Position numbers and translations under genes: made by a program. This document shows positions 1 through 64,000 of a DNA stretch of 64,000 nt, one piece after another; positions within the stretch are counted from its first letter, which is position 1; the number at the start of each line of letters is the position of its first letter. The notes beneath the pieces were generated by a model. The model was given only the letters and a program-made list of their open reading frames with translations, had not been told where the DNA came from and searched no databases. The stretch comes from Enoplolaimus lenunculus (taxonomy: Eukaryota). Where the stretch lies: positions 558,001 through 622,000 of the forward strand of contig JASANG010001737.1 of the NCBI GenBank assembly GCA_030248215.1. The letters are read 5' to 3'.

Positions 1-1032
1 AGTAATAAATCCAGCTCAGAAATTATGTGTATCTCTAAGAGGTAGCTAAGGTTAGCTTAAACTAAAAATGCGTAAGATATCAAATTTGTCTAAGAGTAAA
101 CCAACCTGTTAGTTCAGTTAATCTAGAAATTTAGTTTAATACTGCTGGATTAGCTTAAGCTTAAATCGAGCTAGTTTAAGGTTTTCGAGCGTAAGATGTG
201 GTAGCTGACGGAAGTAATGTTTTAATAAGTTTACAAAGCATAGCTTAATACCCTTGCAGCAGTTTGTACCCAATGAAGCTATACGCAGAAATTCTCTTCA
301 AGGACATCTATAAACCTGTTTGAAACGCAAAATCTACGCAGGTACCGGGCAACAGGTGTGTAATGGGTTGTTACTTAACACCCCTAGAAAACTATACGGG
401 TGCCGGTGACACCCCTGACAATCAGCAAATCTCTAAAATTTCGGGTTGGAATTTACAATAATTTCCTCCGTTTCTAAGTTAGCTACTGCGGCCCTATTTT
501 ATAGTTCAGAAAATAATCGGTTCCACGTCGTTGAATGTATGGAAACGTGACGTATCGAATGCTGCCCACCGGATCTACCGGAAACTAAACGTTTAGACCG
601 AATGTTCTTGCTAAAATTGTGTCCAGCTCTTGTTCCGATCATTTATTTAAGTTATTTTGCAGCTTGCTGAAACTGTTTTTGAAGGTCATCAAAAATCTTA
701 AAAAATCACTATTCTAATCCACTGCCCATGTTTAGGGTTTAATCCTAATTTCTCGGGGGGGGGGGTGCTATATAAGGGGACGGATGAAAAAGATATATCC
801 TGTCTCGAAATTTCTAGATTCATCAGAAAATGGACATTCAGAATGTTTTAAGCAACTTTCTGGATAAATCGCTATCAAACCAGACATCTCTCGTTGGTTT
901 AGCTTGTTCGCCAAAAAGCTTACGTTATCTTCTACGATGCCGAAATGCTGGCTACTCCCATGGACCTTGAAAAAGGTCGAGACCCGCCTCTGATCAACAA
1001 CTAGGATCACTGCTTATAGGTCCGTGTTTCAG

Positions 1033-1209
1033 GTATATGCCCATATTTGCCGGCGCCCGTAGACGGAACAGTCACACATCAGTCAAATCCTATCTATGAG
1101 GGTAAACGTGAAGTGTTCAGCTGTAACAACGGCTACACCTTAGTCGGAGCGTTATCTTCGCTTTGCTTGTCCACAAGCAATTATGATCAGCCGATACCAG
1201 AATGCAAAA
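1033..1209 (+). CDS. CCP exon 1 (177 nt, phase 1-1)
   Basis: tttcag|GT..AAA A|gtaact; ICPYLPAPVDGTVTHQSNPIYEGKREVFSCNNGYTLVGALSSLCLSTSNYDQPIPECK. Confidence 0.9.
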
Positions 1210-4200
1210 GTAACTAAACAGCCTTTATCGAATATTTAATGTTGTGAAATTATAGCCAATGTTTACTTTTAGGACCGTAACAGTAGATAAAGCATATTTC
1301 TAAACCTAAGCCTAAGCGTTGAAAAAAGTGTATTTCTAAACTTAATACAAAGCCTAACTGGTAATCGTTGAAAAATGTGTGTTCCTAAGCCTAAGCGTAA
1401 GCCAAAGCGTTAAAAAAGATTATCCCAAGCCTAAGACGAAGCAAAATATGTAGTCCAGCATCTAAGCCTCCTCTTTTACAGACCTATCAGGAACCGACAC
1501 GGCCCTAAAAGTAACATGGGCCAAAATTATTATGTATAAAGACCAGAGTGCAAAGTAACGAACGGCCTTTATCGAGAGTTTAATTTTGAAAAATTGTTTC
1601 ATACAGATTCTTTCGACTTATAAGGTGTAAGTTAAGCTTCAATTTGGGAAGATGTTTTCTAGGAAGATTATGAATTGGTAAATTCAAATTTGGCGCTGCT
1701 GCATACAGTTTGTGTTCTGTGAAAATATTGTAAATAAAGTAATGCTAGAAAGTTGCTTAAAATATATATGGAGCATTCCAGTTTAAATTATACAGATTGG
1801 AAGAATTAGTTTTGAAATATGCAATAGACCAATAACCTACTGTTTTACTCAAACCAAATTTTTCGTACGTACCTGCATGCTCAAATATAGGGATAACATG
1901 ACGCATATCTGATCAAAATTTTACCACCACTATTTTCAGACAGTTATTGGCCCATGTAACGATCAGGGGCGGAACGTTTTTCTGTGTGACTAGAATAGAA
2001 TAAGCTTAAGTTTTACTCTAATTGTTTTGCTTTCATTCATTTCTTTCAGTTCGATGCCCTAATTTTCATACGCTATACAGCGCAACGGTTCCAAGTGACG
2101 GAAAAAGCTTCTACGAAGGAATAACGATTACTTATTCGTGTGATGCTGGGTTCACTATGTACGGTAGTCCTACGTCAACGTGTCTACCGGACGGAACCAT
2201 GTCACATCCGCCGCCGATATGTAAAAGTAATTCTATTTCAAATGTGCTTTTTGCGCCAAAACGCACACGTTAAACATCAATTGCTTTATGCAGTAAGAAC
2301 ACGTATTCTCAAATGTGTGTAGCACTTATCACCAGTTAACAATAGGTTGTCAAGCGAAAGTTGAACAAGCTACAAAGGTTAAGCTCAGATTACAAACAGT
2401 ACTGATAATTTGCAAAATAAACGTGCCAAATTTTGAAGCTGTCCATTGGCTGGTTCCATATTTATAAGGCCGTTGGTCAACTGATGATGTTTCAAACCTA
2501 AAGAAGTATGACAAAATATGTATGTTTTAAGGATTATTCACTGCCTCCGCAAGGGTACCCGAACCCGCTCCCCAAGCATTCGAGATTGGACCCCTTTTAA
2601 CACCGCAGCAGCTCCAAAAACGAAAGGCAAATCAGCCGAGCTGCGATACATAACGGCGTAAGGCCTGACAAGCGAATTGATCGAGAAGCAAAATAAATGC
2701 AAATAATCGCACGTCGGGTCAATTTTACCCATGGCTCTCGGAAGCCCGAGACCTTTTTCCCTAGTGATAAGCAAGGCGGTTGAAGCGGAAGTGAGCAGCT
2801 TCTCACACCGTGAAGAAATTAACCGTTTTCGAAATTAGACGTACTGATACTGAATTTTAATTGTAATCAACGTGACTGCTAATATGCAACACTAAAATAA
2901 TCCTCATTAAACTTTTCAAGACTGTGTTCTAATTTGCATATATATGCTGTCTCTTGTTTATATTTGAAACAATCATAACAATAGCTGAAACGCTGCTCAA
3001 AATACGTATGTGGGACATTATAATATTAATTTAGAAAACTGATTTTTTTTCAGAAAATTGCACTGTTACCGATATAAACTATGGTACGGTAACTACGAAC
3101 CCAGTTGGGCTCACAACAATTTCACCTCCTTCAACGGTAACTTATCAATGCGACGCTGGTTATCACTTAGTCGGTACAAGTGCACTGAATTGTCTCCAGG
3201 GCGGTATTTACGATGATGCGATCCCGTCGTGTAAAAGTAAACAATCTTGTATTATACCGTAACTTTGATTCAAATTAAATCTTTTCAGTGGCGCGTGATG
3301 GGTGCAGATTTGCTGGGAAGAACTACGTTTTGGTGCATCCACCCCCCAAATTTACCATCTACTTGCTAAAACTCAACACGCAGTACACACAACATCAGTG
3401 TCGGATATGAATAAATTTGGTTAAAAAAAATTGTGCGCATGAGTCAAAAAACTTGCAAGCCTAACGAGATAGGAACCGAACGCAATTGTAGTGCTAAATC
3501 TTAATAGCTTTGGGAACTTTTTAATATCGCGAGCGAATCGGGCGAAAAAGCTCAAACAGTACTGCATCCACATTTGTGCCATACGGATTAAGGAACATAG
3601 ATTCAAACTGGAGGCCGAATTGCCTAAGAAACCCGGGGATCGAAGCGAGCGATAAGCCAAAGGCAATTTTGCTATTAAGCACAGCGCTTGTATGAAACCA
3701 TTACGATAGAACCTTTGAAGCACAACCGAGACGACACGGTGAATTTTATATTGCAAGCTTTGCACGCGAGAAGCTAACCGCATTAAATTTTTCATCATTG
3801 AACTAAAGTATGACCAAATAACTGGATTGGCACGTTACCAATCGTCTAGAAAAGCGCCAAATCGGTTATTTGATCATAACCATCAAATGAGGTCATGAAA
3901 AGTTCAAATATGCAAAAAGTTTCAAAATCCATTGATTTTTGCGCATATTCAAACCGGTCGATTGAGAATAACAAAAATGACCCAAATTTTGAAATCACTT
4001 GTTTATGACGAATCGACATCAATTCGTCGTATTACAACTGGTCACCCAACCATGTCCTAAAAGCCTAAGAATAAATGTAATAAGCATAAGCCTAGAACGT
4101 AATCGTAGACCTATTCCCGCATTACAAGTTGTCGGGTGACGAAGCATTAAGGGACTAGTTATCGAGCGACGAAATGTTGTAATACCAATTCTGAGACTAT

Positions 4201-7200
4201 ATTTTCGGCTACGAAAACTATCTGTTATTGCAAAACTGTATACTTTTTACAGTAATCTGCCACGATCCGGTGACAGTTCAGTTCAGTTCATTTGTAACCA
4301 GCTCGAATCCTGTGTATGACGGCCAAACCGTGACTTATACTTGCGATGCGCATTATTAGACGTCATACACAGGATTCGAGCTTGTTACAAATGAACCGAA
4401 TTGAATTGTCACCGGATCGTGGCAGATTACTGTACAATGTATAAACAGTTCTGCAATAACAGATAGTTGTTATACTTTATACAGTAATCTGCCACGATCC
4501 GGTGACAATTCAGTTCGGTTCCTTTGTAACCAGCTCGAATCCTGTGTATGACGGCCAAACCGCGACTTATACTTGCGATGCGCATTATTAGACGTCATAC
4601 ACAGGATTCGAGCTTGTTACAAATGAACCGAATTGAATTGTCACCGGATCGTGGCAGATTACTGTACAATGTATAAACAGTTCTGCAATAACAGATAGTT
4701 GTTATACTTTATACAGTAATCTGCCACGTTCCGGTGACAATTCAGTTCGGTTCCTTTGTAACCAGCTCGAATCCTGTGTATGACGGCCAAACCGCGACTT
4801 ATACTTGCGATGCGCATTATTAGACGTCATACACAGGATTCGAGCTTGTTACAAATGAACCGAATTGAATTGTCACCGGATCGTAGCAGATTACTGTACA
4901 ATGTATAAACAGTTCTGCAATAACGATAGTTGTTATACTTTATACAGTAATCTGCCACGTTCCGGTGACAATTCAGTTCGGTTCCTTTGTAACCAGCTCG
5001 AATCCTGTGTATGACGGCCAAACCGCGACTTATACTTGCGATGCGCATTATTAGACGTCATACACAGGATTCGAGCTTGTTACAAATGAACCGAATTGAA
5101 TTGTCACCGGATCGTGGCAGATTACTGTACAATGTATAAACAGTTCTGCAATAACAGATAGTTGTTATACTTTATACAGTAATCTGCCACGATCCGGTGA
5201 CAATTCAGTTCGGTTCCTTTGTAACCAGCTCGAATCCTGTGTATGACGGCCAAACCGCGACTTATACTTGCGATGCGCATTATTAGACGTCATACACAGG
5301 ATTCGAGCTTGTTACAAATGAACCGAATTGAATTGTCACCGGATCGTGGCAGATTACTGTACAATGTATAAACAGTTCTGCAATAACAGATAGTTGTTAT
5401 ACTTTATACAGTAATCTGCCACGATCCGGTGACAATTCAGTTCGGTTCCTTTGTAACCAGCTCGAATCCTGTGTATGACGGCCAAACCGTGACTTATACT
5501 TGCGATCCGCATTATTGGACGTCCACAAACGGAGTGCTCACGTGTCAATCTAATGCACTATACGATATATCGGAACCTGTGTGCAAAAGTAAATGTTTCT
5601 AATGATGATTTTCACATACAACCAATAGTAAAGCTGGAACGCCGAACATACGTATTAAATATCGGACACCATTTGAGCGGTGTGTTCTATTCTTAAGTAC
5701 ACTGGTTGATTTCTGGTTTTAAAATTGCGTGCGTAAATCTGGTTAAAAAAATTAATTGTCTAATTTTTAAAATCCTGGTTCCGTCCGGAAAACAATGTTA
5801 CTTCTGTGTTGATTGGGGGGACAAATATGTTCCAAATTTTGGCCAATGTAAAGAACAGGACAGGAACAGTAGTATAAGCGTATTCCTAAGCCCAAGCCTA
5901 AACCTAAGCCTAAACAAAAAAGTAGTCTAAAGTTTAAGCTAACTCCATTACAGGCCCGCAAGAAAACGATCCGGGCCTGTTCCATACATGGGCCCAAATT
6001 TTGAAGGATAACTGTCCGGTCAAGATTTTCTTGTTTTGTTTTGGTTTGGTTACCTAAATTAGGTTCTGCTATATATTTCAAGTTGCTAACCGCTGCCTTT
6101 CAAGTAACATGGATCATGTTATGCGGCCTTCGAAAATCCAATCACAACAAGCCTAAAGCCTAAAATTTTGTCCTGAAATGTACGGTTCAGATAGTAAATT
6201 GAAAATTTCATTTACCACAAATCAGACGCAAAATAAAGTGGATGATGCATTATCGAGTGATGTATTTTCAGGAAAATGTTACCCGGACACCATAGCATAC
6301 GGAAACCACGTGGACCAAACGAATCCAGTAATTGAATCGACTACTGTGACGTACAGCTGTACTGATTTGACCACTCACGTTCTCATTGGTGACCCTGTAC
6401 AGCTGTGCCTCAACGATGGATCTTTTAATGTTTCGACGCCTTCATGCGAACGTAAAGTTTAAGATTGTGATCTTGCACTGTTTCTGATCAATATATATCA
6501 GGGTTCAACCGGAATTTCTGTTCCGGCCGGAAATCTTACAAAAATTCAATTCCTGTTCTTGATCCTGTTGCTGCATTGAGCGATGCAGGAGCCGGAATTT
6601 TTATGGTTTTGTGGCAAATTATGCGTAATCATATATTGAAAATTTTGTGTTTACAAAATTGTTATTTCGACATGAGTGTTTTTCCAATGCTTCAGCCCTG
6701 TTAATAAATTGTTTCTGATGTGTTTTCGCAAAACTTGATGATTAAAAAGCTCAAAATTAGCGTACGCCAATTTTGGCAGGTTTTCTAAAAACTCCAACAG
6801 TAATTCGGCGATAAAGACAATTTCAAATTCCTGTTCCTGTTCCTGTTTCGGTCCCTGCAAAGAAATTCAATTCCTGTTCCTGTTAGGGCAAAATTTACTA
6901 TATTTGACCACGGTACAAATATATATATTTGTCCCGTGGTTAACTACTTATTTAACACGGGTAAAAACTTTTAAAGAGGGGCAGAAAAAGATTTCAGATT
7001 ACTTATAATCAGGTCGAAAATTGTCTAATATTGTCATAATTTTCCGAGGGTTCTTCTGAGCACTCCTGCGCCCTTTGGCTACGATCCTACTACAGATATA
7101 CCACAACAACCAGATCATGTGAATTATTGAACAAATACCACGTTTATCTCTTGCGATACGTCACGAATGACCTTGCATTATACCCGATTCAAACCAGCAA

Positions 7201-10200
7201 TTCCAGCTAGACTACGGGCTGCTTATGGTGCGATCAACTCAGGCATCGCCTGAATATGCATAGAGGGAAAAATGTGCATTTATAGAAATCTTCAATCTTT
7301 AAACTTAAGCTTGTTTTAAGTCGAACATCCAGTTAATCCAGCGGATGTCATCAGACGTCGACGTAGGTGATGTCTCTGCAACCAAACCAATATCTCGCTT
7401 ACCAGCGAACAAGCACGTAACTCAACGCTTATGTACGTTTGACGTCTGCGTTGTTTTAGAATCTCAATTTCAAACTAACTTCGATCATTAAAAATTGAAC
7501 TTTTAGCAATTTGTCCAGTTCCCATCGCAATTGCCAACGGATCCCGAGTGGTCAGCGGCGAACCTCGTCTTGCCGGAATCACTGTCCGCTATCAATGCGA
7601 CCCAGGGTTCCATCTTGTGGGTCAAGCGATACTGAATTGTCTGTCAACTGGAGCATACGATAGTCCAGCTCCTGTTTGTAAACGTAAGGGTGGCGCGGTA
7701 TTATGCAGGGAGCATATTTCCAAATACGTATGGCATATATCACCAGTAAGCGATAAGTTTTCAAAGTGCCAAAATTCCAAGTGCGGGTTACAAGTTTGGC
7801 GTAAAAATAATACAAATTAAAAATACGAAAACTGTGGCTAACTTCGACGATCACTAATCGTTGGCCCGAAAGCCTATGAACCGTATTACCAGCCGGGTGA
7901 TAGTTGCTATACTCATTTGCCAAAACGAGCCCAGAAATCCTATTTTTGAATGAAGAAAGTTTGGCGGGCACATGTTATTTTATGGGCGTCCAAAACTGGG
8001 TTTGTAAAAGAGTTAGGTTTACATTCTACAGTACATTTTTTGCTTAGGTTTAGGTTTAGGCTTTGGCTTCAGGCCTAAGAACACACTTTTACAAAGTTTA
8101 GGCTTAGGCTTAGGCTAAGCAATATGTTTAAACTGCGGCCCTAAAAGTAACATTGACCACGACGAAAATTTGACGTTTGTAGCTGTTTATAATGATACTG
8201 CATCGTTGACGCAAGTATGACAATGCTTTTTCTTCTCACTTCCACCAAATTTCGGTGCAAATCGTTTACAAAGTTATTAACGCACCCACTAAAAGTCGAG
8301 TCGCACTTGAGCGCTGGTAGGAGCCCCCTAAATAGCACAATACACGACAAGAACAATAATCTTTGCAATTGGCTGACGGTGGTGAAATGAAAAATAATAA
8401 TTGACGAATGAATATGCGCTGATAAAATAAAAAATATTTGTTTCAGGGATTTGTCCGGATCCAGCTCCATTGGCCAATGGCAGCGTTACGGCGTCCACTG
8501 ATCCGTTGTATGACGGTCAAACTTTGAATTACGTCTGTAATTCGACGCATTCATTGGTTGGTTCTGCAGTACTGACATGCAACGCTGACGCTACTTATGA
8601 TAGTATGCCACCTGTGTGCAAACGTAAGTACTTTCAAATTGTTTAAGCCTTTAGGGTGGCGCCATACTGGGTGCGGTGCCGTCGGATACCATCCCATCCG
8701 TCAGCGTCCGTCACCATACGGTATCGTACGTGTCTAGTTTATGTACGATACCGGACGGTGACGTACGGTGCGAACAATGGCGCCGGACGATGACGGATAG
8801 TACCGGATGTAGTCAAAAGTATAACACTACCTTTATCAGAATTTTAAAATAGTTAAATTGCAACTATAAGCCAAAGTACTATTTAATAATAAATTTGAAA
8901 ATAGGAATTATTCGAAATTTAAAGTCACTCAATGGTGTGATAAAGGTAAAATGAAATTTATATTTCAAATTAAATTTCGGATTACTAGTTGTCGGTCGAC
9001 GAGTTGTCGGACGACAAATTCTTATGATCACTAGCGTATCCAGAGGAAGCGGAGTAGTTTTTTTTGTGATAAAAACGGTACGGTTTTTTACCTTACAATT
9101 TTCACCCCCAAAAATTTTTTGGTAAAAAATACAATATATACCCTCAGAATTTTTTTGTGATAAGACCTTACAATTTTTCCCCTTAAAAATTTTTTGGTGT
9201 TAAAATGATAAGGTCCCTGCGTTACAATTTTTCTCCTAAAATTTGTTTGGTGACAAAATGATAAGGTCCCTCATAACTTACAATTTTTGAGTTTCATCAC
9301 ATTTGCCTGCGCGTTACCCCGTCAGAAATTTTCGGGTCCGACTCTGGTCGTGATACGGTTAAGTACACCCCAAGTACAGGGCAGCCTTTTGCTTACTCAT
9401 ATCATCAGCTACTGTACAGATATCGCTGCACCCAGCACCTCTAAATTTTGAGAGAATGTGTGAGCTTTCGGGCTGCACAAGAATTTTGGGATTATATCCG
9501 GGCGGAAGGACTCCGTACAGGATTGTATCGGCATTTGGACGTACCTACACCACTCGTGGGCCACAAATTTTTCGATCATAAGCTAAAAGTTGCCGCGGGT
9601 AGACGGCGATAAAAACTTTTAGACTTATAGCTACTGTTGTGTTTAATATTAAATAATTGAGTCATAAGTTGCCGAGCATGTCTCGACCATCAATCGAATT
9701 AAACCTATCGCAACCATGTCTTCAGTTGAAACCGTTTACAGACTTCGCTGCAGGAAGCTACGCTAAACGTAGCTTATTTGATGAAGTCAAAAAATATACA
9801 AAATGACAACCGCGTTTGTCTTTAGAGACGAGTGTAATCCCGTCACTGGGTGGTAACGCAACGAACCACGACAGCCAGCCAAGTGTTCGAAAATTTATTA
9901 CGTTTTCTATCATTAACCTAAAGCTGAAGCCAAATATTGATCATCTTGACTCCATTTTCAAAAACTTAGCGCAAGAGATTGAGTTTGACCGGTATCAGGA
10001 AATGCGTCCGCCGACAGCTCGTCAATCGACAACTTGTAAACTGAAATTTCATCGAATCCACAAGTAATACATCATTATGTCTACACTTAGACCAAGGATT
10101 ACGCTTTGGATTATGCTTAGATTTATTCATAAACTTTAATAAGACACTGTTGTGCGACACGTTGTCGGGCGACGAATTGTTGTAGATTTGTTTTTAGCGA

Positions 10201-13200
10201 TTTGTCTTTCGCCACCGGCGGTTGGCAATGCAACGAATCAAGTCAGCCAATCAAATGTTCCAGTGATCGAAGATATTTACTACGTATACACTTGTGACAC
10301 CGGATATTATATGATTGGCAACGATACACTCGAATGCTTGATTACCGGATCCTTCGATAAGAAACCTCCGGTTTGCAAAAGTGATTACTTTAAGTATTTG
10401 TTCACAGCTCAAAAAATGGCAAACTTTCAATTAAACCAACAGCCAATCAATGGGCAGTTGGATTTCTAGTTCCGCACTAAAAATGGGTTTCAAGGGGCGG
10501 GCACCAAAGTCTGGACCCTACAGATATGTAGCTCCACACTGACGGATATAAGAGGTGAGCACGCTGGTCTGGCCCCTGCAACACGAATCAAAACCAAAAC
10601 TTGCCATTCGAATTTAGAGCTGGAATTGAGTTTGGCTTTGCGCTTTGTTCGTTCGCGGCGTTTTTTCGCTTATCAGAAATTTATGGATTTGATAATGAGG
10701 TTGCGGCACAAGAATACTGTCTGCGACCATCCGGTTCCGGTTAGCAGCGAGTTTTTTCATCCATCTCCTTAAGAAATTCACCAGGGACTTTGTTCTCTTT
10801 TCTAATGGATTGTTCTCCGCATCCAGCTAAGGACGTCCCAACGGGGAGTATTGAAGCGTCCTTGACCAGCCAAACTCGGCTTGTGCCCCACCCACAAATA
10901 GACTCGGTCTAAAAGTAAATAATCTTGAATTGCAATTGTAGGGCCTCATAAAATTATTCCGTGCCCAACAAATAATATTTTCCGCTGACGCTCCTGCAAC
11001 CAGCATCACCTACTGGCAGATTTTCTTACCAAAAATCTATTACTATAGAATTTTTTCGATGTTCTCAGTGGTAGCAATTTAGTAGTTTCAAAAGTTTAAA
11101 GTTAAACTTTAATATTTAATAAATGATTTATTTTTGAACAAATTAGATTGAGATTGACGCTAGCGAAATGTTATACGAATTCCGCAAAAATTTGGTCAAA
11201 ACTGAGCTAATTAGCGCATCCATATTGTACACAGCGTCATGCGAACAACTCTGGTGACAAAGGTTATGCAAATTTTGTATGATAATGCAACTTCCACAAT
11301 ATCATGCGTACACCAAGTAACTTTGAGGGAGTAGTGTGATGGATACTGAAGAAGTGTTTTTGGCTTCATCATTTTTCAAAAGAATTTGCATTAATTCGAA
11401 AGTATATATAAACTTTCAGAACTATGCTCTGATCCAGCGCCTCCGAACAACGGTAGCATTGTGTTATCATCGACTCCTATATTTGACGGTCAAACGGCGA
11501 GCTACAAATGCGACCAGAACTATTCGATGGTAGGAAATGCTGTGTTGACGTGTACAGACAGTGGTCAGTATGATTACCAGCCTCCCGTGTGTAAACGTAA
11601 GTAAAATAACCAGTGTCACAACCAGAAATTGTTAATACACATTCCACAAGACAATTTTTTGGACAAGAAATTCTATTTCGAACACAGAATTTATTTATGT
11701 TGTCGAAATATCTTCTTGTGACGTCATTACCAATTTGTGGTGCACTGAAAGTACGCTTACACACAGGAGGCAGCTGGTGCAGACAGTGGTCAGTATGATT
11801 ACCAGCCTCCTGTGTGTAAACGTAAGTAAAATAACCAGTGTCACAACCAGAAATTGTTAATACACATCACAAGACGATATTTCGACGGACAAGAAATTTT
11901 ATTTCGAACACAGAATTTATTTATGTTGTCGAAATATCTTCTTGTGACGTCTATTACCAATTTGTGGTGGCGAGACTGATTATAGTCACGCTTACACACA
12001 GGAGGCAGCTGGTGCAGACAGTGGTCAGTATGATTACCAGCCTCCTGTGTGTAAACGTAAGTAACCAGCTTCGCAACCAGAAACTGTTTAGACATCAAAA
12101 GAAGACATTTCGACGAACAAGAAAAATTTTGTCTAAAATAAAATTGATGTTATGCTGTCGAACTATTTTCGAATTTACGTAGGCTAAGAAGTCCGTTGGT
12201 CAGCTAACCTGTTCGTACATGTGGAAGTGTTTATAGGGTTTGTAGACACTACAGCAACATGTGCCCCCGCTGACGTTCTGAACTTGAACAAAACGGCTGG
12301 TGGCAGCCTGCCCCCCTCGCCGACCTCCTGAAGTTTAGCCAATCGGCTACACACAAAAAAGAATTTGTGAATTTATTCCGAAAAGTATTTGCTGTGGCAA
12401 ATCTGAAATTTTTTTATGATATTTTAAAGACAATTTTTCTAAAAATAACTGGAAAACGTTTATTTTCTAAATTTATTTCAAAGCTTTTTTGAAAACTTTT
12501 CTGTTATAAAACAGAAATACTTTTCACGTGCACCTTGCTAATTATAATTCTTAAATGTAAGAAATTTTTTGTTAAATATCAGAAATACTATTTTGAGTGT
12601 CCTGGCTGTGTATCGTTTCATTTTGTAACCACAAATATTAAGCGAAGTTAACAAATTTTTTTAAATTTGAGCAGTTGATTTCGTTCAAGATGTCAAACTT
12701 GTAGTGAATTTTAGCAATTTGCCCGCAACCACCAGCTTTAAACAACTCGAGCAAACAAGTCAACAAGCCAGGAGCACCAGTGATCGAAGGAGTTAATTTT
12801 GTTTACGTTTGTGACGAAAGATATCATATGCTTGGCAACGCCACTCTCGAGTGTGTAATCACTGGACAGTACGATAAACCGCCGCCAACTTGTGAAAGTT
12901 AGTACCCAAACACAGGGACGTTGATTAAGCCTATGTGGGGGCTTAAATGGGTTTTAATCCAAATCGTTGCTACGCATAAGGCATCAAAACCAAAAATCTT
13001 TTCGGTCTCGAATCAGAAAACAAATTTGAATTTTTGTGACAAAAATTTTGGCAAAGTTCGAACCATCAGACAATGTATGCTTAAAGAAACACTGACTTAA
13101 GTTAAAGTAACAAGCGTTTACTTAAAATGAGAATTTGGGTGAAAGTTAAATTGAAATCTTGGTTGGGATACTTTGCTCCAGTCAGCGTTTCAGTTACGTC

Positions 13201-16200
13201 ACGCATTTATCAGTTAACTGCGCTGCAGAACCTATTTCGTGCCCACACGCAAGTAGTCAACCTTGTTGTTGGATCCGCTTGCGTCCGCCTATAGGCAGAT
13301 GAGCAAATGAATGACAAGCATAAAAGCCAGGATTGTTGGCCGGAAAAAATTACTGGAACAAGAACGGTTATTTTTCATTTTTATCCATTTTTTCCGATGG
13401 GTGTGGAAAACAATGGAAAAAATGGAAAAATATTAAACGATTTTTAAATATAGTTTGCAACTGAATATGATACAAAATAACGTTTTTATATGAAATGTAA
13501 CTAATTTTGTCAACAGTCGGGCCAAAGTTGGGTCGCTCAAACTTGAACGCTTGCAATGATCAGGGGATTTCATTAGAAGCTCAAATACTTATACAAAAAG
13601 TTTTAAAATGCAAGCATTGTCGGGCAAACGCCGGCTAGGGAGCGATGGGATAACCGATCACTCAGACAAAGAATGAATTTTTTCTCATTTTTTCCATTTT
13701 TTCCGGAACAAAATGCAAAAAAATTCACTTTTCCCGGCCACAATTTTTTCCCGAAAAAACCCTGATAAAAGCACTTGTTTATGAATTTTGGTTGTTTGTA
13801 ATTAGTATGAGCGAACATTTTAGTTATTTGTCCTGCTCCGGTTCCAATCGCTAACGCAACATTCACAACAAGCAGTACTCCAGTATACGACGGACAAACT
13901 ATCCAGTACAGTTGTGATACGAACTATTGGTTACAAGGCAACGCTACATTGACCTGTCAACATGATGGAACCTATGATTTTAGTGAACCTGATTGTAAAA
14001 GTGAGTAATAACCGCGTATGCTGAAATAGTTTAGGGAGCTTTAACGCCATGCTCACATGAATGGTTTCTATCTCGTTTGAAATTTAATTTCATGCTGCAC
14101 ACAAAAAAGTATTTGTGAATTTATTCAGAAAAGTATTTTCTGTGGCAAATCTGAAAAATTTTTTTCTGATATTTAAAACAATTTTTCTAAAAATAACTGG
14201 AAAACGTTTATTTTGTGAATTTATTTCAAAGCTTTTTTGAAAACTTTTCTGTTATAACAGAAATACTTTTCAAGTGCACCTTGCTAATTATAATTCTTAA
14301 ATGTAAGAAATTTTTTGTTAAATATCAGAAATATTATTTTGAGTGTATAATTCGAACATCGGACTTTCGGGCAAATGGCGTTATCCATCACCCCTCAGCT
14401 CTTTTTTAATTATTGAATCTTTGATATTTTAAAATTGATGAAGAAAAGCTTGATGATGTATTTCAACTCTACTGCCATCATAGTATAGTTATGTCGTAGC
14501 ACACGGCGTAATTCAGCGCAATTCCGATTTGGGCAAGGGCGGTATTTACGACTTGGGCTGCGACATATATAGTTTCAAAAATTTTTCTTTTTTTTGTTCA
14601 TTTATTCTTGTAGCCAGCCCAACTTGATGGAGAGGTCAAAAATTTGCTACAGGGCAGACGGGCATTTTGCACAAATTTCAAGCAGAACCAAACCGTTTTC
14701 ACGGAGCAAAATATTTCTGGTACGAGCAGAATTCGTCCTGTTCACCAATTTGGCTACGGACATCGAGTTCGACCATCACTACGTTATGCCTTTTCATTGT
14801 ATTTCAGGAATATGTTACCCGGATTCAATCAACTATGGTTCACGCAACGATTCTACTACACCAGTTATCGAAGGATCTACCGTAACCTACAGTTGCGTTG
14901 ATCCGTCGACCAGGGCGATTCTTGGCGAAGCCGTTCTTCTGTGCTTAGATTCAGGGCTGTTCGATTATCCGACACCGTCTTGTGAATGTATGTGTGAGAC
15001 TTTGATTGAAAAATTGCACTGCAATCGACCAGGGTTGACGTTTGAAATCCGTTCAAAGTGTAGCTAAGTAATTTTGCACAATTGTCGTTGTGTCTTCACA
15101 AGTGCGTGCAATGTTTGTATTAAGCATTCGGTTTTGACGTTGATAAATTCGAAACAGACCAGAGTCGTTGGGAGACAGGGCCATCGGATCATTGCGCCCA
15201 GTATGGGTGTTTTTGAAATAACAAAATTATGTTAGTTGCGGCAACTTGACCTATGTATCTTTCGATATTTGCTGATCTAATTGAGGTGGTCGTCAACTTT
15301 TTGGCTACGCTCATGTTTCAGAACAGTCAATTACTCGTGCATGTCGAGTTCATATTAAACTTATATAATTTGCAGTATTTTGTAATGATCCAACGCCGGT
15401 TGGAAATGCTACGGTTACTGTAAGTGGCTCGCCGATATTTGCTGGTGTCAACGCAACGTACGAATGTATGCCAGGATATTATTTAATTGGACAAAATGTA
15501 CTGATATGTCAGCCAAACGCTACTTATAATTCAGTTGAACCAATCTGCTACAGTGAGTGTAACTTATATTTTGTGTTTTTTAGTAACCAGCTATTTGGGC
15601 CAATAGCCAGAGGTGGGTCAGAAAGCGTGTCCATAGGTCGAGGTGTTGAGCCACGCAGGCACAGGCATCTCCGGAAAACTTTAAAACTTTCCTAGAAATG
15701 TTTCAGTTACGGGCCCATGTAAACATCAGGGGTGGAATGTTTTTCTATGGAACTAGAATACAGTAAGCTTAAGGTTTAGATTAATTTTCTTGCCTGGATT
15801 AAGCTTAGGCAGTTGCTTAAGTTTAGGAATATGCTCACTGTTACGCTTAGACTTAGGCTTTAGGCTTTAGGCTTAGGAATATGCTTATAATACTGTTCCG
15901 CTCCTGTTGTTTACTTTGGTCCAGTTCCGGATGTAAGTTTTGTCACATTGGTTGCGCAATTTGTTTCACGACAAATTCAAATCTGTGGTATTTTTATTAG
16001 CAAGAATATTTAATTACCTCGTTGTACTGAAAATGTATTCCTCTTGATTCATTGTTGCAAAATGCACAAGGAATACAATAAATTGTACGGCATCACAAGA
16101 GTTTAAACAATAAGTTTTAACGACCCATGTAAAGATCACTGGCGGAACGTTTTTCTACAGGACTGCAATAGAGTAAACTTAAGCGTTAATTATTTGTTTA

Positions 16201-16406
16201 CGCTTAGGCTATGAAATATGGCTTATACTACTGCTACGGCTCTGTTCTATACATTAACTCAAAGCCTGTAGCTGGCCAACTGGTCGTTGCAACGATTTTG
16301 AAACTAATTTATACATCGAATTTACACACGTCTGTATATTTTGCAAATGTTCCGCTTAATATTTTGTATTTGGCCACATTTTGGCAAAATGCCAGATTTG
16401 ATTAGC

Positions 16407-16445
<39 letters not shown>

Positions 16446-19400
16446 ATAAGAGTCCAAAATTTCAGAAATTTGCCCGCATTCTTTACCGATTAATAACGGA
16501 TCGTACACTGTTACCAGTTCCCCGATATATGAAAACCAGCAAGTTACGTATTCATGCGATGCAAACTATTGGATGATTGGTGCATCTACGCTGATTTGTT
16601 CGTCCGACGGCAGTTATCATACTGCTAAACCTGTGTGCAAACGTAAGTTTAAAATTTTGTCAAGATATCTGATACGAAAAATATACTCAATATAATTAGG
16701 TAAAGCTGAAATGCCCAGCATACGTATTTTTGGCAACGTTTCAGCATTACTTTGTTTGCAATATTTTCTTGGAACAGAAACGTGACTGTTGTGTGAAAAG
16801 GAAATTTTAATGCAGATTGTTGTGTGGTCGCTAACTTTTGCGCATTGTGCAAGTCCGGCTGACTAGTTGGTTTAATTTTATTTAACAGAGGTTTGAAAAA
16901 GTAACAGCTGAGGCTGACCAAGGGTTGCGCTCTACTTTATTGAGCCGGACACCTGTTAGTTGTTCGAAATTTAACACTAAAAATTTATATTACACACCAT
17001 AGAGATCTGACAGTCGTGTGGAAAAAATTGCGGCCCATGTATATATCAGGGAAAGATCGTTTTCCACAGGACTGCAATAGAGTAAGCTTAAGCTTTAGGC
17101 AGAGTTTTTTGCGTAGGTTTAGGCTCACGCTTAAACTTAGGAATCTGCTTGTACTACTGTTATTGTTCTGTTCTATACAGCCGGCAAAATTGCTAAGTGT
17201 TTACCTCTTTAATTGACAGTAGCGAATGTCAAAAGGGCTCAACCTTCTATGGAAAACACCTTAAAACTTGTGTGGATACACACATATATATATATGTATA
17301 TTTCTAAATATATGTGTGTAACATGATGGTTTAAAATTTTTGATTTTATTACTAGGAATGTGTTATCCACCAGATATCGATTATGGATATCGTATCCATT
17401 CATCAACTCCAGTGATTGAAAACTCAACTGTAACTTTTTACTGTAACGATACGACAGTTCGAGCGTTAAACGGCGAAATGATGCTTGTCTGTCTACCGTC
17501 CGGACAATTTGATCGCGATATTCCGTCATGTGAATGTAGGCAAATTGTAGTATAACTGTTTGCGACAATACTGTTGTCTTTCATGTTGGTTAATGGCGAA
17601 GAATTATTTGATTAGGACTGTGTGTATCACAGCCCGCGTTAAGATAGTCGGCCCCCAGACAGGTCTGAGACGGGAGTTGTCAATTTAACACGAACACCGA
17701 ATATAAATGATGCAAAAAATTTTCAAAATCCGACCACTTTTGACGCAAACGCTCGCAGGGAGATGACGTAAAACGATGACGGACGGCGTTGGACGGGCGA
17801 CGGATGGTGGCGAACGGCGCCGTACGACAAGCATAGCCCCAAACCCATGTCGTAGACGACGTAAGTTTCCACGTTCATGTAAAAATTGTTTTCAGTATTC
17901 TGCACTGAGCCAGTTCAAGTTGGAAACGCAACTGTGGTCGTTGACAGCCGTCCAATATTTGCTGGAGTTAACGCTACTTATCAATGCGTTGAAGGGTATC
18001 ATTTGATTGGTCAAGACGTATTAACGTGTCAACCAAACGCGAAATATAACTCGAACGAACCGTCTTGTTATAGTAAGTGCTACTTCCTACTCCATTCAGG
18101 CGGGTGATGGCACATTTATGAGTAGTTTTTAGGAATAGGCTTATCCATACGCTTATGCTTAAGCTTAGGCTTAGGAATATGCTTATACTACTGTTCCGAG
18201 CCTTAAAGTCGCTGAAGAGTTGTTTCAAAATTTGCGCTCGTCCTGTTTGACATAAGTTTTGCGTCCGTAAATTCTGCGAATCACACTGAACACGAAACAG
18301 TAGGAAATAATGTTACTGGTAGCATAAGCTCCGTGAGGCACTTCATAATTAAAGCCCTTGTCTTGCAATAAATCGGCTATTCTGAGCACGTCAAATAATT
18401 TTTGTTTTACAAATTGATATACTGCATCATACGGCTGATGGACGTGCGTTGGGTACTATGCCACGGTTGGTGACGGGTGACCCACGGTGCCGAGAGTGAC
18501 GTCATCAAAAGTACCACAATTATATCTGTTGGCGGAGCAATGAGGTCGCCAGCATTTAGTTAGTCCTACTTGCCATGGGAAAGTATCAATTATGCTGGAA
18601 GTAGAAGCTCATTCGCTCAAACTTTCAATTTATCTGCTCAGAATCGAATTGTTCGTTATGTTACATACATTATATTATATGTCAATGGAAGCTATAAAAA
18701 TTATAAAGCCCTATTCATACGTGCAAGTTTTTGCAGCAAAAACTTACACGTGCAAATTGCAGGCGCAAGTTTGGTCACAAAGCAGTTTTGAAGTTCTTGC
18801 AGCTGCAAATTATTCACTGAAATTCAAGCTATTTAATTAAATGCGCTCCTGTGAATGCAGTTGCAAGTCGCATGAATTTCGTGCACCTGCATTTGATTGG
18901 TCAATCGGAATGTTCCTTTGAAAATGCTTACAACTGCAAGTATTTCGTGCAAGTTGCAACTGCGAGTTCTCGCTGTAAAAACTTGTACGTGTAAATGGGG
19001 CTTAAAACTGAGCGAAACATACAAATTTCTTTCAAGTCTTGTTAATTTTTAGAAATTTGTCCTACTCCAGTAAACGTCGGAAACGCTAGCTATGTATCTA
19101 CAAGTACCCCAGTATATGACGGAGAGAAAGTGACGTATACCTGTGATTTAAACTATTGGATGCTTGGTGAAGCAATGTTAACGTGCCAATCAGATGGCAC
19201 ATACACAACAAAAGAGCCCGTTTGCCGAAGTGAGTATTGGCTTTAACGGTTTGCAATATGCAGCTTATAATATTGCAAAACGAGACAAGCTCTTGCATCC
19301 TAAGCCTTAGCCTTTTGTTGAGTATATACTTAACCCTTTCTCGCATGAATATTTTCTATTTTCCATGAGACATACTTTTATGCTAGGATTCGAACTCCAG

Positions 19401-22400
19401 TGACTGGAGTGGGAGGCGTATACCATCACCACTCAGCTATCGGAGCTTGACGCTCGAGCCCGAGGGTGCTCTCACGTCTTGTGGTGATTTAGTACTATGT
19501 ATACATGTTGCAATTGTTAAACACGGCACGATATATACTATTTAACGTATATACACTGCGTTGAGTTGCCTATAGGCAACTCAATGTGTGAAGGGGTTAA
19601 GCCTAAGCTTAAAGCCTTAACTTTTAATGTGGAGGAAAGTGTACATGTGCTGAAAATGAAACATTCGAAGCTAGGCACTTGTTCTCTTGTTGCAAACTAC
19701 GACAATTCGTAACCCGACAACTTGGGGCCTCGCTGCATAGAAGATTCAATTTAAGCCGAAGCATAAGACTAAGCTTATGCCTAAGGGTCCAACCCTATCC
19801 TGTTCACGCACTGTGTTATTAGCCTCTTCTTAATCAGGGTAGTCTTCAGACACGATAAGTTCGCAGTGTACACTGCTTGAGTATATGAATTGAAAATGAT
19901 TATACTGTTCCTTGTACTAACATTGGAATTTATGTATTTTTACAGGAATATGCTATCCTGAAGAAATTGATTTTGGGTTTCACAACGACTCGACAGCTCC
20001 AGTGATTGACGGAGCAACTGTGCCGTACCGATGTGATGATCCAACCACACGAGCGGTTCAAGGAGCCGATATTTTGACGTGTACGCCTACGGGATCTTTC
20101 GATCATTCAACGCCGTCTTGTGAATGTAAGGATTGAGTTTAATCAACGGATTTTAATAGTTTCAATGATGTGGTATTAATTGCAAGCAGTTTTTACTGCA
20201 AATAAAATTGCACATTAGCTTAATGCAGATTGCAAAATTGTTGCAGTAATGTTTTCGCTGCACTGTTGTGTAAAACTGAAACTATCTTAGTAATGGAGGA
20301 AAAATTTGAGCGTTGCTTAAGGCCGTATATGGTGTACCATCTGCGCTAGCTGTTTAGACAGAAGCCGTTGTTACCTGCGTACAGGACCGTAGCCAGCTGA
20401 CCGTGCTAGGGGGTTGAAAATTTTTCAGCAGGAGCATACGAAGGAGGATATGGTTGTCTTACAAGCAAGGTTGAAACTTTTCTAGGTGGGCCAAAACGTT
20501 TCCAGTGGCAGCTGATTCCGGTACCTTTTGGCTGCGGACCTGCCTGTGTACCACTTCAGGTCCTTTTGATCACCCAACACCGCTGTGTGAATGCAAGCGT
20601 TGAGTTGAACGGGTGGGCACAGAAAAGTTAAGGGCACGTAAGATAGATAGATAGAATACGATAAGATGACATATATATAAAGTGTGCAGACTGTAAAAGG
20701 CCTATTACACCGTCATCTCTTGTTCAATCTCCTACTGCAGAGCAGACCTAAAGTTCTTGTTTAGATTCTACTAAGCGAATTGAAACAATAAATCATAATA
20801 AACCAAGTTGAGTAAAGTTACCCCTGAAACTCTCGTGCATTTGAAATTTGATAAGCAATCGTGAAAAGATTTATGCATTCGTAGAAGATTTTTTCATCAT
20901 TCGGCTATGAAATGAGACTTCCGAATGCAGTATAGATGTTGTAAGCCAATCTGCCGTTCAGGTCAATTACCAATTGGCCTTGGCCAATTACCAGTTGGCC
21001 TAGGCCAATCTAGTATTCTAAGCAAATAGAAGATTGGCCTAGGCCAAATAGCGATTGCAAAATGTAGCAAAACAACAAAGATGTGAAACCAACGCTGATC
21101 GGTATAACGGTACTGAGCCTGTCCAAACAATCATATCTGATTAGTCTATAAGTTCAATAGCAGTTTAGCTTTAGGCGAAACTGCTGTTGCGCAAAATAGC
21201 AGATCGGCCTAGACAATTTAGTATCCGTCGCTGTCCATCATCGTGCGGTATGGTACGCGAATTTCTCATGTACGATACCCGTATGGTGACGTACGGTGAC
21301 GGACAGCGCCGCACGGATGACGGGCGGTGACGGACGGGACGGGTGACGGACTTGACAGAACAGCATTAAGAAAATTAAAACGTATACCGCAACCCTAAAA
21401 GATATGCTTTTTTCAGTATTCTGCAATAATCCTGCTGAAGTTGGTAACGCCACACACGTTGTAAGCAGTTACCCAATATTCAAAGGGGTTACAGTGACTT
21501 ATCAGTGTGTGACAGGATATCATATGGTTGGCGAGAGCATGCTGACGTGTCAATCGAACGCTACGTATGATTACCCAGTGCCATCTTGTTATAGTAAATT
21601 AGGCTAATGTTAACTGTACGGGCCAGCCTCCTAAGATTAGCGAAACCCTAAGCCTAAGCCTAAGCGTAAACTTAAACCTAACCCTAAACGTAAGCCTTAA
21701 ATTCTAGTTTCTAAGTCCTTCAACCCCCATCTCTCTCTCAGTTGGTAGGCCCTTATTTTTGACATGGGTCGCTAATAGAATTCGAATTTATAATATTTTG
21801 CTATTTTTTGAAAAGACTACGGTGCGGCGTTGAATTTGTCTACAACCCAATATTCAGTTTGGATATTTTCAATTTCGAATTTAAGTTAAATCTTAGACAT
21901 TGATTTTTGAGAATTATTATTCAACCGAACTTTGAAAATTTATGCTCGAATCGAGGCGAGAATTTTATATATCGCGAGATGTCTACAAACCTTTATCCTT
22001 GAAACCCGTGTTTTAAATTAACTTTTGTCAACTTTGCCACATAGTTAAAATAGTTAGGCTTAGGCTTAGAAAAAAGCCTGAGAATGGGTTTAAAATTAAG
22101 CTTAGACTTATAGACATAAGTAAATCTTGTCTTCAGCCAAATCCTAAGCCTAAGTCTAAATATAGGAAGAGTGAAAAAGCAACGTAAAACACCATTAATT
22201 ATTGTTATTTGACGCGAGTCTACCAAATGGAGTTAATGATACCTGCTCGTTACTTTGAATAAAATTTTGCTATAAGAGATGCGATATTACTTTTAGTATA
22301 AGCAGTTCTGTAAAAATCTCCGTTAGTTATGTTAAACACCGGGGCCCATGTAGGGGCGGAACGTTTTTATGTGGGACTTCAATAGAGTAAACGTAAGCTT

Positions 22401-25400
22401 TAGACTAATTTTTTTACTTCGCTTAGGCTTAGGCTTAGGCTTAGGCTTAGGAGTATGCTCATTCGTACGCTTAGTCTTAGGCTTAGGCTTAGGCTTAGAA
22501 ATATGATTATAATACTGTCCCGCCCTGTTCTTCACATAGGCCAACACCGGTGTCACGTGAAAAAATAACTCAAGTTAACTCCACCAATCGCTTTTACCAA
22601 GAGTGGATGATTACTCTTCTAAACAAGTGTGTACAGCTGAGTACATTTTGTGTACACAAGAATGTGCCCAGCGCAATTTACGATTTAAGCCTACCATTTC
22701 CTTATATATTGAGGGGGTAGAAATTTGCGCACACAGAGAAAGTACGTAGTATGCTAATGAAAAAAGTATCCCAATTCTATTCTTGAATAAGTTAGTTTTT
22801 ATCTTCATATGCCTCAAGTGTACCATGTGATATAGACCACCATCCGTTTCGCAAAGTAACAGAGAACAGAGCAAAAATAGAACGCGTGCTGTGGTACGTT
22901 TTGTATCATACAGAACTCCGGTAGTTGCACACTCTTGCCTAAAGAGATTGATCATCCACTCTTGATTATACAATTTCACCAATTTTCACCGTAACCACTA
23001 CCTGATTGTCTTAAAAATGTACTTTTTTAGTAATTTGTCCCGAAGCAACTGTCATTGACAACGCTAATCAAGTAGTGGTCACAGGCGCTCCTGTTTACGA
23101 CGGCCGACAGGTTAAATATACATGCGACACGGATTATTTTATGCTCGGAGTCGCTGCGTTAACTTGCAACTCTGAAGGATTCTACGATAGCGCGGTGCCG
23201 ATATGCAAAAGTATATATACATATATATACATATATATATAATATGTTTGCATGATCGGCCCGTGTTACTTTAAGGGGCGTCCAGGTTTCTGGTGGGTCT
23301 ATAAAAGGCAGGTTTAGATTCTAGATTACATTTTTTTGTTTAGGATTAGGCTTAGGCTTAGGCTTAGGAACTCATTTTTGCAACGCTTAAGCTAAGGCTT
23401 AGGCTCTCCAGGCGTTTTAAGTATAATATAGAAAATTTGCACAAATGTTGCGTTTTTTACACTACTGAACTCTATTTTCGCTTCAGTACACCTATCCCTA
23501 AACATTAAAAATGTTCAATTTCGACGCTGTATTTGTTCGGTAAAGTATTTTATTAATTTATTTTATTGTTTATATTCTTTACAGGGATGTGTTATCCAGA
23601 TCAAACAGCGCACGGGTATCATGTAAACTCGACTGATCCTGTGATTGACGGCTCCAATGTAACGTTTTACTGCGATGACCCAACGACTCGAGCTATTCGT
23701 GGCGAATCCGTTTTGAAATGTTTACCGTCCGGTCAATTTGATCACCCAACTCCGTCTTGTGAATGTAAGTCGCTGGGGTGGGAAGGGGTTCGTTTATCTA
23801 AAGCCATTTTTGATATTTCCAGAAAGCTGAAAAGTTTTTGATATGACAATTTTATTTACCAAAATGTGCTATAAATTTTGCCACCCAAAGAGCGCAGCAA
23901 CTGATCGAGAAACGTAAACAAACAATACTAAGGCGTAATAGAATATAGGAATAAACATCGCGAGCGAAGCGAACGAGAAGCCAAATGTAATGTTGACAAT
24001 TTGTAAGGTACTAATAGCCTTACCGTTTTTTCATATTTTCCCCTATGTACAAATTTCTAGTTTCAAAAAACCGGATATGCCGACCCACCGGTCGCTGTTG
24101 CACCACTTCCAGTTCGTTATCTATTTCGTCCTGCAGTGCACCGGTGCTATCTAAATACCAGATTACTGTAATAAATAGCTTTAATCATGCTTTTACGAGA
24201 TAAAATATTGATTTAATTTAGAGGGTTCCATCGGAATTCCGATTCCGCCTAAAATTCCGACAAAATTTGACTTCCGATTCCGATTCCGGCAGACCGCTGT
24301 TCCGATGCCGGAATTCTGATTGTTCAGTTATGAGTTGTTAAGATGTTTGAACTTAGATTTTGCTTGTTTCGTTTTGTTTCGTTCATTTGCAATTGTTCAA
24401 TTGGTTGTTTCTTAGTAAATATTCCGAGTTGTTACGTGTATTCCAGTCAGCTATATAAACAATTTTTACTGAAACTGTGAACAGTTTACGGAAACAGGCA
24501 TACTGCAACAAAAGTTAAAAGTCATATACCTTTAACTTTTTCTGGTTCCGACAGAAAAATTTTAATTCCGATTCCGATTCCGCTTCCGACAAAATCTTGT
24601 TCCGATTGGAACCTTGTAATAATTTATATCAATTTCAGTATTCTGTAATTCACCAGCAACAATTGCTAACGGTTCATTGACCGTTCAAAGTACACCAATA
24701 TTTCAAGGAGTCACTGCAACGTACGAATGCGCCACTGGATATTTTCTTGTCGGTCAATCCGTGCTTACTTGTCAAGCGGATGCTGTATTTGACGTCGACG
24801 TCCCTACTTGTAAAAGTGAGTTGACCGATTTCGGGTTGTGCTATAAGCTACTGTGTCGGACGGCGCCGCGCGAGCTGACGCACGCCATTATGTGTTGCTA
24901 ACAAAAATATAAGCGAAATCTATTTGGTGGCGTAAGATAATTTTTAATAAATAAATTTTGTCGTGCCACGCACCGACGCTACGGCTTTTGTCTGATATTT
25001 GTAATCCTAAATTTAAAATTTAAAATTTCTAATTTGATAGCGTCGAAATTAACGCGTGGTTGACGATTGCTGCTTGTGTCCATCGGCAACAGGTTAACTT
25101 AATTTTTTAATTTTAGAAATTTGTCCGAATGTCACCCCAGTGGCCAACGGTAGCGTTTTTGCATCATCGAATCCTGTCTACTCGGGTCAAAATTTGACAT
25201 ACTCATGCAACGTGACACACTCGCTTGTTGGTGTCACAGTGATGACGTGTACAGATGACGGCAATTATACTGGACTCGCTCCTGTGTGTAAACGTGAGTG
25301 TTTTATCAAAAAAATTATTCATTTGAGTCATTTTTATTTTCTCTTTAGCGAGTTAATGAATGATTACACTCAAAATAATATTTCTGATATTTAAGAAAAA

Positions 25401-28400
25401 ATTTCTTACATTGAAGAAATATAATTAACAAGGTGAACTTGAAAAGTATTTCTGTTGTATAACAGAAAAGTTTTCTAAAAAGCTCTGAAATAAACTATGA
25501 AAATAAACGTTTTCCAGTTATTTGTAGAAAAATTGTCTTAAATATCAGGAAAACTTTTCAGATTTGCCACAGAAAATACTTTTCTGAATAAATTCAGAAA
25601 TACTTTTGTGTGTGTATTTTAAACGATCGCGTAGGTATCGTTTTGTAAGCTTAGAAGCAGAATCATTCTCACAATAACAATGACTAACAGATTGTAGGCC
25701 TTGAAACGGCATTTAAGAAAATATATTTCATTTGGTTGTGTCGATTGTAATGAATTAGTGGGCGAGCATCAAAGTTAGCAAAACTTGCTTACATTAGGTA
25801 ACTTTCCGCTGCAAGTCGTACTAGTAGTGCCCCACGAAGGGCCAAAACGTTGGCTGTATTTTGGAGACATGACTTAATTTCGATTTCGACTAAACGACAA
25901 TTTACTTGGTAAGTTTTAAGCTTTAACTATGCCCGAAAGTGTCCAGTTGTGATTGCAATGATTTATAGTCGATGTTTTCGGAAATAAATAGGTACGTTAC
26001 GCGGGCCCATGTAAAGATCAGGGGCGGAGAGTTTTTCTGTGGGACTACAATAGAGTAACCTCAAGCTTTAGACAATTTTTTGCTTGGCTTAGGCTTAGGC
26101 GTAAGCTCAGGCTTAGGCTTAGGCTTAGGCTTAGGAATATGCTCATTCTTACGCGTAGGTTTAGGTTTAGGCTTAGGCTTAGGCTTAGGAATATGCTTAT
26201 AATACTGTACCGCCCCTGAGGTCGACGTTAGGTTATGCCTCTGTAGCTTAGTCATTATTAATTTTAACCTAAAATAATTTTTTAGCGATATGTCCAAGTC
26301 CACCAATGGTCGGCAACGCGTCATACACCGTTAGTCAACCAGGAGTTGCAGTAATTGAAGGCGTATACTACGTTTATAAGTGTGCGGCAGGATGGCTTAT
26401 GTTGGGCAATGATACTCTGGAGTGTTTGATAACTGGACATTATGATAAACGACCGCCGACATGTGAAAGTATTAAGCTGCAAGGGTGGCTGGATAATGAA
26501 CGAATTGGTCCCTAAGGCCGATTTCTGTATTCGGGCTCCGAAAAACTTTTGATGAATAATCGGGACTCGAATGATTCTGAGTTCAAAGTTTCATTTACAA
26601 ACATTCGTCATGGCCCTCAGACAGCGGCCGCACTGGCGTTCATTCTGATTCGCTTCTGGTTAACTATTAAAGCTATTTTTGACCAATCGGATTCAGCGTT
26701 TCAGCTAAAGAAGTAAACTTTGTTGTAAGGCGAACGTAATTTTTAAGAAAAATTTGTTAGTCAAGAGAAAATATGATAAATTTATAGAAGAAATAACTTA
26801 ATTTTGGAGAAAATAACGAAAACGAAATTGAAAAACAACATTTACAACTGCAGATAAGTTTTTGGCTCGTGACGTCACCTAAACGAAGCTGACGAGTATA
26901 GACCATCAGACCATCTCGTGACGTCACCTAAACGAAGCAGACAAGTATAGACCATCAGACCATCTCGTGACGTCACCTAAACGAAGCAGACAAGTATAGA
27001 CCATCAGACCATCTCGTGACGTCACCTAAACGAAGCAGACAAGTATAGACCATCAGACCATCTCGTGACGTCACCTAAACGAAGCAGACAAGTATAGACC
27101 ATCAGACCATCTCGTGACGTCACCTAATCGAAGCAGACGAGTATAGACCATCTTGAATACTTTCTAGGCGAAATTTGTGAACTGAAAAATATTCTACATT
27201 AAACTTCAACCAAGCAAATCTATTCATAAACAACGTATCTAAACTGAATAGTAATTATTACCTCAGCTCAACATTCTATGGAAGGGGCCGCTATATTTTA
27301 GGCGGAGCACACGATCAAAATAACAAGCTTGCAAGCTTCGCTAACACGTTTTCCAGGAAACGCCAAATTTTGTCTAAGGGGAGCGCTAAGACCACTCCCC
27401 CCGTTGCGAACCAAATGTTTATCTGTTAGACGCTTTTGCAGCACAGACACCGCTCGAAACATTTATTTCCGACAGAATAGAGATTGACAACGGACTCCCC
27501 ATTTTCAAAATTCTACCATTTTGAATGGCATCATTTATTTTCCAGAAATATGCTCGGATCCGGAACGTTTGGCGAATGGAATGTGGTCAGCAACGCGAAT
27601 TCCGATTATTGAAGGCGACACAGTCAGCAATGACTGTTACAATGGATATTTTTTAGTTGGAGCCGACGTTCAACTGTGTCAATCGAGTGGCATGTTTTCA
27701 CAGCCGAACCCAATCTGTTACAGTTAGTTTTCTAGCAAGAGTTGATAATGACTCTTGTTACAAGAGTGTGCAACTGAGTACATTCTGTGTACAAAACAAT
27801 ATACCGAGCGCACGTTGCGTTTTTTGGCCTACACCACTCTTATTTAGAGGAGTACACCTTGTGCGGACCATAGCACTGGCTGTATTCGGCATTAAAAATA
27901 CTCCGCTTATTGTTTAAGTTGGGTGTATTTCATGTGATAACGACCCTTCTAAATAAAGAGGGTCGGCCAAAAAAGCAACGCCTGGTGGTACAGTTTGTAC
28001 CACACAAATTTCGTGAGTTGCACACTTTTAGCCAGCTTATCCCAACACACAAGCTTAAGCCTAAACCTTATTTTAAGCCTACGTTAAGCCACAGTCAGGG
28101 CAGGAGCAGCCACCCTCTATATCCCCTCCCCATTTGGGGTCCACCCCTAAAGGGGCCCCCACCCACAACGGTTGAAACAAAAACCGCCGAAGTTTTAAAA
28201 TGCGTCTGGCCTCTCGTTCGCTTCTCGTACACACCATGTGATTAATTTCAAATGCCACTTGCGTACTTGCAGTTTATGTTCACATTAGTTGATATTTTAA
28301 GCAGGGATTAGTCTAAGCAAGAGTGGATGATATATAACATAACAAGAGTGCGCAACTGGGTATATTCTGTGTGCAAACAAATGTACCCAATGCACATGGA

Positions 28401-31400
28401 GTGTTGGGCCGGCCCCCCTTATTTAGAGTGGGGGTTGAAATATGCACAGAGCGAAACAAAATACATAATATGCGATACCAAAAAGAATTCTGTATATAGT
28501 CTAAAAACTACAGAATATTATATCATGGGACATTGACCCCGTCTAAATAAGGGGGGTACAGCAAAAATGCAACGCGCGTGGTGGCATAATTTTGTACCGT
28601 GTGGAACCCAAAAAAGTTGCACACTCTTGTATCATGCACTCTTGGTGAAAGTTACTGCACGAACGAAATCTTCTCAAAGTTTGTTTTTAAATTCAAATGT
28701 AAAAAAACTTTTTGGACGCCTAAAATTCAGATGGTAATTTTTACAAGTCGGCTAAATGTGCTTCTTTGCCTAACTGTTTAAAATTTTTGCAAATGATATA
28801 TTATTCACTCTATCTTGTCCTTGTATAAACATCCTACTGATATTTGCATTTTTGCCAGAAATTTGCCCAGATCCAGCCAACATCGACCATGGCCAATTTC
28901 GCACCAGTTCAACGCCGAATATCATGAATGTGACCGCAAATTACCACTGTGACAGCGGGTATTTTCTCGTTGGACAGCCAAGATTAAAGTGTCAGCGCAA
29001 CGGCACATGGAATTCGTTTGAAACGCCGATATGTAAAAGTAAAATTATATTTTATTTCCAAATATTAATGTTCTAAAATATATACATTTGACTAAGTATT
29101 ATCTAAAGTTGAACGGGCACGAGTGTGATGCTTGCGTGGTTGAGGTATTACGATGTCACTTTATGCCGGCCTTTTTCTGATATGCCCCCAAGCAGTTAAG
29201 AGTGGGTAGCATTGTCGAGTCGTATAACGGAGTGCAAGCAGCAGTGTATTACGTGCTCATACAGTACTAGAGAAAATGATAACATCGGCCGCGTGGTGTA
29301 ACGTTTAGCTCGCTTGACTCGCGAGCGAGAGGTCCGACGTTCGATTCCAGGCGTGGCCATATATTTCGGAGAAAGAGAAAAAACCATGTATACTCGCAGT
29401 ACTTCGGAGAGAGGGGTCGTCCCCAGCGTGTAGTTCTGACAGTATGGTTTACACAGTACCTTTGATCAATTAAGAACTGCAATGACTAAATTGTGCCACT
29501 GACCTACCGCCCTCAATTATAGGGGGTACCACAGAAGAAAATGCGTGTGATGCAAATTAGGATTTTACAAACGGACCCAAAGTCTAAATGTGAACCAATA
29601 ATTGTACCGTGAATCACAAATATAAACCTGACCAGATCTTTGAAAGTTATTAAGAGTGAAAATTTTTTACTGTAGTAATTTAGAATGAAAAGTTTCATTA
29701 ACGTTGCTTTTAATACTACTTTTAATACAAAATTCAGCTGTTCCACGCTGTCCCAACCATTTTAAGTTAAGGCTTAGTTTAGGCAAAGGTTTACGCATTA
29801 AACAAGTCGTTTCCAACGTATCACACTCAAAAAAGTAGTTCTGAATTTATTCAGAAAAGTATTTTCTGTGGCAAATCTGAAAAGTTTTTCTGATATTTAA
29901 GACAATTTTTCTACAAATAACTGGAACACGTTTATTTTCATAGTTTATTTCAGAGCTTTTTAGAAAACTTTTCTGTTATAAAAACAGAAATACTTTTCAC
30001 ATGCACCATACCAATTATATTTATTAAATGTAAGTAATTTTTTCTTAAATATCAGAAATATTATTTTGAGTGCAGTTTAAGCTTAAAAGTCAAAGCTTAA
30101 AAATGAAGCAACGTGCACAAGGGTCAATAGTTTAATTTATAGAAATATGCGAGCCACAAAATATTGACGATGGCAGTTTTAATGTTAGCCGAACTCCGTT
30201 GATCGAAGGACGAACAGTGACGTACTCGTGTGATCAACAGCGACACTTAGTGGGTAACAAAGTGTTATCCTGTTTGGCTGATGGACGCTTTGATCATGGT
30301 CCGCCAGAATGCTCGCGTATGACAAGAGTTTGTTGTTGAATTCCATTTTAAAAACTTATGCTACTTGTTAAATTTTAAATTTCTAACCAATTGTAATTTT
30401 TTTGTTCCTGTAAACGTAGTTATAACCCCCTGGAACTGCCATTTTCGTGGCGTCCCATGGGGGGTATTTACTCAGCTTTGCAGTCGTTTAACCAATAAAA
30501 TAGTAAAGTATGAAATCACTCAGAAATGCATGTAAACTTTATTAAAATATTCTTTCCTTATCGAAATTCCCTTGTAACGAGGGAAAGGTCGCGGCGGGTG
30601 CGAAACCAGGGATAGGTCGCGGCGGGTGCGAAACCAGGGATAGGTCGCGGCGGGTGCGAAACCAGGGATAGGTCGCGGCGGGTGCGAAACCAGGGATAGG
30701 TCGCGGCGGTTGCGAAACCAGGGATAGGTCGCGGCGGGTGCGAGAAGTTTTCGTCACTTTTAGTAGATGAAACCTGTATAATATTTTGCGATAATATTGT
30801 TAAAGAGAACAAAGTTTACGCAATGCTTCCGTTGATTACCTTGAAGTGGGGACCCGGGTTAATATTTTCAAATGGTTATCGCACCTCGTATTAGATATTA
30901 GTTTGTGCATAGGTTTTCAAACCAGCGAATTACTCCAACTACAATTAAGAACTACGCCACTGTGAAATAGAAACATCCAAAGCATAAAATATTTCGAATT
31001 TGATAAACATTGATTCATCGAAACAAAAGTTTATAAGACCTATTGCTAAATGGTGGTAGCTGCTGTACTCAGCTGAAGATTTCTGACCTGTACATAAAAC
31101 AAATTTGTCTCATAGAAAAGAAAATTATCCGAAATTTAAGACAATTATGTGTTACTACAGAATCCAGATATATACGTCTTGAATACGCTCGTAAAGAATA
31201 TAGACGAAGTAACACGTTTTTGCGTGTGGTTACATATATAGTTTTTAATTCAGCATCTAAATTATTTCATTATGCGTTACAGAAATATGTCCTACACCAG
31301 ATCCTGTATCATTCGGTTCGTTTACGCAAAGCAGTGTCGTTATAACTCGTAACGTCACAGTCAATTTTACTTGCGACCTTGGCATGGTTCTAACAAGTAA

Positions 31401-34400
31401 GCTGAAACGGTTTGATGGCCTAAGGTGGTTTAAGAATAGAACCCAAAACGATTGACGGGTGTGATTGCTATTGGTGGCCATAAAAGCTTCAACTCTGAAA
31501 TTGGTCAAGAAACGCATTATTGGAATCTACGGTTTAAGCACTGAAAATGCAGGGTTTTTGGTTAAACTTTAAAACTGAAACCGTCATTTCATGTGACATT
31601 ATTTTAACCTCATTAATTATACGTTTTGTCTAGAAACTTACGTACCGTTCTGATGTTTTCTGAGTCCCCTCTCATATTATCTTTGTGGTATGGGAAAAAT
31701 TATTGGCAGCGGGTTTAGAATTAGGCTTATGCTTACGCGGATACTTAAAGTTATGCTTAGACTGACACTTATCATGCTTAGAAAACATAGGAATGGATGA
31801 TTGTGTTGTTAGTGACAAAATTTAAGGGTCAAGTTAAGACATGACCACTGCAAGACAGATAATTTAGCGACCGACGCCCACGATGGCTTAGGCTAAGGCT
31901 AATGTTTAGGCTTAGTCTTAGGTTTAGGCTTAATTAGCAAGCTTGTATAGTTAACACGAGTCAATGATAGTATTATTTTAGGTTTTGACTGCGGAAACTC
32001 AAACAGCGAGTCTTCATGTAGTTCGAGAATACATTCATCTAATTTGTTGACGCTCACTTGCCTGGCAAATGGGGAATATGACAATGCGTATCCAAGCTGT
32101 GTTGGTAAGCGCCAGGGGATCGAGAAACCCGTCCGCGGCGGATACAGTAATTTCTGACAGTGGAGAAACGGGCTGACAAACGTTATGAAACGCTATTTTT
32201 TACTGTATGCTATATATGTGACATTTTTCTGAGGTGGGAATTGTCATCAGGTAGGAATTTTACCATTTCTTGATAAATTTTCTGACGGAGACTGTTCATC
32301 CCGCATATGGATCCGCTAGAAAAGATCAGTTTAGTATGTATTTAATGACTATTTTTATGAACAATTCCAATCTTGGCCAATTACTGATTGCACATATGTT
32401 ATGATGTACAAATCGTCTGGTGCAATTTGGTAAATTTACCTGCAAAACATGCATTTTTAGTTGTCTTCGAAACTGTATCACGTTTTCGTTAATTTCGTTG
32501 CTAAATAATCAAGCCAATTTCTAGTAACAGCTCAACGCCATGAACAGGACCGGCATTCGGGATCTCAACCCCAAACAGGCCCGAAAGGACACCAATAAAA
32601 TGTTTCACACCTTCATAACTTGGTGGTCCGAGGACAAAATTTTAGTTTGCAAAGACCAGGGGTTCGCCATGGGTCAGGGCCCCACAATTGGGGGCTTTGG
32701 GGGTTGTTCCGCCTGTACAGGCCATGAACATAAGTAAGTTTGGGGGTATATTTTGGTTGATAATTTATTGTCGTCAATATATACGGAGTTCAAAAATATG
32801 TGGTGCGGCAAGGTCGAAAGCTACAGAGACAACAATTATTGCTACGTAAACTATATTGTCAGTGTAAAAATTTTCGACAAGACGTGAAAATATTTCGATT
32901 GACCTGATTTTTGGAAACTTTTCATATTTAACCAGCAACATAAATTCCGGTATTATTTTCTCAAACCCCATTCACACGTGCAAGTTTTTGCTGCGAGAAC
33001 TTGCAGCAGCTGCAGCTTGCACTTGCAAGTTTTGTCTAAAATCCCGGTTCGCAAAACTTGCAGCTGCAAACAATTCATTAAAAATCATAGTTAGAAATTT
33101 AGTTCGCATGTGTGAACAACCATGCAAATTTATTGAATTTATTGCAGTCGGTTTCTCATTGGCTGATGAAAAAATGCAAGTCCTGCGTGCAATTTGCAGC
33201 TGCAAGTTCTCACAGCAAAAACGTGCACGTGTGAATACGGCTTTACTGAAACTATGCTTTTTAGGTTTATTACAATCAGTGCCAAATATTTAGTAGGACA
33301 ATTTATTTCAATGAACTCAAACCTGTTTCGTTGGTAACTTTTGCTTAAAACTGTGTAGCAAACCACACATTAATGACATCTTAAGCTTCTATTTTTATCT
33401 TGAAATAAAGTTTGAAATCTGCGCTTGCGCACACAAAGGCAGTCATCATGGCCCAACCAGTACCCCCAGCAGCGATTTAAACTAAAATGTTTTATGATTT
33501 AGTACTAAAATGGCGTTCAGCTTCTTACTCGCTTCTCTCGCGAGCTTTTTTCACTATTATATACCGCACGGCGTTTTCCATCAGAAAATTACTGGATCAG
33601 TCACTGAAGATCAGGACCCGTATTCTCAAATGTGTGTAGCACCTATCAAGAGTCGGTGATTGGTCTTGTAACTTTCAAGCCAGTGATTGCTCAAGCTTAA
33701 AATTCAGCGCATTTTTCGCATATGACTTGCTGTACTCCTGTACCAATTTTAATTCAACAACTGCAACAGTTAGTGAGTTTGGATACATATTACTAAACTG
33801 ATGATAGTTGCTATACAAATTTGAGAATATAGGCGTAGTTCATCGTTTTTTTACAATTTTAGGTTGTAAAACGGATTTGTCGCTGACGCATGGATTTGTC
33901 ACGTACAGTCATGATCCAATGATTTCCAACGGTACAGTATCGTTTACATGTGATCCAAAGTACAAATTGATTGGTGACCCCAATGCAACATGCGTTGCAC
34001 GAGAGTACGATAGAAATCCGCCAGTCTGCAGGGGTTAGTTTGTTCAATTAATAAAGTTAAACACAGCGATAGCAAGAAATGACGACAATTATTATCTTTC
34101 ATTCAATTTGGATATATGGACTCTATTGAAGCCGAAGCCATTTTTACTTTTAGGGCCGTAACAGTAGATTAAGGGTATTCCTAAGCCTAAGCCTAAGCCT
34201 AAGCGTTGCAAAAGCGTGTTCCTAAGCCTAAGTCTATGCTTAAGCGTAAGCAACAAATGTAGTCTAGATTGTAAGTCTACTCTTTTATAGTCCCACCGGA
34301 AACCGGGACGGCCCTAAAAGTAACATGGGCCGAAGTTGGAATGGGCTTAATTTGCCAGTATAATAATTCCATTGACTGGAATTAGGTTCACCTAGCAACC

Positions 34401-37400
34401 GCATTGTCTTTTGGGATAAGTCGGTCACCAGCTGATCCAAGGCGGGTTTATTCTGGCCTTGACCTACTTACTACGGTTCGAAACGTGGGATTTGTATTTA
34501 GGTTCAGAGCTAAAATGGCTTTCGGGTTTTCGGTCGCTTCACTCACGCGATTTTTGTCACGATTATTTCTCGAGTAGAGGATTCCGTATCCGCAAATCTA
34601 TGGATCCGCCACTGAGTGATATCAACAGTTGACAATACTCCTAGACAAGAGCATGCAACTGCCTGGGCTGTGTATGGTACTGAATGTACCAGCACGCGTT
34701 GCGTTTTTGCCTGTTTCCCCTTACTTAGGGGGTCGATGTCACAATACCACTAAATTTGCTTTATCGCAGTTTCAAATAATAAACCGAAAAATTTTTGATG
34801 CCGTGAAAAGTGACATATTTTTCAAGGGTTTCACAATTTGAATCCCCGTAAATAACGGGCGGTAGCGCAAAAATGGAACGTTCTCTGGGTACAGTCTTCT
34901 ATCCACAGAATGTATCCAGTTGCACACTGTTGTAAAAAGAGTCATTATCGACACTTGGTGGCATGAATTTACCAAAATTCTCCGAAATCACAACAAATGA
35001 TTCGTATCCACTATTGTGCATGAAACATTAACGGATATGTTTCCGTTAGACTTTTTAAGCTTTCGATTTTTAATATTTTTATTAAAAATTAACACAACAG
35101 TTCAGCCTGTTTAATAATCATTCATGTTTTTGTTAAATTTTTATTTCTTTATCAAAACATTTTATAATTTTTTCAGACCGATTTTTGTTTACAATCATTA
35201 CAGATTGTAATATCGATTCAATATCGCTACATTTATACCAGATCGGGGCAAGGATTTTTGGGATTTTAATTTTCTAGCAATTTGCGATCCACCTCAAGCT
35301 GCAACCAATCGGCTAAACAGCGTATTTTGGTCAACCAACAACACCGTTGAAATTCTCGACGGTGACTCGATCGAATTTCACTGCTACGACGAGTATTTGC
35401 TCGTCGGAGCGCAGTTGCTTACATGCCAAAGCGATCATAACTACGATAATGAAGAACCACAGTGCAAACGTACGAAATAAAAGACTTAGATTTCTGTTTA
35501 ATTTTTTGAAATTTTTAATTTGAAATGAAATGGTGTTAAAATTTCAACTTTCTCGGCTTCATAAATGTAGAATATGGCATAACTTGACTCTACAGACAAG
35601 GGTACTTGTTATTTTTTTGCCCAACACTAATGTTAATTTAATAGAAAGCGAACAGTTTCCATTCACAGTGTTTATACTCTCTAAAAGCTTAAACTAACTT
35701 GATTTATGCTTAAGGTAATCCCGCAGTATTAAACTAACTTTATAGAGTAACCAAAGTAACAGGTAGGTTTGCGCTTAGACTCATTTAAAATCTTACATAT
35801 TTTTAGTTTAAGCTATATTTAACGAACTGTTAAATACACGTAATTTCTGGGCTGCATCTGTTACTTAAACTAAAAATAAGCTTACTTAAACCCGTGTTAA
35901 ACTTAAAAACGTGTTAGTTTAAGTAACTGGAAACGGAAACCGATATCCGGTATACATCCTGCTATGAGATTTTATAAATATACAATTTTTGAAATGATAT
36001 TTGTGCGTATGCCAGTGCTAGTTGAACCTCGTATCGCCAAGAATACGCCATCGAAAATAGGGCTCTTGTTACTTTTAGGGGCAACAGGTTTCTGGTCGGT
36101 CCATAAAAAGTAGGTTTAGATTCTTTATTAATACATTTTTGCTTAGGCTTAGGCTTAGGCTAAGGCTTAGGAACACACGTTTGCAACGCTTACGCTCAGG
36201 AATACGCTTTAGTCTACTGTTACGCCCCTAAAAGTAACATTGGCCGAAAATAAAATGAGTAGTAAAGGCATGACTGTGTTGAAAATTGAAATAAGTATAT
36301 GCTTGTCCGGGTACATATGCAATTTGCGTTGAGCTGTATAGTATTCGGTAGAAATTAGGCAAACTGGTTGATCCTTTTAAATTTAGGTATCTGCTTCGGA
36401 CATCCTAACGACGTTTCGAATGGCGATCTGACAGTAGAACGTGAACAAGGATTTGTCATCGAGGGTCTAACGATTACTACTGACTGCGATGAAAATTACG
36501 AACTTGACGGAAATGCAGTTGCAACTTGCACCAGCAACGGTTTGCTAGATCCAAGCGTTGCTAATTGCACTTATAGTAATAATAAACGATATAAGTTAGC
36601 ACAATTTTTCAAAGATATGAGGGTATCAGCAGTAGGTGGGGCTAACACCAACCGAAAGGGGAACACGTATTATAATTGTCATAAAAGTCGAAAGTAAATA
36701 CGCATGTTCCTAAACGAACAGCTATTGAAAGAATAGGTATGAATCTTTGGTTTACTTATAATAGTTTCGGCCAATGTAAAGAACATAAAAGTAACAGTAG
36801 TATAAGCATATTCCTGCGCCTAAACCTAAACCTAAAAGCGCAAGTGTAAAAATAAACTTACACCTTAAAGCGTAAGTAAAAAAATTAGTCGAAAGCTTAC
36901 TCTATTGCAGTCCCGCAGAAAAGCGTTCCGCCTATGATCTTTGCATGGGCCATAGATTTTTATGCACTGGAATTACCAATTTGCGTTTTACGTTAAACTT
37001 CGAAATGCAAATACGTTGCCTTCTTGCAAGAAATTACCATATCTAATCAGTGGTATGTTTCATACAAGCAGTGCCGGAGCAGACGGGGGTGGTGGCTCCG
37101 CCCAAATTCCAGGGTGAAGGATCCCAAACTCTCGAGCGAAGCGAGCGAGAAGCCGGACGCATTTAAAACTTTGGCGGTCTTTGTTTCAACCGGTTAAGGT
37201 GTGGGCCGTTTTAGGGGTGCCCCCCTAAAACGGGGAGTATGGGGGTGGCTGCTCCGGCCCTGTACACAAGCACCGCTTACAAGAATGAAATCTTATTGCA
37301 CCAAATGAGATCTGCGGTGCAGCAGAGGGGGGTGTGGCGATGGGGCCTTGGCCGGTCAAAAGACTCTGACAGATATATCTCTATCTGAATAACTAAATGC

Positions 37401-40400
37401 TGTCTGTTAGACAAAGAAACTTAACAACAAAACCAGATATGCTTAAGGAATAGATGCGGTACTCGCCAAAGCAGAACCCAGGCAAGTTTCAGTAGTCACA
37501 ATTTAATTTTCGAGTGAAGCAAAGCCACACGAAAAAGGTGTGACAAAAGGCTGCCTCTATCGTAACAGGGGCGGCGGCCTTAAAGGACACAGCCTCCTGT
37601 GAAAATTGTACTTATCATGTAAAAATGTTTTTGTTACGCTTTTAAGTCTTGTGAATTTTTCAAATGGCCATTGTAGAATTGTTTTGTCTAAAAGTTTTGA
37701 GTTTAATTTTATAAATTTTTGTTAATTTCAGAAAAGAAACCAAGGCTGGTAAGTTAAATTCTGTTCGTTACAAATGATCGAATCTAAAATTGATAACACT
37801 TACGTAGAGAGAGAACCCGCAAAGCTTAGAGAATAGCGAGCAGGTCAGTCTTGTTTGAAAAATTAGTTTTTTTACGTTAAATACGGCAATTGCTATCATA
37901 GAGGCTTTTAAAATTTAATAATCTCTAATGCGTCATCCACTTTATTTTGTGCCCACCGTGTGGAAATTAGACACGCCTTTTTCCAGGTACGGTTTTGCAA
38001 AATGCTAGCCACGGAAATTGAATTTAAAATACTGTTTTGCAGTTCTGCCAGAAAAATGGGAGGCTCTACCAACACGGTCTATATAAAGGGGTCAAGGTAA
38101 AAAATAGGGCGGAACAGTATTATAAGCATATTCCTAAGCATAAAAGTCTAAGTCTAAGCGTAGAAATGAGCATATTCGTAAGCCTAAGTCTAAGCCTAAG
38201 CCTATACCTAAGCCAAGCAAAAAAATTACTCTAAAGCTTAAGCTTACTCTATTTTAATCCCGTAGAAAAACATTCCGCCCCTGATCTTTACATGCGCCTA
38301 TTAACGTTACCCATTGGTTTTTATAGAATCTATGCCTCTAGACAAGAGTATGCAATTTACCAAATTTAACGTGGCGTTAAATGTACTTACAAACGCATTT
38401 TCAGCAGAATTCTTTCAGCGTCGAAACTACCCAGTTGCGCATACTCTTGTCTAGAAGTATTTTCCACTTGATTCATTGTTTCATTTATAGGACAATAGCC
38501 AGCTAAATATCCTTCTACTGGGACCAAAACAATCTTCAGAGGGCCAAAGTATTGATTGGCCTAAACTTAAAAGCATCGTAAAACTTTTCTAGGTTAGCAA
38601 ATTTTTCTAAAGACGGCTGAGTCGCCGCTGGCGCCCCTCTCTAACTAAAGGCATGTTTCATTGGCTTTCTACGCTTTTTTTCTTTTCAGAGCCCGCATTC
38701 GAAAGCAGTGAACGATATTTTAGGTGGTATGCAAAAAGTTTCGTGTATAATGTTAGTCGTCATCTTATCACTACTTCAAGCATCATTCATTCTGAAACGG
38801 TTAGCTTTTATGCTTCTTTATTTATAACTCAATGTTCAATCTAAGCGTTTTTGGCCAATGTATACACCAGGACTGCAACAGTAGTATACGCATAGTCTTC
38901 AGCCAAAACCGAAACCTAACCATAAGAATGAGCTTGTACCTATGCGTAAACCTTAGCCTATTTCTATGCATCAGCAGAAAAGTATATCTAAAGTGTAAGG
39001 TTTACTCTATGGCAATACCGCAGAAAAACGTTCCGCCGCTGATCTTTACATGGGCTGCCGTTTCAACCTACAGCCAGAATGAGCATTGTTGAATTCAACG
39101 AGTAAAATTATGACCCGGCTTATTTTGGTTACACGTTTTGAGTACAGGTTAACTATGGTTGGTTATCTTTGGCATATTCGTAACCCTGCACCTGTGACAA
39201 GGCCACAGGGTGCTGACTGAAACGGAAAAGACCCTCAGGGGTTTACATTACGTCAGAGTTAAGGACGTATCGGACGAACGAGTTGGCTCTGTCTGATACT
39301 TCGTGCGATTTGATAGAACAAATTTCAAACGTTTCGACTCTGCCCTCATTTTCGTGTAGTATAGCGTTTCTTGCTGGTTAGTAATAGGTTATGCATACCT
39401 TAAACTGGTAAATTATAGCCAGCGGCGAATCCAGAAAACTCAAACGAGGAGGTGAGCTAGCAAAAATTATGCAACACAATTTTTTACTGTATGCGCCAAT
39501 TTTCTGAGGGAGAAAATGGTAAGGTTACCATTTTATTACTAAAAATTTTCTGACGGAAGGCGTACCGTCCCGCGATCCACCTCTGGACGAGGTAGTGATG
39601 ATAAAGGTAAACAATTAGCACATTTTGGACGCATGATTTCACATAGTTCAGTGTTGATTTTGAGAGCCGAACGTTTTGCAGTTCCGTTGCTCGAAGACTT
39701 ATTACTGACTGATGATCGGTGCTACACACAGTTGAGAAAGCTCATGTATAGAACAGGACCGGAACAGTAGTTTAAGCATATTTCTAAACTTAAGCCTAAG
39801 CCTAAGCCTAAGCGTATGGATGAACCTATTCCTAAGCCTAAGCCTAAGCCTAAGCGTATGGATGAGCCTATTCCTAAGCCTAAGCCTAAGCGTATGGATG
39901 AGGCTATTCCTAAGCCTAAGCCTAAGCCTAAGCCTAAGCCTAAGCGTATGGATGAGCCTATTCCTATTCCTAAGCCTAACCTAAGCCTAAGCGTATGGAT
40001 GACCCTATTCCTAAGCCTAAGCCTAAGCCTAAGCGTATGGATGAGCCTATTCGTAACCCTAAGCCTAAGCCTAAGCAAAAAATTTAGTCTAAAGCTTAAA
40101 TTGACTCTATTATAGCCCCTCCGGAAAACGATAAGACCCTGTTCAATGCATGGGCCGTTGAGGCAATGACTTTTTTACCCGCAACTGACAAGGTTGTATT
40201 AAAATGGTTTGCTTGTTTCAGGGTATGGCATTTATCGCGATTACTTCAGAATATTGTTGAAGTCGGCCTGCTGTTAACGCATGTACTAATTTTAATAAAC
40301 GTTGATCCGACTACGTTTAAGGTAAAATGCATCGTTCACAATATAAAATTTACTCTTGCCACAAAATGTGTCCATAATGTAGGGTTAACGCGTAACAAAT

Positions 40401-43400
40401 TCTACCCTAACACATATTTTCCGGTAACCTTACTCGAACGCTTGTTACAGAGCGTTTGTGACAGCCACGCGATAGCCTTACCGGATGACATATTTTGTGG
40501 TAAGAGAAAATTATATATTGTGAACGACCCATAAGCAATAGGGATGGTAGTTAATTTGAAGGCCTTATGAATTGCTTAGGTTCAAAGTTCGACTTGGAGA
40601 AAGACTTTAGACCGTTAGGTCATCTTACTAACACATATATCAAAAATGATTAATACCTTTCGTCGAATTGTTGCGGCACGTATTGGTTTGGGAAAATTTT
40701 ACACAGATCCGAGCAATTAATGTTCAACCAAAACATTTGCAACAAACGTTTAACCCGGAACTTGTATAATGTAACAGTTGGGGCTAACGGAGTCATTTAA
40801 GTAAAACAATAATCAAAGCTTTCTTCACCAGTTGCGCACATATAACGATCAGAGACGAAACGTTTTTCTGCGGCGACGGCAATAGAGCAAAATTAACGTT
40901 TAGACTAATTTTTTGCTAAGACTAATCATCTTAGGTATAAACTCACTTTTATTCTTCAGTTTAGGCTTAGGCTTAGGAATATGCTTTATACTATTGTAGC
41001 GGTCCTACACGATACATTGGTCCCCAGTTGTAATATTAACCAATGAGAATATTAAACTGAATCAATATTTAGACCCAGACCAGATATTTGACCACAACAT
41101 GTCCGATTTGTTACAGGATAACACGCTATGCAACGCAACTGCAGCAGGTATACAATTGTTTACTGTGCTACATTTCACTGGTTTACTGGTACAAGGAATG
41201 CAAGCTGGTTGTGTTGTTGCTAATTTATTTTCAATGAAAACAATCATTTCAGGCTGGGCCTATGCGTGCTTCTCGATCGGTTTGTTTTCAAATCGCTTTT
41301 TAGGTTTACAATTGGCTTAATTGTATATCAAAATAATATTTTATATAAACAGAATATCTCTTGTGTTTTACGTAATCGGCGTTGTGTTTAATTTGATTGC
41401 TTTGTGCTCACAGCAGTTTAACCCCTTCTCACATTGAGTTGCCTGTAGGCAACTAAGCGCAGTGTATATACGTTAAATAGTATATATCGTACAGTGTTTA
41501 TCAATTGCAACACGTATCCATAGTACTAAACATCACGTCAAGCTCCTATAGCTGAGTGGTGATGGTATACGCCTCCCACTCCAATCACTGGAGTTCGAAT
41601 CCTAGCATAAAAGTAGGTCTCAGGAGAAATAGAAAATATTCATGTGAGAAAGGGTTAAGATAAAACAATTGCGCTGAAAGCCTAATAGCATCTCAAAAAC
41701 ACTTTTATATTTGTGGGTGGTAAACAAGGATGGTTTCGTTGAAAATTTTATGATGTAAAAAAGTTCGGCTGATATACACTTTCGATTCGACAAATTAAAG
41801 ATAAACGCTTTAGGTTTCGGCTTAGGAGCAAAATTTTGTATAAAGCCTTATGTTAAACTCAAAATCAAAATTTAGTTTAGTCTTTAAGCAAAAGTGAAGG
41901 CTTAGGTTGATGTAAGGCCTTTTCTGAAACGTAAGCCTAAGCCTGTGGAAGGAATGTGTACAATGATAAATGTTTAGGTAATGGCTCACGATCAGAATGC
42001 AGTATTAAGCGTTAGGTTTAAGCTCATGATCGAAAATTAGGTATAGACTTAAACAAAGATTTACGCTTAGGCTTAGGTAAGGCCTTTTCCGAAATATAAG
42101 CCTGTTGGAGGAAATTGTACTCGATCCAAAGTTCCATTATTAATTTGTATCTAATATAAATAATTGTTTATATTTTGTTGACTGTTTTAAGCTGTTTCAT
42201 CGTTATGCACAACGCTAACGGCTGTTTATCATTTCGAAGACTATCGGGCGGACTTAAGGTATGAAGTATATTCGGCTGACCGAGTGCATACATGGGCATA
42301 GAACGTTTCGCGAAACTTGTATTTTAGCGAAGGTATATTTCAGTCTCACGTTACCGCTGGTTCGGCTTGCACAGAAAATATCCGCACAATTTCAATTTTC
42401 CGCGGACACTATAGAGTACAGCGATAACTGTGTACGGACATAAACATTAGCTAGCTACCGTGTCCGGACATAGTTGTCGTTTTTTGACGGACACATTGGA
42501 GTATCTAAAAATCGTTCGAACATTTTATGTGCAGGACGAACCAAGCGTAACGTGGGACTGACATTACTTTCAAATATATGTATTATTTATTATATTTTAA
42601 TTTATTAAATGTAATTATTGTTGCGTTTGGCTATTTATGTTGGACAAACCAACAAAGAGATTGAAACCAAAACTTAGTAAATATTAGTAAAGTTTTAGGC
42701 ATTGCTTCGTATTAACGTAGATAAGCCAAATAACCTAGGAACAAATATATAGTTCAACCAACACAGATCGAAATATTTCACTTATTGGTTTATCCCAGTT
42801 AACTGTAGGGGCATGCGCACTAAGCCTAAGCCTAAGCGTTAACATAGACCTAAGCGTAAGTGTCCTAAACACAAATTTGAACCTAAGTATAAGCCCGAGT
42901 CTTCCAGTGTATAAGTCTACAGTTTTCTAGTCTCCCAGCGCGCATGCCCCTATAATTATTATTCCCATAAATTCATAGTAACTAGAATCCTTCTTGCTGT
43001 AAGGGTTGCGCTATACGTGTCGTACGGCGCCGTTCATCACCACACGGTATCGAACGTGAGTTATTCGCGTGCAATACCGCTCGGTGGCACACGGCGCCGG
43101 ACGGTGACGGATGGTGCCAAATGTTGACGGACTGCGCTGGACGCTGTACGGATGGCGCTGGACGTCATCTAAAGTATAGCGCTACCCTTACACACCTTTC
43201 TGATTGGCCATAAATAATTGAAAAGAAATTTGAGTTTGGTGTTCGAAACCTTAGAAAAGAGTTATCACTGACTTTTAAATCGTGTGACAGTCTCCACGGC
43301 CAATGTACTTTTAGGGGCGTAACAGTAGATTATGCGTATTCCTAAGCCTAAGCCTAAGCGTTGCAAAAATGTGTTCCTAAGCCTAAGCCTAAGCCTAAGC

Positions 43401-46400
43401 CTAAAGCAAAAAATTGTAATCTAGAATCTAAACTAATCTAGAATCTAAACCCAGTCTTTTATAGACCCACGAGAAACCTTTACGCCTGTTAAAGTAACAT
43501 GGGGCCGTATCCACAGTACGCCCCTATTTAGTAAATATTAAAAACTTAGCAATTTATTCGACAAGTATCTTACGAACTAAAAATGGCTATTGTAGCTGTT
43601 GGATCAATATTGACAACGTAACTTTTGCTGCGACTTTGATTCCTGCAAGCATCCTGGCGTACGCGGCGTTAGCATTCGCCGAAGCTGCAGGGATCCATGA
43701 AGAACCAGTAATCCCGATGCAAAATGTGATTCGAAAAGTTTCAGCGACGTAATAAACTCGTTAAAATATTTATTTTTACCATTTAATGACCGCAAATTGT
43801 ATTTAATCCACTGGTAATAGCATAGAGAATCTAAAGGGGATATGAGTATAAATACACTATAAATTCCAATGAATTGATCAATGAACTCAGAGAAAAAATT
43901 AGTTATGTGTTGTTATTTTTGAGTTAATAACAGTAAATATTACCTCACACTGAGCTGATTTAATTTCGGATGAGTTGATTAATTAACTCAGAATGAGGTC
44001 AGTCAATTCAGAATCCGGAACTCTGAAAGACCTGAATCAGAGCTCAGACTTCTAACTGGGTTCTTCTCATTCGGAATTAAATTCAACTCAGTGAAATTTA
44101 CAGTGTACCTTACTAAAACACGTTGGTAATATCAAGAGTGGATTATCGCTATTTATAACAAGAGTGTGCAACTGGGCAATTCTGTGTAGAAACGATTGTA
44201 TCCGGCACGCGTTGCGTTTTTGCCCAACCCATTTATTTCGGGGGCGGGTACAACCGGTGCGAACCATGGCACTTTATGTATGCGCCGTCAAACATGCTCC
44301 GCTTATAGTTTAATTTAGGGGTATTCATGTAATAGCGACACCCCCTGTAAACAAGGCAGGGTCGGCCAATAAACGCAACACCCGGTGGTACATTTGGTAC
44401 CATGTGGGAACCCAAGAGTTGCACAATCTTGTATCATGCACTCTTGGTAATATAAACTGTAATCGAGATCTTGGCCCATATTCTCAAATGCGTATAGCAC
44501 CTATCAGTTAGCGATAGGTTTTCAACCTGGCGAAGTGCTGCAATTGCAGATCTCAAAATTGGTACAGCAGTAAAGGCAACTCAAACGCAAACAATGCGCT
44601 GAATTTCGAACCTCACTATGCGCTGGTACCAAAGTTACAGGACCTATCGTGAACTGGTGATAGGTGCTACACACATTTGAAAATACGGGCTCTAGTCTAA
44701 AAAATTTTAAAAAACAACTTATATCTGCACGAAAATTAAAAATATATTTCAACCAGTTAATTTTTGTGTCAAATATACTTTAGGTTATGTGTTCCAGATA
44801 TATCATTTACCGTACTTTCTTTTCATCAAACCTCATTCAAAGCCGCTTCAACCATTTTACAGTTTGTTTATTAAAGAGTCTAAATGCGATTTGAAAATGG
44901 TTTTACTTTCAGATTTTGTCAAAAATGGCTAATAATTAAAGTTGTACTTAGCTACGCAACTTGGCTTGTTGGCGCAATATCGATGTTTTATCGTCATGGC
45001 GTGTTAATCGCGGTTGCATCAACGTTGCATGTAGTGCTTGGCATTGTGATATTTGTTTTTCATATTACTGAAGAACCACGAGTAAGTTCGGCTGGCCCAT
45101 GTTTAGTTATAAGGATTTGCTCACTGTGTGACAACAGACACGTAGGTCGGTAAACTCAGAAACTGAGAGGCTTAACGCTAGCTTAGGCTTAGGATAAAGA
45201 TTATGTTTACGGTTTAGCAGTGTCGTGCTTAGCGCCCCTCATATCTCGTAAATGGAGGCCTTCAGATCCAAGGAACCCCTTGCAAAATTTGGCCAATGTA
45301 AAGAACAGGGGCGAAACAGTATTATACGCTTATTCCTAAGCCTAAGCCTAAGTCTAAACCTAAGCCTCAGCGTAAGGTCAGTTCCGCCTGATACACGTCA
45401 CTACATTTAATATTTCACATAATTATACTTGAGTCATTCAACGCATTAGCCAGATGTCAAAAACTTGGCCGGTGTGGAGGGAATTTGATTAACTTTGGGC
45501 ACCCTACCATTGGCTTTGGGCAGCTCGCAACGTTGACTTTGGGGGACCTCACGCCTCAAGTATCGCATTTCGCTTAAGTTTAGACTTAGACTTAGATTTA
45601 GGTTTGCCCGTTTGTTAACAGTCATGTAATTTTGTCGATTTCAAACGAATAAGAATCCGCTGACAAAGCTAATTTACGCATTAGCAAATAACTACTCTTA
45701 CCCGGGGCGGTCACAGGGGGAGCGGATGGGACGCGGTCGTGCCCCCCAAAAATTTTTCACAAACAGTTTAATTTTTTAGAATAAATGTTATTTTAACACA
45801 TGGTCTTAAATATAGAAAAATAAAATCTAAAAATCCTCAAAAATATCCTGGGACAGCCAATAACTTTTACTGGTAACTTTTCGAACGGTATTTTATACAC
45901 AGCACCTATGACCAGTTAACGATAGCTCTCGATAAACAGCTCGTATATTGGCAAGTATTAGTCTAATCAAACGCTAATTAACTAACTGGTACCTTGTTCT
46001 AAAGACAGACTAAAATATAATCCATACCATTCATCAAAGCTCATTAGCTTCCTTGAATGTTTTGGTTCTCAAAATATGGCTCTCACATAATTTTCGCCCA
46101 CATTTTACGCGTCGGAAGCATAAGAAGCTTGAGCCTAAATCTTTGCAAGCGTTTATCTAAGCCTGCGCTTGCCTTTAAATCGTAATGTATTAATAAATGC
46201 GGGGAAGTGAACAAGAGCCGTTTGCTTGTTTTTACGACCAAAATTTTTCAAGTTTAGTTTTGTTTTTGGCTTAAAACTAGCGACTTCGTCAATACGGACA
46301 TTTTGAAAAGTATATAATTACTAAATTTGCTTCTGCTAACCAATGTCTTAAAATGTTAAAATAGAATTTTTCAAATTTAAAAGTTTGCCGTTTAAAGTTG

Positions 46401-46877
46401 ATCCGCGTTTTCGATTACGTGCAAAAATGGATGATCGCTCGTTAACAAACGTGTGTGCAGCTGTCGAATTTTGTGCTGTACAAAATGTACCACCGGCAGT
46501 TGCGTTTTTGGCCAACCTCCTTGGGGTCAAAATTGTCACGAGACTGAAATTCATATTTTATTGTATTACACTGAAATGTTGTCTGCTCATGTTTTTATCA
46601 AAATTTAATGTGGAATAAGTCTAATATTGACCGTCACCCCAATTAACGGGAGTTGGTCAAAAACACAACGAGTTCTGGTACATTTTGTACCACGAACAAC
46701 CTAGCAAGCAGAGTCGCACACTCTTGTATTATAATCATCAACTCTTGTTTTTAGGTATTGGCTTTTTGGATTCGTACGCTGCGTAAAATTGCCAAAAAAT
46801 CGTGGTTGACATTTTTAGAAGACGTTCTCAAAACGTATTATCGCGGAGGCGTTATTCCGTCAGAATTGATTGGTTAA
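1033..46877 (+). CDS. Multi-exon gene (5'-partial, 43 exons, ~6.66 kb CDS): >=31 sushi/CCP domains + short stalk + class B2/adhesion-like 7TM receptor without GAIN
   Basis: Exons joined manually at AG/GT sites give one continuous frame with compatible phases. CCP C-..-C-..-G-..-C-..-P-x-C pattern occurs 31 times, then seven hydrophobic segments with a TM3 Cys and ECL2 CW; stop TAA at 46875-46877. Confidence 0.85.
1254..1522. mobile_element. GGCC-ended MITE with internal (CCTAAG)n
   Basis: Ends agccaatgtttacttttagg / ctaaaagtaacatgggcc; TSD gaaattat / aaaattat. Confidence 0.8.
2050..2226 (+). CDS. CCP exon 2 (177 nt)
   Basis: tttcag|..|gtaatt; RCPNFHTLYSATVPSDGKSFYEGITITYSCDAGFTMYGSPTSTCLPDGTMSHPPPICK. 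Confidence 0.9.
3054..3236 (+). CDS. CCP exon 3 (183 nt)
   Basis: tttcag|..|gtaaac; NCTVTDINYGTVTTNPVGLTTISPPSTVTYQCDAGYHLVGTSALNCLQGGIYDDAIPSCK. Confidence 0.9.
4253..5411. repeat. Five ~232-bp tandem units, each a truncated forward copy of CCP exon 4 (TGG>TAG) plus an inverted copy
   Basis: Acceptor+TAATCTGCCACG recurs at 4253, 4485, 4717, 4948, 5180 and 5412; the sequence between copies is the reverse complement of the exon 5' half plus upstream intron. Confidence 0.95.
5412..5588 (+). CDS. CCP exon 4 (177 nt, type C), the only complete copy in the array
   Basis: atacag|..|gtaaat; ICHDPVTIQFGSFVTSSNPVYDGQTVTYTCDPHYWTSTNGVLTCQSNALYDISEPVCK. Confidence 0.85.
5841..5994. mobile_element. GGCC-ended MITE
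   Basis: ggccaatgta..tacatgggcc; perfect 8-bp TSD caaatttt. Confidence 0.85.
6272..6451 (+). CDS. CCP exon 5 (180 nt, type A)
   Basis: tttcag|..|gtaaag; KCYPDTIAYGNHVDQTNPVIESTTVTYSCTDLTTHVLIGDPVQLCLNDGSFNVSTPSCE. Confidence 0.9.
7507..7683 (+). CDS. CCP exon 6 (177 nt, type B-like)
   Basis: ttttag|..|gtaagg; ICPVPIAIANGSRVVSGEPRLAGITVRYQCDPGFHLVGQAILNCLSTGAYDSPAPVCK. Confidence 0.9.
8447..8623 (+). CDS. CCP exon 7 (177 nt, type C')
   Basis: tttcag|..|gtaagt; ICPDPAPLANGSVTASTDPLYDGQTLNYVCNSTHSLVGSAVLTCNADATYDSMPPVCK. Confidence 0.9.
9826..9890 (+). pseudogene. Decayed 5' fragment of a type D CCP exon
   Basis: tttag|AG then TSVIPSLGGNATNHDSQPSVR, resembling exon 8 ICLSPPAVGNATNQVSQSNVP; first Cys lost and similarity then ends. 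Confidence 0.55.
10198..10380 (+). CDS. CCP exon 8 (183 nt, type D)
   Basis: ttttag|..|gtgatt; ICLSPPAVGNATNQVSQSNVPVIEDIYYVYTCDTGYYMIGNDTLECLITGSFDKKPPVCK. Confidence 0.9.
11420..11596 (+). CDS. CCP exon 9 (177 nt, type C')
   Basis: tttcag|..|gtaagt; LCSDPAPPNNGSIVLSSTPIFDGQTASYKCDQNYSMVGNAVLTCTDSGQYDYQPPVCK. Confidence 0.9.
11555..12180. repeat. Triplication (~225-235 bp unit) of the exon 9 3' end + donor site, with an inverted fragment in each unit
   Basis: CAGACAGTGGTCAGTATGATTACCAGCCTCC..AAAC|GTAAGT starts at 11555, 11780 and 12015; acgcttacacacaggagg is a near reverse complement of the exon end. Confidence 0.9.
12715..12897 (+). CDS. CCP exon 10 (183 nt, type D)
   Basis: ttttag|..|gttagt; ICPQPPALNNSSKQVNKPGAPVIEGVNFVYVCDERYHMLGNATLECVITGQYDKPPPTCE. 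Confidence 0.9.
13328..13764. mobile_element. hAT-like non-autonomous element
   Basis: cagg..ccctg ends with imperfect TIRs; perfect 8-bp TSD ataaaagc. Confidence 0.8.
13824..14000 (+). CDS. CCP exon 11 (177 nt, type C)
   Basis: ttttag|..|gtgagt; ICPAPVPIANATFTTSSTPVYDGQTIQYSCDTNYWLQGNATLTCQHDGTYDFSEPDCK. Confidence 0.9.
14808..14987 (+). CDS. CCP exon 12 (180 nt, type A)
   Basis: tttcag|..T|gtatgt; ICYPDSINYGSRNDSTTPVIEGSTVTYSCVDPSTRAILGEAVLLCLDSGLFDYPTPSCE. Confidence 0.9.
15376..15552 (+). CDS. CCP exon 13 (177 nt, type B)
   Basis: ttgcag|..|gtgagt; FCNDPTPVGNATVTVSGSPIFAGVNATYECMPGYYLIGQNVLICQPNATYNSVEPICY. Confidence 0.9.
16407..16444. repeat. (ATT)n microsatellite ~20 bp upstream of the exon 14 acceptor
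   Basis: Uninterrupted tattattatt.. run. Confidence 0.95.
16466..16642 (+). CDS. CCP exon 14 (177 nt, type C)
   Basis: tttcag|..|gtaagt; ICPHSLPINNGSYTVTSSPIYENQQVTYSCDANYWMIGASTLICSSDGSYHTAKPVCK. Confidence 0.9.
17356..17535 (+). CDS. CCP exon 15 (180 nt, type A)
   Basis: tactag|..T|gtaggc; MCYPPDIDYGYRIHSSTPVIENSTVTFYCNDTTVRALNGEMMLVCLPSGQFDRDIPSCE. Confidence 0.9.
17896..18072 (+). CDS. CCP exon 16 (177 nt, type B)
   Basis: tttcag|..|gtaagt; FCTEPVQVGNATVVVDSRPIFAGVNATYQCVEGYHLIGQDVLTCQPNAKYNSNEPSCY. Confidence 0.9.
18707..19002. mobile_element. Harbinger/PIF-like fold-back MITE (relatives ~32963-33244 and ~60503-61271)
   Basis: TIR agccctattcatacgtgcaag / cttgtacgtgtaaatggggct; TAA on both sides. 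Confidence 0.7.
19053..19229 (+). CDS. CCP exon 17 (177 nt, type C)
   Basis: ttttag|..|gtgagt; ICPTPVNVGNASYVSTSTPVYDGEKVTYTCDLNYWMLGEAMLTCQSDGTYTTKEPVCR. Confidence 0.9.
19334..19596 (+). mobile_element. piggyBac-like MITE, copy 1
   Basis: TTAA|CCCTTTC..GAAGGGG|TTAA; near-identical copies at 41422-41654 (inverted) and 63181-63442. Confidence 0.85.
19946..20125 (+). CDS. CCP exon 18 (180 nt, type A)
   Basis: ttacag|..T|gtaagg; ICYPEEIDFGFHNDSTAPVIDGATVPYRCDDPTTRAVQGADILTCTPTGSFDHSTPSCE. Confidence 0.9.
20330..20592 (+). pseudogene. Decayed type A CCP exon duplicate split by a MITE
   Basis: VPSALAV*TEAVVTC before the insertion and CTTSGPFDHPTPLCE T|gcaagc after it (donor GT>GC); following intron bases resemble those after exon 18. 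Confidence 0.7.
20382..20542. mobile_element. hAT-like MITE (relatives near 49467, 51724 and 53644-53812)
   Basis: TIR caggaccgtagcca / tggctgcggacctg; 8-bp TSD cctgcgta / cctgtgta. Confidence 0.75.
21417..21593 (+). CDS. CCP exon 19 (177 nt, type B)
   Basis: tttcag|..|gtaaat; FCNNPAEVGNATHVVSSYPIFKGVTVTYQCVTGYHMVGESMLTCQSNATYDYPVPSCY. Confidence 0.9.
22343..22542. mobile_element. GGCC-ended MITE with (TTAGGC)n core
   Basis: ggcccatgta..cacataggcc; perfect 8-bp TSD aacaccgg. Confidence 0.85.
22598..22964. mobile_element. CAAGAG-ended MITE
   Basis: TIR caagagtggatgat / atcatccactcttg. Confidence 0.75.
23031..23210 (+). CDS. CCP exon 20 (180 nt, type C)
   Basis: ttttag|..|gtatat; ICPEATVIDNANQVVVTGAPVYDGRQVKYTCDTDYFMLGVAALTCNSEGFYDSAVPICK. 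Confidence 0.88.
23585..23764 (+). CDS. CCP exon 21 (180 nt, type A)
   Basis: ttacag|..T|gtaagt; MCYPDQTAHGYHVNSTDPVIDGSNVTFYCDDPTTRAIRGESVLKCLPSGQFDHPTPSCE. Confidence 0.9.
24639..24815 (+). CDS. CCP exon 22 (177 nt, type B)
   Basis: tttcag|..|gtgagt; FCNSPATIANGSLTVQSTPIFQGVTATYECATGYFLVGQSVLTCQADAVFDVDVPTCK. Confidence 0.9.
25117..25293 (+). CDS. CCP exon 23 (177 nt, type C')
   Basis: ttttag|..|gtgagt; ICPNVTPVANGSVFASSNPVYSGQNLTYSCNVTHSLVGVTVMTCTDDGNYTGLAPVCK. Confidence 0.9.
25367..25614. mobile_element. CAC..GTG-ended AT-rich MITE (copies ~12350-12600, ~14098-14346, ~29824-30072)
   Basis: Four near-identical ~250-bp copies in both orientations; TA flanks at this copy. Confidence 0.8.
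26286..26468 (+). CDS. CCP exon 24 (183 nt, type D)
   Basis: ttttag|..|gtatta; ICPSPPMVGNASYTVSQPGVAVIEGVYYVYKCAAGWLMLGNDTLECLITGHYDKRPPTCE. Confidence 0.88.
26866..27152. repeat. 49-bp minisatellite, ~6 copies, each with GTGACGTCAC
   Basis: Unit ctcgtgacgtcacctaaacgaagcagacaagtatagaccatcagaccat repeated nearly identically. Confidence 0.95.
27546..27722 (+). CDS. CCP exon 25 (177 nt)
   Basis: ttccag|..|gttagt; ICSDPERLANGMWSATRIPIIEGDTVSNDCYNGYFLVGADVQLCQSSGMFSQPNPICY. Confidence 0.9.
28318..28644. mobile_element. CAAGAG-ended MITE
   Basis: caagagtgga..gcactcttg; flanks gtctaag / gtgaaag. Confidence 0.7.
28859..29038 (+). CDS. CCP exon 26 (180 nt; only CCP with the canonical Trp)
   Basis: tgccag|..|gtaaaa; ICPDPANIDHGQFRTSSTPNIMNVTANYHCDSGYFLVGQPRLKCQRNGTWNSFETPICK. 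Confidence 0.9.
29287..29359 (+). mobile_element. tRNA-like sequence, probable tRNA-derived SINE head or pseudo-tRNA (CGC at the anticodon position)
   Basis: 73 nt; acceptor stem GGCCGCG/CGTGGCC+A, A-box-like TGGTGTAACG, B-box GTTCGATTCC; anticodon and T stems imperfect. Confidence 0.6.
30143..30316 (+). CDS. CCP exon 27 (174 nt)
   Basis: ttatag|..|gtatga; ICEPQNIDDGSFNVSRTPLIEGRTVTYSCDQQRHLVGNKVLSCLADGRFDHGPPECS. Confidence 0.9.
30580..30743. repeat. 28-bp GC-rich minisatellite, ~6 copies
   Basis: Unit agggataggtcgcggcgggtgcgaaacc. Confidence 0.95.
31283..31396 (+). CDS. CCP 28, first half (114 nt)
   Basis: ttacag|..A|gtaagc; ICPTPDPVSFGSFTQSSVVITRNVTVNFTCDLGMVLT. Confidence 0.85.
31982..32104 (+). 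CDS. CCP 28, second half with an inserted Cys-loop (123 nt)
   Basis: ttttag|GT..G|gtaagc; (S)FDCGNSNSESSCSSRIHSSNLLTLTCLANGEYDNAYPSCV. Confidence 0.8.
33863..34033 (+). CDS. CCP exon 29 (171 nt)
   Basis: ttttag|..|gttagt; CKTDLSLTHGFVTYSHDPMISNGTVSFTCDPKYKLIGDPNATCVAREYDRNPPVCR. Confidence 0.9.
35278..35469 (+). CDS. CCP exon 30 (192 nt)
   Basis: ttctag|..|gtacga; ICDPPQAATNRLNSVFWSTNNTVEILDGDSIEFHCYDEYLLVGAQLLTCQSDHNYDNEEPQCK. Confidence 0.88.
36061..36245. mobile_element. GGCC-ended MITE
   Basis: ggctcttgttactttt..aaaagtaacattggcc; TSD gaaaatag / gaaaataa. Confidence 0.8.
36387..36575 (+). CDS. CCP exon 31 (189 nt, last CCP)
   Basis: atttag|..|gtaata; ICFGHPNDVSNGDLTVEREQGFVIEGLTITTDCDENYELDGNAVATCTSNGLLDPSVANCTY. 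Confidence 0.85.
37732..37748 (+). CDS. Stalk microexon (17 nt, phase 1-0)
   Basis: tttcag|AAAAGAAACCAAGGCTG|gtaagt; (K)KKPRL. Confidence 0.6.
37808..37843 (+). CDS. Stalk microexon (36 nt, phase 0-0)
   Basis: acgtag|..CAG|gtcagt; RENPQSLENSEQ. Confidence 0.5.
38690..38726 (+). CDS. Stalk microexon (37 nt, phase 0-1)
   Basis: Long pyrimidine tract ttttcag|..G|gtatgc; SPHSKAVNDILG. Confidence 0.6.
39257..39376 (+). CDS. Stalk end + TM1 (120 nt, phase 1-1)
   Basis: cgtcag|..G|gttagt; LRTYRTNELALSDTSCDLIEQISNVSTLPSFSCSIAFLA. Confidence 0.7.
39652..39718 (+). CDS. TM1 end + ICL1 (phase 1-2; alternative in-phase donor at 39730)
   Basis: gttcag|..CG|gtgcta; (V)LILRAERFAVPLLEDLLLTDD(R); supplies the phase change needed for the next exon. 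Confidence 0.6.
39740..40156. mobile_element. GGCC-family MITE with an internally expanded composite repeat
   Basis: (cctaag)n interleaved six times with cgtatggatgagcctatt-like spacers; ends catgggcc. Confidence 0.8.
40222..40321 (+). CDS. TM2 exon (100 nt, phase 2-0)
   Basis: tttcag|..AAG|gtaaaa; VWHLSRLLQNIVEVGLLLTHVLILINVDPTTFK. Confidence 0.8.
41117..41279 (+). CDS. TM3-ICL2-TM4 start (163 nt, phase 0-1)
   Basis: ttacag|..G|gtttgt; DNTLCNATAAGIQLFTVLHFTGLLVQGMQAGCVVANLFSMKTIISGWAYACFSI. Confidence 0.8.
41422..41654 (-). mobile_element. piggyBac-like MITE, copy 2
   Basis: TTAA|CCCCTTC..GAAAGGG|TTAA; reverse complement of 19334-19596 with an internal deletion. Confidence 0.85.
42192..42258 (+). 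CDS. TM4 end-ECL2 (67 nt, phase 1-2)
   Basis: tttaag|..AG|gtatga; (A)VSSLCTTLTAVYHFEDYRADL(S). Confidence 0.75.
43002..43188. mobile_element. AGGGT-ended MITE (relatives ~8653-8833 and ~21238-21397)
   Basis: TIR agggttgcgctatac / gtatagcgctaccct; TA flanks; GACGG-rich core. Confidence 0.7.
43298..43506. mobile_element. GGCC-ended MITE
   Basis: TSD gtctccac / gtatccac. Confidence 0.8.
43596..43748 (+). CDS. ECL2 CW-TM5-ICL3 (153 nt, phase 2-2)
   Basis: ttgtag|..AC|gtaata; CWINIDNVTFAATLIPASILAYAALAFAEAAGIHEEPVIPMQNVIRKVSA. Confidence 0.85.
44133..44446. mobile_element. CAAGAG-ended MITE with 7-bp TSD (P-element-like)
   Basis: caagagtg..cactcttg; perfect TSD gtaatat; body matches ~57933-58229. 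Confidence 0.8.
44473..44691. mobile_element. TIR MITE (relatives ~2300 and ~33616)
   Basis: gcccatattctcaaatgcgtatagcacctatc / gataggtgctacacacatttgaaaatacgggc. Confidence 0.7.
44913..45081 (+). CDS. TM6-TM7 exon (169 nt, phase 2-0)
   Basis: tttcag|..CGA|gtaagt; FCQKWLIIKVVLSYATWLVGAISMFYRHGVLIAVASTLHVVLGIVIFVFHITEEPR. Confidence 0.88.
46755..46877 (+). CDS. Terminal exon: helix 8 + C-tail + stop
   Basis: ttttag|VLAFWIRTLRKIAKKSWLTFLEDVLKTYYRGGVIPSELIG* (TAA). Confidence 0.8.
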   Translation, partial: VLAFWIRTLRKIAKKSWLTFLEDVLKTYYRGGVIPSELIG

Positions 46878-46878
46878 A

Positions 46879-46884
46879 AATAAA
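46879..46884 (+). promoter_or_regulatory. Candidate polyadenylation signal AATAAA (others near 46986 and 47093)
   Basis: AATAAA immediately after the stop codon; common by chance in AT-rich DNA. Confidence 0.35.
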
Positions 46885-49800
46885 AATGACCATACTGTAG
46901 CTTGATTAAAGAAACTTGGTAAAAAAACACACCGCAGGGCCTGTGACCAAGTTTGAAATTAGCAATGTAACATAGTTTCAACTGGAATAAAATCAAATTA
47001 GAATCGGAATCGGAACACAATTTTCTCTTGTGAGCAGTAATTTTTTTTTGCTTTAAACTTTTTCTGAACACATTAATTCGTTAAATGGGGCAAATAAAAG
47101 TTGATTTTCATTCGTTACACAGTATTATAAGCATATTCCTAAGCCTAAGCCTAAGCCTAAGCCTAAGCGTAAGAATGAGTTTATTCCTAAGCCTAAACCT
47201 AAGCCTAAGCCAATAAATATTCAAAGCTTAAGCTTACTCTATTCCAGTCCCACAGAAAAACATTCTGTCCCTGATCTTTACATGGGCCGTTCTCGGTGTA
47301 AATTTGAAACATTCTACAACTTCGAACCCAATACTCGCCTGCGCTAATTATATATAAAATTGTATATTATTAAAGCTGGAATGCCCCAGAACCGTATTTT
47401 AAGAAGCGTTCTAGCTGTTTTGAGGAATGTTTCATATGTAAACATGAGACAACATATATATGCAAATTAGAACACACTTTTTCAAAGCCAATGTAAGTAC
47501 ATGATACAGCAGAGAGTTTCAAAGTGAACCAGAACGTAAATAAACAGTACTACACAGTTTTCAGCAATAAAAAGTGTTGGAAGGAATGTTCTTTGTTTGA
47601 AAATTCGCAACCACGTTGACTATCCAATCTTAGCTCACAGAATATTTGACCAGAATCGTGATTCGAAACGGTCTATTTTTTAGACTTTCAACTGTATCCT
47701 ACTAAATCTAGCAAATTAGATTTTGAGCATTATTCACATGTTTGTAAAATCATTTGGAGGCTAAGGAACTGAACCTATATACTTGTATCAATTTAACTCC
47801 ACTGACGGAAAAATATTTGACGCATCTGTCCCGGAAACTGCTCTTTCCCGCAGCAAAAATTTAGGTTTCAAAGTTCTGCCGCATGTTTTGGATGTCCCAT
47901 CGAAAACCATACAGTAACCGTTTACCCGTCAGAAACATGCATTTTAGTTGAAGATTGTGCAACATCTGAACTTGGCGTGTACGGTTGCTAGGTATAAAGA
48001 TACAAATAAATTGAAATAAAAGGGCGATATTTTATAAATTACAAATAAATTGAAATAAAAGTGCGATATTTTATAAATTTTTGAACCCCAAAATTTGCGT
48101 GAGCTGTCCTTCAATCTAAAAATCTGATAGGGCCATAGGATTATCAAAAACCATGAGCCATATAAACGGGCCCATGTTACTTTAAGAGGTGCCCAGGATT
48201 CTGGTGGGCCTATAGAAGTGTAGGATTATATTCTATATTACATTTTTTTTGCTTAGGCTTAGGAACACATTTTTGCAACGTTTATTTCTAGGCTTAGGCT
48301 TACGCTTAGGAATACACTTAATCTGCTGTTACGCTCCTGAGAGTAACTGACCGATAAATGGGAGGAAAGCTTTTCTGCAGGATTGCAATAGAATAAGCTT
48401 ACGCTTTCAGACTATTGTTTGCTTAGATTTTATACTTGGCCTTAGGTATAAGCTCAATTTTCAGCTAAAGCGTGGACTTAGAGATATGCTTATACTACTG
48501 TCACAACCCTGCTTTGTATATTGGCCAAAACCATAAACTAGGCTAGTTAGAATGTGATCCCCCAAACTAGAAATTTTAAAATATTGTCAACCCAAATATT
48601 ATACCTTCAAAGTTTGGCTACTTAAATCTAATCTGTGCACTTATATTAGCATACACCGAAGCCTTAAAGCAAAACATTAGTCTAAAGCTTAAGCTTACTC
48701 TCTACCGGAGTCCGCCAGACAACAGCAGGTACGCCCGCCAAAGTAAAAATGGGCCGACCTTAACGTAACTAACTTTCCATGGTACATAATGCCTCAAACA
48801 AAGACTAGAAACTGGATCCCTATGGTGAATTTTGTGCCATTTTCATAAATATTCATATAAATTCTATACTGTCAGCAAAATGTCATCTCATTTTTTGGGT
48901 TGTGTTGCTTCTTATTTAGTAACAGGATACTCTCACATTATTTGTTCTGTACCTTTCATGGCTTTTCAAGGACATCGAGTTTAGAATAAACTTTGACGGT
49001 TGACAATCTTGATACCTCTTCTGTAACCGGGGAGTGGACCCGAGCGAAAAATGTAGTACATCCCCCCTCCGCAACATTTATTGCAATGACACGAAATGGA
49101 CACTTTTACAGTCTTGTAGCTAGAATAATTTGGTTACGGGCAAACAATTGTATAGTTGGCTACGATAGATCGCAACCAAATATTTTAGACAATATTATTC
49201 CCTTTCGATATGATGAAATCATCGCTACGAACGCTGTCTATACGGTTCCGTGCACACTCAGCTTAGCGTCTAAAAAGGCTTCGGATAATATTTTGCCTAA
49301 AGTCATTCCCGGTTTATGTCTGTTATAAAACTCTGCTGAATACACATAAGCTAAAAAACGCGTTTAAAACAGACACTATCGTGACAGCTTCATTTTCAAA
49401 TATATTTTCACCAAACTCATTTATGTGTCGAAAGTTTTAGCTTAATAAATAAATACTCATACGTTCAGGCTCGCAGCCAGCTCAACGTTTGCTAGGGGAC
49501 GGCGAAAAGTTTTCAACAACGGCATACAATGGTTTTCGATGACTTACAACAAGCAAGGTTGAAAATATTCTAGTGATGCTGAAATCTTTTTTCCAAAGAC
49601 CATCAGCAGTTTCGACTGGCGTCAATCTAGCTAGAGGCCCACATCAACTATTATCGAACTGTGACCTATAGGTATGCATGAAGTTGGTTAAGCACGAAAA
49701 TTATACTCTGAAACTAAAACTAGTCGGTTGATGAGGGTACCGGTAATCTTTTTTTGAGTTCATGCCTATACACAAACTTGCGAAATTTAAATAAACCGGT

Positions 49801-52745
49801 TTTTGAAATTTTAAACTATTAAGATATCCTGCTGATTAGTGATGGGCATCGGATTTTTTTCATATCCGGATATCCGGCAATTCGGATATCCGGCAATTCT
49901 TGCCGGATATTTATCCGGATATCCGGATATCCGGTGCCCATCTATACTGCTGATGCATGTGCCGGAGCTCACCTTGCTATAGGGCTGCTGCAGAACTGTA
50001 ACAGCAGGATACAGGGGTGTCCTAAACATACTATCAAGCCAGGTAAAAAAGCCTAAACTAAACCTTTAAACATAAGCTTAATTCTAAACCTAAGCCTAAA
50101 TCCTAAGCCTCCTGTTCTCTAAGTCATTCAATATACCAGTCTTGCATAGTTGGCAGAATTATAATTAAAATGGACATGTGCCAATGCTCATGCCAATGTA
50201 AAGAACAAGGGCGGAACATATTATAAGCATCTTCTTAAGCCTTTGCCTAAGCCTAAGCTTTGGCATAAGCATAAGAATGAGCATATTTCTAAGCCTAAGC
50301 CTAAACCAAGCCAAAATATTAGTCTAAAGTTTAAGCGTACTCTTTTCTAGTCCCACAAGAAAACGGTCCTTTATGTTTACATGGGCCCAATTGTCAAAAC
50401 GTACCCTTCGCTGATGAAACTAATCTTTAAGCCAAGGTTATAAATTAGGCACCGCTATTTCGGGATTGGATATTTCCACTTTATCGCTGCCCTTATGCTC
50501 GCACCAGTGCAATGGTAAAAAACGATAAGATCAGTTTATTAGCAACAAACTACACAGACTTCTACTCGTAAAAGTGTTCTAAATGAAATTATTACATTTC
50601 CAGCCAGCGCAAACGCTGATAAAACCGTGTATTCTTTAATGAGGAAAGTGTAGAAAAACACGACAATTAGGTTAGACTTTGTTTGCAGCGAAAAGCAAAG
50701 ACACGCGGAACAAGGTTGTTTACGGTCAGTTGGACACACCTAGAAAAGTGTACTGCAGTGACTCGAATAAGAAGGGGTAATAAGAGGGGGTCTCCATTTG
50801 TGAATTCCAAACAATAGGAGTCCTTATCCCTAATAACTGTCCGTAAGCGGACGGAGTCCCTAAACTTTAATCAGAGTCCATAAATGTCAATTATCCCAAA
50901 TTATAGTGCATCACTGACTCCAGCACCAATTACAGTTGAGTTCGAAACTTTAAAGCGTACTTAAGTTTTGAAAGTACATTCCTAAGTACAAGCTTGCATT
51001 ATAGCTAAAACTATTTTTACACGAGACAAATAAATGTTTTATTCAACAAATAGTTGCAATACTAAATACATCAGCAAAACGAAGGGTGGGTTAAAAATAA
51101 ATAATAGTTCGTAACCGAATAACAGGGGGGTACCCTCTGGAGTGGCCAAATAAATATCAATTCCCCTCCCCTCTTATTCGGGACACTACAGTAGGCGTGT
51201 CGCTGACAACCCTTATGTATTCCAAAACTAAAGTTTCGAATTAGAATTTAAAACATTTAATGAAAAAATTATTTTGGCTTTTCGCTCGGATCACTCGCAA
51301 AGTTTTCGACACTGTCTGTACTGTTTGACCATTGGTTGTCTACCAAAGATGGGATTCCTTATCAGATTTGAAGGACCGTCCGCTTTGGGTGTTACCTGAT
51401 GATTCGACACCATGGCCTATGTATAGAACAGAACCGCAACAGTAGTATAAACATATTCTAAAACCTAAGACTAAACAAAAAATAGTCTAAAGCTTAAAGG
51501 TTACGCTATTGCGGTCGTACAGAAAAACGTTTCGCACCTGACTTTTCATAGACCGACACTCCTATAGAAAAATATCATTCTCGTGTCGCTGAACAAATAA
51601 ACGCTACAGCGTTAAAGTGAGATGGGAAGACGAAAAAGTTTTGTTCATATTCAAAACAGCTGTCGAAACAAGATGGTTGCGTCTCGTTTGGCATTTGATA
51701 TAAGATAATCTTTATGTTCGTTTCAGATCCGTAGCCAGCTCACCTTGCTAGTGGAGGCTACAAATGTTTCGGCGCATAGCAGGCTTTGTGTTGACTTGTA
51801 CAAGCAAGATTGAGCATTTTCTAGAGGTGACAAAATTTTTCCATGGGGGGTTGAGTGACATTGGCAGCCCACCCCCTTAGCTACGGGCAGGATTAGTTTA
51901 GAGACATCGCTTTTTTATAGTCGTTTGTTTGTACAGGTAGTAGTTATTCATTTTTAGGCTTGAAAACTAATTACAGTTCCTTCCTGAATTATAGCAGTCA
52001 TTTGAATATTATCTTAGCCAAGGTTTGCAAATTATTAAACCTCGAGTGTAATCGCTTCAATATTTGTAGTCTACTGTGAAGATGTAATTCTCAACTGTTC
52101 GCAGCAGGGTGCAACCGAAGATGAATAATACCGGAGACGGAGCCGGAGGTGGAAACAATTCTACCGGCGCCGGAGGCCGATTTTCTGCCGGAGCCGGAGG
52201 CAGATGGTCAGATTGTAATTGGATTTTGACCGAATTACGGTGAGCTATTGATCTCAAATATAACTCACAACTGTTTGGATGGATAAAATTCAAAGAATAT
52301 GCTGTATTACGAATCTTTCGCTTTTCATTGGTTTGACAGTAATGAGATCCATAGCTGGTGGTAGGTGCTACCCAAATCCAATACGTCACTTTTGTCTCGT
52401 CTAAATCCCGTGTATGACCGTCTTATTAACTTTTAGCCCTGCGAGCAAGCTGAGCTGACTACGGTCGTGTTCATCTTGCACTCGCTTTGTAGAACCCAAA
52501 AGGTGGCTCGATTGAGAAACAGATTCAAGTATGAGAATGAAAATTCATACCGTGAGATTCTGCTGTTTTCGGTCCAAGCAAAGATCAGGGGCGGAACGTA
52601 TTTCTGTAAAACTACAATAGATTAAAGCGTAAGCTTTAGACTATTTTGTTTTGCTTCGGCTTTGGCTTGAGTTCATTTTTACGCTTTAGGCTTAGGCGTA
52701 GACTTAAGGCCATGATTATACTACTACTGTTACGGGTCTTTTCTA

Positions 52746-52956
52746 CACTGCAAAAAAATGGAGAGTCAAATTGACTCCCTCCGAGATAGGCTCTACGGGA
52801 CTACACAAACTGAGCCAAATTCGACTCTGCCAGAGTCAAACGTGCGACTAAGTGATTCGAATTTGACACCTGGCGGAGTCGCATTTGACTCAGTTTGTGT
52901 AGTCCCGTAAAGCCTATTTCAGAGAAAGTCAATTTGACTCACCATTTTTTGCAGTG
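52746..52956. mobile_element. CACTG..CAGTG palindromic MITE (CMC/EnSpm-like) nested in a GGCC MITE (~52571-52968)
   Basis: Long near-perfect hairpin with TA flanks; host element ends continue on both sides. Confidence 0.8.
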
Positions 52957-53188
52957 TATACATTGGCCAGCTTTCAGTAAACAAATTAATTAGTTGTCAC
53001 GTTCGTGAACGACAGAATGTAGTTTACAAGTGACAACATTTAAAAGCTGCGATGAAACCAGCTGTATCTTAAATCACGCACTTCCTATAATTGATCCCTT
53101 TGCGTTTAATTATCCTGAACGACAACAACAATTTTATTTACAAACGGTTGCTGACAGCTAAGATCTTGGGTATAGCTTAACAAAGGTA

Positions 53189-53376
53189 CACTGCAAAAAA
53201 TGGTGAGCCAAATTGACTCTCTCCGAAATAGGCTCTACGGGACTACACAAATTGGGTCAAATTCTACTCATTTAGCCGCACGTTTGACTCTGGCGGAGTC
53301 GAAATTGACTCAGTTTGCGTAGTCCCGTAGAGCCTATTTCGGAGGGAGTCAATTTGACTCCCCATTTATTGCAGTG
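53189..53376. mobile_element. CACTG..CAGTG palindromic MITE
   Basis: Same family as 52746-52956; TA flanks. Confidence 0.8.
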
Positions 53377-53403
53377 TATTTGCATTCGGTGAAATAAACT
53401 GTG

Positions 53404-53631
53404 GGCCCATGTTACTTTTTAAGGGACGACCAGGTTTGTGGCGGGTCCATAAAAGCGTAGGTTTGGATTATAGACGACATTTTTTGCTTTGGCGTAGGCT
53501 TAGATCTTTAGGACCTATTTTTACAACGCTTAGGCTTAGGCTTAGGAATTCATTTTGCAACGCTTAAGTTTGGGCTTTTAGGCTTAGGAATACGCATCAT
53601 CAGGAGTTACGCCCCTAAAACTAACATGGCC
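53404..53631. mobile_element. GGCC-ended MITE
   Basis: Perfect 8-bp TSD aaactgtg. Confidence 0.8.
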
Positions 53632-53643
53632 AAACTGTGGATA

Positions 53644-53812
53644 CGGGCCCGTAGCCAAAACGAGGACCAGGGGAGCTCAGCCCCACCCCCTGAAAAGATT
53701 TTGACCGCCTAAAAAATTTTCAATCTTGCTTGTCACTCATTGAACACCGATGAATGCCCCGCATGGACAATTTTTAGGCCCCCCATAGTAAGGTGAGCTG
53801 GCTACGGACCTG
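53644..53812. mobile_element. hAT-like MITE
   Basis: cgggcccgtagcca / tggctacggacctg; TSD tgtggata / tgtgtata. Confidence 0.7.
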
Positions 53813-54047
53813 TGTGTATAAGTTTCGCGATTGCAAAATATTTGCTATATTCCTTACATTCATCCCGGCAACCCCGAAGCCGAAGGGTTCCAGCACTGTT
53901 TAAAAATCCTACAACCGTTATCTGCTATCCGGCGGTATCCGTTGAAATAAAAATTAAGAAACACTTTTTTATATTTTTTGTTTTGGCCAGAACTGATCTG
54001 TTCCAAAGTATTTTTTTTGATTGCCATGTTTGTTAAACATTTTTCTA

Positions 54048-54256
54048 CACTGCAAAAAATGGTGAGTCAAATTGACTCGCTCTGAAATAGTCTCTACCGG
54101 ACGATACAAACTGAGTCAAATTCGACTCAACCAGAGTCAAATTTGACTCACTGTGTCTCATGTTTGACTCTGGCAGAGTCGAATTTGATTCAGTTTGTGT
54201 AGATACGTAGAGCCGATTTCAGAGAGAGTCAGTTTGACTCATCATTTCTTGCAGTG
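54048..54256. mobile_element. CACTG..CAGTG palindromic MITE
   Basis: Same family as 52746-52956; TA flanks. Confidence 0.8.
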
Positions 54257-56388
54257 TAAATTTAATCAAATATTCGGGTCACTACAGTAGATTTATAAGA
54301 ATATATAAAGATAAGTTTTCCTAGTGTAAGAAATCTTTTACTGTTGCCGATAAATTTCTAAAATAGGTCGTTCTTCGGCCGTAGTTGCCGGACTAATTTC
54401 GGGTCAAGCTAATTGGATAAAATTGCATAGTTCATGTCCTGCTTGCTAGTCTATTTATTTTAGGTATAGCATTTTCTTAAAAAGAAGCAATTTCTCGTCA
54501 TTTCGCTAGTGACCCTGTCAGCCGTCCTCTGAACAAATTCATGTGTTAATTAAAAGAAAACTGTTTATAACATTAGTATTGCGAGCGGTACCTGCAGCTA
54601 CTTCCTCCCGGAATCACTAGACATTAACCGACCTAATAGAGTTGGATTAAGCTTTAGACTAATTTTTCGCTCAAGTTTACACTTACGAGGCGTTTAGCTT
54701 ATGTTTATCTATAGGTTTATATTCGTATACGCTGAACCTTATACTGGGCTTAAGAATATGTTTCCATACTACCGTTATACTCCTTAAAGCAACATTGGCC
54801 TGGTTAGACCAACAAAACGGTAGAGTCTAGACGTAATATATTCTAGATCTGAATAGTGATGTATTGACAATAGCCAAACGAATCAAAAGAAGAATACACA
54901 ACCATTTTTTTACCTAAAATTTCAAGGTAATCTTTTGAAGCCTGTAAGTGGTTTGTTTTGAAACGTTGCCACGTTGACCGTTTTAAATATTAATATCTGT
55001 ATATTGTGTCGTATGAAATCATATTTTTGCTTTACAAAGCTACGTAACTCAACCTGATTGGTTTGCTAGGAGGTGCAGGCGAAACATGGTAAGAGAAATA
55101 TAAACGGCTGCAGCTGGTTATGTATTACAAATATATAAAAACAAAACTAGCGAACCAGAAATTATTAATATATGGTGTTAAAAATGCAATTCTAATCGAT
55201 AAAACAGCACCCACTTAACCATCATCGGTATTAGTTAGCTATTTACGAGGGATGTGAACCCGAACGGTCCGGAATTTCTCTATGGCGTGATCCATAGAAT
55301 GCCGTGGTTGTGATATCACGGCTAATCCTGGAACGGATTGCGTCGGACCGGTTAAACACGTAAGTATCACAAGCACAGTGCAAATACAGGGTGTTTCAGA
55401 AGTAACTAGTCACACTTTGTCAATCAATATCTTCCGGCGTAATATTTCGCAATGGTTGTTTATCGCTGTTTTTAATATTTCAGGTTATTATAAATATATA
55501 CTGTTTATACCATGGATTCCCCATTAGGGAAAGTATGCTCCGACTACAAATACACTGACCCAGCGTAAATGCGGCCAGGTCCGTATTACTACTAGCTAGA
55601 TCGTCCAGGTTGGGATCATGTTCATTGCTGTAGGAATCCTATGCGAGGATAGTATTTCTCACTTTTAAGGCTGAGCAACCAATGGCATGGCCGATCCATG
55701 ATGGGGAAACCCTGGTTTAATAGGCCCTTCACAACACTGTCAAACCTTCAATTTTGTATTAACCTTTAATGCTAATTTTAGCGTTTGGTTTTTCGTTGGC
55801 TTCGTTCGCGAGTTTCCACCCCCCTGTTATATCTCTACCCTTCCTTTTGGAAATTTCTCGTTCCGCCTCAGAGTAATCGGCAATAATTAACCCGTACGGA
55901 TCGTTTATAGTCGTTCAAACGCGAGATATTTTCACTGTCAAGTGAGCGAGCATGATTTAGGTATACATAGCCAATAAAAGGAACAGCTGTAGACAGTTGG
56001 ACTAAAACACATTACGTCACCCCCTGTAAATTTAGCAGAATTTTTTTAACAAAATTTGAACATCAAATTCAAAATTTAAAAACAATTGACGTTTTGGTTT
56101 TTGGTTTCTCGCATCGGGCTGTGGTATAAGCTTTAGCCTCTGAATATGTTGAGTTTTCGTTGAATTCAACCTATCATATCGATATTGGTATAGTTATATT
56201 AATTTGATGTTACTAACGCGACAATGTTTTATGGTAATTGAACCTTGTTAAAATTACAGAGAAACACATCTTTTTTGTTAGTAAAAAAGTCAATGAGCGT
56301 TATTAACAAAATACATTTAATCCACTGTTTCATATGCGTTGTTACTAAACAGGTTCATATGATTTTTAGTTTGGTCTCAAGGCACCAC

Positions 56389-56647
56389 ACGTTGGTTATG
56401 TTTATATCCCAGTCGGCGCTTTTTATCGAAACTGGGATCAATGTACGGTCAGATCCGTAACTGTAGTATAAACATGTTTTTAAGCCTAAACCTGAGCTTA
56501 AAGCCTAAGCGTAAACTTATGCCTACGTTGGTTCTGTTATATCGCAGTCGGCGTTTTTCCGAAACTGGAGTCAACGTACGGTCAGATCCGTAACTGTAGT
56601 ATAAACATGTTTTTAAGCCTAAACCTGAGCTTAAAGCCTAAGCGTAA
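56389..56647. repeat. Direct tandem duplication (~135-bp period) spanning a MITE end and its flank
   Basis: acgttggtt..gtacggtcagatccgtaactgtagtataaacatg..gcctaagcgtaa occurs twice. Confidence 0.85.
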
Positions 56648-57563
56648 GAATAAATTTATGCCTAAGCCTAGGCGAAAAATATATAAAGCAAGCTTTACTC
56701 TATAGCAGTCCCGCAGAAAAACGTTTCACCCATAATCTTTACATGGGCCAAAACTGGTTTGACAATTTTAACGTTCTGGCATATTTAAGGTATGCTCATC
56801 AATCTCTCGTGGTGTTTCTGTTTGACAAAGAATTCGGTAAATTATATACCGTTTGCTGTGGCTATTAATAATGAGTTGAGTGGAATGATGTTAAATTTAT
56901 ACCCAAATGTAAAAATTCAGAATAGGTGTTTGACCAAAGTTGATGGTGTCCTGATTCGTGACATTTTTCTCATTGACTTCAAGATTTTGCGAAAGCAATT
57001 TTACTCTGAGTTCAGCCCATGTTACTTTCAGAGCCGTCGCACATTTTTGTACGGCTGTAAAAGAATAGGCTTAGATTTTAGACTAGATTTATTGCTTGAG
57101 ATTACACGAAAGCTGATTCGGTGTCGTCGAGTGAATTATCTAACAGTTTAGATAAAATTTGACGGTAAAACGTATATTAATGGGTTAATATACTACTTAT
57201 TTCTTATACTATAACGGAGAATCCATTTAAATTAGGCTTAAGAATATAGTTTTGTCAGCTACTTTGGCTTAGGAACATGCTAAATCAGTTACGGCCCTAA
57301 AAGTAACATTAACCCTAAGCTCTATACCGCGCATCTTTAACCAAATTACTTTTATTCTGTTTACCCCGAAGCTAGTGATGTTTAACTAGCAAAACTGCGC
57401 AATATTTCCTCAGGACCCCGTAGAGTGACAAATGTTGCATGTTAATTGTTCGGCTTGACGAGTGCGCTAATACTGCAACTTATGAGCAAGTTTAGTGTTA
57501 CTAAATTAATTATGTATTTGTTTTACCCGCGGAGGTTATGTGGAAACGTCGCATTCGTTTTAT

Positions 57564-57899
57564 CAAGAGTGGATGATCACTCTTTATAACAAGAGTGTGC
57601 AACTGGGTATATTCCGTGTATTAAAGAATGTTCCTGGCACGCGTTGCATTTTTGTTCGACCCCCTCTCAACCAGGGGTGGGGTTTAAACAAGAGATTAAC
57701 AGTATACTTCAGTACACCTACCCCCCCTTAAACAAAGGGGGTTACAACAATTTCCTCCTTTACTACGATATAAAACTGCATAAAGACCCCCTAAACAAGG
57801 GGGTAGGCCAAAAACGCAACGCGTGCTGAGTATATTATTTAATACATAGAATGTACCCAGTTGCACACTCTTGTTATAAAGAGTGATCATCCACTCTTG
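57564..57899. mobile_element. CAAGAG-ended fold-back MITE
   Basis: Long TIR caagagtggatgatcactctttataacaagagtgtgcaactgggta; 7-bp TSD gttttat / gtttcat. Confidence 0.85.
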
Positions 57900-58756
57900 G
57901 TTTCATCGACAGTGAACAATCGCTACTATTAAACAAGAGTATGCAACTGGGCACATTCTGTGTTGAAAAGAAACGAATGTATCCGACACGCGTTGCGTTT
58001 TTGCCCAACCCCTTTATTTTGAGGGCGCGTACAACCGGTGCGAACCATGGCACGTTATATATGCGGCGTCACACATGCTCCCCTTATAGTTTAATTTAGG
58101 GTATTCATGTAATAGCGACCCCCTCTGTAAACAAGGCAGGGTCGGCCAAAAACGCAACACCCGGTGGTACAATTTGTACCATGCGGTGGACCGCAAGAAT
58201 TGCACACTGTTGTCATTATCGACTCTTTGTTTGATGTTATATTTGAAACATTGTTACAGCGTTATTCCTGGTAACCGTTAATTTAAGATATTTGTTGTGT
58301 CCCAGAGCCGATAACGAGAATTTATCACAAGGTTACAGTCAGACGAAGCAAACTCTAATTCCCTTTGGTAAATTTAATTATATTCAGTGCCCAAAGGTGA
58401 TACACAATTGCAACCTGCAGTATAATTAGCAAGTCATAAACGAAATATTAATATTTTTCTGATTATTGCAAACGACTATTTTTAGATGATTATGCCTACA
58501 CTTTAGAATTTGATTTTTCTAAAGTTAAAAGTTTTAGTTGCGAACGAATACTGCTAAATCAAGTGATGTATCAAATTGCCGTATTATCGAAGTGCAGTAC
58601 GAATACGCTCGCTGATCCAAGGCGACACAGAGGCCATATTATTCCTTCACAGAAATCAAAACCAATTTTAGCTTTTAACATTTAGCACTAAAATTGTGTT
58701 TGGCTTTTCGCTCGTTTCGCGCACGATCTTGTGGCAATGTATCATATATATTTCGT

Positions 58757-58886
58757 GGTCAATGTTACTTTTCGAGGCGTAACAGTAGGCCTAAGCCTAC
58801 GCCTAAGCAAAAAATGTACTCTAGAATCTAAACCTACTCTTTTAGACCAATCAGAAACCTGGACGCTCCTTAAAGTACCATGGGCC
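58757..58886. mobile_element. GGCC-family MITE (short)
   Basis: Perfect 8-bp TSD tatttcgt. Confidence 0.8.
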
Positions 58887-61800
58887 TATTTCGTGATAAA
58901 AACAGTTTTACACAATGATAATTGAGATATTAAAACGACGACCTAAGACGAAAATTGACTCAAATATTTAAAGTTTTATAAAGTTAAAATTCAAGCTAAC
59001 AGACCTTTCAGTTTTCTGCATTTTGATTCGTTTTTTTCATTTAACTTCCGTCAATTATGTGCTCAAATTGAACTTACAATCTCAACTGAACTTGAAACCA
59101 AAATTAAGTTTGGCTGGACCGGGAATCAATCCATCATTGCTATATTACAGCGTTTAGTCATTACTGTGAGAAGTTTGTGATTTGCTAGTTTCACGGTCCC
59201 TAAATCACAACTTCATGTTTGTTCTATTTCGCTATCCGCCCTGACTTTGTGAAGCGGCCGGTAAATGTTTATTGCCCCACCCGAATACGAATATAACACC
59301 GATTATTATACAAGTACGACACTAGATCGAATGTCCTAATCGAGAGCCTAATCCGAAATCTTTGACGATTGTGCCTAAATTCCATTTAATCCAGCCCCTG
59401 GCTCACATATACTAATGTTTTTTTCAAATCCCCAGAAAGTTGTGAAATCGCAACACCATTAGAATTACACTCCAAAATCCCCAGGTCCTAAGCCGTGTAT
59501 TCTAAGCCCGTTGTAGATACACCAATTTTCCGACCAAAGTAACCCCGTTAGAATGGTCCAATCCGATGTCGAATAGCAAACCGTACCCCGTTAAGTTTAC
59601 TAAACTACAATTCCCCAGGTTTCCTTTAAATCCCCAAAATTCCCGCAATTACTCCATAACACTAGCAACCTAGTACTGGGTAGCCAACGATGCGCCCTGC
59701 GCACTGTAATAACAAATGTCCATGATTTCCTTCACATACTAGCCACCGTGGCAACTCATAAGTCCAATGTTACTACGTGACTACCCCAAACAAACTACCA
59801 AACCGTTAAATTCGGTAAGTTTCCAAAAGTATGCAATAAAAAAAGACAGAAAACGACTTAAAACCAACTACTTCAAGTTCAACTAACTATGATCTGGCGC
59901 TGATTCCGGTCCTGGCTACCTATATGCGACTCGACTTAATTTGCATACAGACTGACACCCGCATATTAGCAGATGTAGCCAATACATGTATGAAACGTTA
60001 TTTAATGGCCAAGCAAGGCCCAGGCCGTATAACATTAATTTATACTTTTTACGCCTTCTAGCAACGCCTATTAAGCCTAACTAAAGTTCTAAAAGAGACT
60101 AGGTGGAGCCAGGGACTCCCATAAGGTGTGGTTTAAGATTTTGTTTTAGTTTTATGTGTTGGTTTTCTATTTGAAATATAATGAAGAGTGGCAAAGCCAC
60201 ATACAATTAGCGTAGCCACTGGGGTTCAAAGGTAAAACTAGCTTTGAGATTTTTGTTCAGAGGTTTTCAGAAAGTTTTTCAGTTGGTAACACAAGAACTC
60301 CCTATTCGAAATTTTTATACAACTTAATTTTTTTTGTTTCTGAAATCTTAGATATGCATCTGTGTTTGTTTAAATATAAATGTATACAAACCAGTGGCGT
60401 ACCGAGGAATTCCGATTCGCATTTGCGAGGGCCGGAACCCAAAGGCGACTAAAATACTGGCCGTTGAAATGGAACTGGCAAATCGTTAACGATTATTCAA
60501 CAAAACCCTATTCACACGTAAGTACAAGCGTTTGCATCGAGAACTCGCAACTGAAACTTGTACGAAATACTTGCAGCTGCAATTATTTGTAAACAAACAT
60601 AACTTTTATTCGGAATCTTGTCATGAAATTTATACTTGAATATAATTTGCAGACGATTGCAATAAACTATAAAACATAATACATAAACCATCAGTTCAGA
60701 GATTGCAGTTGAATTAATCGCTTTGCAAGGCTATTCATACCTTCGAATTCATTCTTCGCGTATATCAATAAATGAATATATTGCAGCTGCACATTCTTAG
60801 AATAAGTTTTTGAAAAAACTTGCAGTTTAAAGTTTCATATGTATAAATAATATTCACGTGTATAGAAGGTATTTACTCAAAATTTCTTCACTTGAAAAAG
60901 CATTCATACCAATGCAATTTGTATTTAGTGCTCAAAAATTTTAAACTTGTCCCGTCAGTATCGACGTTGGTTGCGAAGTATTAAACAAATTCGACATTTG
61001 AATTAATTCAAACTTCTTCAATAAATTCAAAACGTCTGAATTAATTCAGACGCACTCAACAACAGGTCTTACGATTGGCCAATAAAAATGCATGTGCAAG
61101 AAATGACTTGCAATTGCATTCACACGTGCGAATTAAATTCAATAGCATAAATTCTGGTAAATAATTAGCAGCTGCAAGAACTTCAAAGCTGTTTTATAGC
61201 CAAACTTTGCAGAAGCAACTTGCACGTGCAAGTTGTTGATGCAAAAAACTTGCACGTGTGAATAGGGCTTTAGGCATGAACCATCAACGAAGAATTTTTT
61301 AAATTACGACAAATGGCTGTCCTCGTGGTCCACTTCAGACGCCAACTTATTTCGTATATTTCTTGGCCTATAAAACCTTTAGACATTTTGTGCCTAAGCT
61401 TACGCTTAGGCTTAAAAAAGGATTAAGTGTAAGGTCTTAGTAGTAAGTGTAAGTTGTTCTTTACGTTTTCGTTTTGGATTACGTTTAGGCTTTAGAAATA
61501 TGCATATACTACTGTTTACGGCCCTGTTCTATATATACTGGCCTTTTTGGCCTACCTTTATGAACCGTTCCTATCGAAGAAATGGTATTCGAATAAAAAA
61601 TGTAATTTTATATTTTTCACTCACAAAACCGAGTTGTACTTATTTGGTGTTTTGCTCGTCCAAAGATACAAATTTTGTTGCCTCAGGTACTTAAAACCGA
61701 GTACTCTGTCATTATAGAAACAGATATTTTTAATAAACATTTAATATCGTACCACAATGTATCAATCCGAAAAACGCGTTTCATATCTCATAAGGAACTG

Positions 61801-62480
61801 TTTATTGACAGTATATATGCCGTAGTCCAAGTCGTATATAATTCAACCGAACTCCAAATTAGGCTAGTCCAAAGCGGAATTACAACTTAGGCTAGCCAAG
61901 GCGGAATTAAATTTGATAAACCTGCGCTTTTTCTGACTGGCTACTTGATAGCCACAAGTTAGCGTAGCAAAACAAACTGCTTGGTAGCCAATAGCTAGTT
62001 AACGATTATCTGGTTAATGAAAAAACAGTATTTGCATTATCCGAGGCGAAATCTGTGTTCCACAAAATGTACCACCCGGCCGTTGCGTTTTTGGCTGACC
62101 TCCCGTATTCAGGGGGACACTAGTTAACGCTTGAAACGCAGCACACGTATGGGTTTTAAAATATAAGGTGGACACGCGACGTGCCTTGGCTACATTCTTT
62201 TGTAAACAGAAAGTACGCAGTTGCACACTCTTGTAATAAGAGTCATTACCGACTCTTGGTTAAACTATTGCCCGATGCCGGCCTCTTTGAAAGTTTAACT
62301 TTACTTCAAACCATGAATTACTGGAATTGTGCGGAGGCAGAAGTCGCTGTCAGCTTAACAAACACACTAAAACTGTCACTTGCATATGCCATGTTCGACA
62401 ATATTTTTACACAACTTAAAATCATTTAGTAGTTCTTCATTAACATTTCAAGATTTTTTCAATCAATACTTAGAAATGTT

Positions 62481-62619
62481 GGCCCATGTAAAGATCAGGA
62501 GCAGAACGTTTTTCTGTGGGTCTGCAACAGAGTAAGTTTAAATTTCAGACTAATTTTTTTTGCTTGGCTTAGGTTTAGGCTTAGGAATATGCTTATAATA
62601 CTGTTGCGTCCCATTGGCC
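62481..62619. mobile_element. GGCC-ended MITE
   Basis: ggcccatgta..cattggcc; perfect 8-bp TSD gaaatgtt. Confidence 0.85.
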
Positions 62620-63180
62620 GAAATGTTTACCAATTTGCTTGAAAATAGTTCACGTTTTTGTCCTCTAACAGGACCGATGTTGAAATAATCGCCCATCCCC
62701 AAACAGGTCGGAGGGGCCCCCTAATAAAATCTTTCGAAGCTCTATAACTTCGTGGCCCGCGAACTGGGGGGGGAGTGGGGTGACAATTTATCAGGAGGCG
62801 ATTACAAGAACTTTCGTTGACTTACAAACAAGGTTGAGAATTATCTAAAGGGGCTAAAAAAAATTTTCAACAGGACTGATCCTGCCTCGGCTGCGCGCAC
62901 GAATGGTGTGTACTACTGCTAACTGACATATAAAAATTCTATATATACACTGGAGAAAGCTAATTACGAACATATGTTTCTAAACCAGTTGATTCTAGAA
63001 CATAACTCAATTCAAAGTCTTCTATTTGCTCTCAAACAGTAGGCGGAAAACGTCACGTATTATAATTGCTAATGAGTTGAACAAACACGCGTCAACAATT
63101 TTCAGTTTTATACAACCAACAGCGTAATATATTATATTCAGTTTAAAAATAAAGTGGATTGATGGCAAAATTACTCTTAA

Positions 63181-63442
63181 CCCTTTCTCACATGGATATT
63201 TTCTATTTCCCCTGAGACCTACTTTTATGCTAGGATTCTAACTCCAGTGACTGGAGTGGAAGGCGTATACCATCACCACTCAGCTATAGGAGCTTGACGC
63301 TCGAGCCCGAGGGGCTCTCACGTCTTGTGGTGATTTAGTACTATGTATACGTGTTGCAATTGTTAAACACGGTACGATATATACTATTTAACGTATATAC
63401 ACTGCGCTGAGTTGCCTACACGCAACTCAATGTGAGAAGGCG
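63181..63442 (+). mobile_element. piggyBac-like MITE, copy 3
   Basis: TTAA flanks; near-identical to 19334-19596. Confidence 0.85.
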
Positions 63443-64000
63443 TTAAACATAAGTTCAAGTCTATAGATACAATTAGCAGTTTAGCTGTTACATTTGAATC
63501 GAACTCTCAAGCTACGTCTTATCTCAACCGATAATGCTATTTTAGTCGGTCATACTTCTTCTCCGAAAGCGACCGAATTATAGTTCTTTGTTTTAGTTGA
63601 GAATTTTACTTCGAACGCAAATCAGCAACATATGATAGGCAGGACATATGAGTACGGTAGCGGCAGGGCCGGCCGGCCAGGTACAGGCGCGGACGTAGTA
63701 AGTAGTCGACACAGCCGGCGCCAACCGCATACAAATTTTGGTAGCAAAAATTGACCACTGTATAATAAACGTCAGCTATCATGAAATGCCGTTTTTATTA
63801 AAATTTTTGAGTTAAGATTCAAACCGCGGCCACTCGGTTAAAATGTGTATAACACCATCTGTCAGGTATATAAGAGCGTGAGACGTTCGAACCCTTCAGC
63901 CCATGTGTGCCCTCACGTCTTTTAAACATCTTATACTGTACCTATGTGCTTTAATTATAATTGTTAAATTTTGACTATTGCAGAATGTGCACTTAAAGCA

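Follow-up and report, generated by a model that had tools for sequence, protein, structure and literature searches.

A predicted gene joining at least 31 sushi domains to a divergent class B-like seven-helix unit in Enoplolaimus lenunculus

This locus raises the question of whether a long array of sushi (CCP) domains and the hydrophobic exons that follow it belong to one gene and, if so, what kind of membrane protein would result. Within the window (the whole stretch of 64,000 nt that was analysed; 39% GC, with introns rich in repeats), 41 predicted exons between 1033 and 46877 on the plus strand join into one open frame of 6548 nt, or 2181 codons (amino acids), with a single stop, the TAA at 46875-46877. 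All 41 acceptors are AG and all 40 donors GT, and the longest exon is 192 nt. This agrees with the initial annotation, which had placed every exon under 200 nt and had described CCP exons running in phase through a short stalk into hydrophobic exons. The exon chain is a prediction from the sequence, and the CCP counts are minimum values, as the gene extends 5' of the window. The gene starts outside the window, upstream of 1033. In the part of the window upstream of that position the CCP profile detects no CCP exon, and no leader exon is seen by eye among the open frames. Between 46900 and 64000 the same profile detects no CCP exon, and no gene is evident by eye among 29 stop-to-stop frames of at least 70 residues.

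A search of the window with a CCP profile built from 11 clear exons located 32 exon positions with CCP-like coding sequence on the plus strand, from 1033 to 36575.

CCP exons 1-8, plus strand, 1033-1209, 2050-2226, 3054-3236, 5412-5588, 6272-6451, 7507-7683, 8447-8623 and 10198-10380: one sushi domain each, phase 1-1.
CCP exons 9-10, plus strand, 11420-11596 and 12715-12897: identified by the profile and Pfam.
CCP exons 11-22, plus strand, 13824-24815 (starts at 13824, 14808, 15376, 16466, 17356, 17896, 19053, 19946, 21417, 23031, 23585 and 24639): the A-B-C unit four times over, from the tree and dN/dS.
CCP exons 23-27, plus strand, 25117-25293, 26286-26468, 27546-27722, 28859-29038 and 30143-30316: identified by the profile and Pfam.
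CCP domain 28, plus strand, 31283-31396 and 31982-32104: split by a phase-1 intron, with an insertion carrying two extra cysteines, unlike the other 30 domains.
CCP domains 29-31, plus strand, 33863-34033, 35278-35469 and 36387-36575: the last ends at a phase-1 GT donor, as do the others.

Each of the 32 exons is bounded by AG/GT and is in phase 1-1; together they encode 31 domains, domain 28 being split across two exons. The initial annotation had likewise counted at least 31 CCP domains in 32 exons. One-domain exons in phase 1, like the sushi domains themselves, suggest an animal gene. The Pfam Sushi family (PF00084), which it had named as a check, scores above the curated cut-off in 28 of the 30 whole-domain exons, the two below it being those at 6272 and 14808 (17.4 and 15.0 bits against 20.7). 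The first half of domain 28 (31283-31396) is a weak match to the same family (15.1) and the second half (31982-32104) gives no match. The four invariant cysteines are present in all 30 whole-domain exons. The predicted fold of one CCP domain, calculated with the other 29 as the alignment, has a pLDDT of 92.6 and superimposes on the top SCR structures (selectin, CR2, CD55 and factor H) with TM-scores of 0.80-0.91.

A conserved tryptophan precedes the last cysteine of the sushi/CCP domain, according to the available text of PMC10518620. At this position the 30 domains carry Tyr (18), Phe (9), Met (1), Leu (1) or Trp (1), the canonical residue thus being absent from 29 of them. The sole domain with the canonical tryptophan is the one at 28859, and the CCP fold is still predicted despite the loss of this residue.

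Five pooled pairs of paralogous CCP exons give a dN of 0.31 against a saturated dS of 2.64, indicating purifying selection and an array maintained as a coding gene. A three-domain unit, A-B-C, is present four times in domains 11-22. In a tree of the CCP exons the B, C and D types each group as a clade that is supported or nearly so (99/97, 94/92 and 99/98), with the A type weakly grouped (53/64). The ectodomain as a whole comprises ∼1870 residues ahead of the predicted 7TM, is acidic (pI 4.5) and contains 45 N-glycan sequons.

These features bear on the possibility of a true complement receptor or regulator that would bind host C3 fragments and signal through its own 7TM, so joining the roles of CR1 and a C3aR-like receptor. 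The size and build do resemble those of CR1, whose 30 CCPs are arranged in long homologous repeats (PMC10518620, available text), and domains of CR2, CD55 and factor H are among the fold matches. However, the fold match is generic, with selectin and β2-glycoprotein I among the top hits, and most complement regulators ranked below SEZ6-like, CSMD-like and selectin-like proteins in the profile search. The near-complete absence of the CCP tryptophan and a repeat unit of three domains rather than seven also argue against this role, which is considered very unlikely. The earlier description of the ectodomain as complement-receptor-like is therefore borne out for fold and size, but a tie to complement is not found, and 29 of the 30 domains lack the CCP tryptophan.

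Several repeats overlap or adjoin the CCP exons. A 232-bp tandem array at 4239-5523 (5.5 copies, 98% alike) lies just upstream of CCP exon 4, and its unit consists of the acceptor and first 34 codons of this exon, a stop and the same 89 nt repeated in inverted orientation. Ahead of exon 4 there are thus five fold-back pseudo-exons with their decoy acceptors, with truncated CCP copies at 4253-5354; the array is either a recent local amplification or an assembly artefact. A second tandem at 11555-12124 (225 bp, 2.5 copies) has a unit that opens with the 3' end of CCP exon 9 and its donor, from which decoy donors may follow that exon. A short dispersed MITE-like element, its ends inverted and its core made up of CCTAAG/TTAGGC hexamers, is abundant in the introns (for example at 5841-5994, 36769-36951, 38853-39056 and 39791-40076) and also occurs downstream of the gene. 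Short elements at 29288-29360, 41545-41610 and 63235-63300 appear by eye to be tRNA-derived; Rfam gives no match in the window at its gathering thresholds.

Nine exons between 37732 and 46877 carry the frame past the array to the stop. Splice sites were scored with a matrix trained on the 32 CCP exons, with decoys drawn from 30 kb of CCP introns (218 open pseudo-exons). The best-scoring decoys are 35177-35206 and 29954-30029 (18.7 and 19.8, respectively); the former, of 30 nt, is open in phase 1-1, lies 71 nt before the CCP exon at 35278 and could be a real micro-exon. Two exons are predicted between the array and the first transmembrane exon.

37732-37748, plus strand: micro-exon of 17 nt, phase 1 to 0, splice score 22.5.
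37808-37843, plus strand: stalk exon of 36 nt, doubtful or optional, phase 0-0, splice score 0.1, the frame being open without it.

The micro-exon has the best splice score in the gene, above all 218 decoys and all 32 CCP exons. The frame stops early if it is left out, and the shift from phase 1 to phase 0 that it introduces is exactly what the TM1 exon requires. Because it has an acceptor, a donor is required upstream, and the last CCP exon offers a free one 1156 nt away. The predicted stalk from the last CCP cysteine to TM1 is 36 residues in length, or 24 without the doubtful exon. The introns of the junction measure 1156, 59 and 846 nt and are no longer than those of the array (301-2175 nt, median 926), leaving little room for a gene boundary.

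Such a boundary would be needed if the locus contained two adjacent genes, one for a secreted, factor H-like protein of CCP domains only, made by reading through the exon at 36387, and the other for a 7TM protein with a very short N-terminus. Read-through of this exon adds 40 residues up to a stop at 36695-36697, with an AATAAA at 36851, and would yield a secreted form ending at 36697. A methionine just before TM1 could serve as a separate start, and the junctions of the fused model are predictions. However, the last CCP exon ends at a GT equal in phase and position to those of the other 31, and the micro-exon not only needs a donor upstream but also brings the frame back exactly. Two AATAAA signals per 2.1 kb of AT-rich DNA are also close to the level expected by chance, as estimated from base composition, and a terminator and a promoter would have to fit into 1156 nt that consist mostly of repeats. 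An arrangement of two genes is thus improbable, and the predicted exon chain indicates that the CCP array and the 7TM exons are probably fused in one gene.

The remaining seven exons encode the predicted membrane unit.

38690-38799, plus strand: end of the stalk and TM1; splice score 16.5, reached by five of 218 decoys; hydropathy 2.6.
40222-40321, plus strand: ICL1, TM2 and the start of ECL1, from the exon chain and splice scoring.
41117-41279, plus strand: TM3 with the putative disulfide cysteine, ICL2 and the first part of TM4; the top three Atlas hits are 7tm_2; weak donor.
42192-42258, plus strand: end of TM4 and start of ECL2 with its tyrosine; weakly supported, splice score 7.4.
43596-43748, plus strand: ECL2 Cys-Trp, TM5 with its proline, and ICL3; pattern found in four of 150 simulated windows.
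44913-45081, plus strand: TM6, ECL3 and TM7; splice score 21.8, above all 218 decoys; pattern found in one of 150 simulated windows.
46755-46877, plus strand: predicted helix 8, an exon of 40 residues up to the stop, with AATAAA downstream at 46879 and 46986.

A Kyte-Doolittle scan (19-residue window, every third position) gives seven peaks of 2.5, 2.0, 1.6, 1.5, 1.8, 1.7 and 2.5 in this region against a maximum of 1.2 in the ectodomain. The seven hydrophobic helices reported previously are thereby recovered, TM3 and TM4 being weakly hydrophobic (1.5-1.6). A 17-residue hydropathy of at least 1.5 is reached in five of the seven TM-region exons and in 14% of 196 decoy frames; the exons at 42192 and 46755 have a value of 0.4. 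Lysine and arginine total 15 in the four inner segments against three in the three outer loops, with six more in the stalk, on the predicted outer side. A prediction by AlphaFold for the TM3-4 exon alone is one unbroken helix (pTM 0.37).

Of the 218 decoys, 118 score at least as well as the exon at 41117, 193 as well as that at 42192 and 158 as well as that at 43596, and an alternative path that skips 42192-42258 and uses an acceptor at 43550 also keeps the frame open. The ECL2 'Y....SCW' motif spans the predicted junction 42258/43596, its tyrosine depending on the weak exon 42192-42258. A loose pattern from the TM6 Trp to the TM7 Gly occurs once in the window, in the correct exon, and one from the ECL2 Cys-Trp to the TM5 Pro also occurs once. 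The rarity of both in simulated windows (one and four of 150) overstates the case, the patterns having been written from a consensus after the sequence had been seen. A third pattern, a regular expression for TM3, missed the real TM3 exon, matched 44% of the simulated windows and is given no weight.

Pfam 7tm_2 (PF00002) matches none of the seven TM-region exons when these are searched singly, the exons being short and divergent. In the ESM Atlas, the top three hits of the TM3 exon are 7tm_2 clusters (0.84, 0.82 and 0.82; recognition 2701), which is a lead only, as the scores are below 0.9 and one third of shuffled proteins reach 0.8. Frizzled clusters score lower (0.77) and make up 22% of the members in the second hit; for the TM6-7 exon the Atlas gave no usable hit. 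The Frizzled clusters could point to a membrane part not derived from class B but Frizzled-like or cAMP-receptor-like (both of the same clan), and fewer than seven helices would be present if the weak exons were wrong, three exons having weak splice scores and the path without 42192-42258 keeping the frame. Against a different origin, the top three Atlas hits are all 7tm_2, the spacing from the TM3 cysteine to the Gln/Gly is 21 residues and a phenylalanine occupies the signature position; against a smaller bundle, TM1, TM2, TM6 and TM7 lie in exons with good splice scores. Either departure from a class B-derived seven-helix unit appears highly improbable.

The available part of PMC8584163 gives TM3 Trp, TM4 Pro and TM7 Gly as near-invariant in adhesion and secretin receptors, and ECL2 Tyr and Trp, TM6 Trp, TM7 Gly and TM2 Asn as also conserved. 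Counterparts of the latter five are found in order in the predicted 7TM, as is the TM3-ECL2 cysteine pair, which would form a disulfide. All of the class B2 motifs picked out by eye in the initial annotation are likewise present in the order stated, that of ECL2 across a predicted exon junction. Of the three near-invariant positions, however, the TM7 Gly is kept and the TM3 Trp and TM4 Pro are lost. The three vertebrate adhesion GPCR signatures described in the same source all fail. In TM3, LHxxxLxxFxW is represented in register by I, Q, V, F and G, with Phe alone identical and the Trp replaced by Gly; in TM4, GxGxP is absent, no proline being present in any register; and in TM7, FxxxxxxQG retains Gly 7.50 with Gln changed to Leu and Phe to Ala. 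With respect to the class B HETx and PxxG motifs (PMC10166269, available text), the TM3 Glu position is Gln, the register of the TM2 His being inferred, and neither Pro nor Gly precedes the TM6 Trp. No asparagine follows the proline of TM5.

The hormone-binding domain of secretin-type (class B1) receptors (PF02793) matches none of the exons. A search for GAIN/GPS between the last CCP and TM1, covering all 30 open frames of at least 25 residues in 36576-38800, found no GPS-like pattern and no relevant Pfam hit. Since at most 36 residues separate the last CCP cysteine from TM1, a GAIN domain is taken to be absent and the 7TM is not classed as an adhesion GPCR. The assignment as an adhesion-type 7TM is thus upheld for the class B-like landmarks, with a lead to 7tm_2 from the Atlas, but not for GAIN/GPS or for the three vertebrate signatures. 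From its sequence features, the 7TM is likely to be a degenerate unit that descends from class B GPCRs (adhesion/secretin-type) and does not itself belong to the adhesion family.

On balance, and with somewhat more in favour than against, the product of the single gene would be a surface receptor whose rod of at least 31 sushi domains stands on a short stalk over a class B-derived seven-helix unit; GAIN-less and uncleaved, it would serve in long-reach recognition or adhesion. At a length of 3.6 nm per CCP domain (PMC10518620, available text), the rod could span up to ∼110 nm if extended. Its ligand might be a repeated protein or glycan presented by another cell, by the matrix or by a microbe, and multivalent binding through the repeated A-B-C units might provide avidity. 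As there is no GPS, the chain is proposed to stay whole; binding would then be passed to the membrane unit as a pull or as clustering through the stalk of 24-36 residues, and activation would not involve the unmasking of a tethered agonist. A GPCR-like bundle would be held together by the TM3-ECL2 disulfide and helix 8. The changes at the HETx, PxxG, TM3 Trp, TM4 Pro and TM5 Asn positions suggest an atypical output, which could be weak, constitutive or G-protein-independent and not the canonical class B switch.

The same changes could instead mean that the fused protein has a 7TM that no longer signals, a relic used only to anchor, traffic or cluster the rod, making the product a tether or endocytic receptor of the CR1/CSMD type. 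Such a reading accommodates the Gly for TM3 Trp, the Gln at the TM3 Glu position, the TM4 without GxGxP, the TM5 without Asn after its Pro, the missing TM6 PxxG and the LG in place of the TM7 QG (motifs as given in the available parts of PMC8584163 and PMC10166269), together with a C-terminal tail of 47 residues containing two Ser, four Thr and two Tyr. Nevertheless, seven segments, the cysteine pair, the TM6 Trp, the TM7 Gly and a basic helix-8-like stretch are kept over seven exons, which is more than an anchor needs. The motifs moreover come from vertebrate receptors, and invertebrate adhesion GPCRs often fall outside the known subfamilies (PMC6900090, available text). A dead relic is accordingly regarded as unlikely. 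For the signalling receptor, a broader and tentative proposal, on the doubtful side, is that it represents a lineage-specific class in which an uncleavable CR1-sized rod of at least 31 mostly Trp-less sushi domains on a class B-derived 7TM lacking GAIN, tethered agonist and activation motifs still signals by force or clustering, for self/non-self or cell-contact recognition. Nothing in the sequence analysis separates an adhesion from an immune role.

Searches for homologues of the membrane unit used three TM exons, each searched singly. In databases of proteins of up to 2000 residues (the predicted protein has 2181), the TM6-7 exon gave 54 candidates and the ECL2-TM5 exon 38, none of them at E ≤ 10. 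The sole match of the TM3 exon among 1.84 billion representatives, P0081, is a tandem-repeat protein matched over six short stretches and was rejected. In the PDB, the TM3 exon matched 17 designed repeat proteins at 3 bits per stretch, also rejected, and the TM6-7 exon matched no sequence. Pattern matches to the TM exons in metagenome contigs were confirmed in none of 600 and none of 362 cases. The CCP profile identified 73 generic sushi proteins among 7990 candidates scored, with PF00002 in none of them; its top match, P0001, is a generic sushi array that contains the tryptophan and is not an orthologue. None of these searches yielded a 7tm_2 protein. Public annotation includes predicted invertebrate proteins with a few sushi domains, GPS and 7tm_2.

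In the literature, covered as titles and the starts of abstracts with most subscription papers outside that coverage, no sushi-array receptor with a class B-like 7TM was found described. The word 'sushi' does not occur in the main texts, as available, of PMC12716839, PMC4302439, PMC2396169, PMC2246102 and PMC6900090, the first four being the papers on the repertoires of amphioxus, Ciona, Amphimedon and choanoflagellates. Motif look-ups in one supplementary file each of PMC8584163 and PMC12716839 gave no matches, and the available text of PMC6208332 mentions sushi genes and GPCRs separately.

Adhesion GPCRs (class B2), including invertebrate members with shuffled ectodomains (amphioxus, sponge and choanoflagellate), resemble the predicted protein in their very large modular ectodomain on a class B-like 7TM and share the TM3 Cys, ECL2 Tyr and Cys-Trp, TM6 Trp and TM7 Gly. 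In contrast, the protein predicted here has no GAIN/GPS or tethered agonist, has lost the TM3 Trp and TM4 Pro, and has a visible ectodomain of sushi domains only. Human ADGRA1 (GPR123) has a very short N-terminus. It is GAIN-less, in the sources as available, and is alike in this respect, but its 7TM is recognisably that of an adhesion GPCR, whereas here ∼1870 CCP residues precede a far more divergent 7TM. The CSMD proteins are single-pass; CSMD1-3 resemble the array in having 26-28 CCPs, as given in the material available. Relative to CR1 and CSMD1-3, the part of the present protein that is seen contains no CUB domain and has Tyr or Phe replacing the CCP tryptophan. The GABA-B receptor R1a, a class C receptor, differs in having two CCPs and its own ligand-binding domain. 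Its CCP domains nevertheless provide a precedent for such domains on a GPCR, where they serve partner binding and trafficking (PMC9083331, available text).

CR1 (CD35) is alike as a glycosylated rod of about 30 CCPs with higher-order repeats (30 CCPs, with four seven-domain repeats), but is single-pass (PMC10518620, available text), whereas seven passes and a three-domain repeat are predicted here. Novel cysteine-rich domains are a known pattern on invertebrate adhesion GPCRs, those of amphioxus being shuffled (PMC2246102, available text). In the Ciona LDLRR-GPCRs, lineage-specific shuffling has put two to ten tandem copies of one cysteine-rich module onto a 7TM, the usual neighbouring domain has been lost and the TM region has diverged (PMC2396169, available text); theirs, however, are LDL-A repeats in far shorter arrays on a rhodopsin-class 7TM. 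Botryllus fester is an invertebrate chordate recognition protein that also combines a sushi domain with several TM segments but, compared by description, has one sushi domain and three predicted TM segments, with no GPCR likeness reported in the available text (PMC3549757). Regulators of complement activation of the CR1/factor H type, which bind C3b/C4b and have decay or cofactor activity, are single-pass or secreted, in contrast to the multi-pass C-terminus predicted here.

In adhesion GPCRs the GAIN domain links a large ectodomain to the 7TM, and the extent of signalling without its tethered agonist is debated. A protein that lacks the usual activation motifs and carries ∼1870 sushi residues on a stalk of 24-36 residues would offer a natural system in which to test for GAIN-independent coupling. 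Should the 7TM be dead, the protein would represent an unusual reuse of the GPCR fold as an anchor. Complement-type arrays would in addition join the ectodomains known on class B-like receptors in invertebrates, where they may have a role in recognition or immunity.
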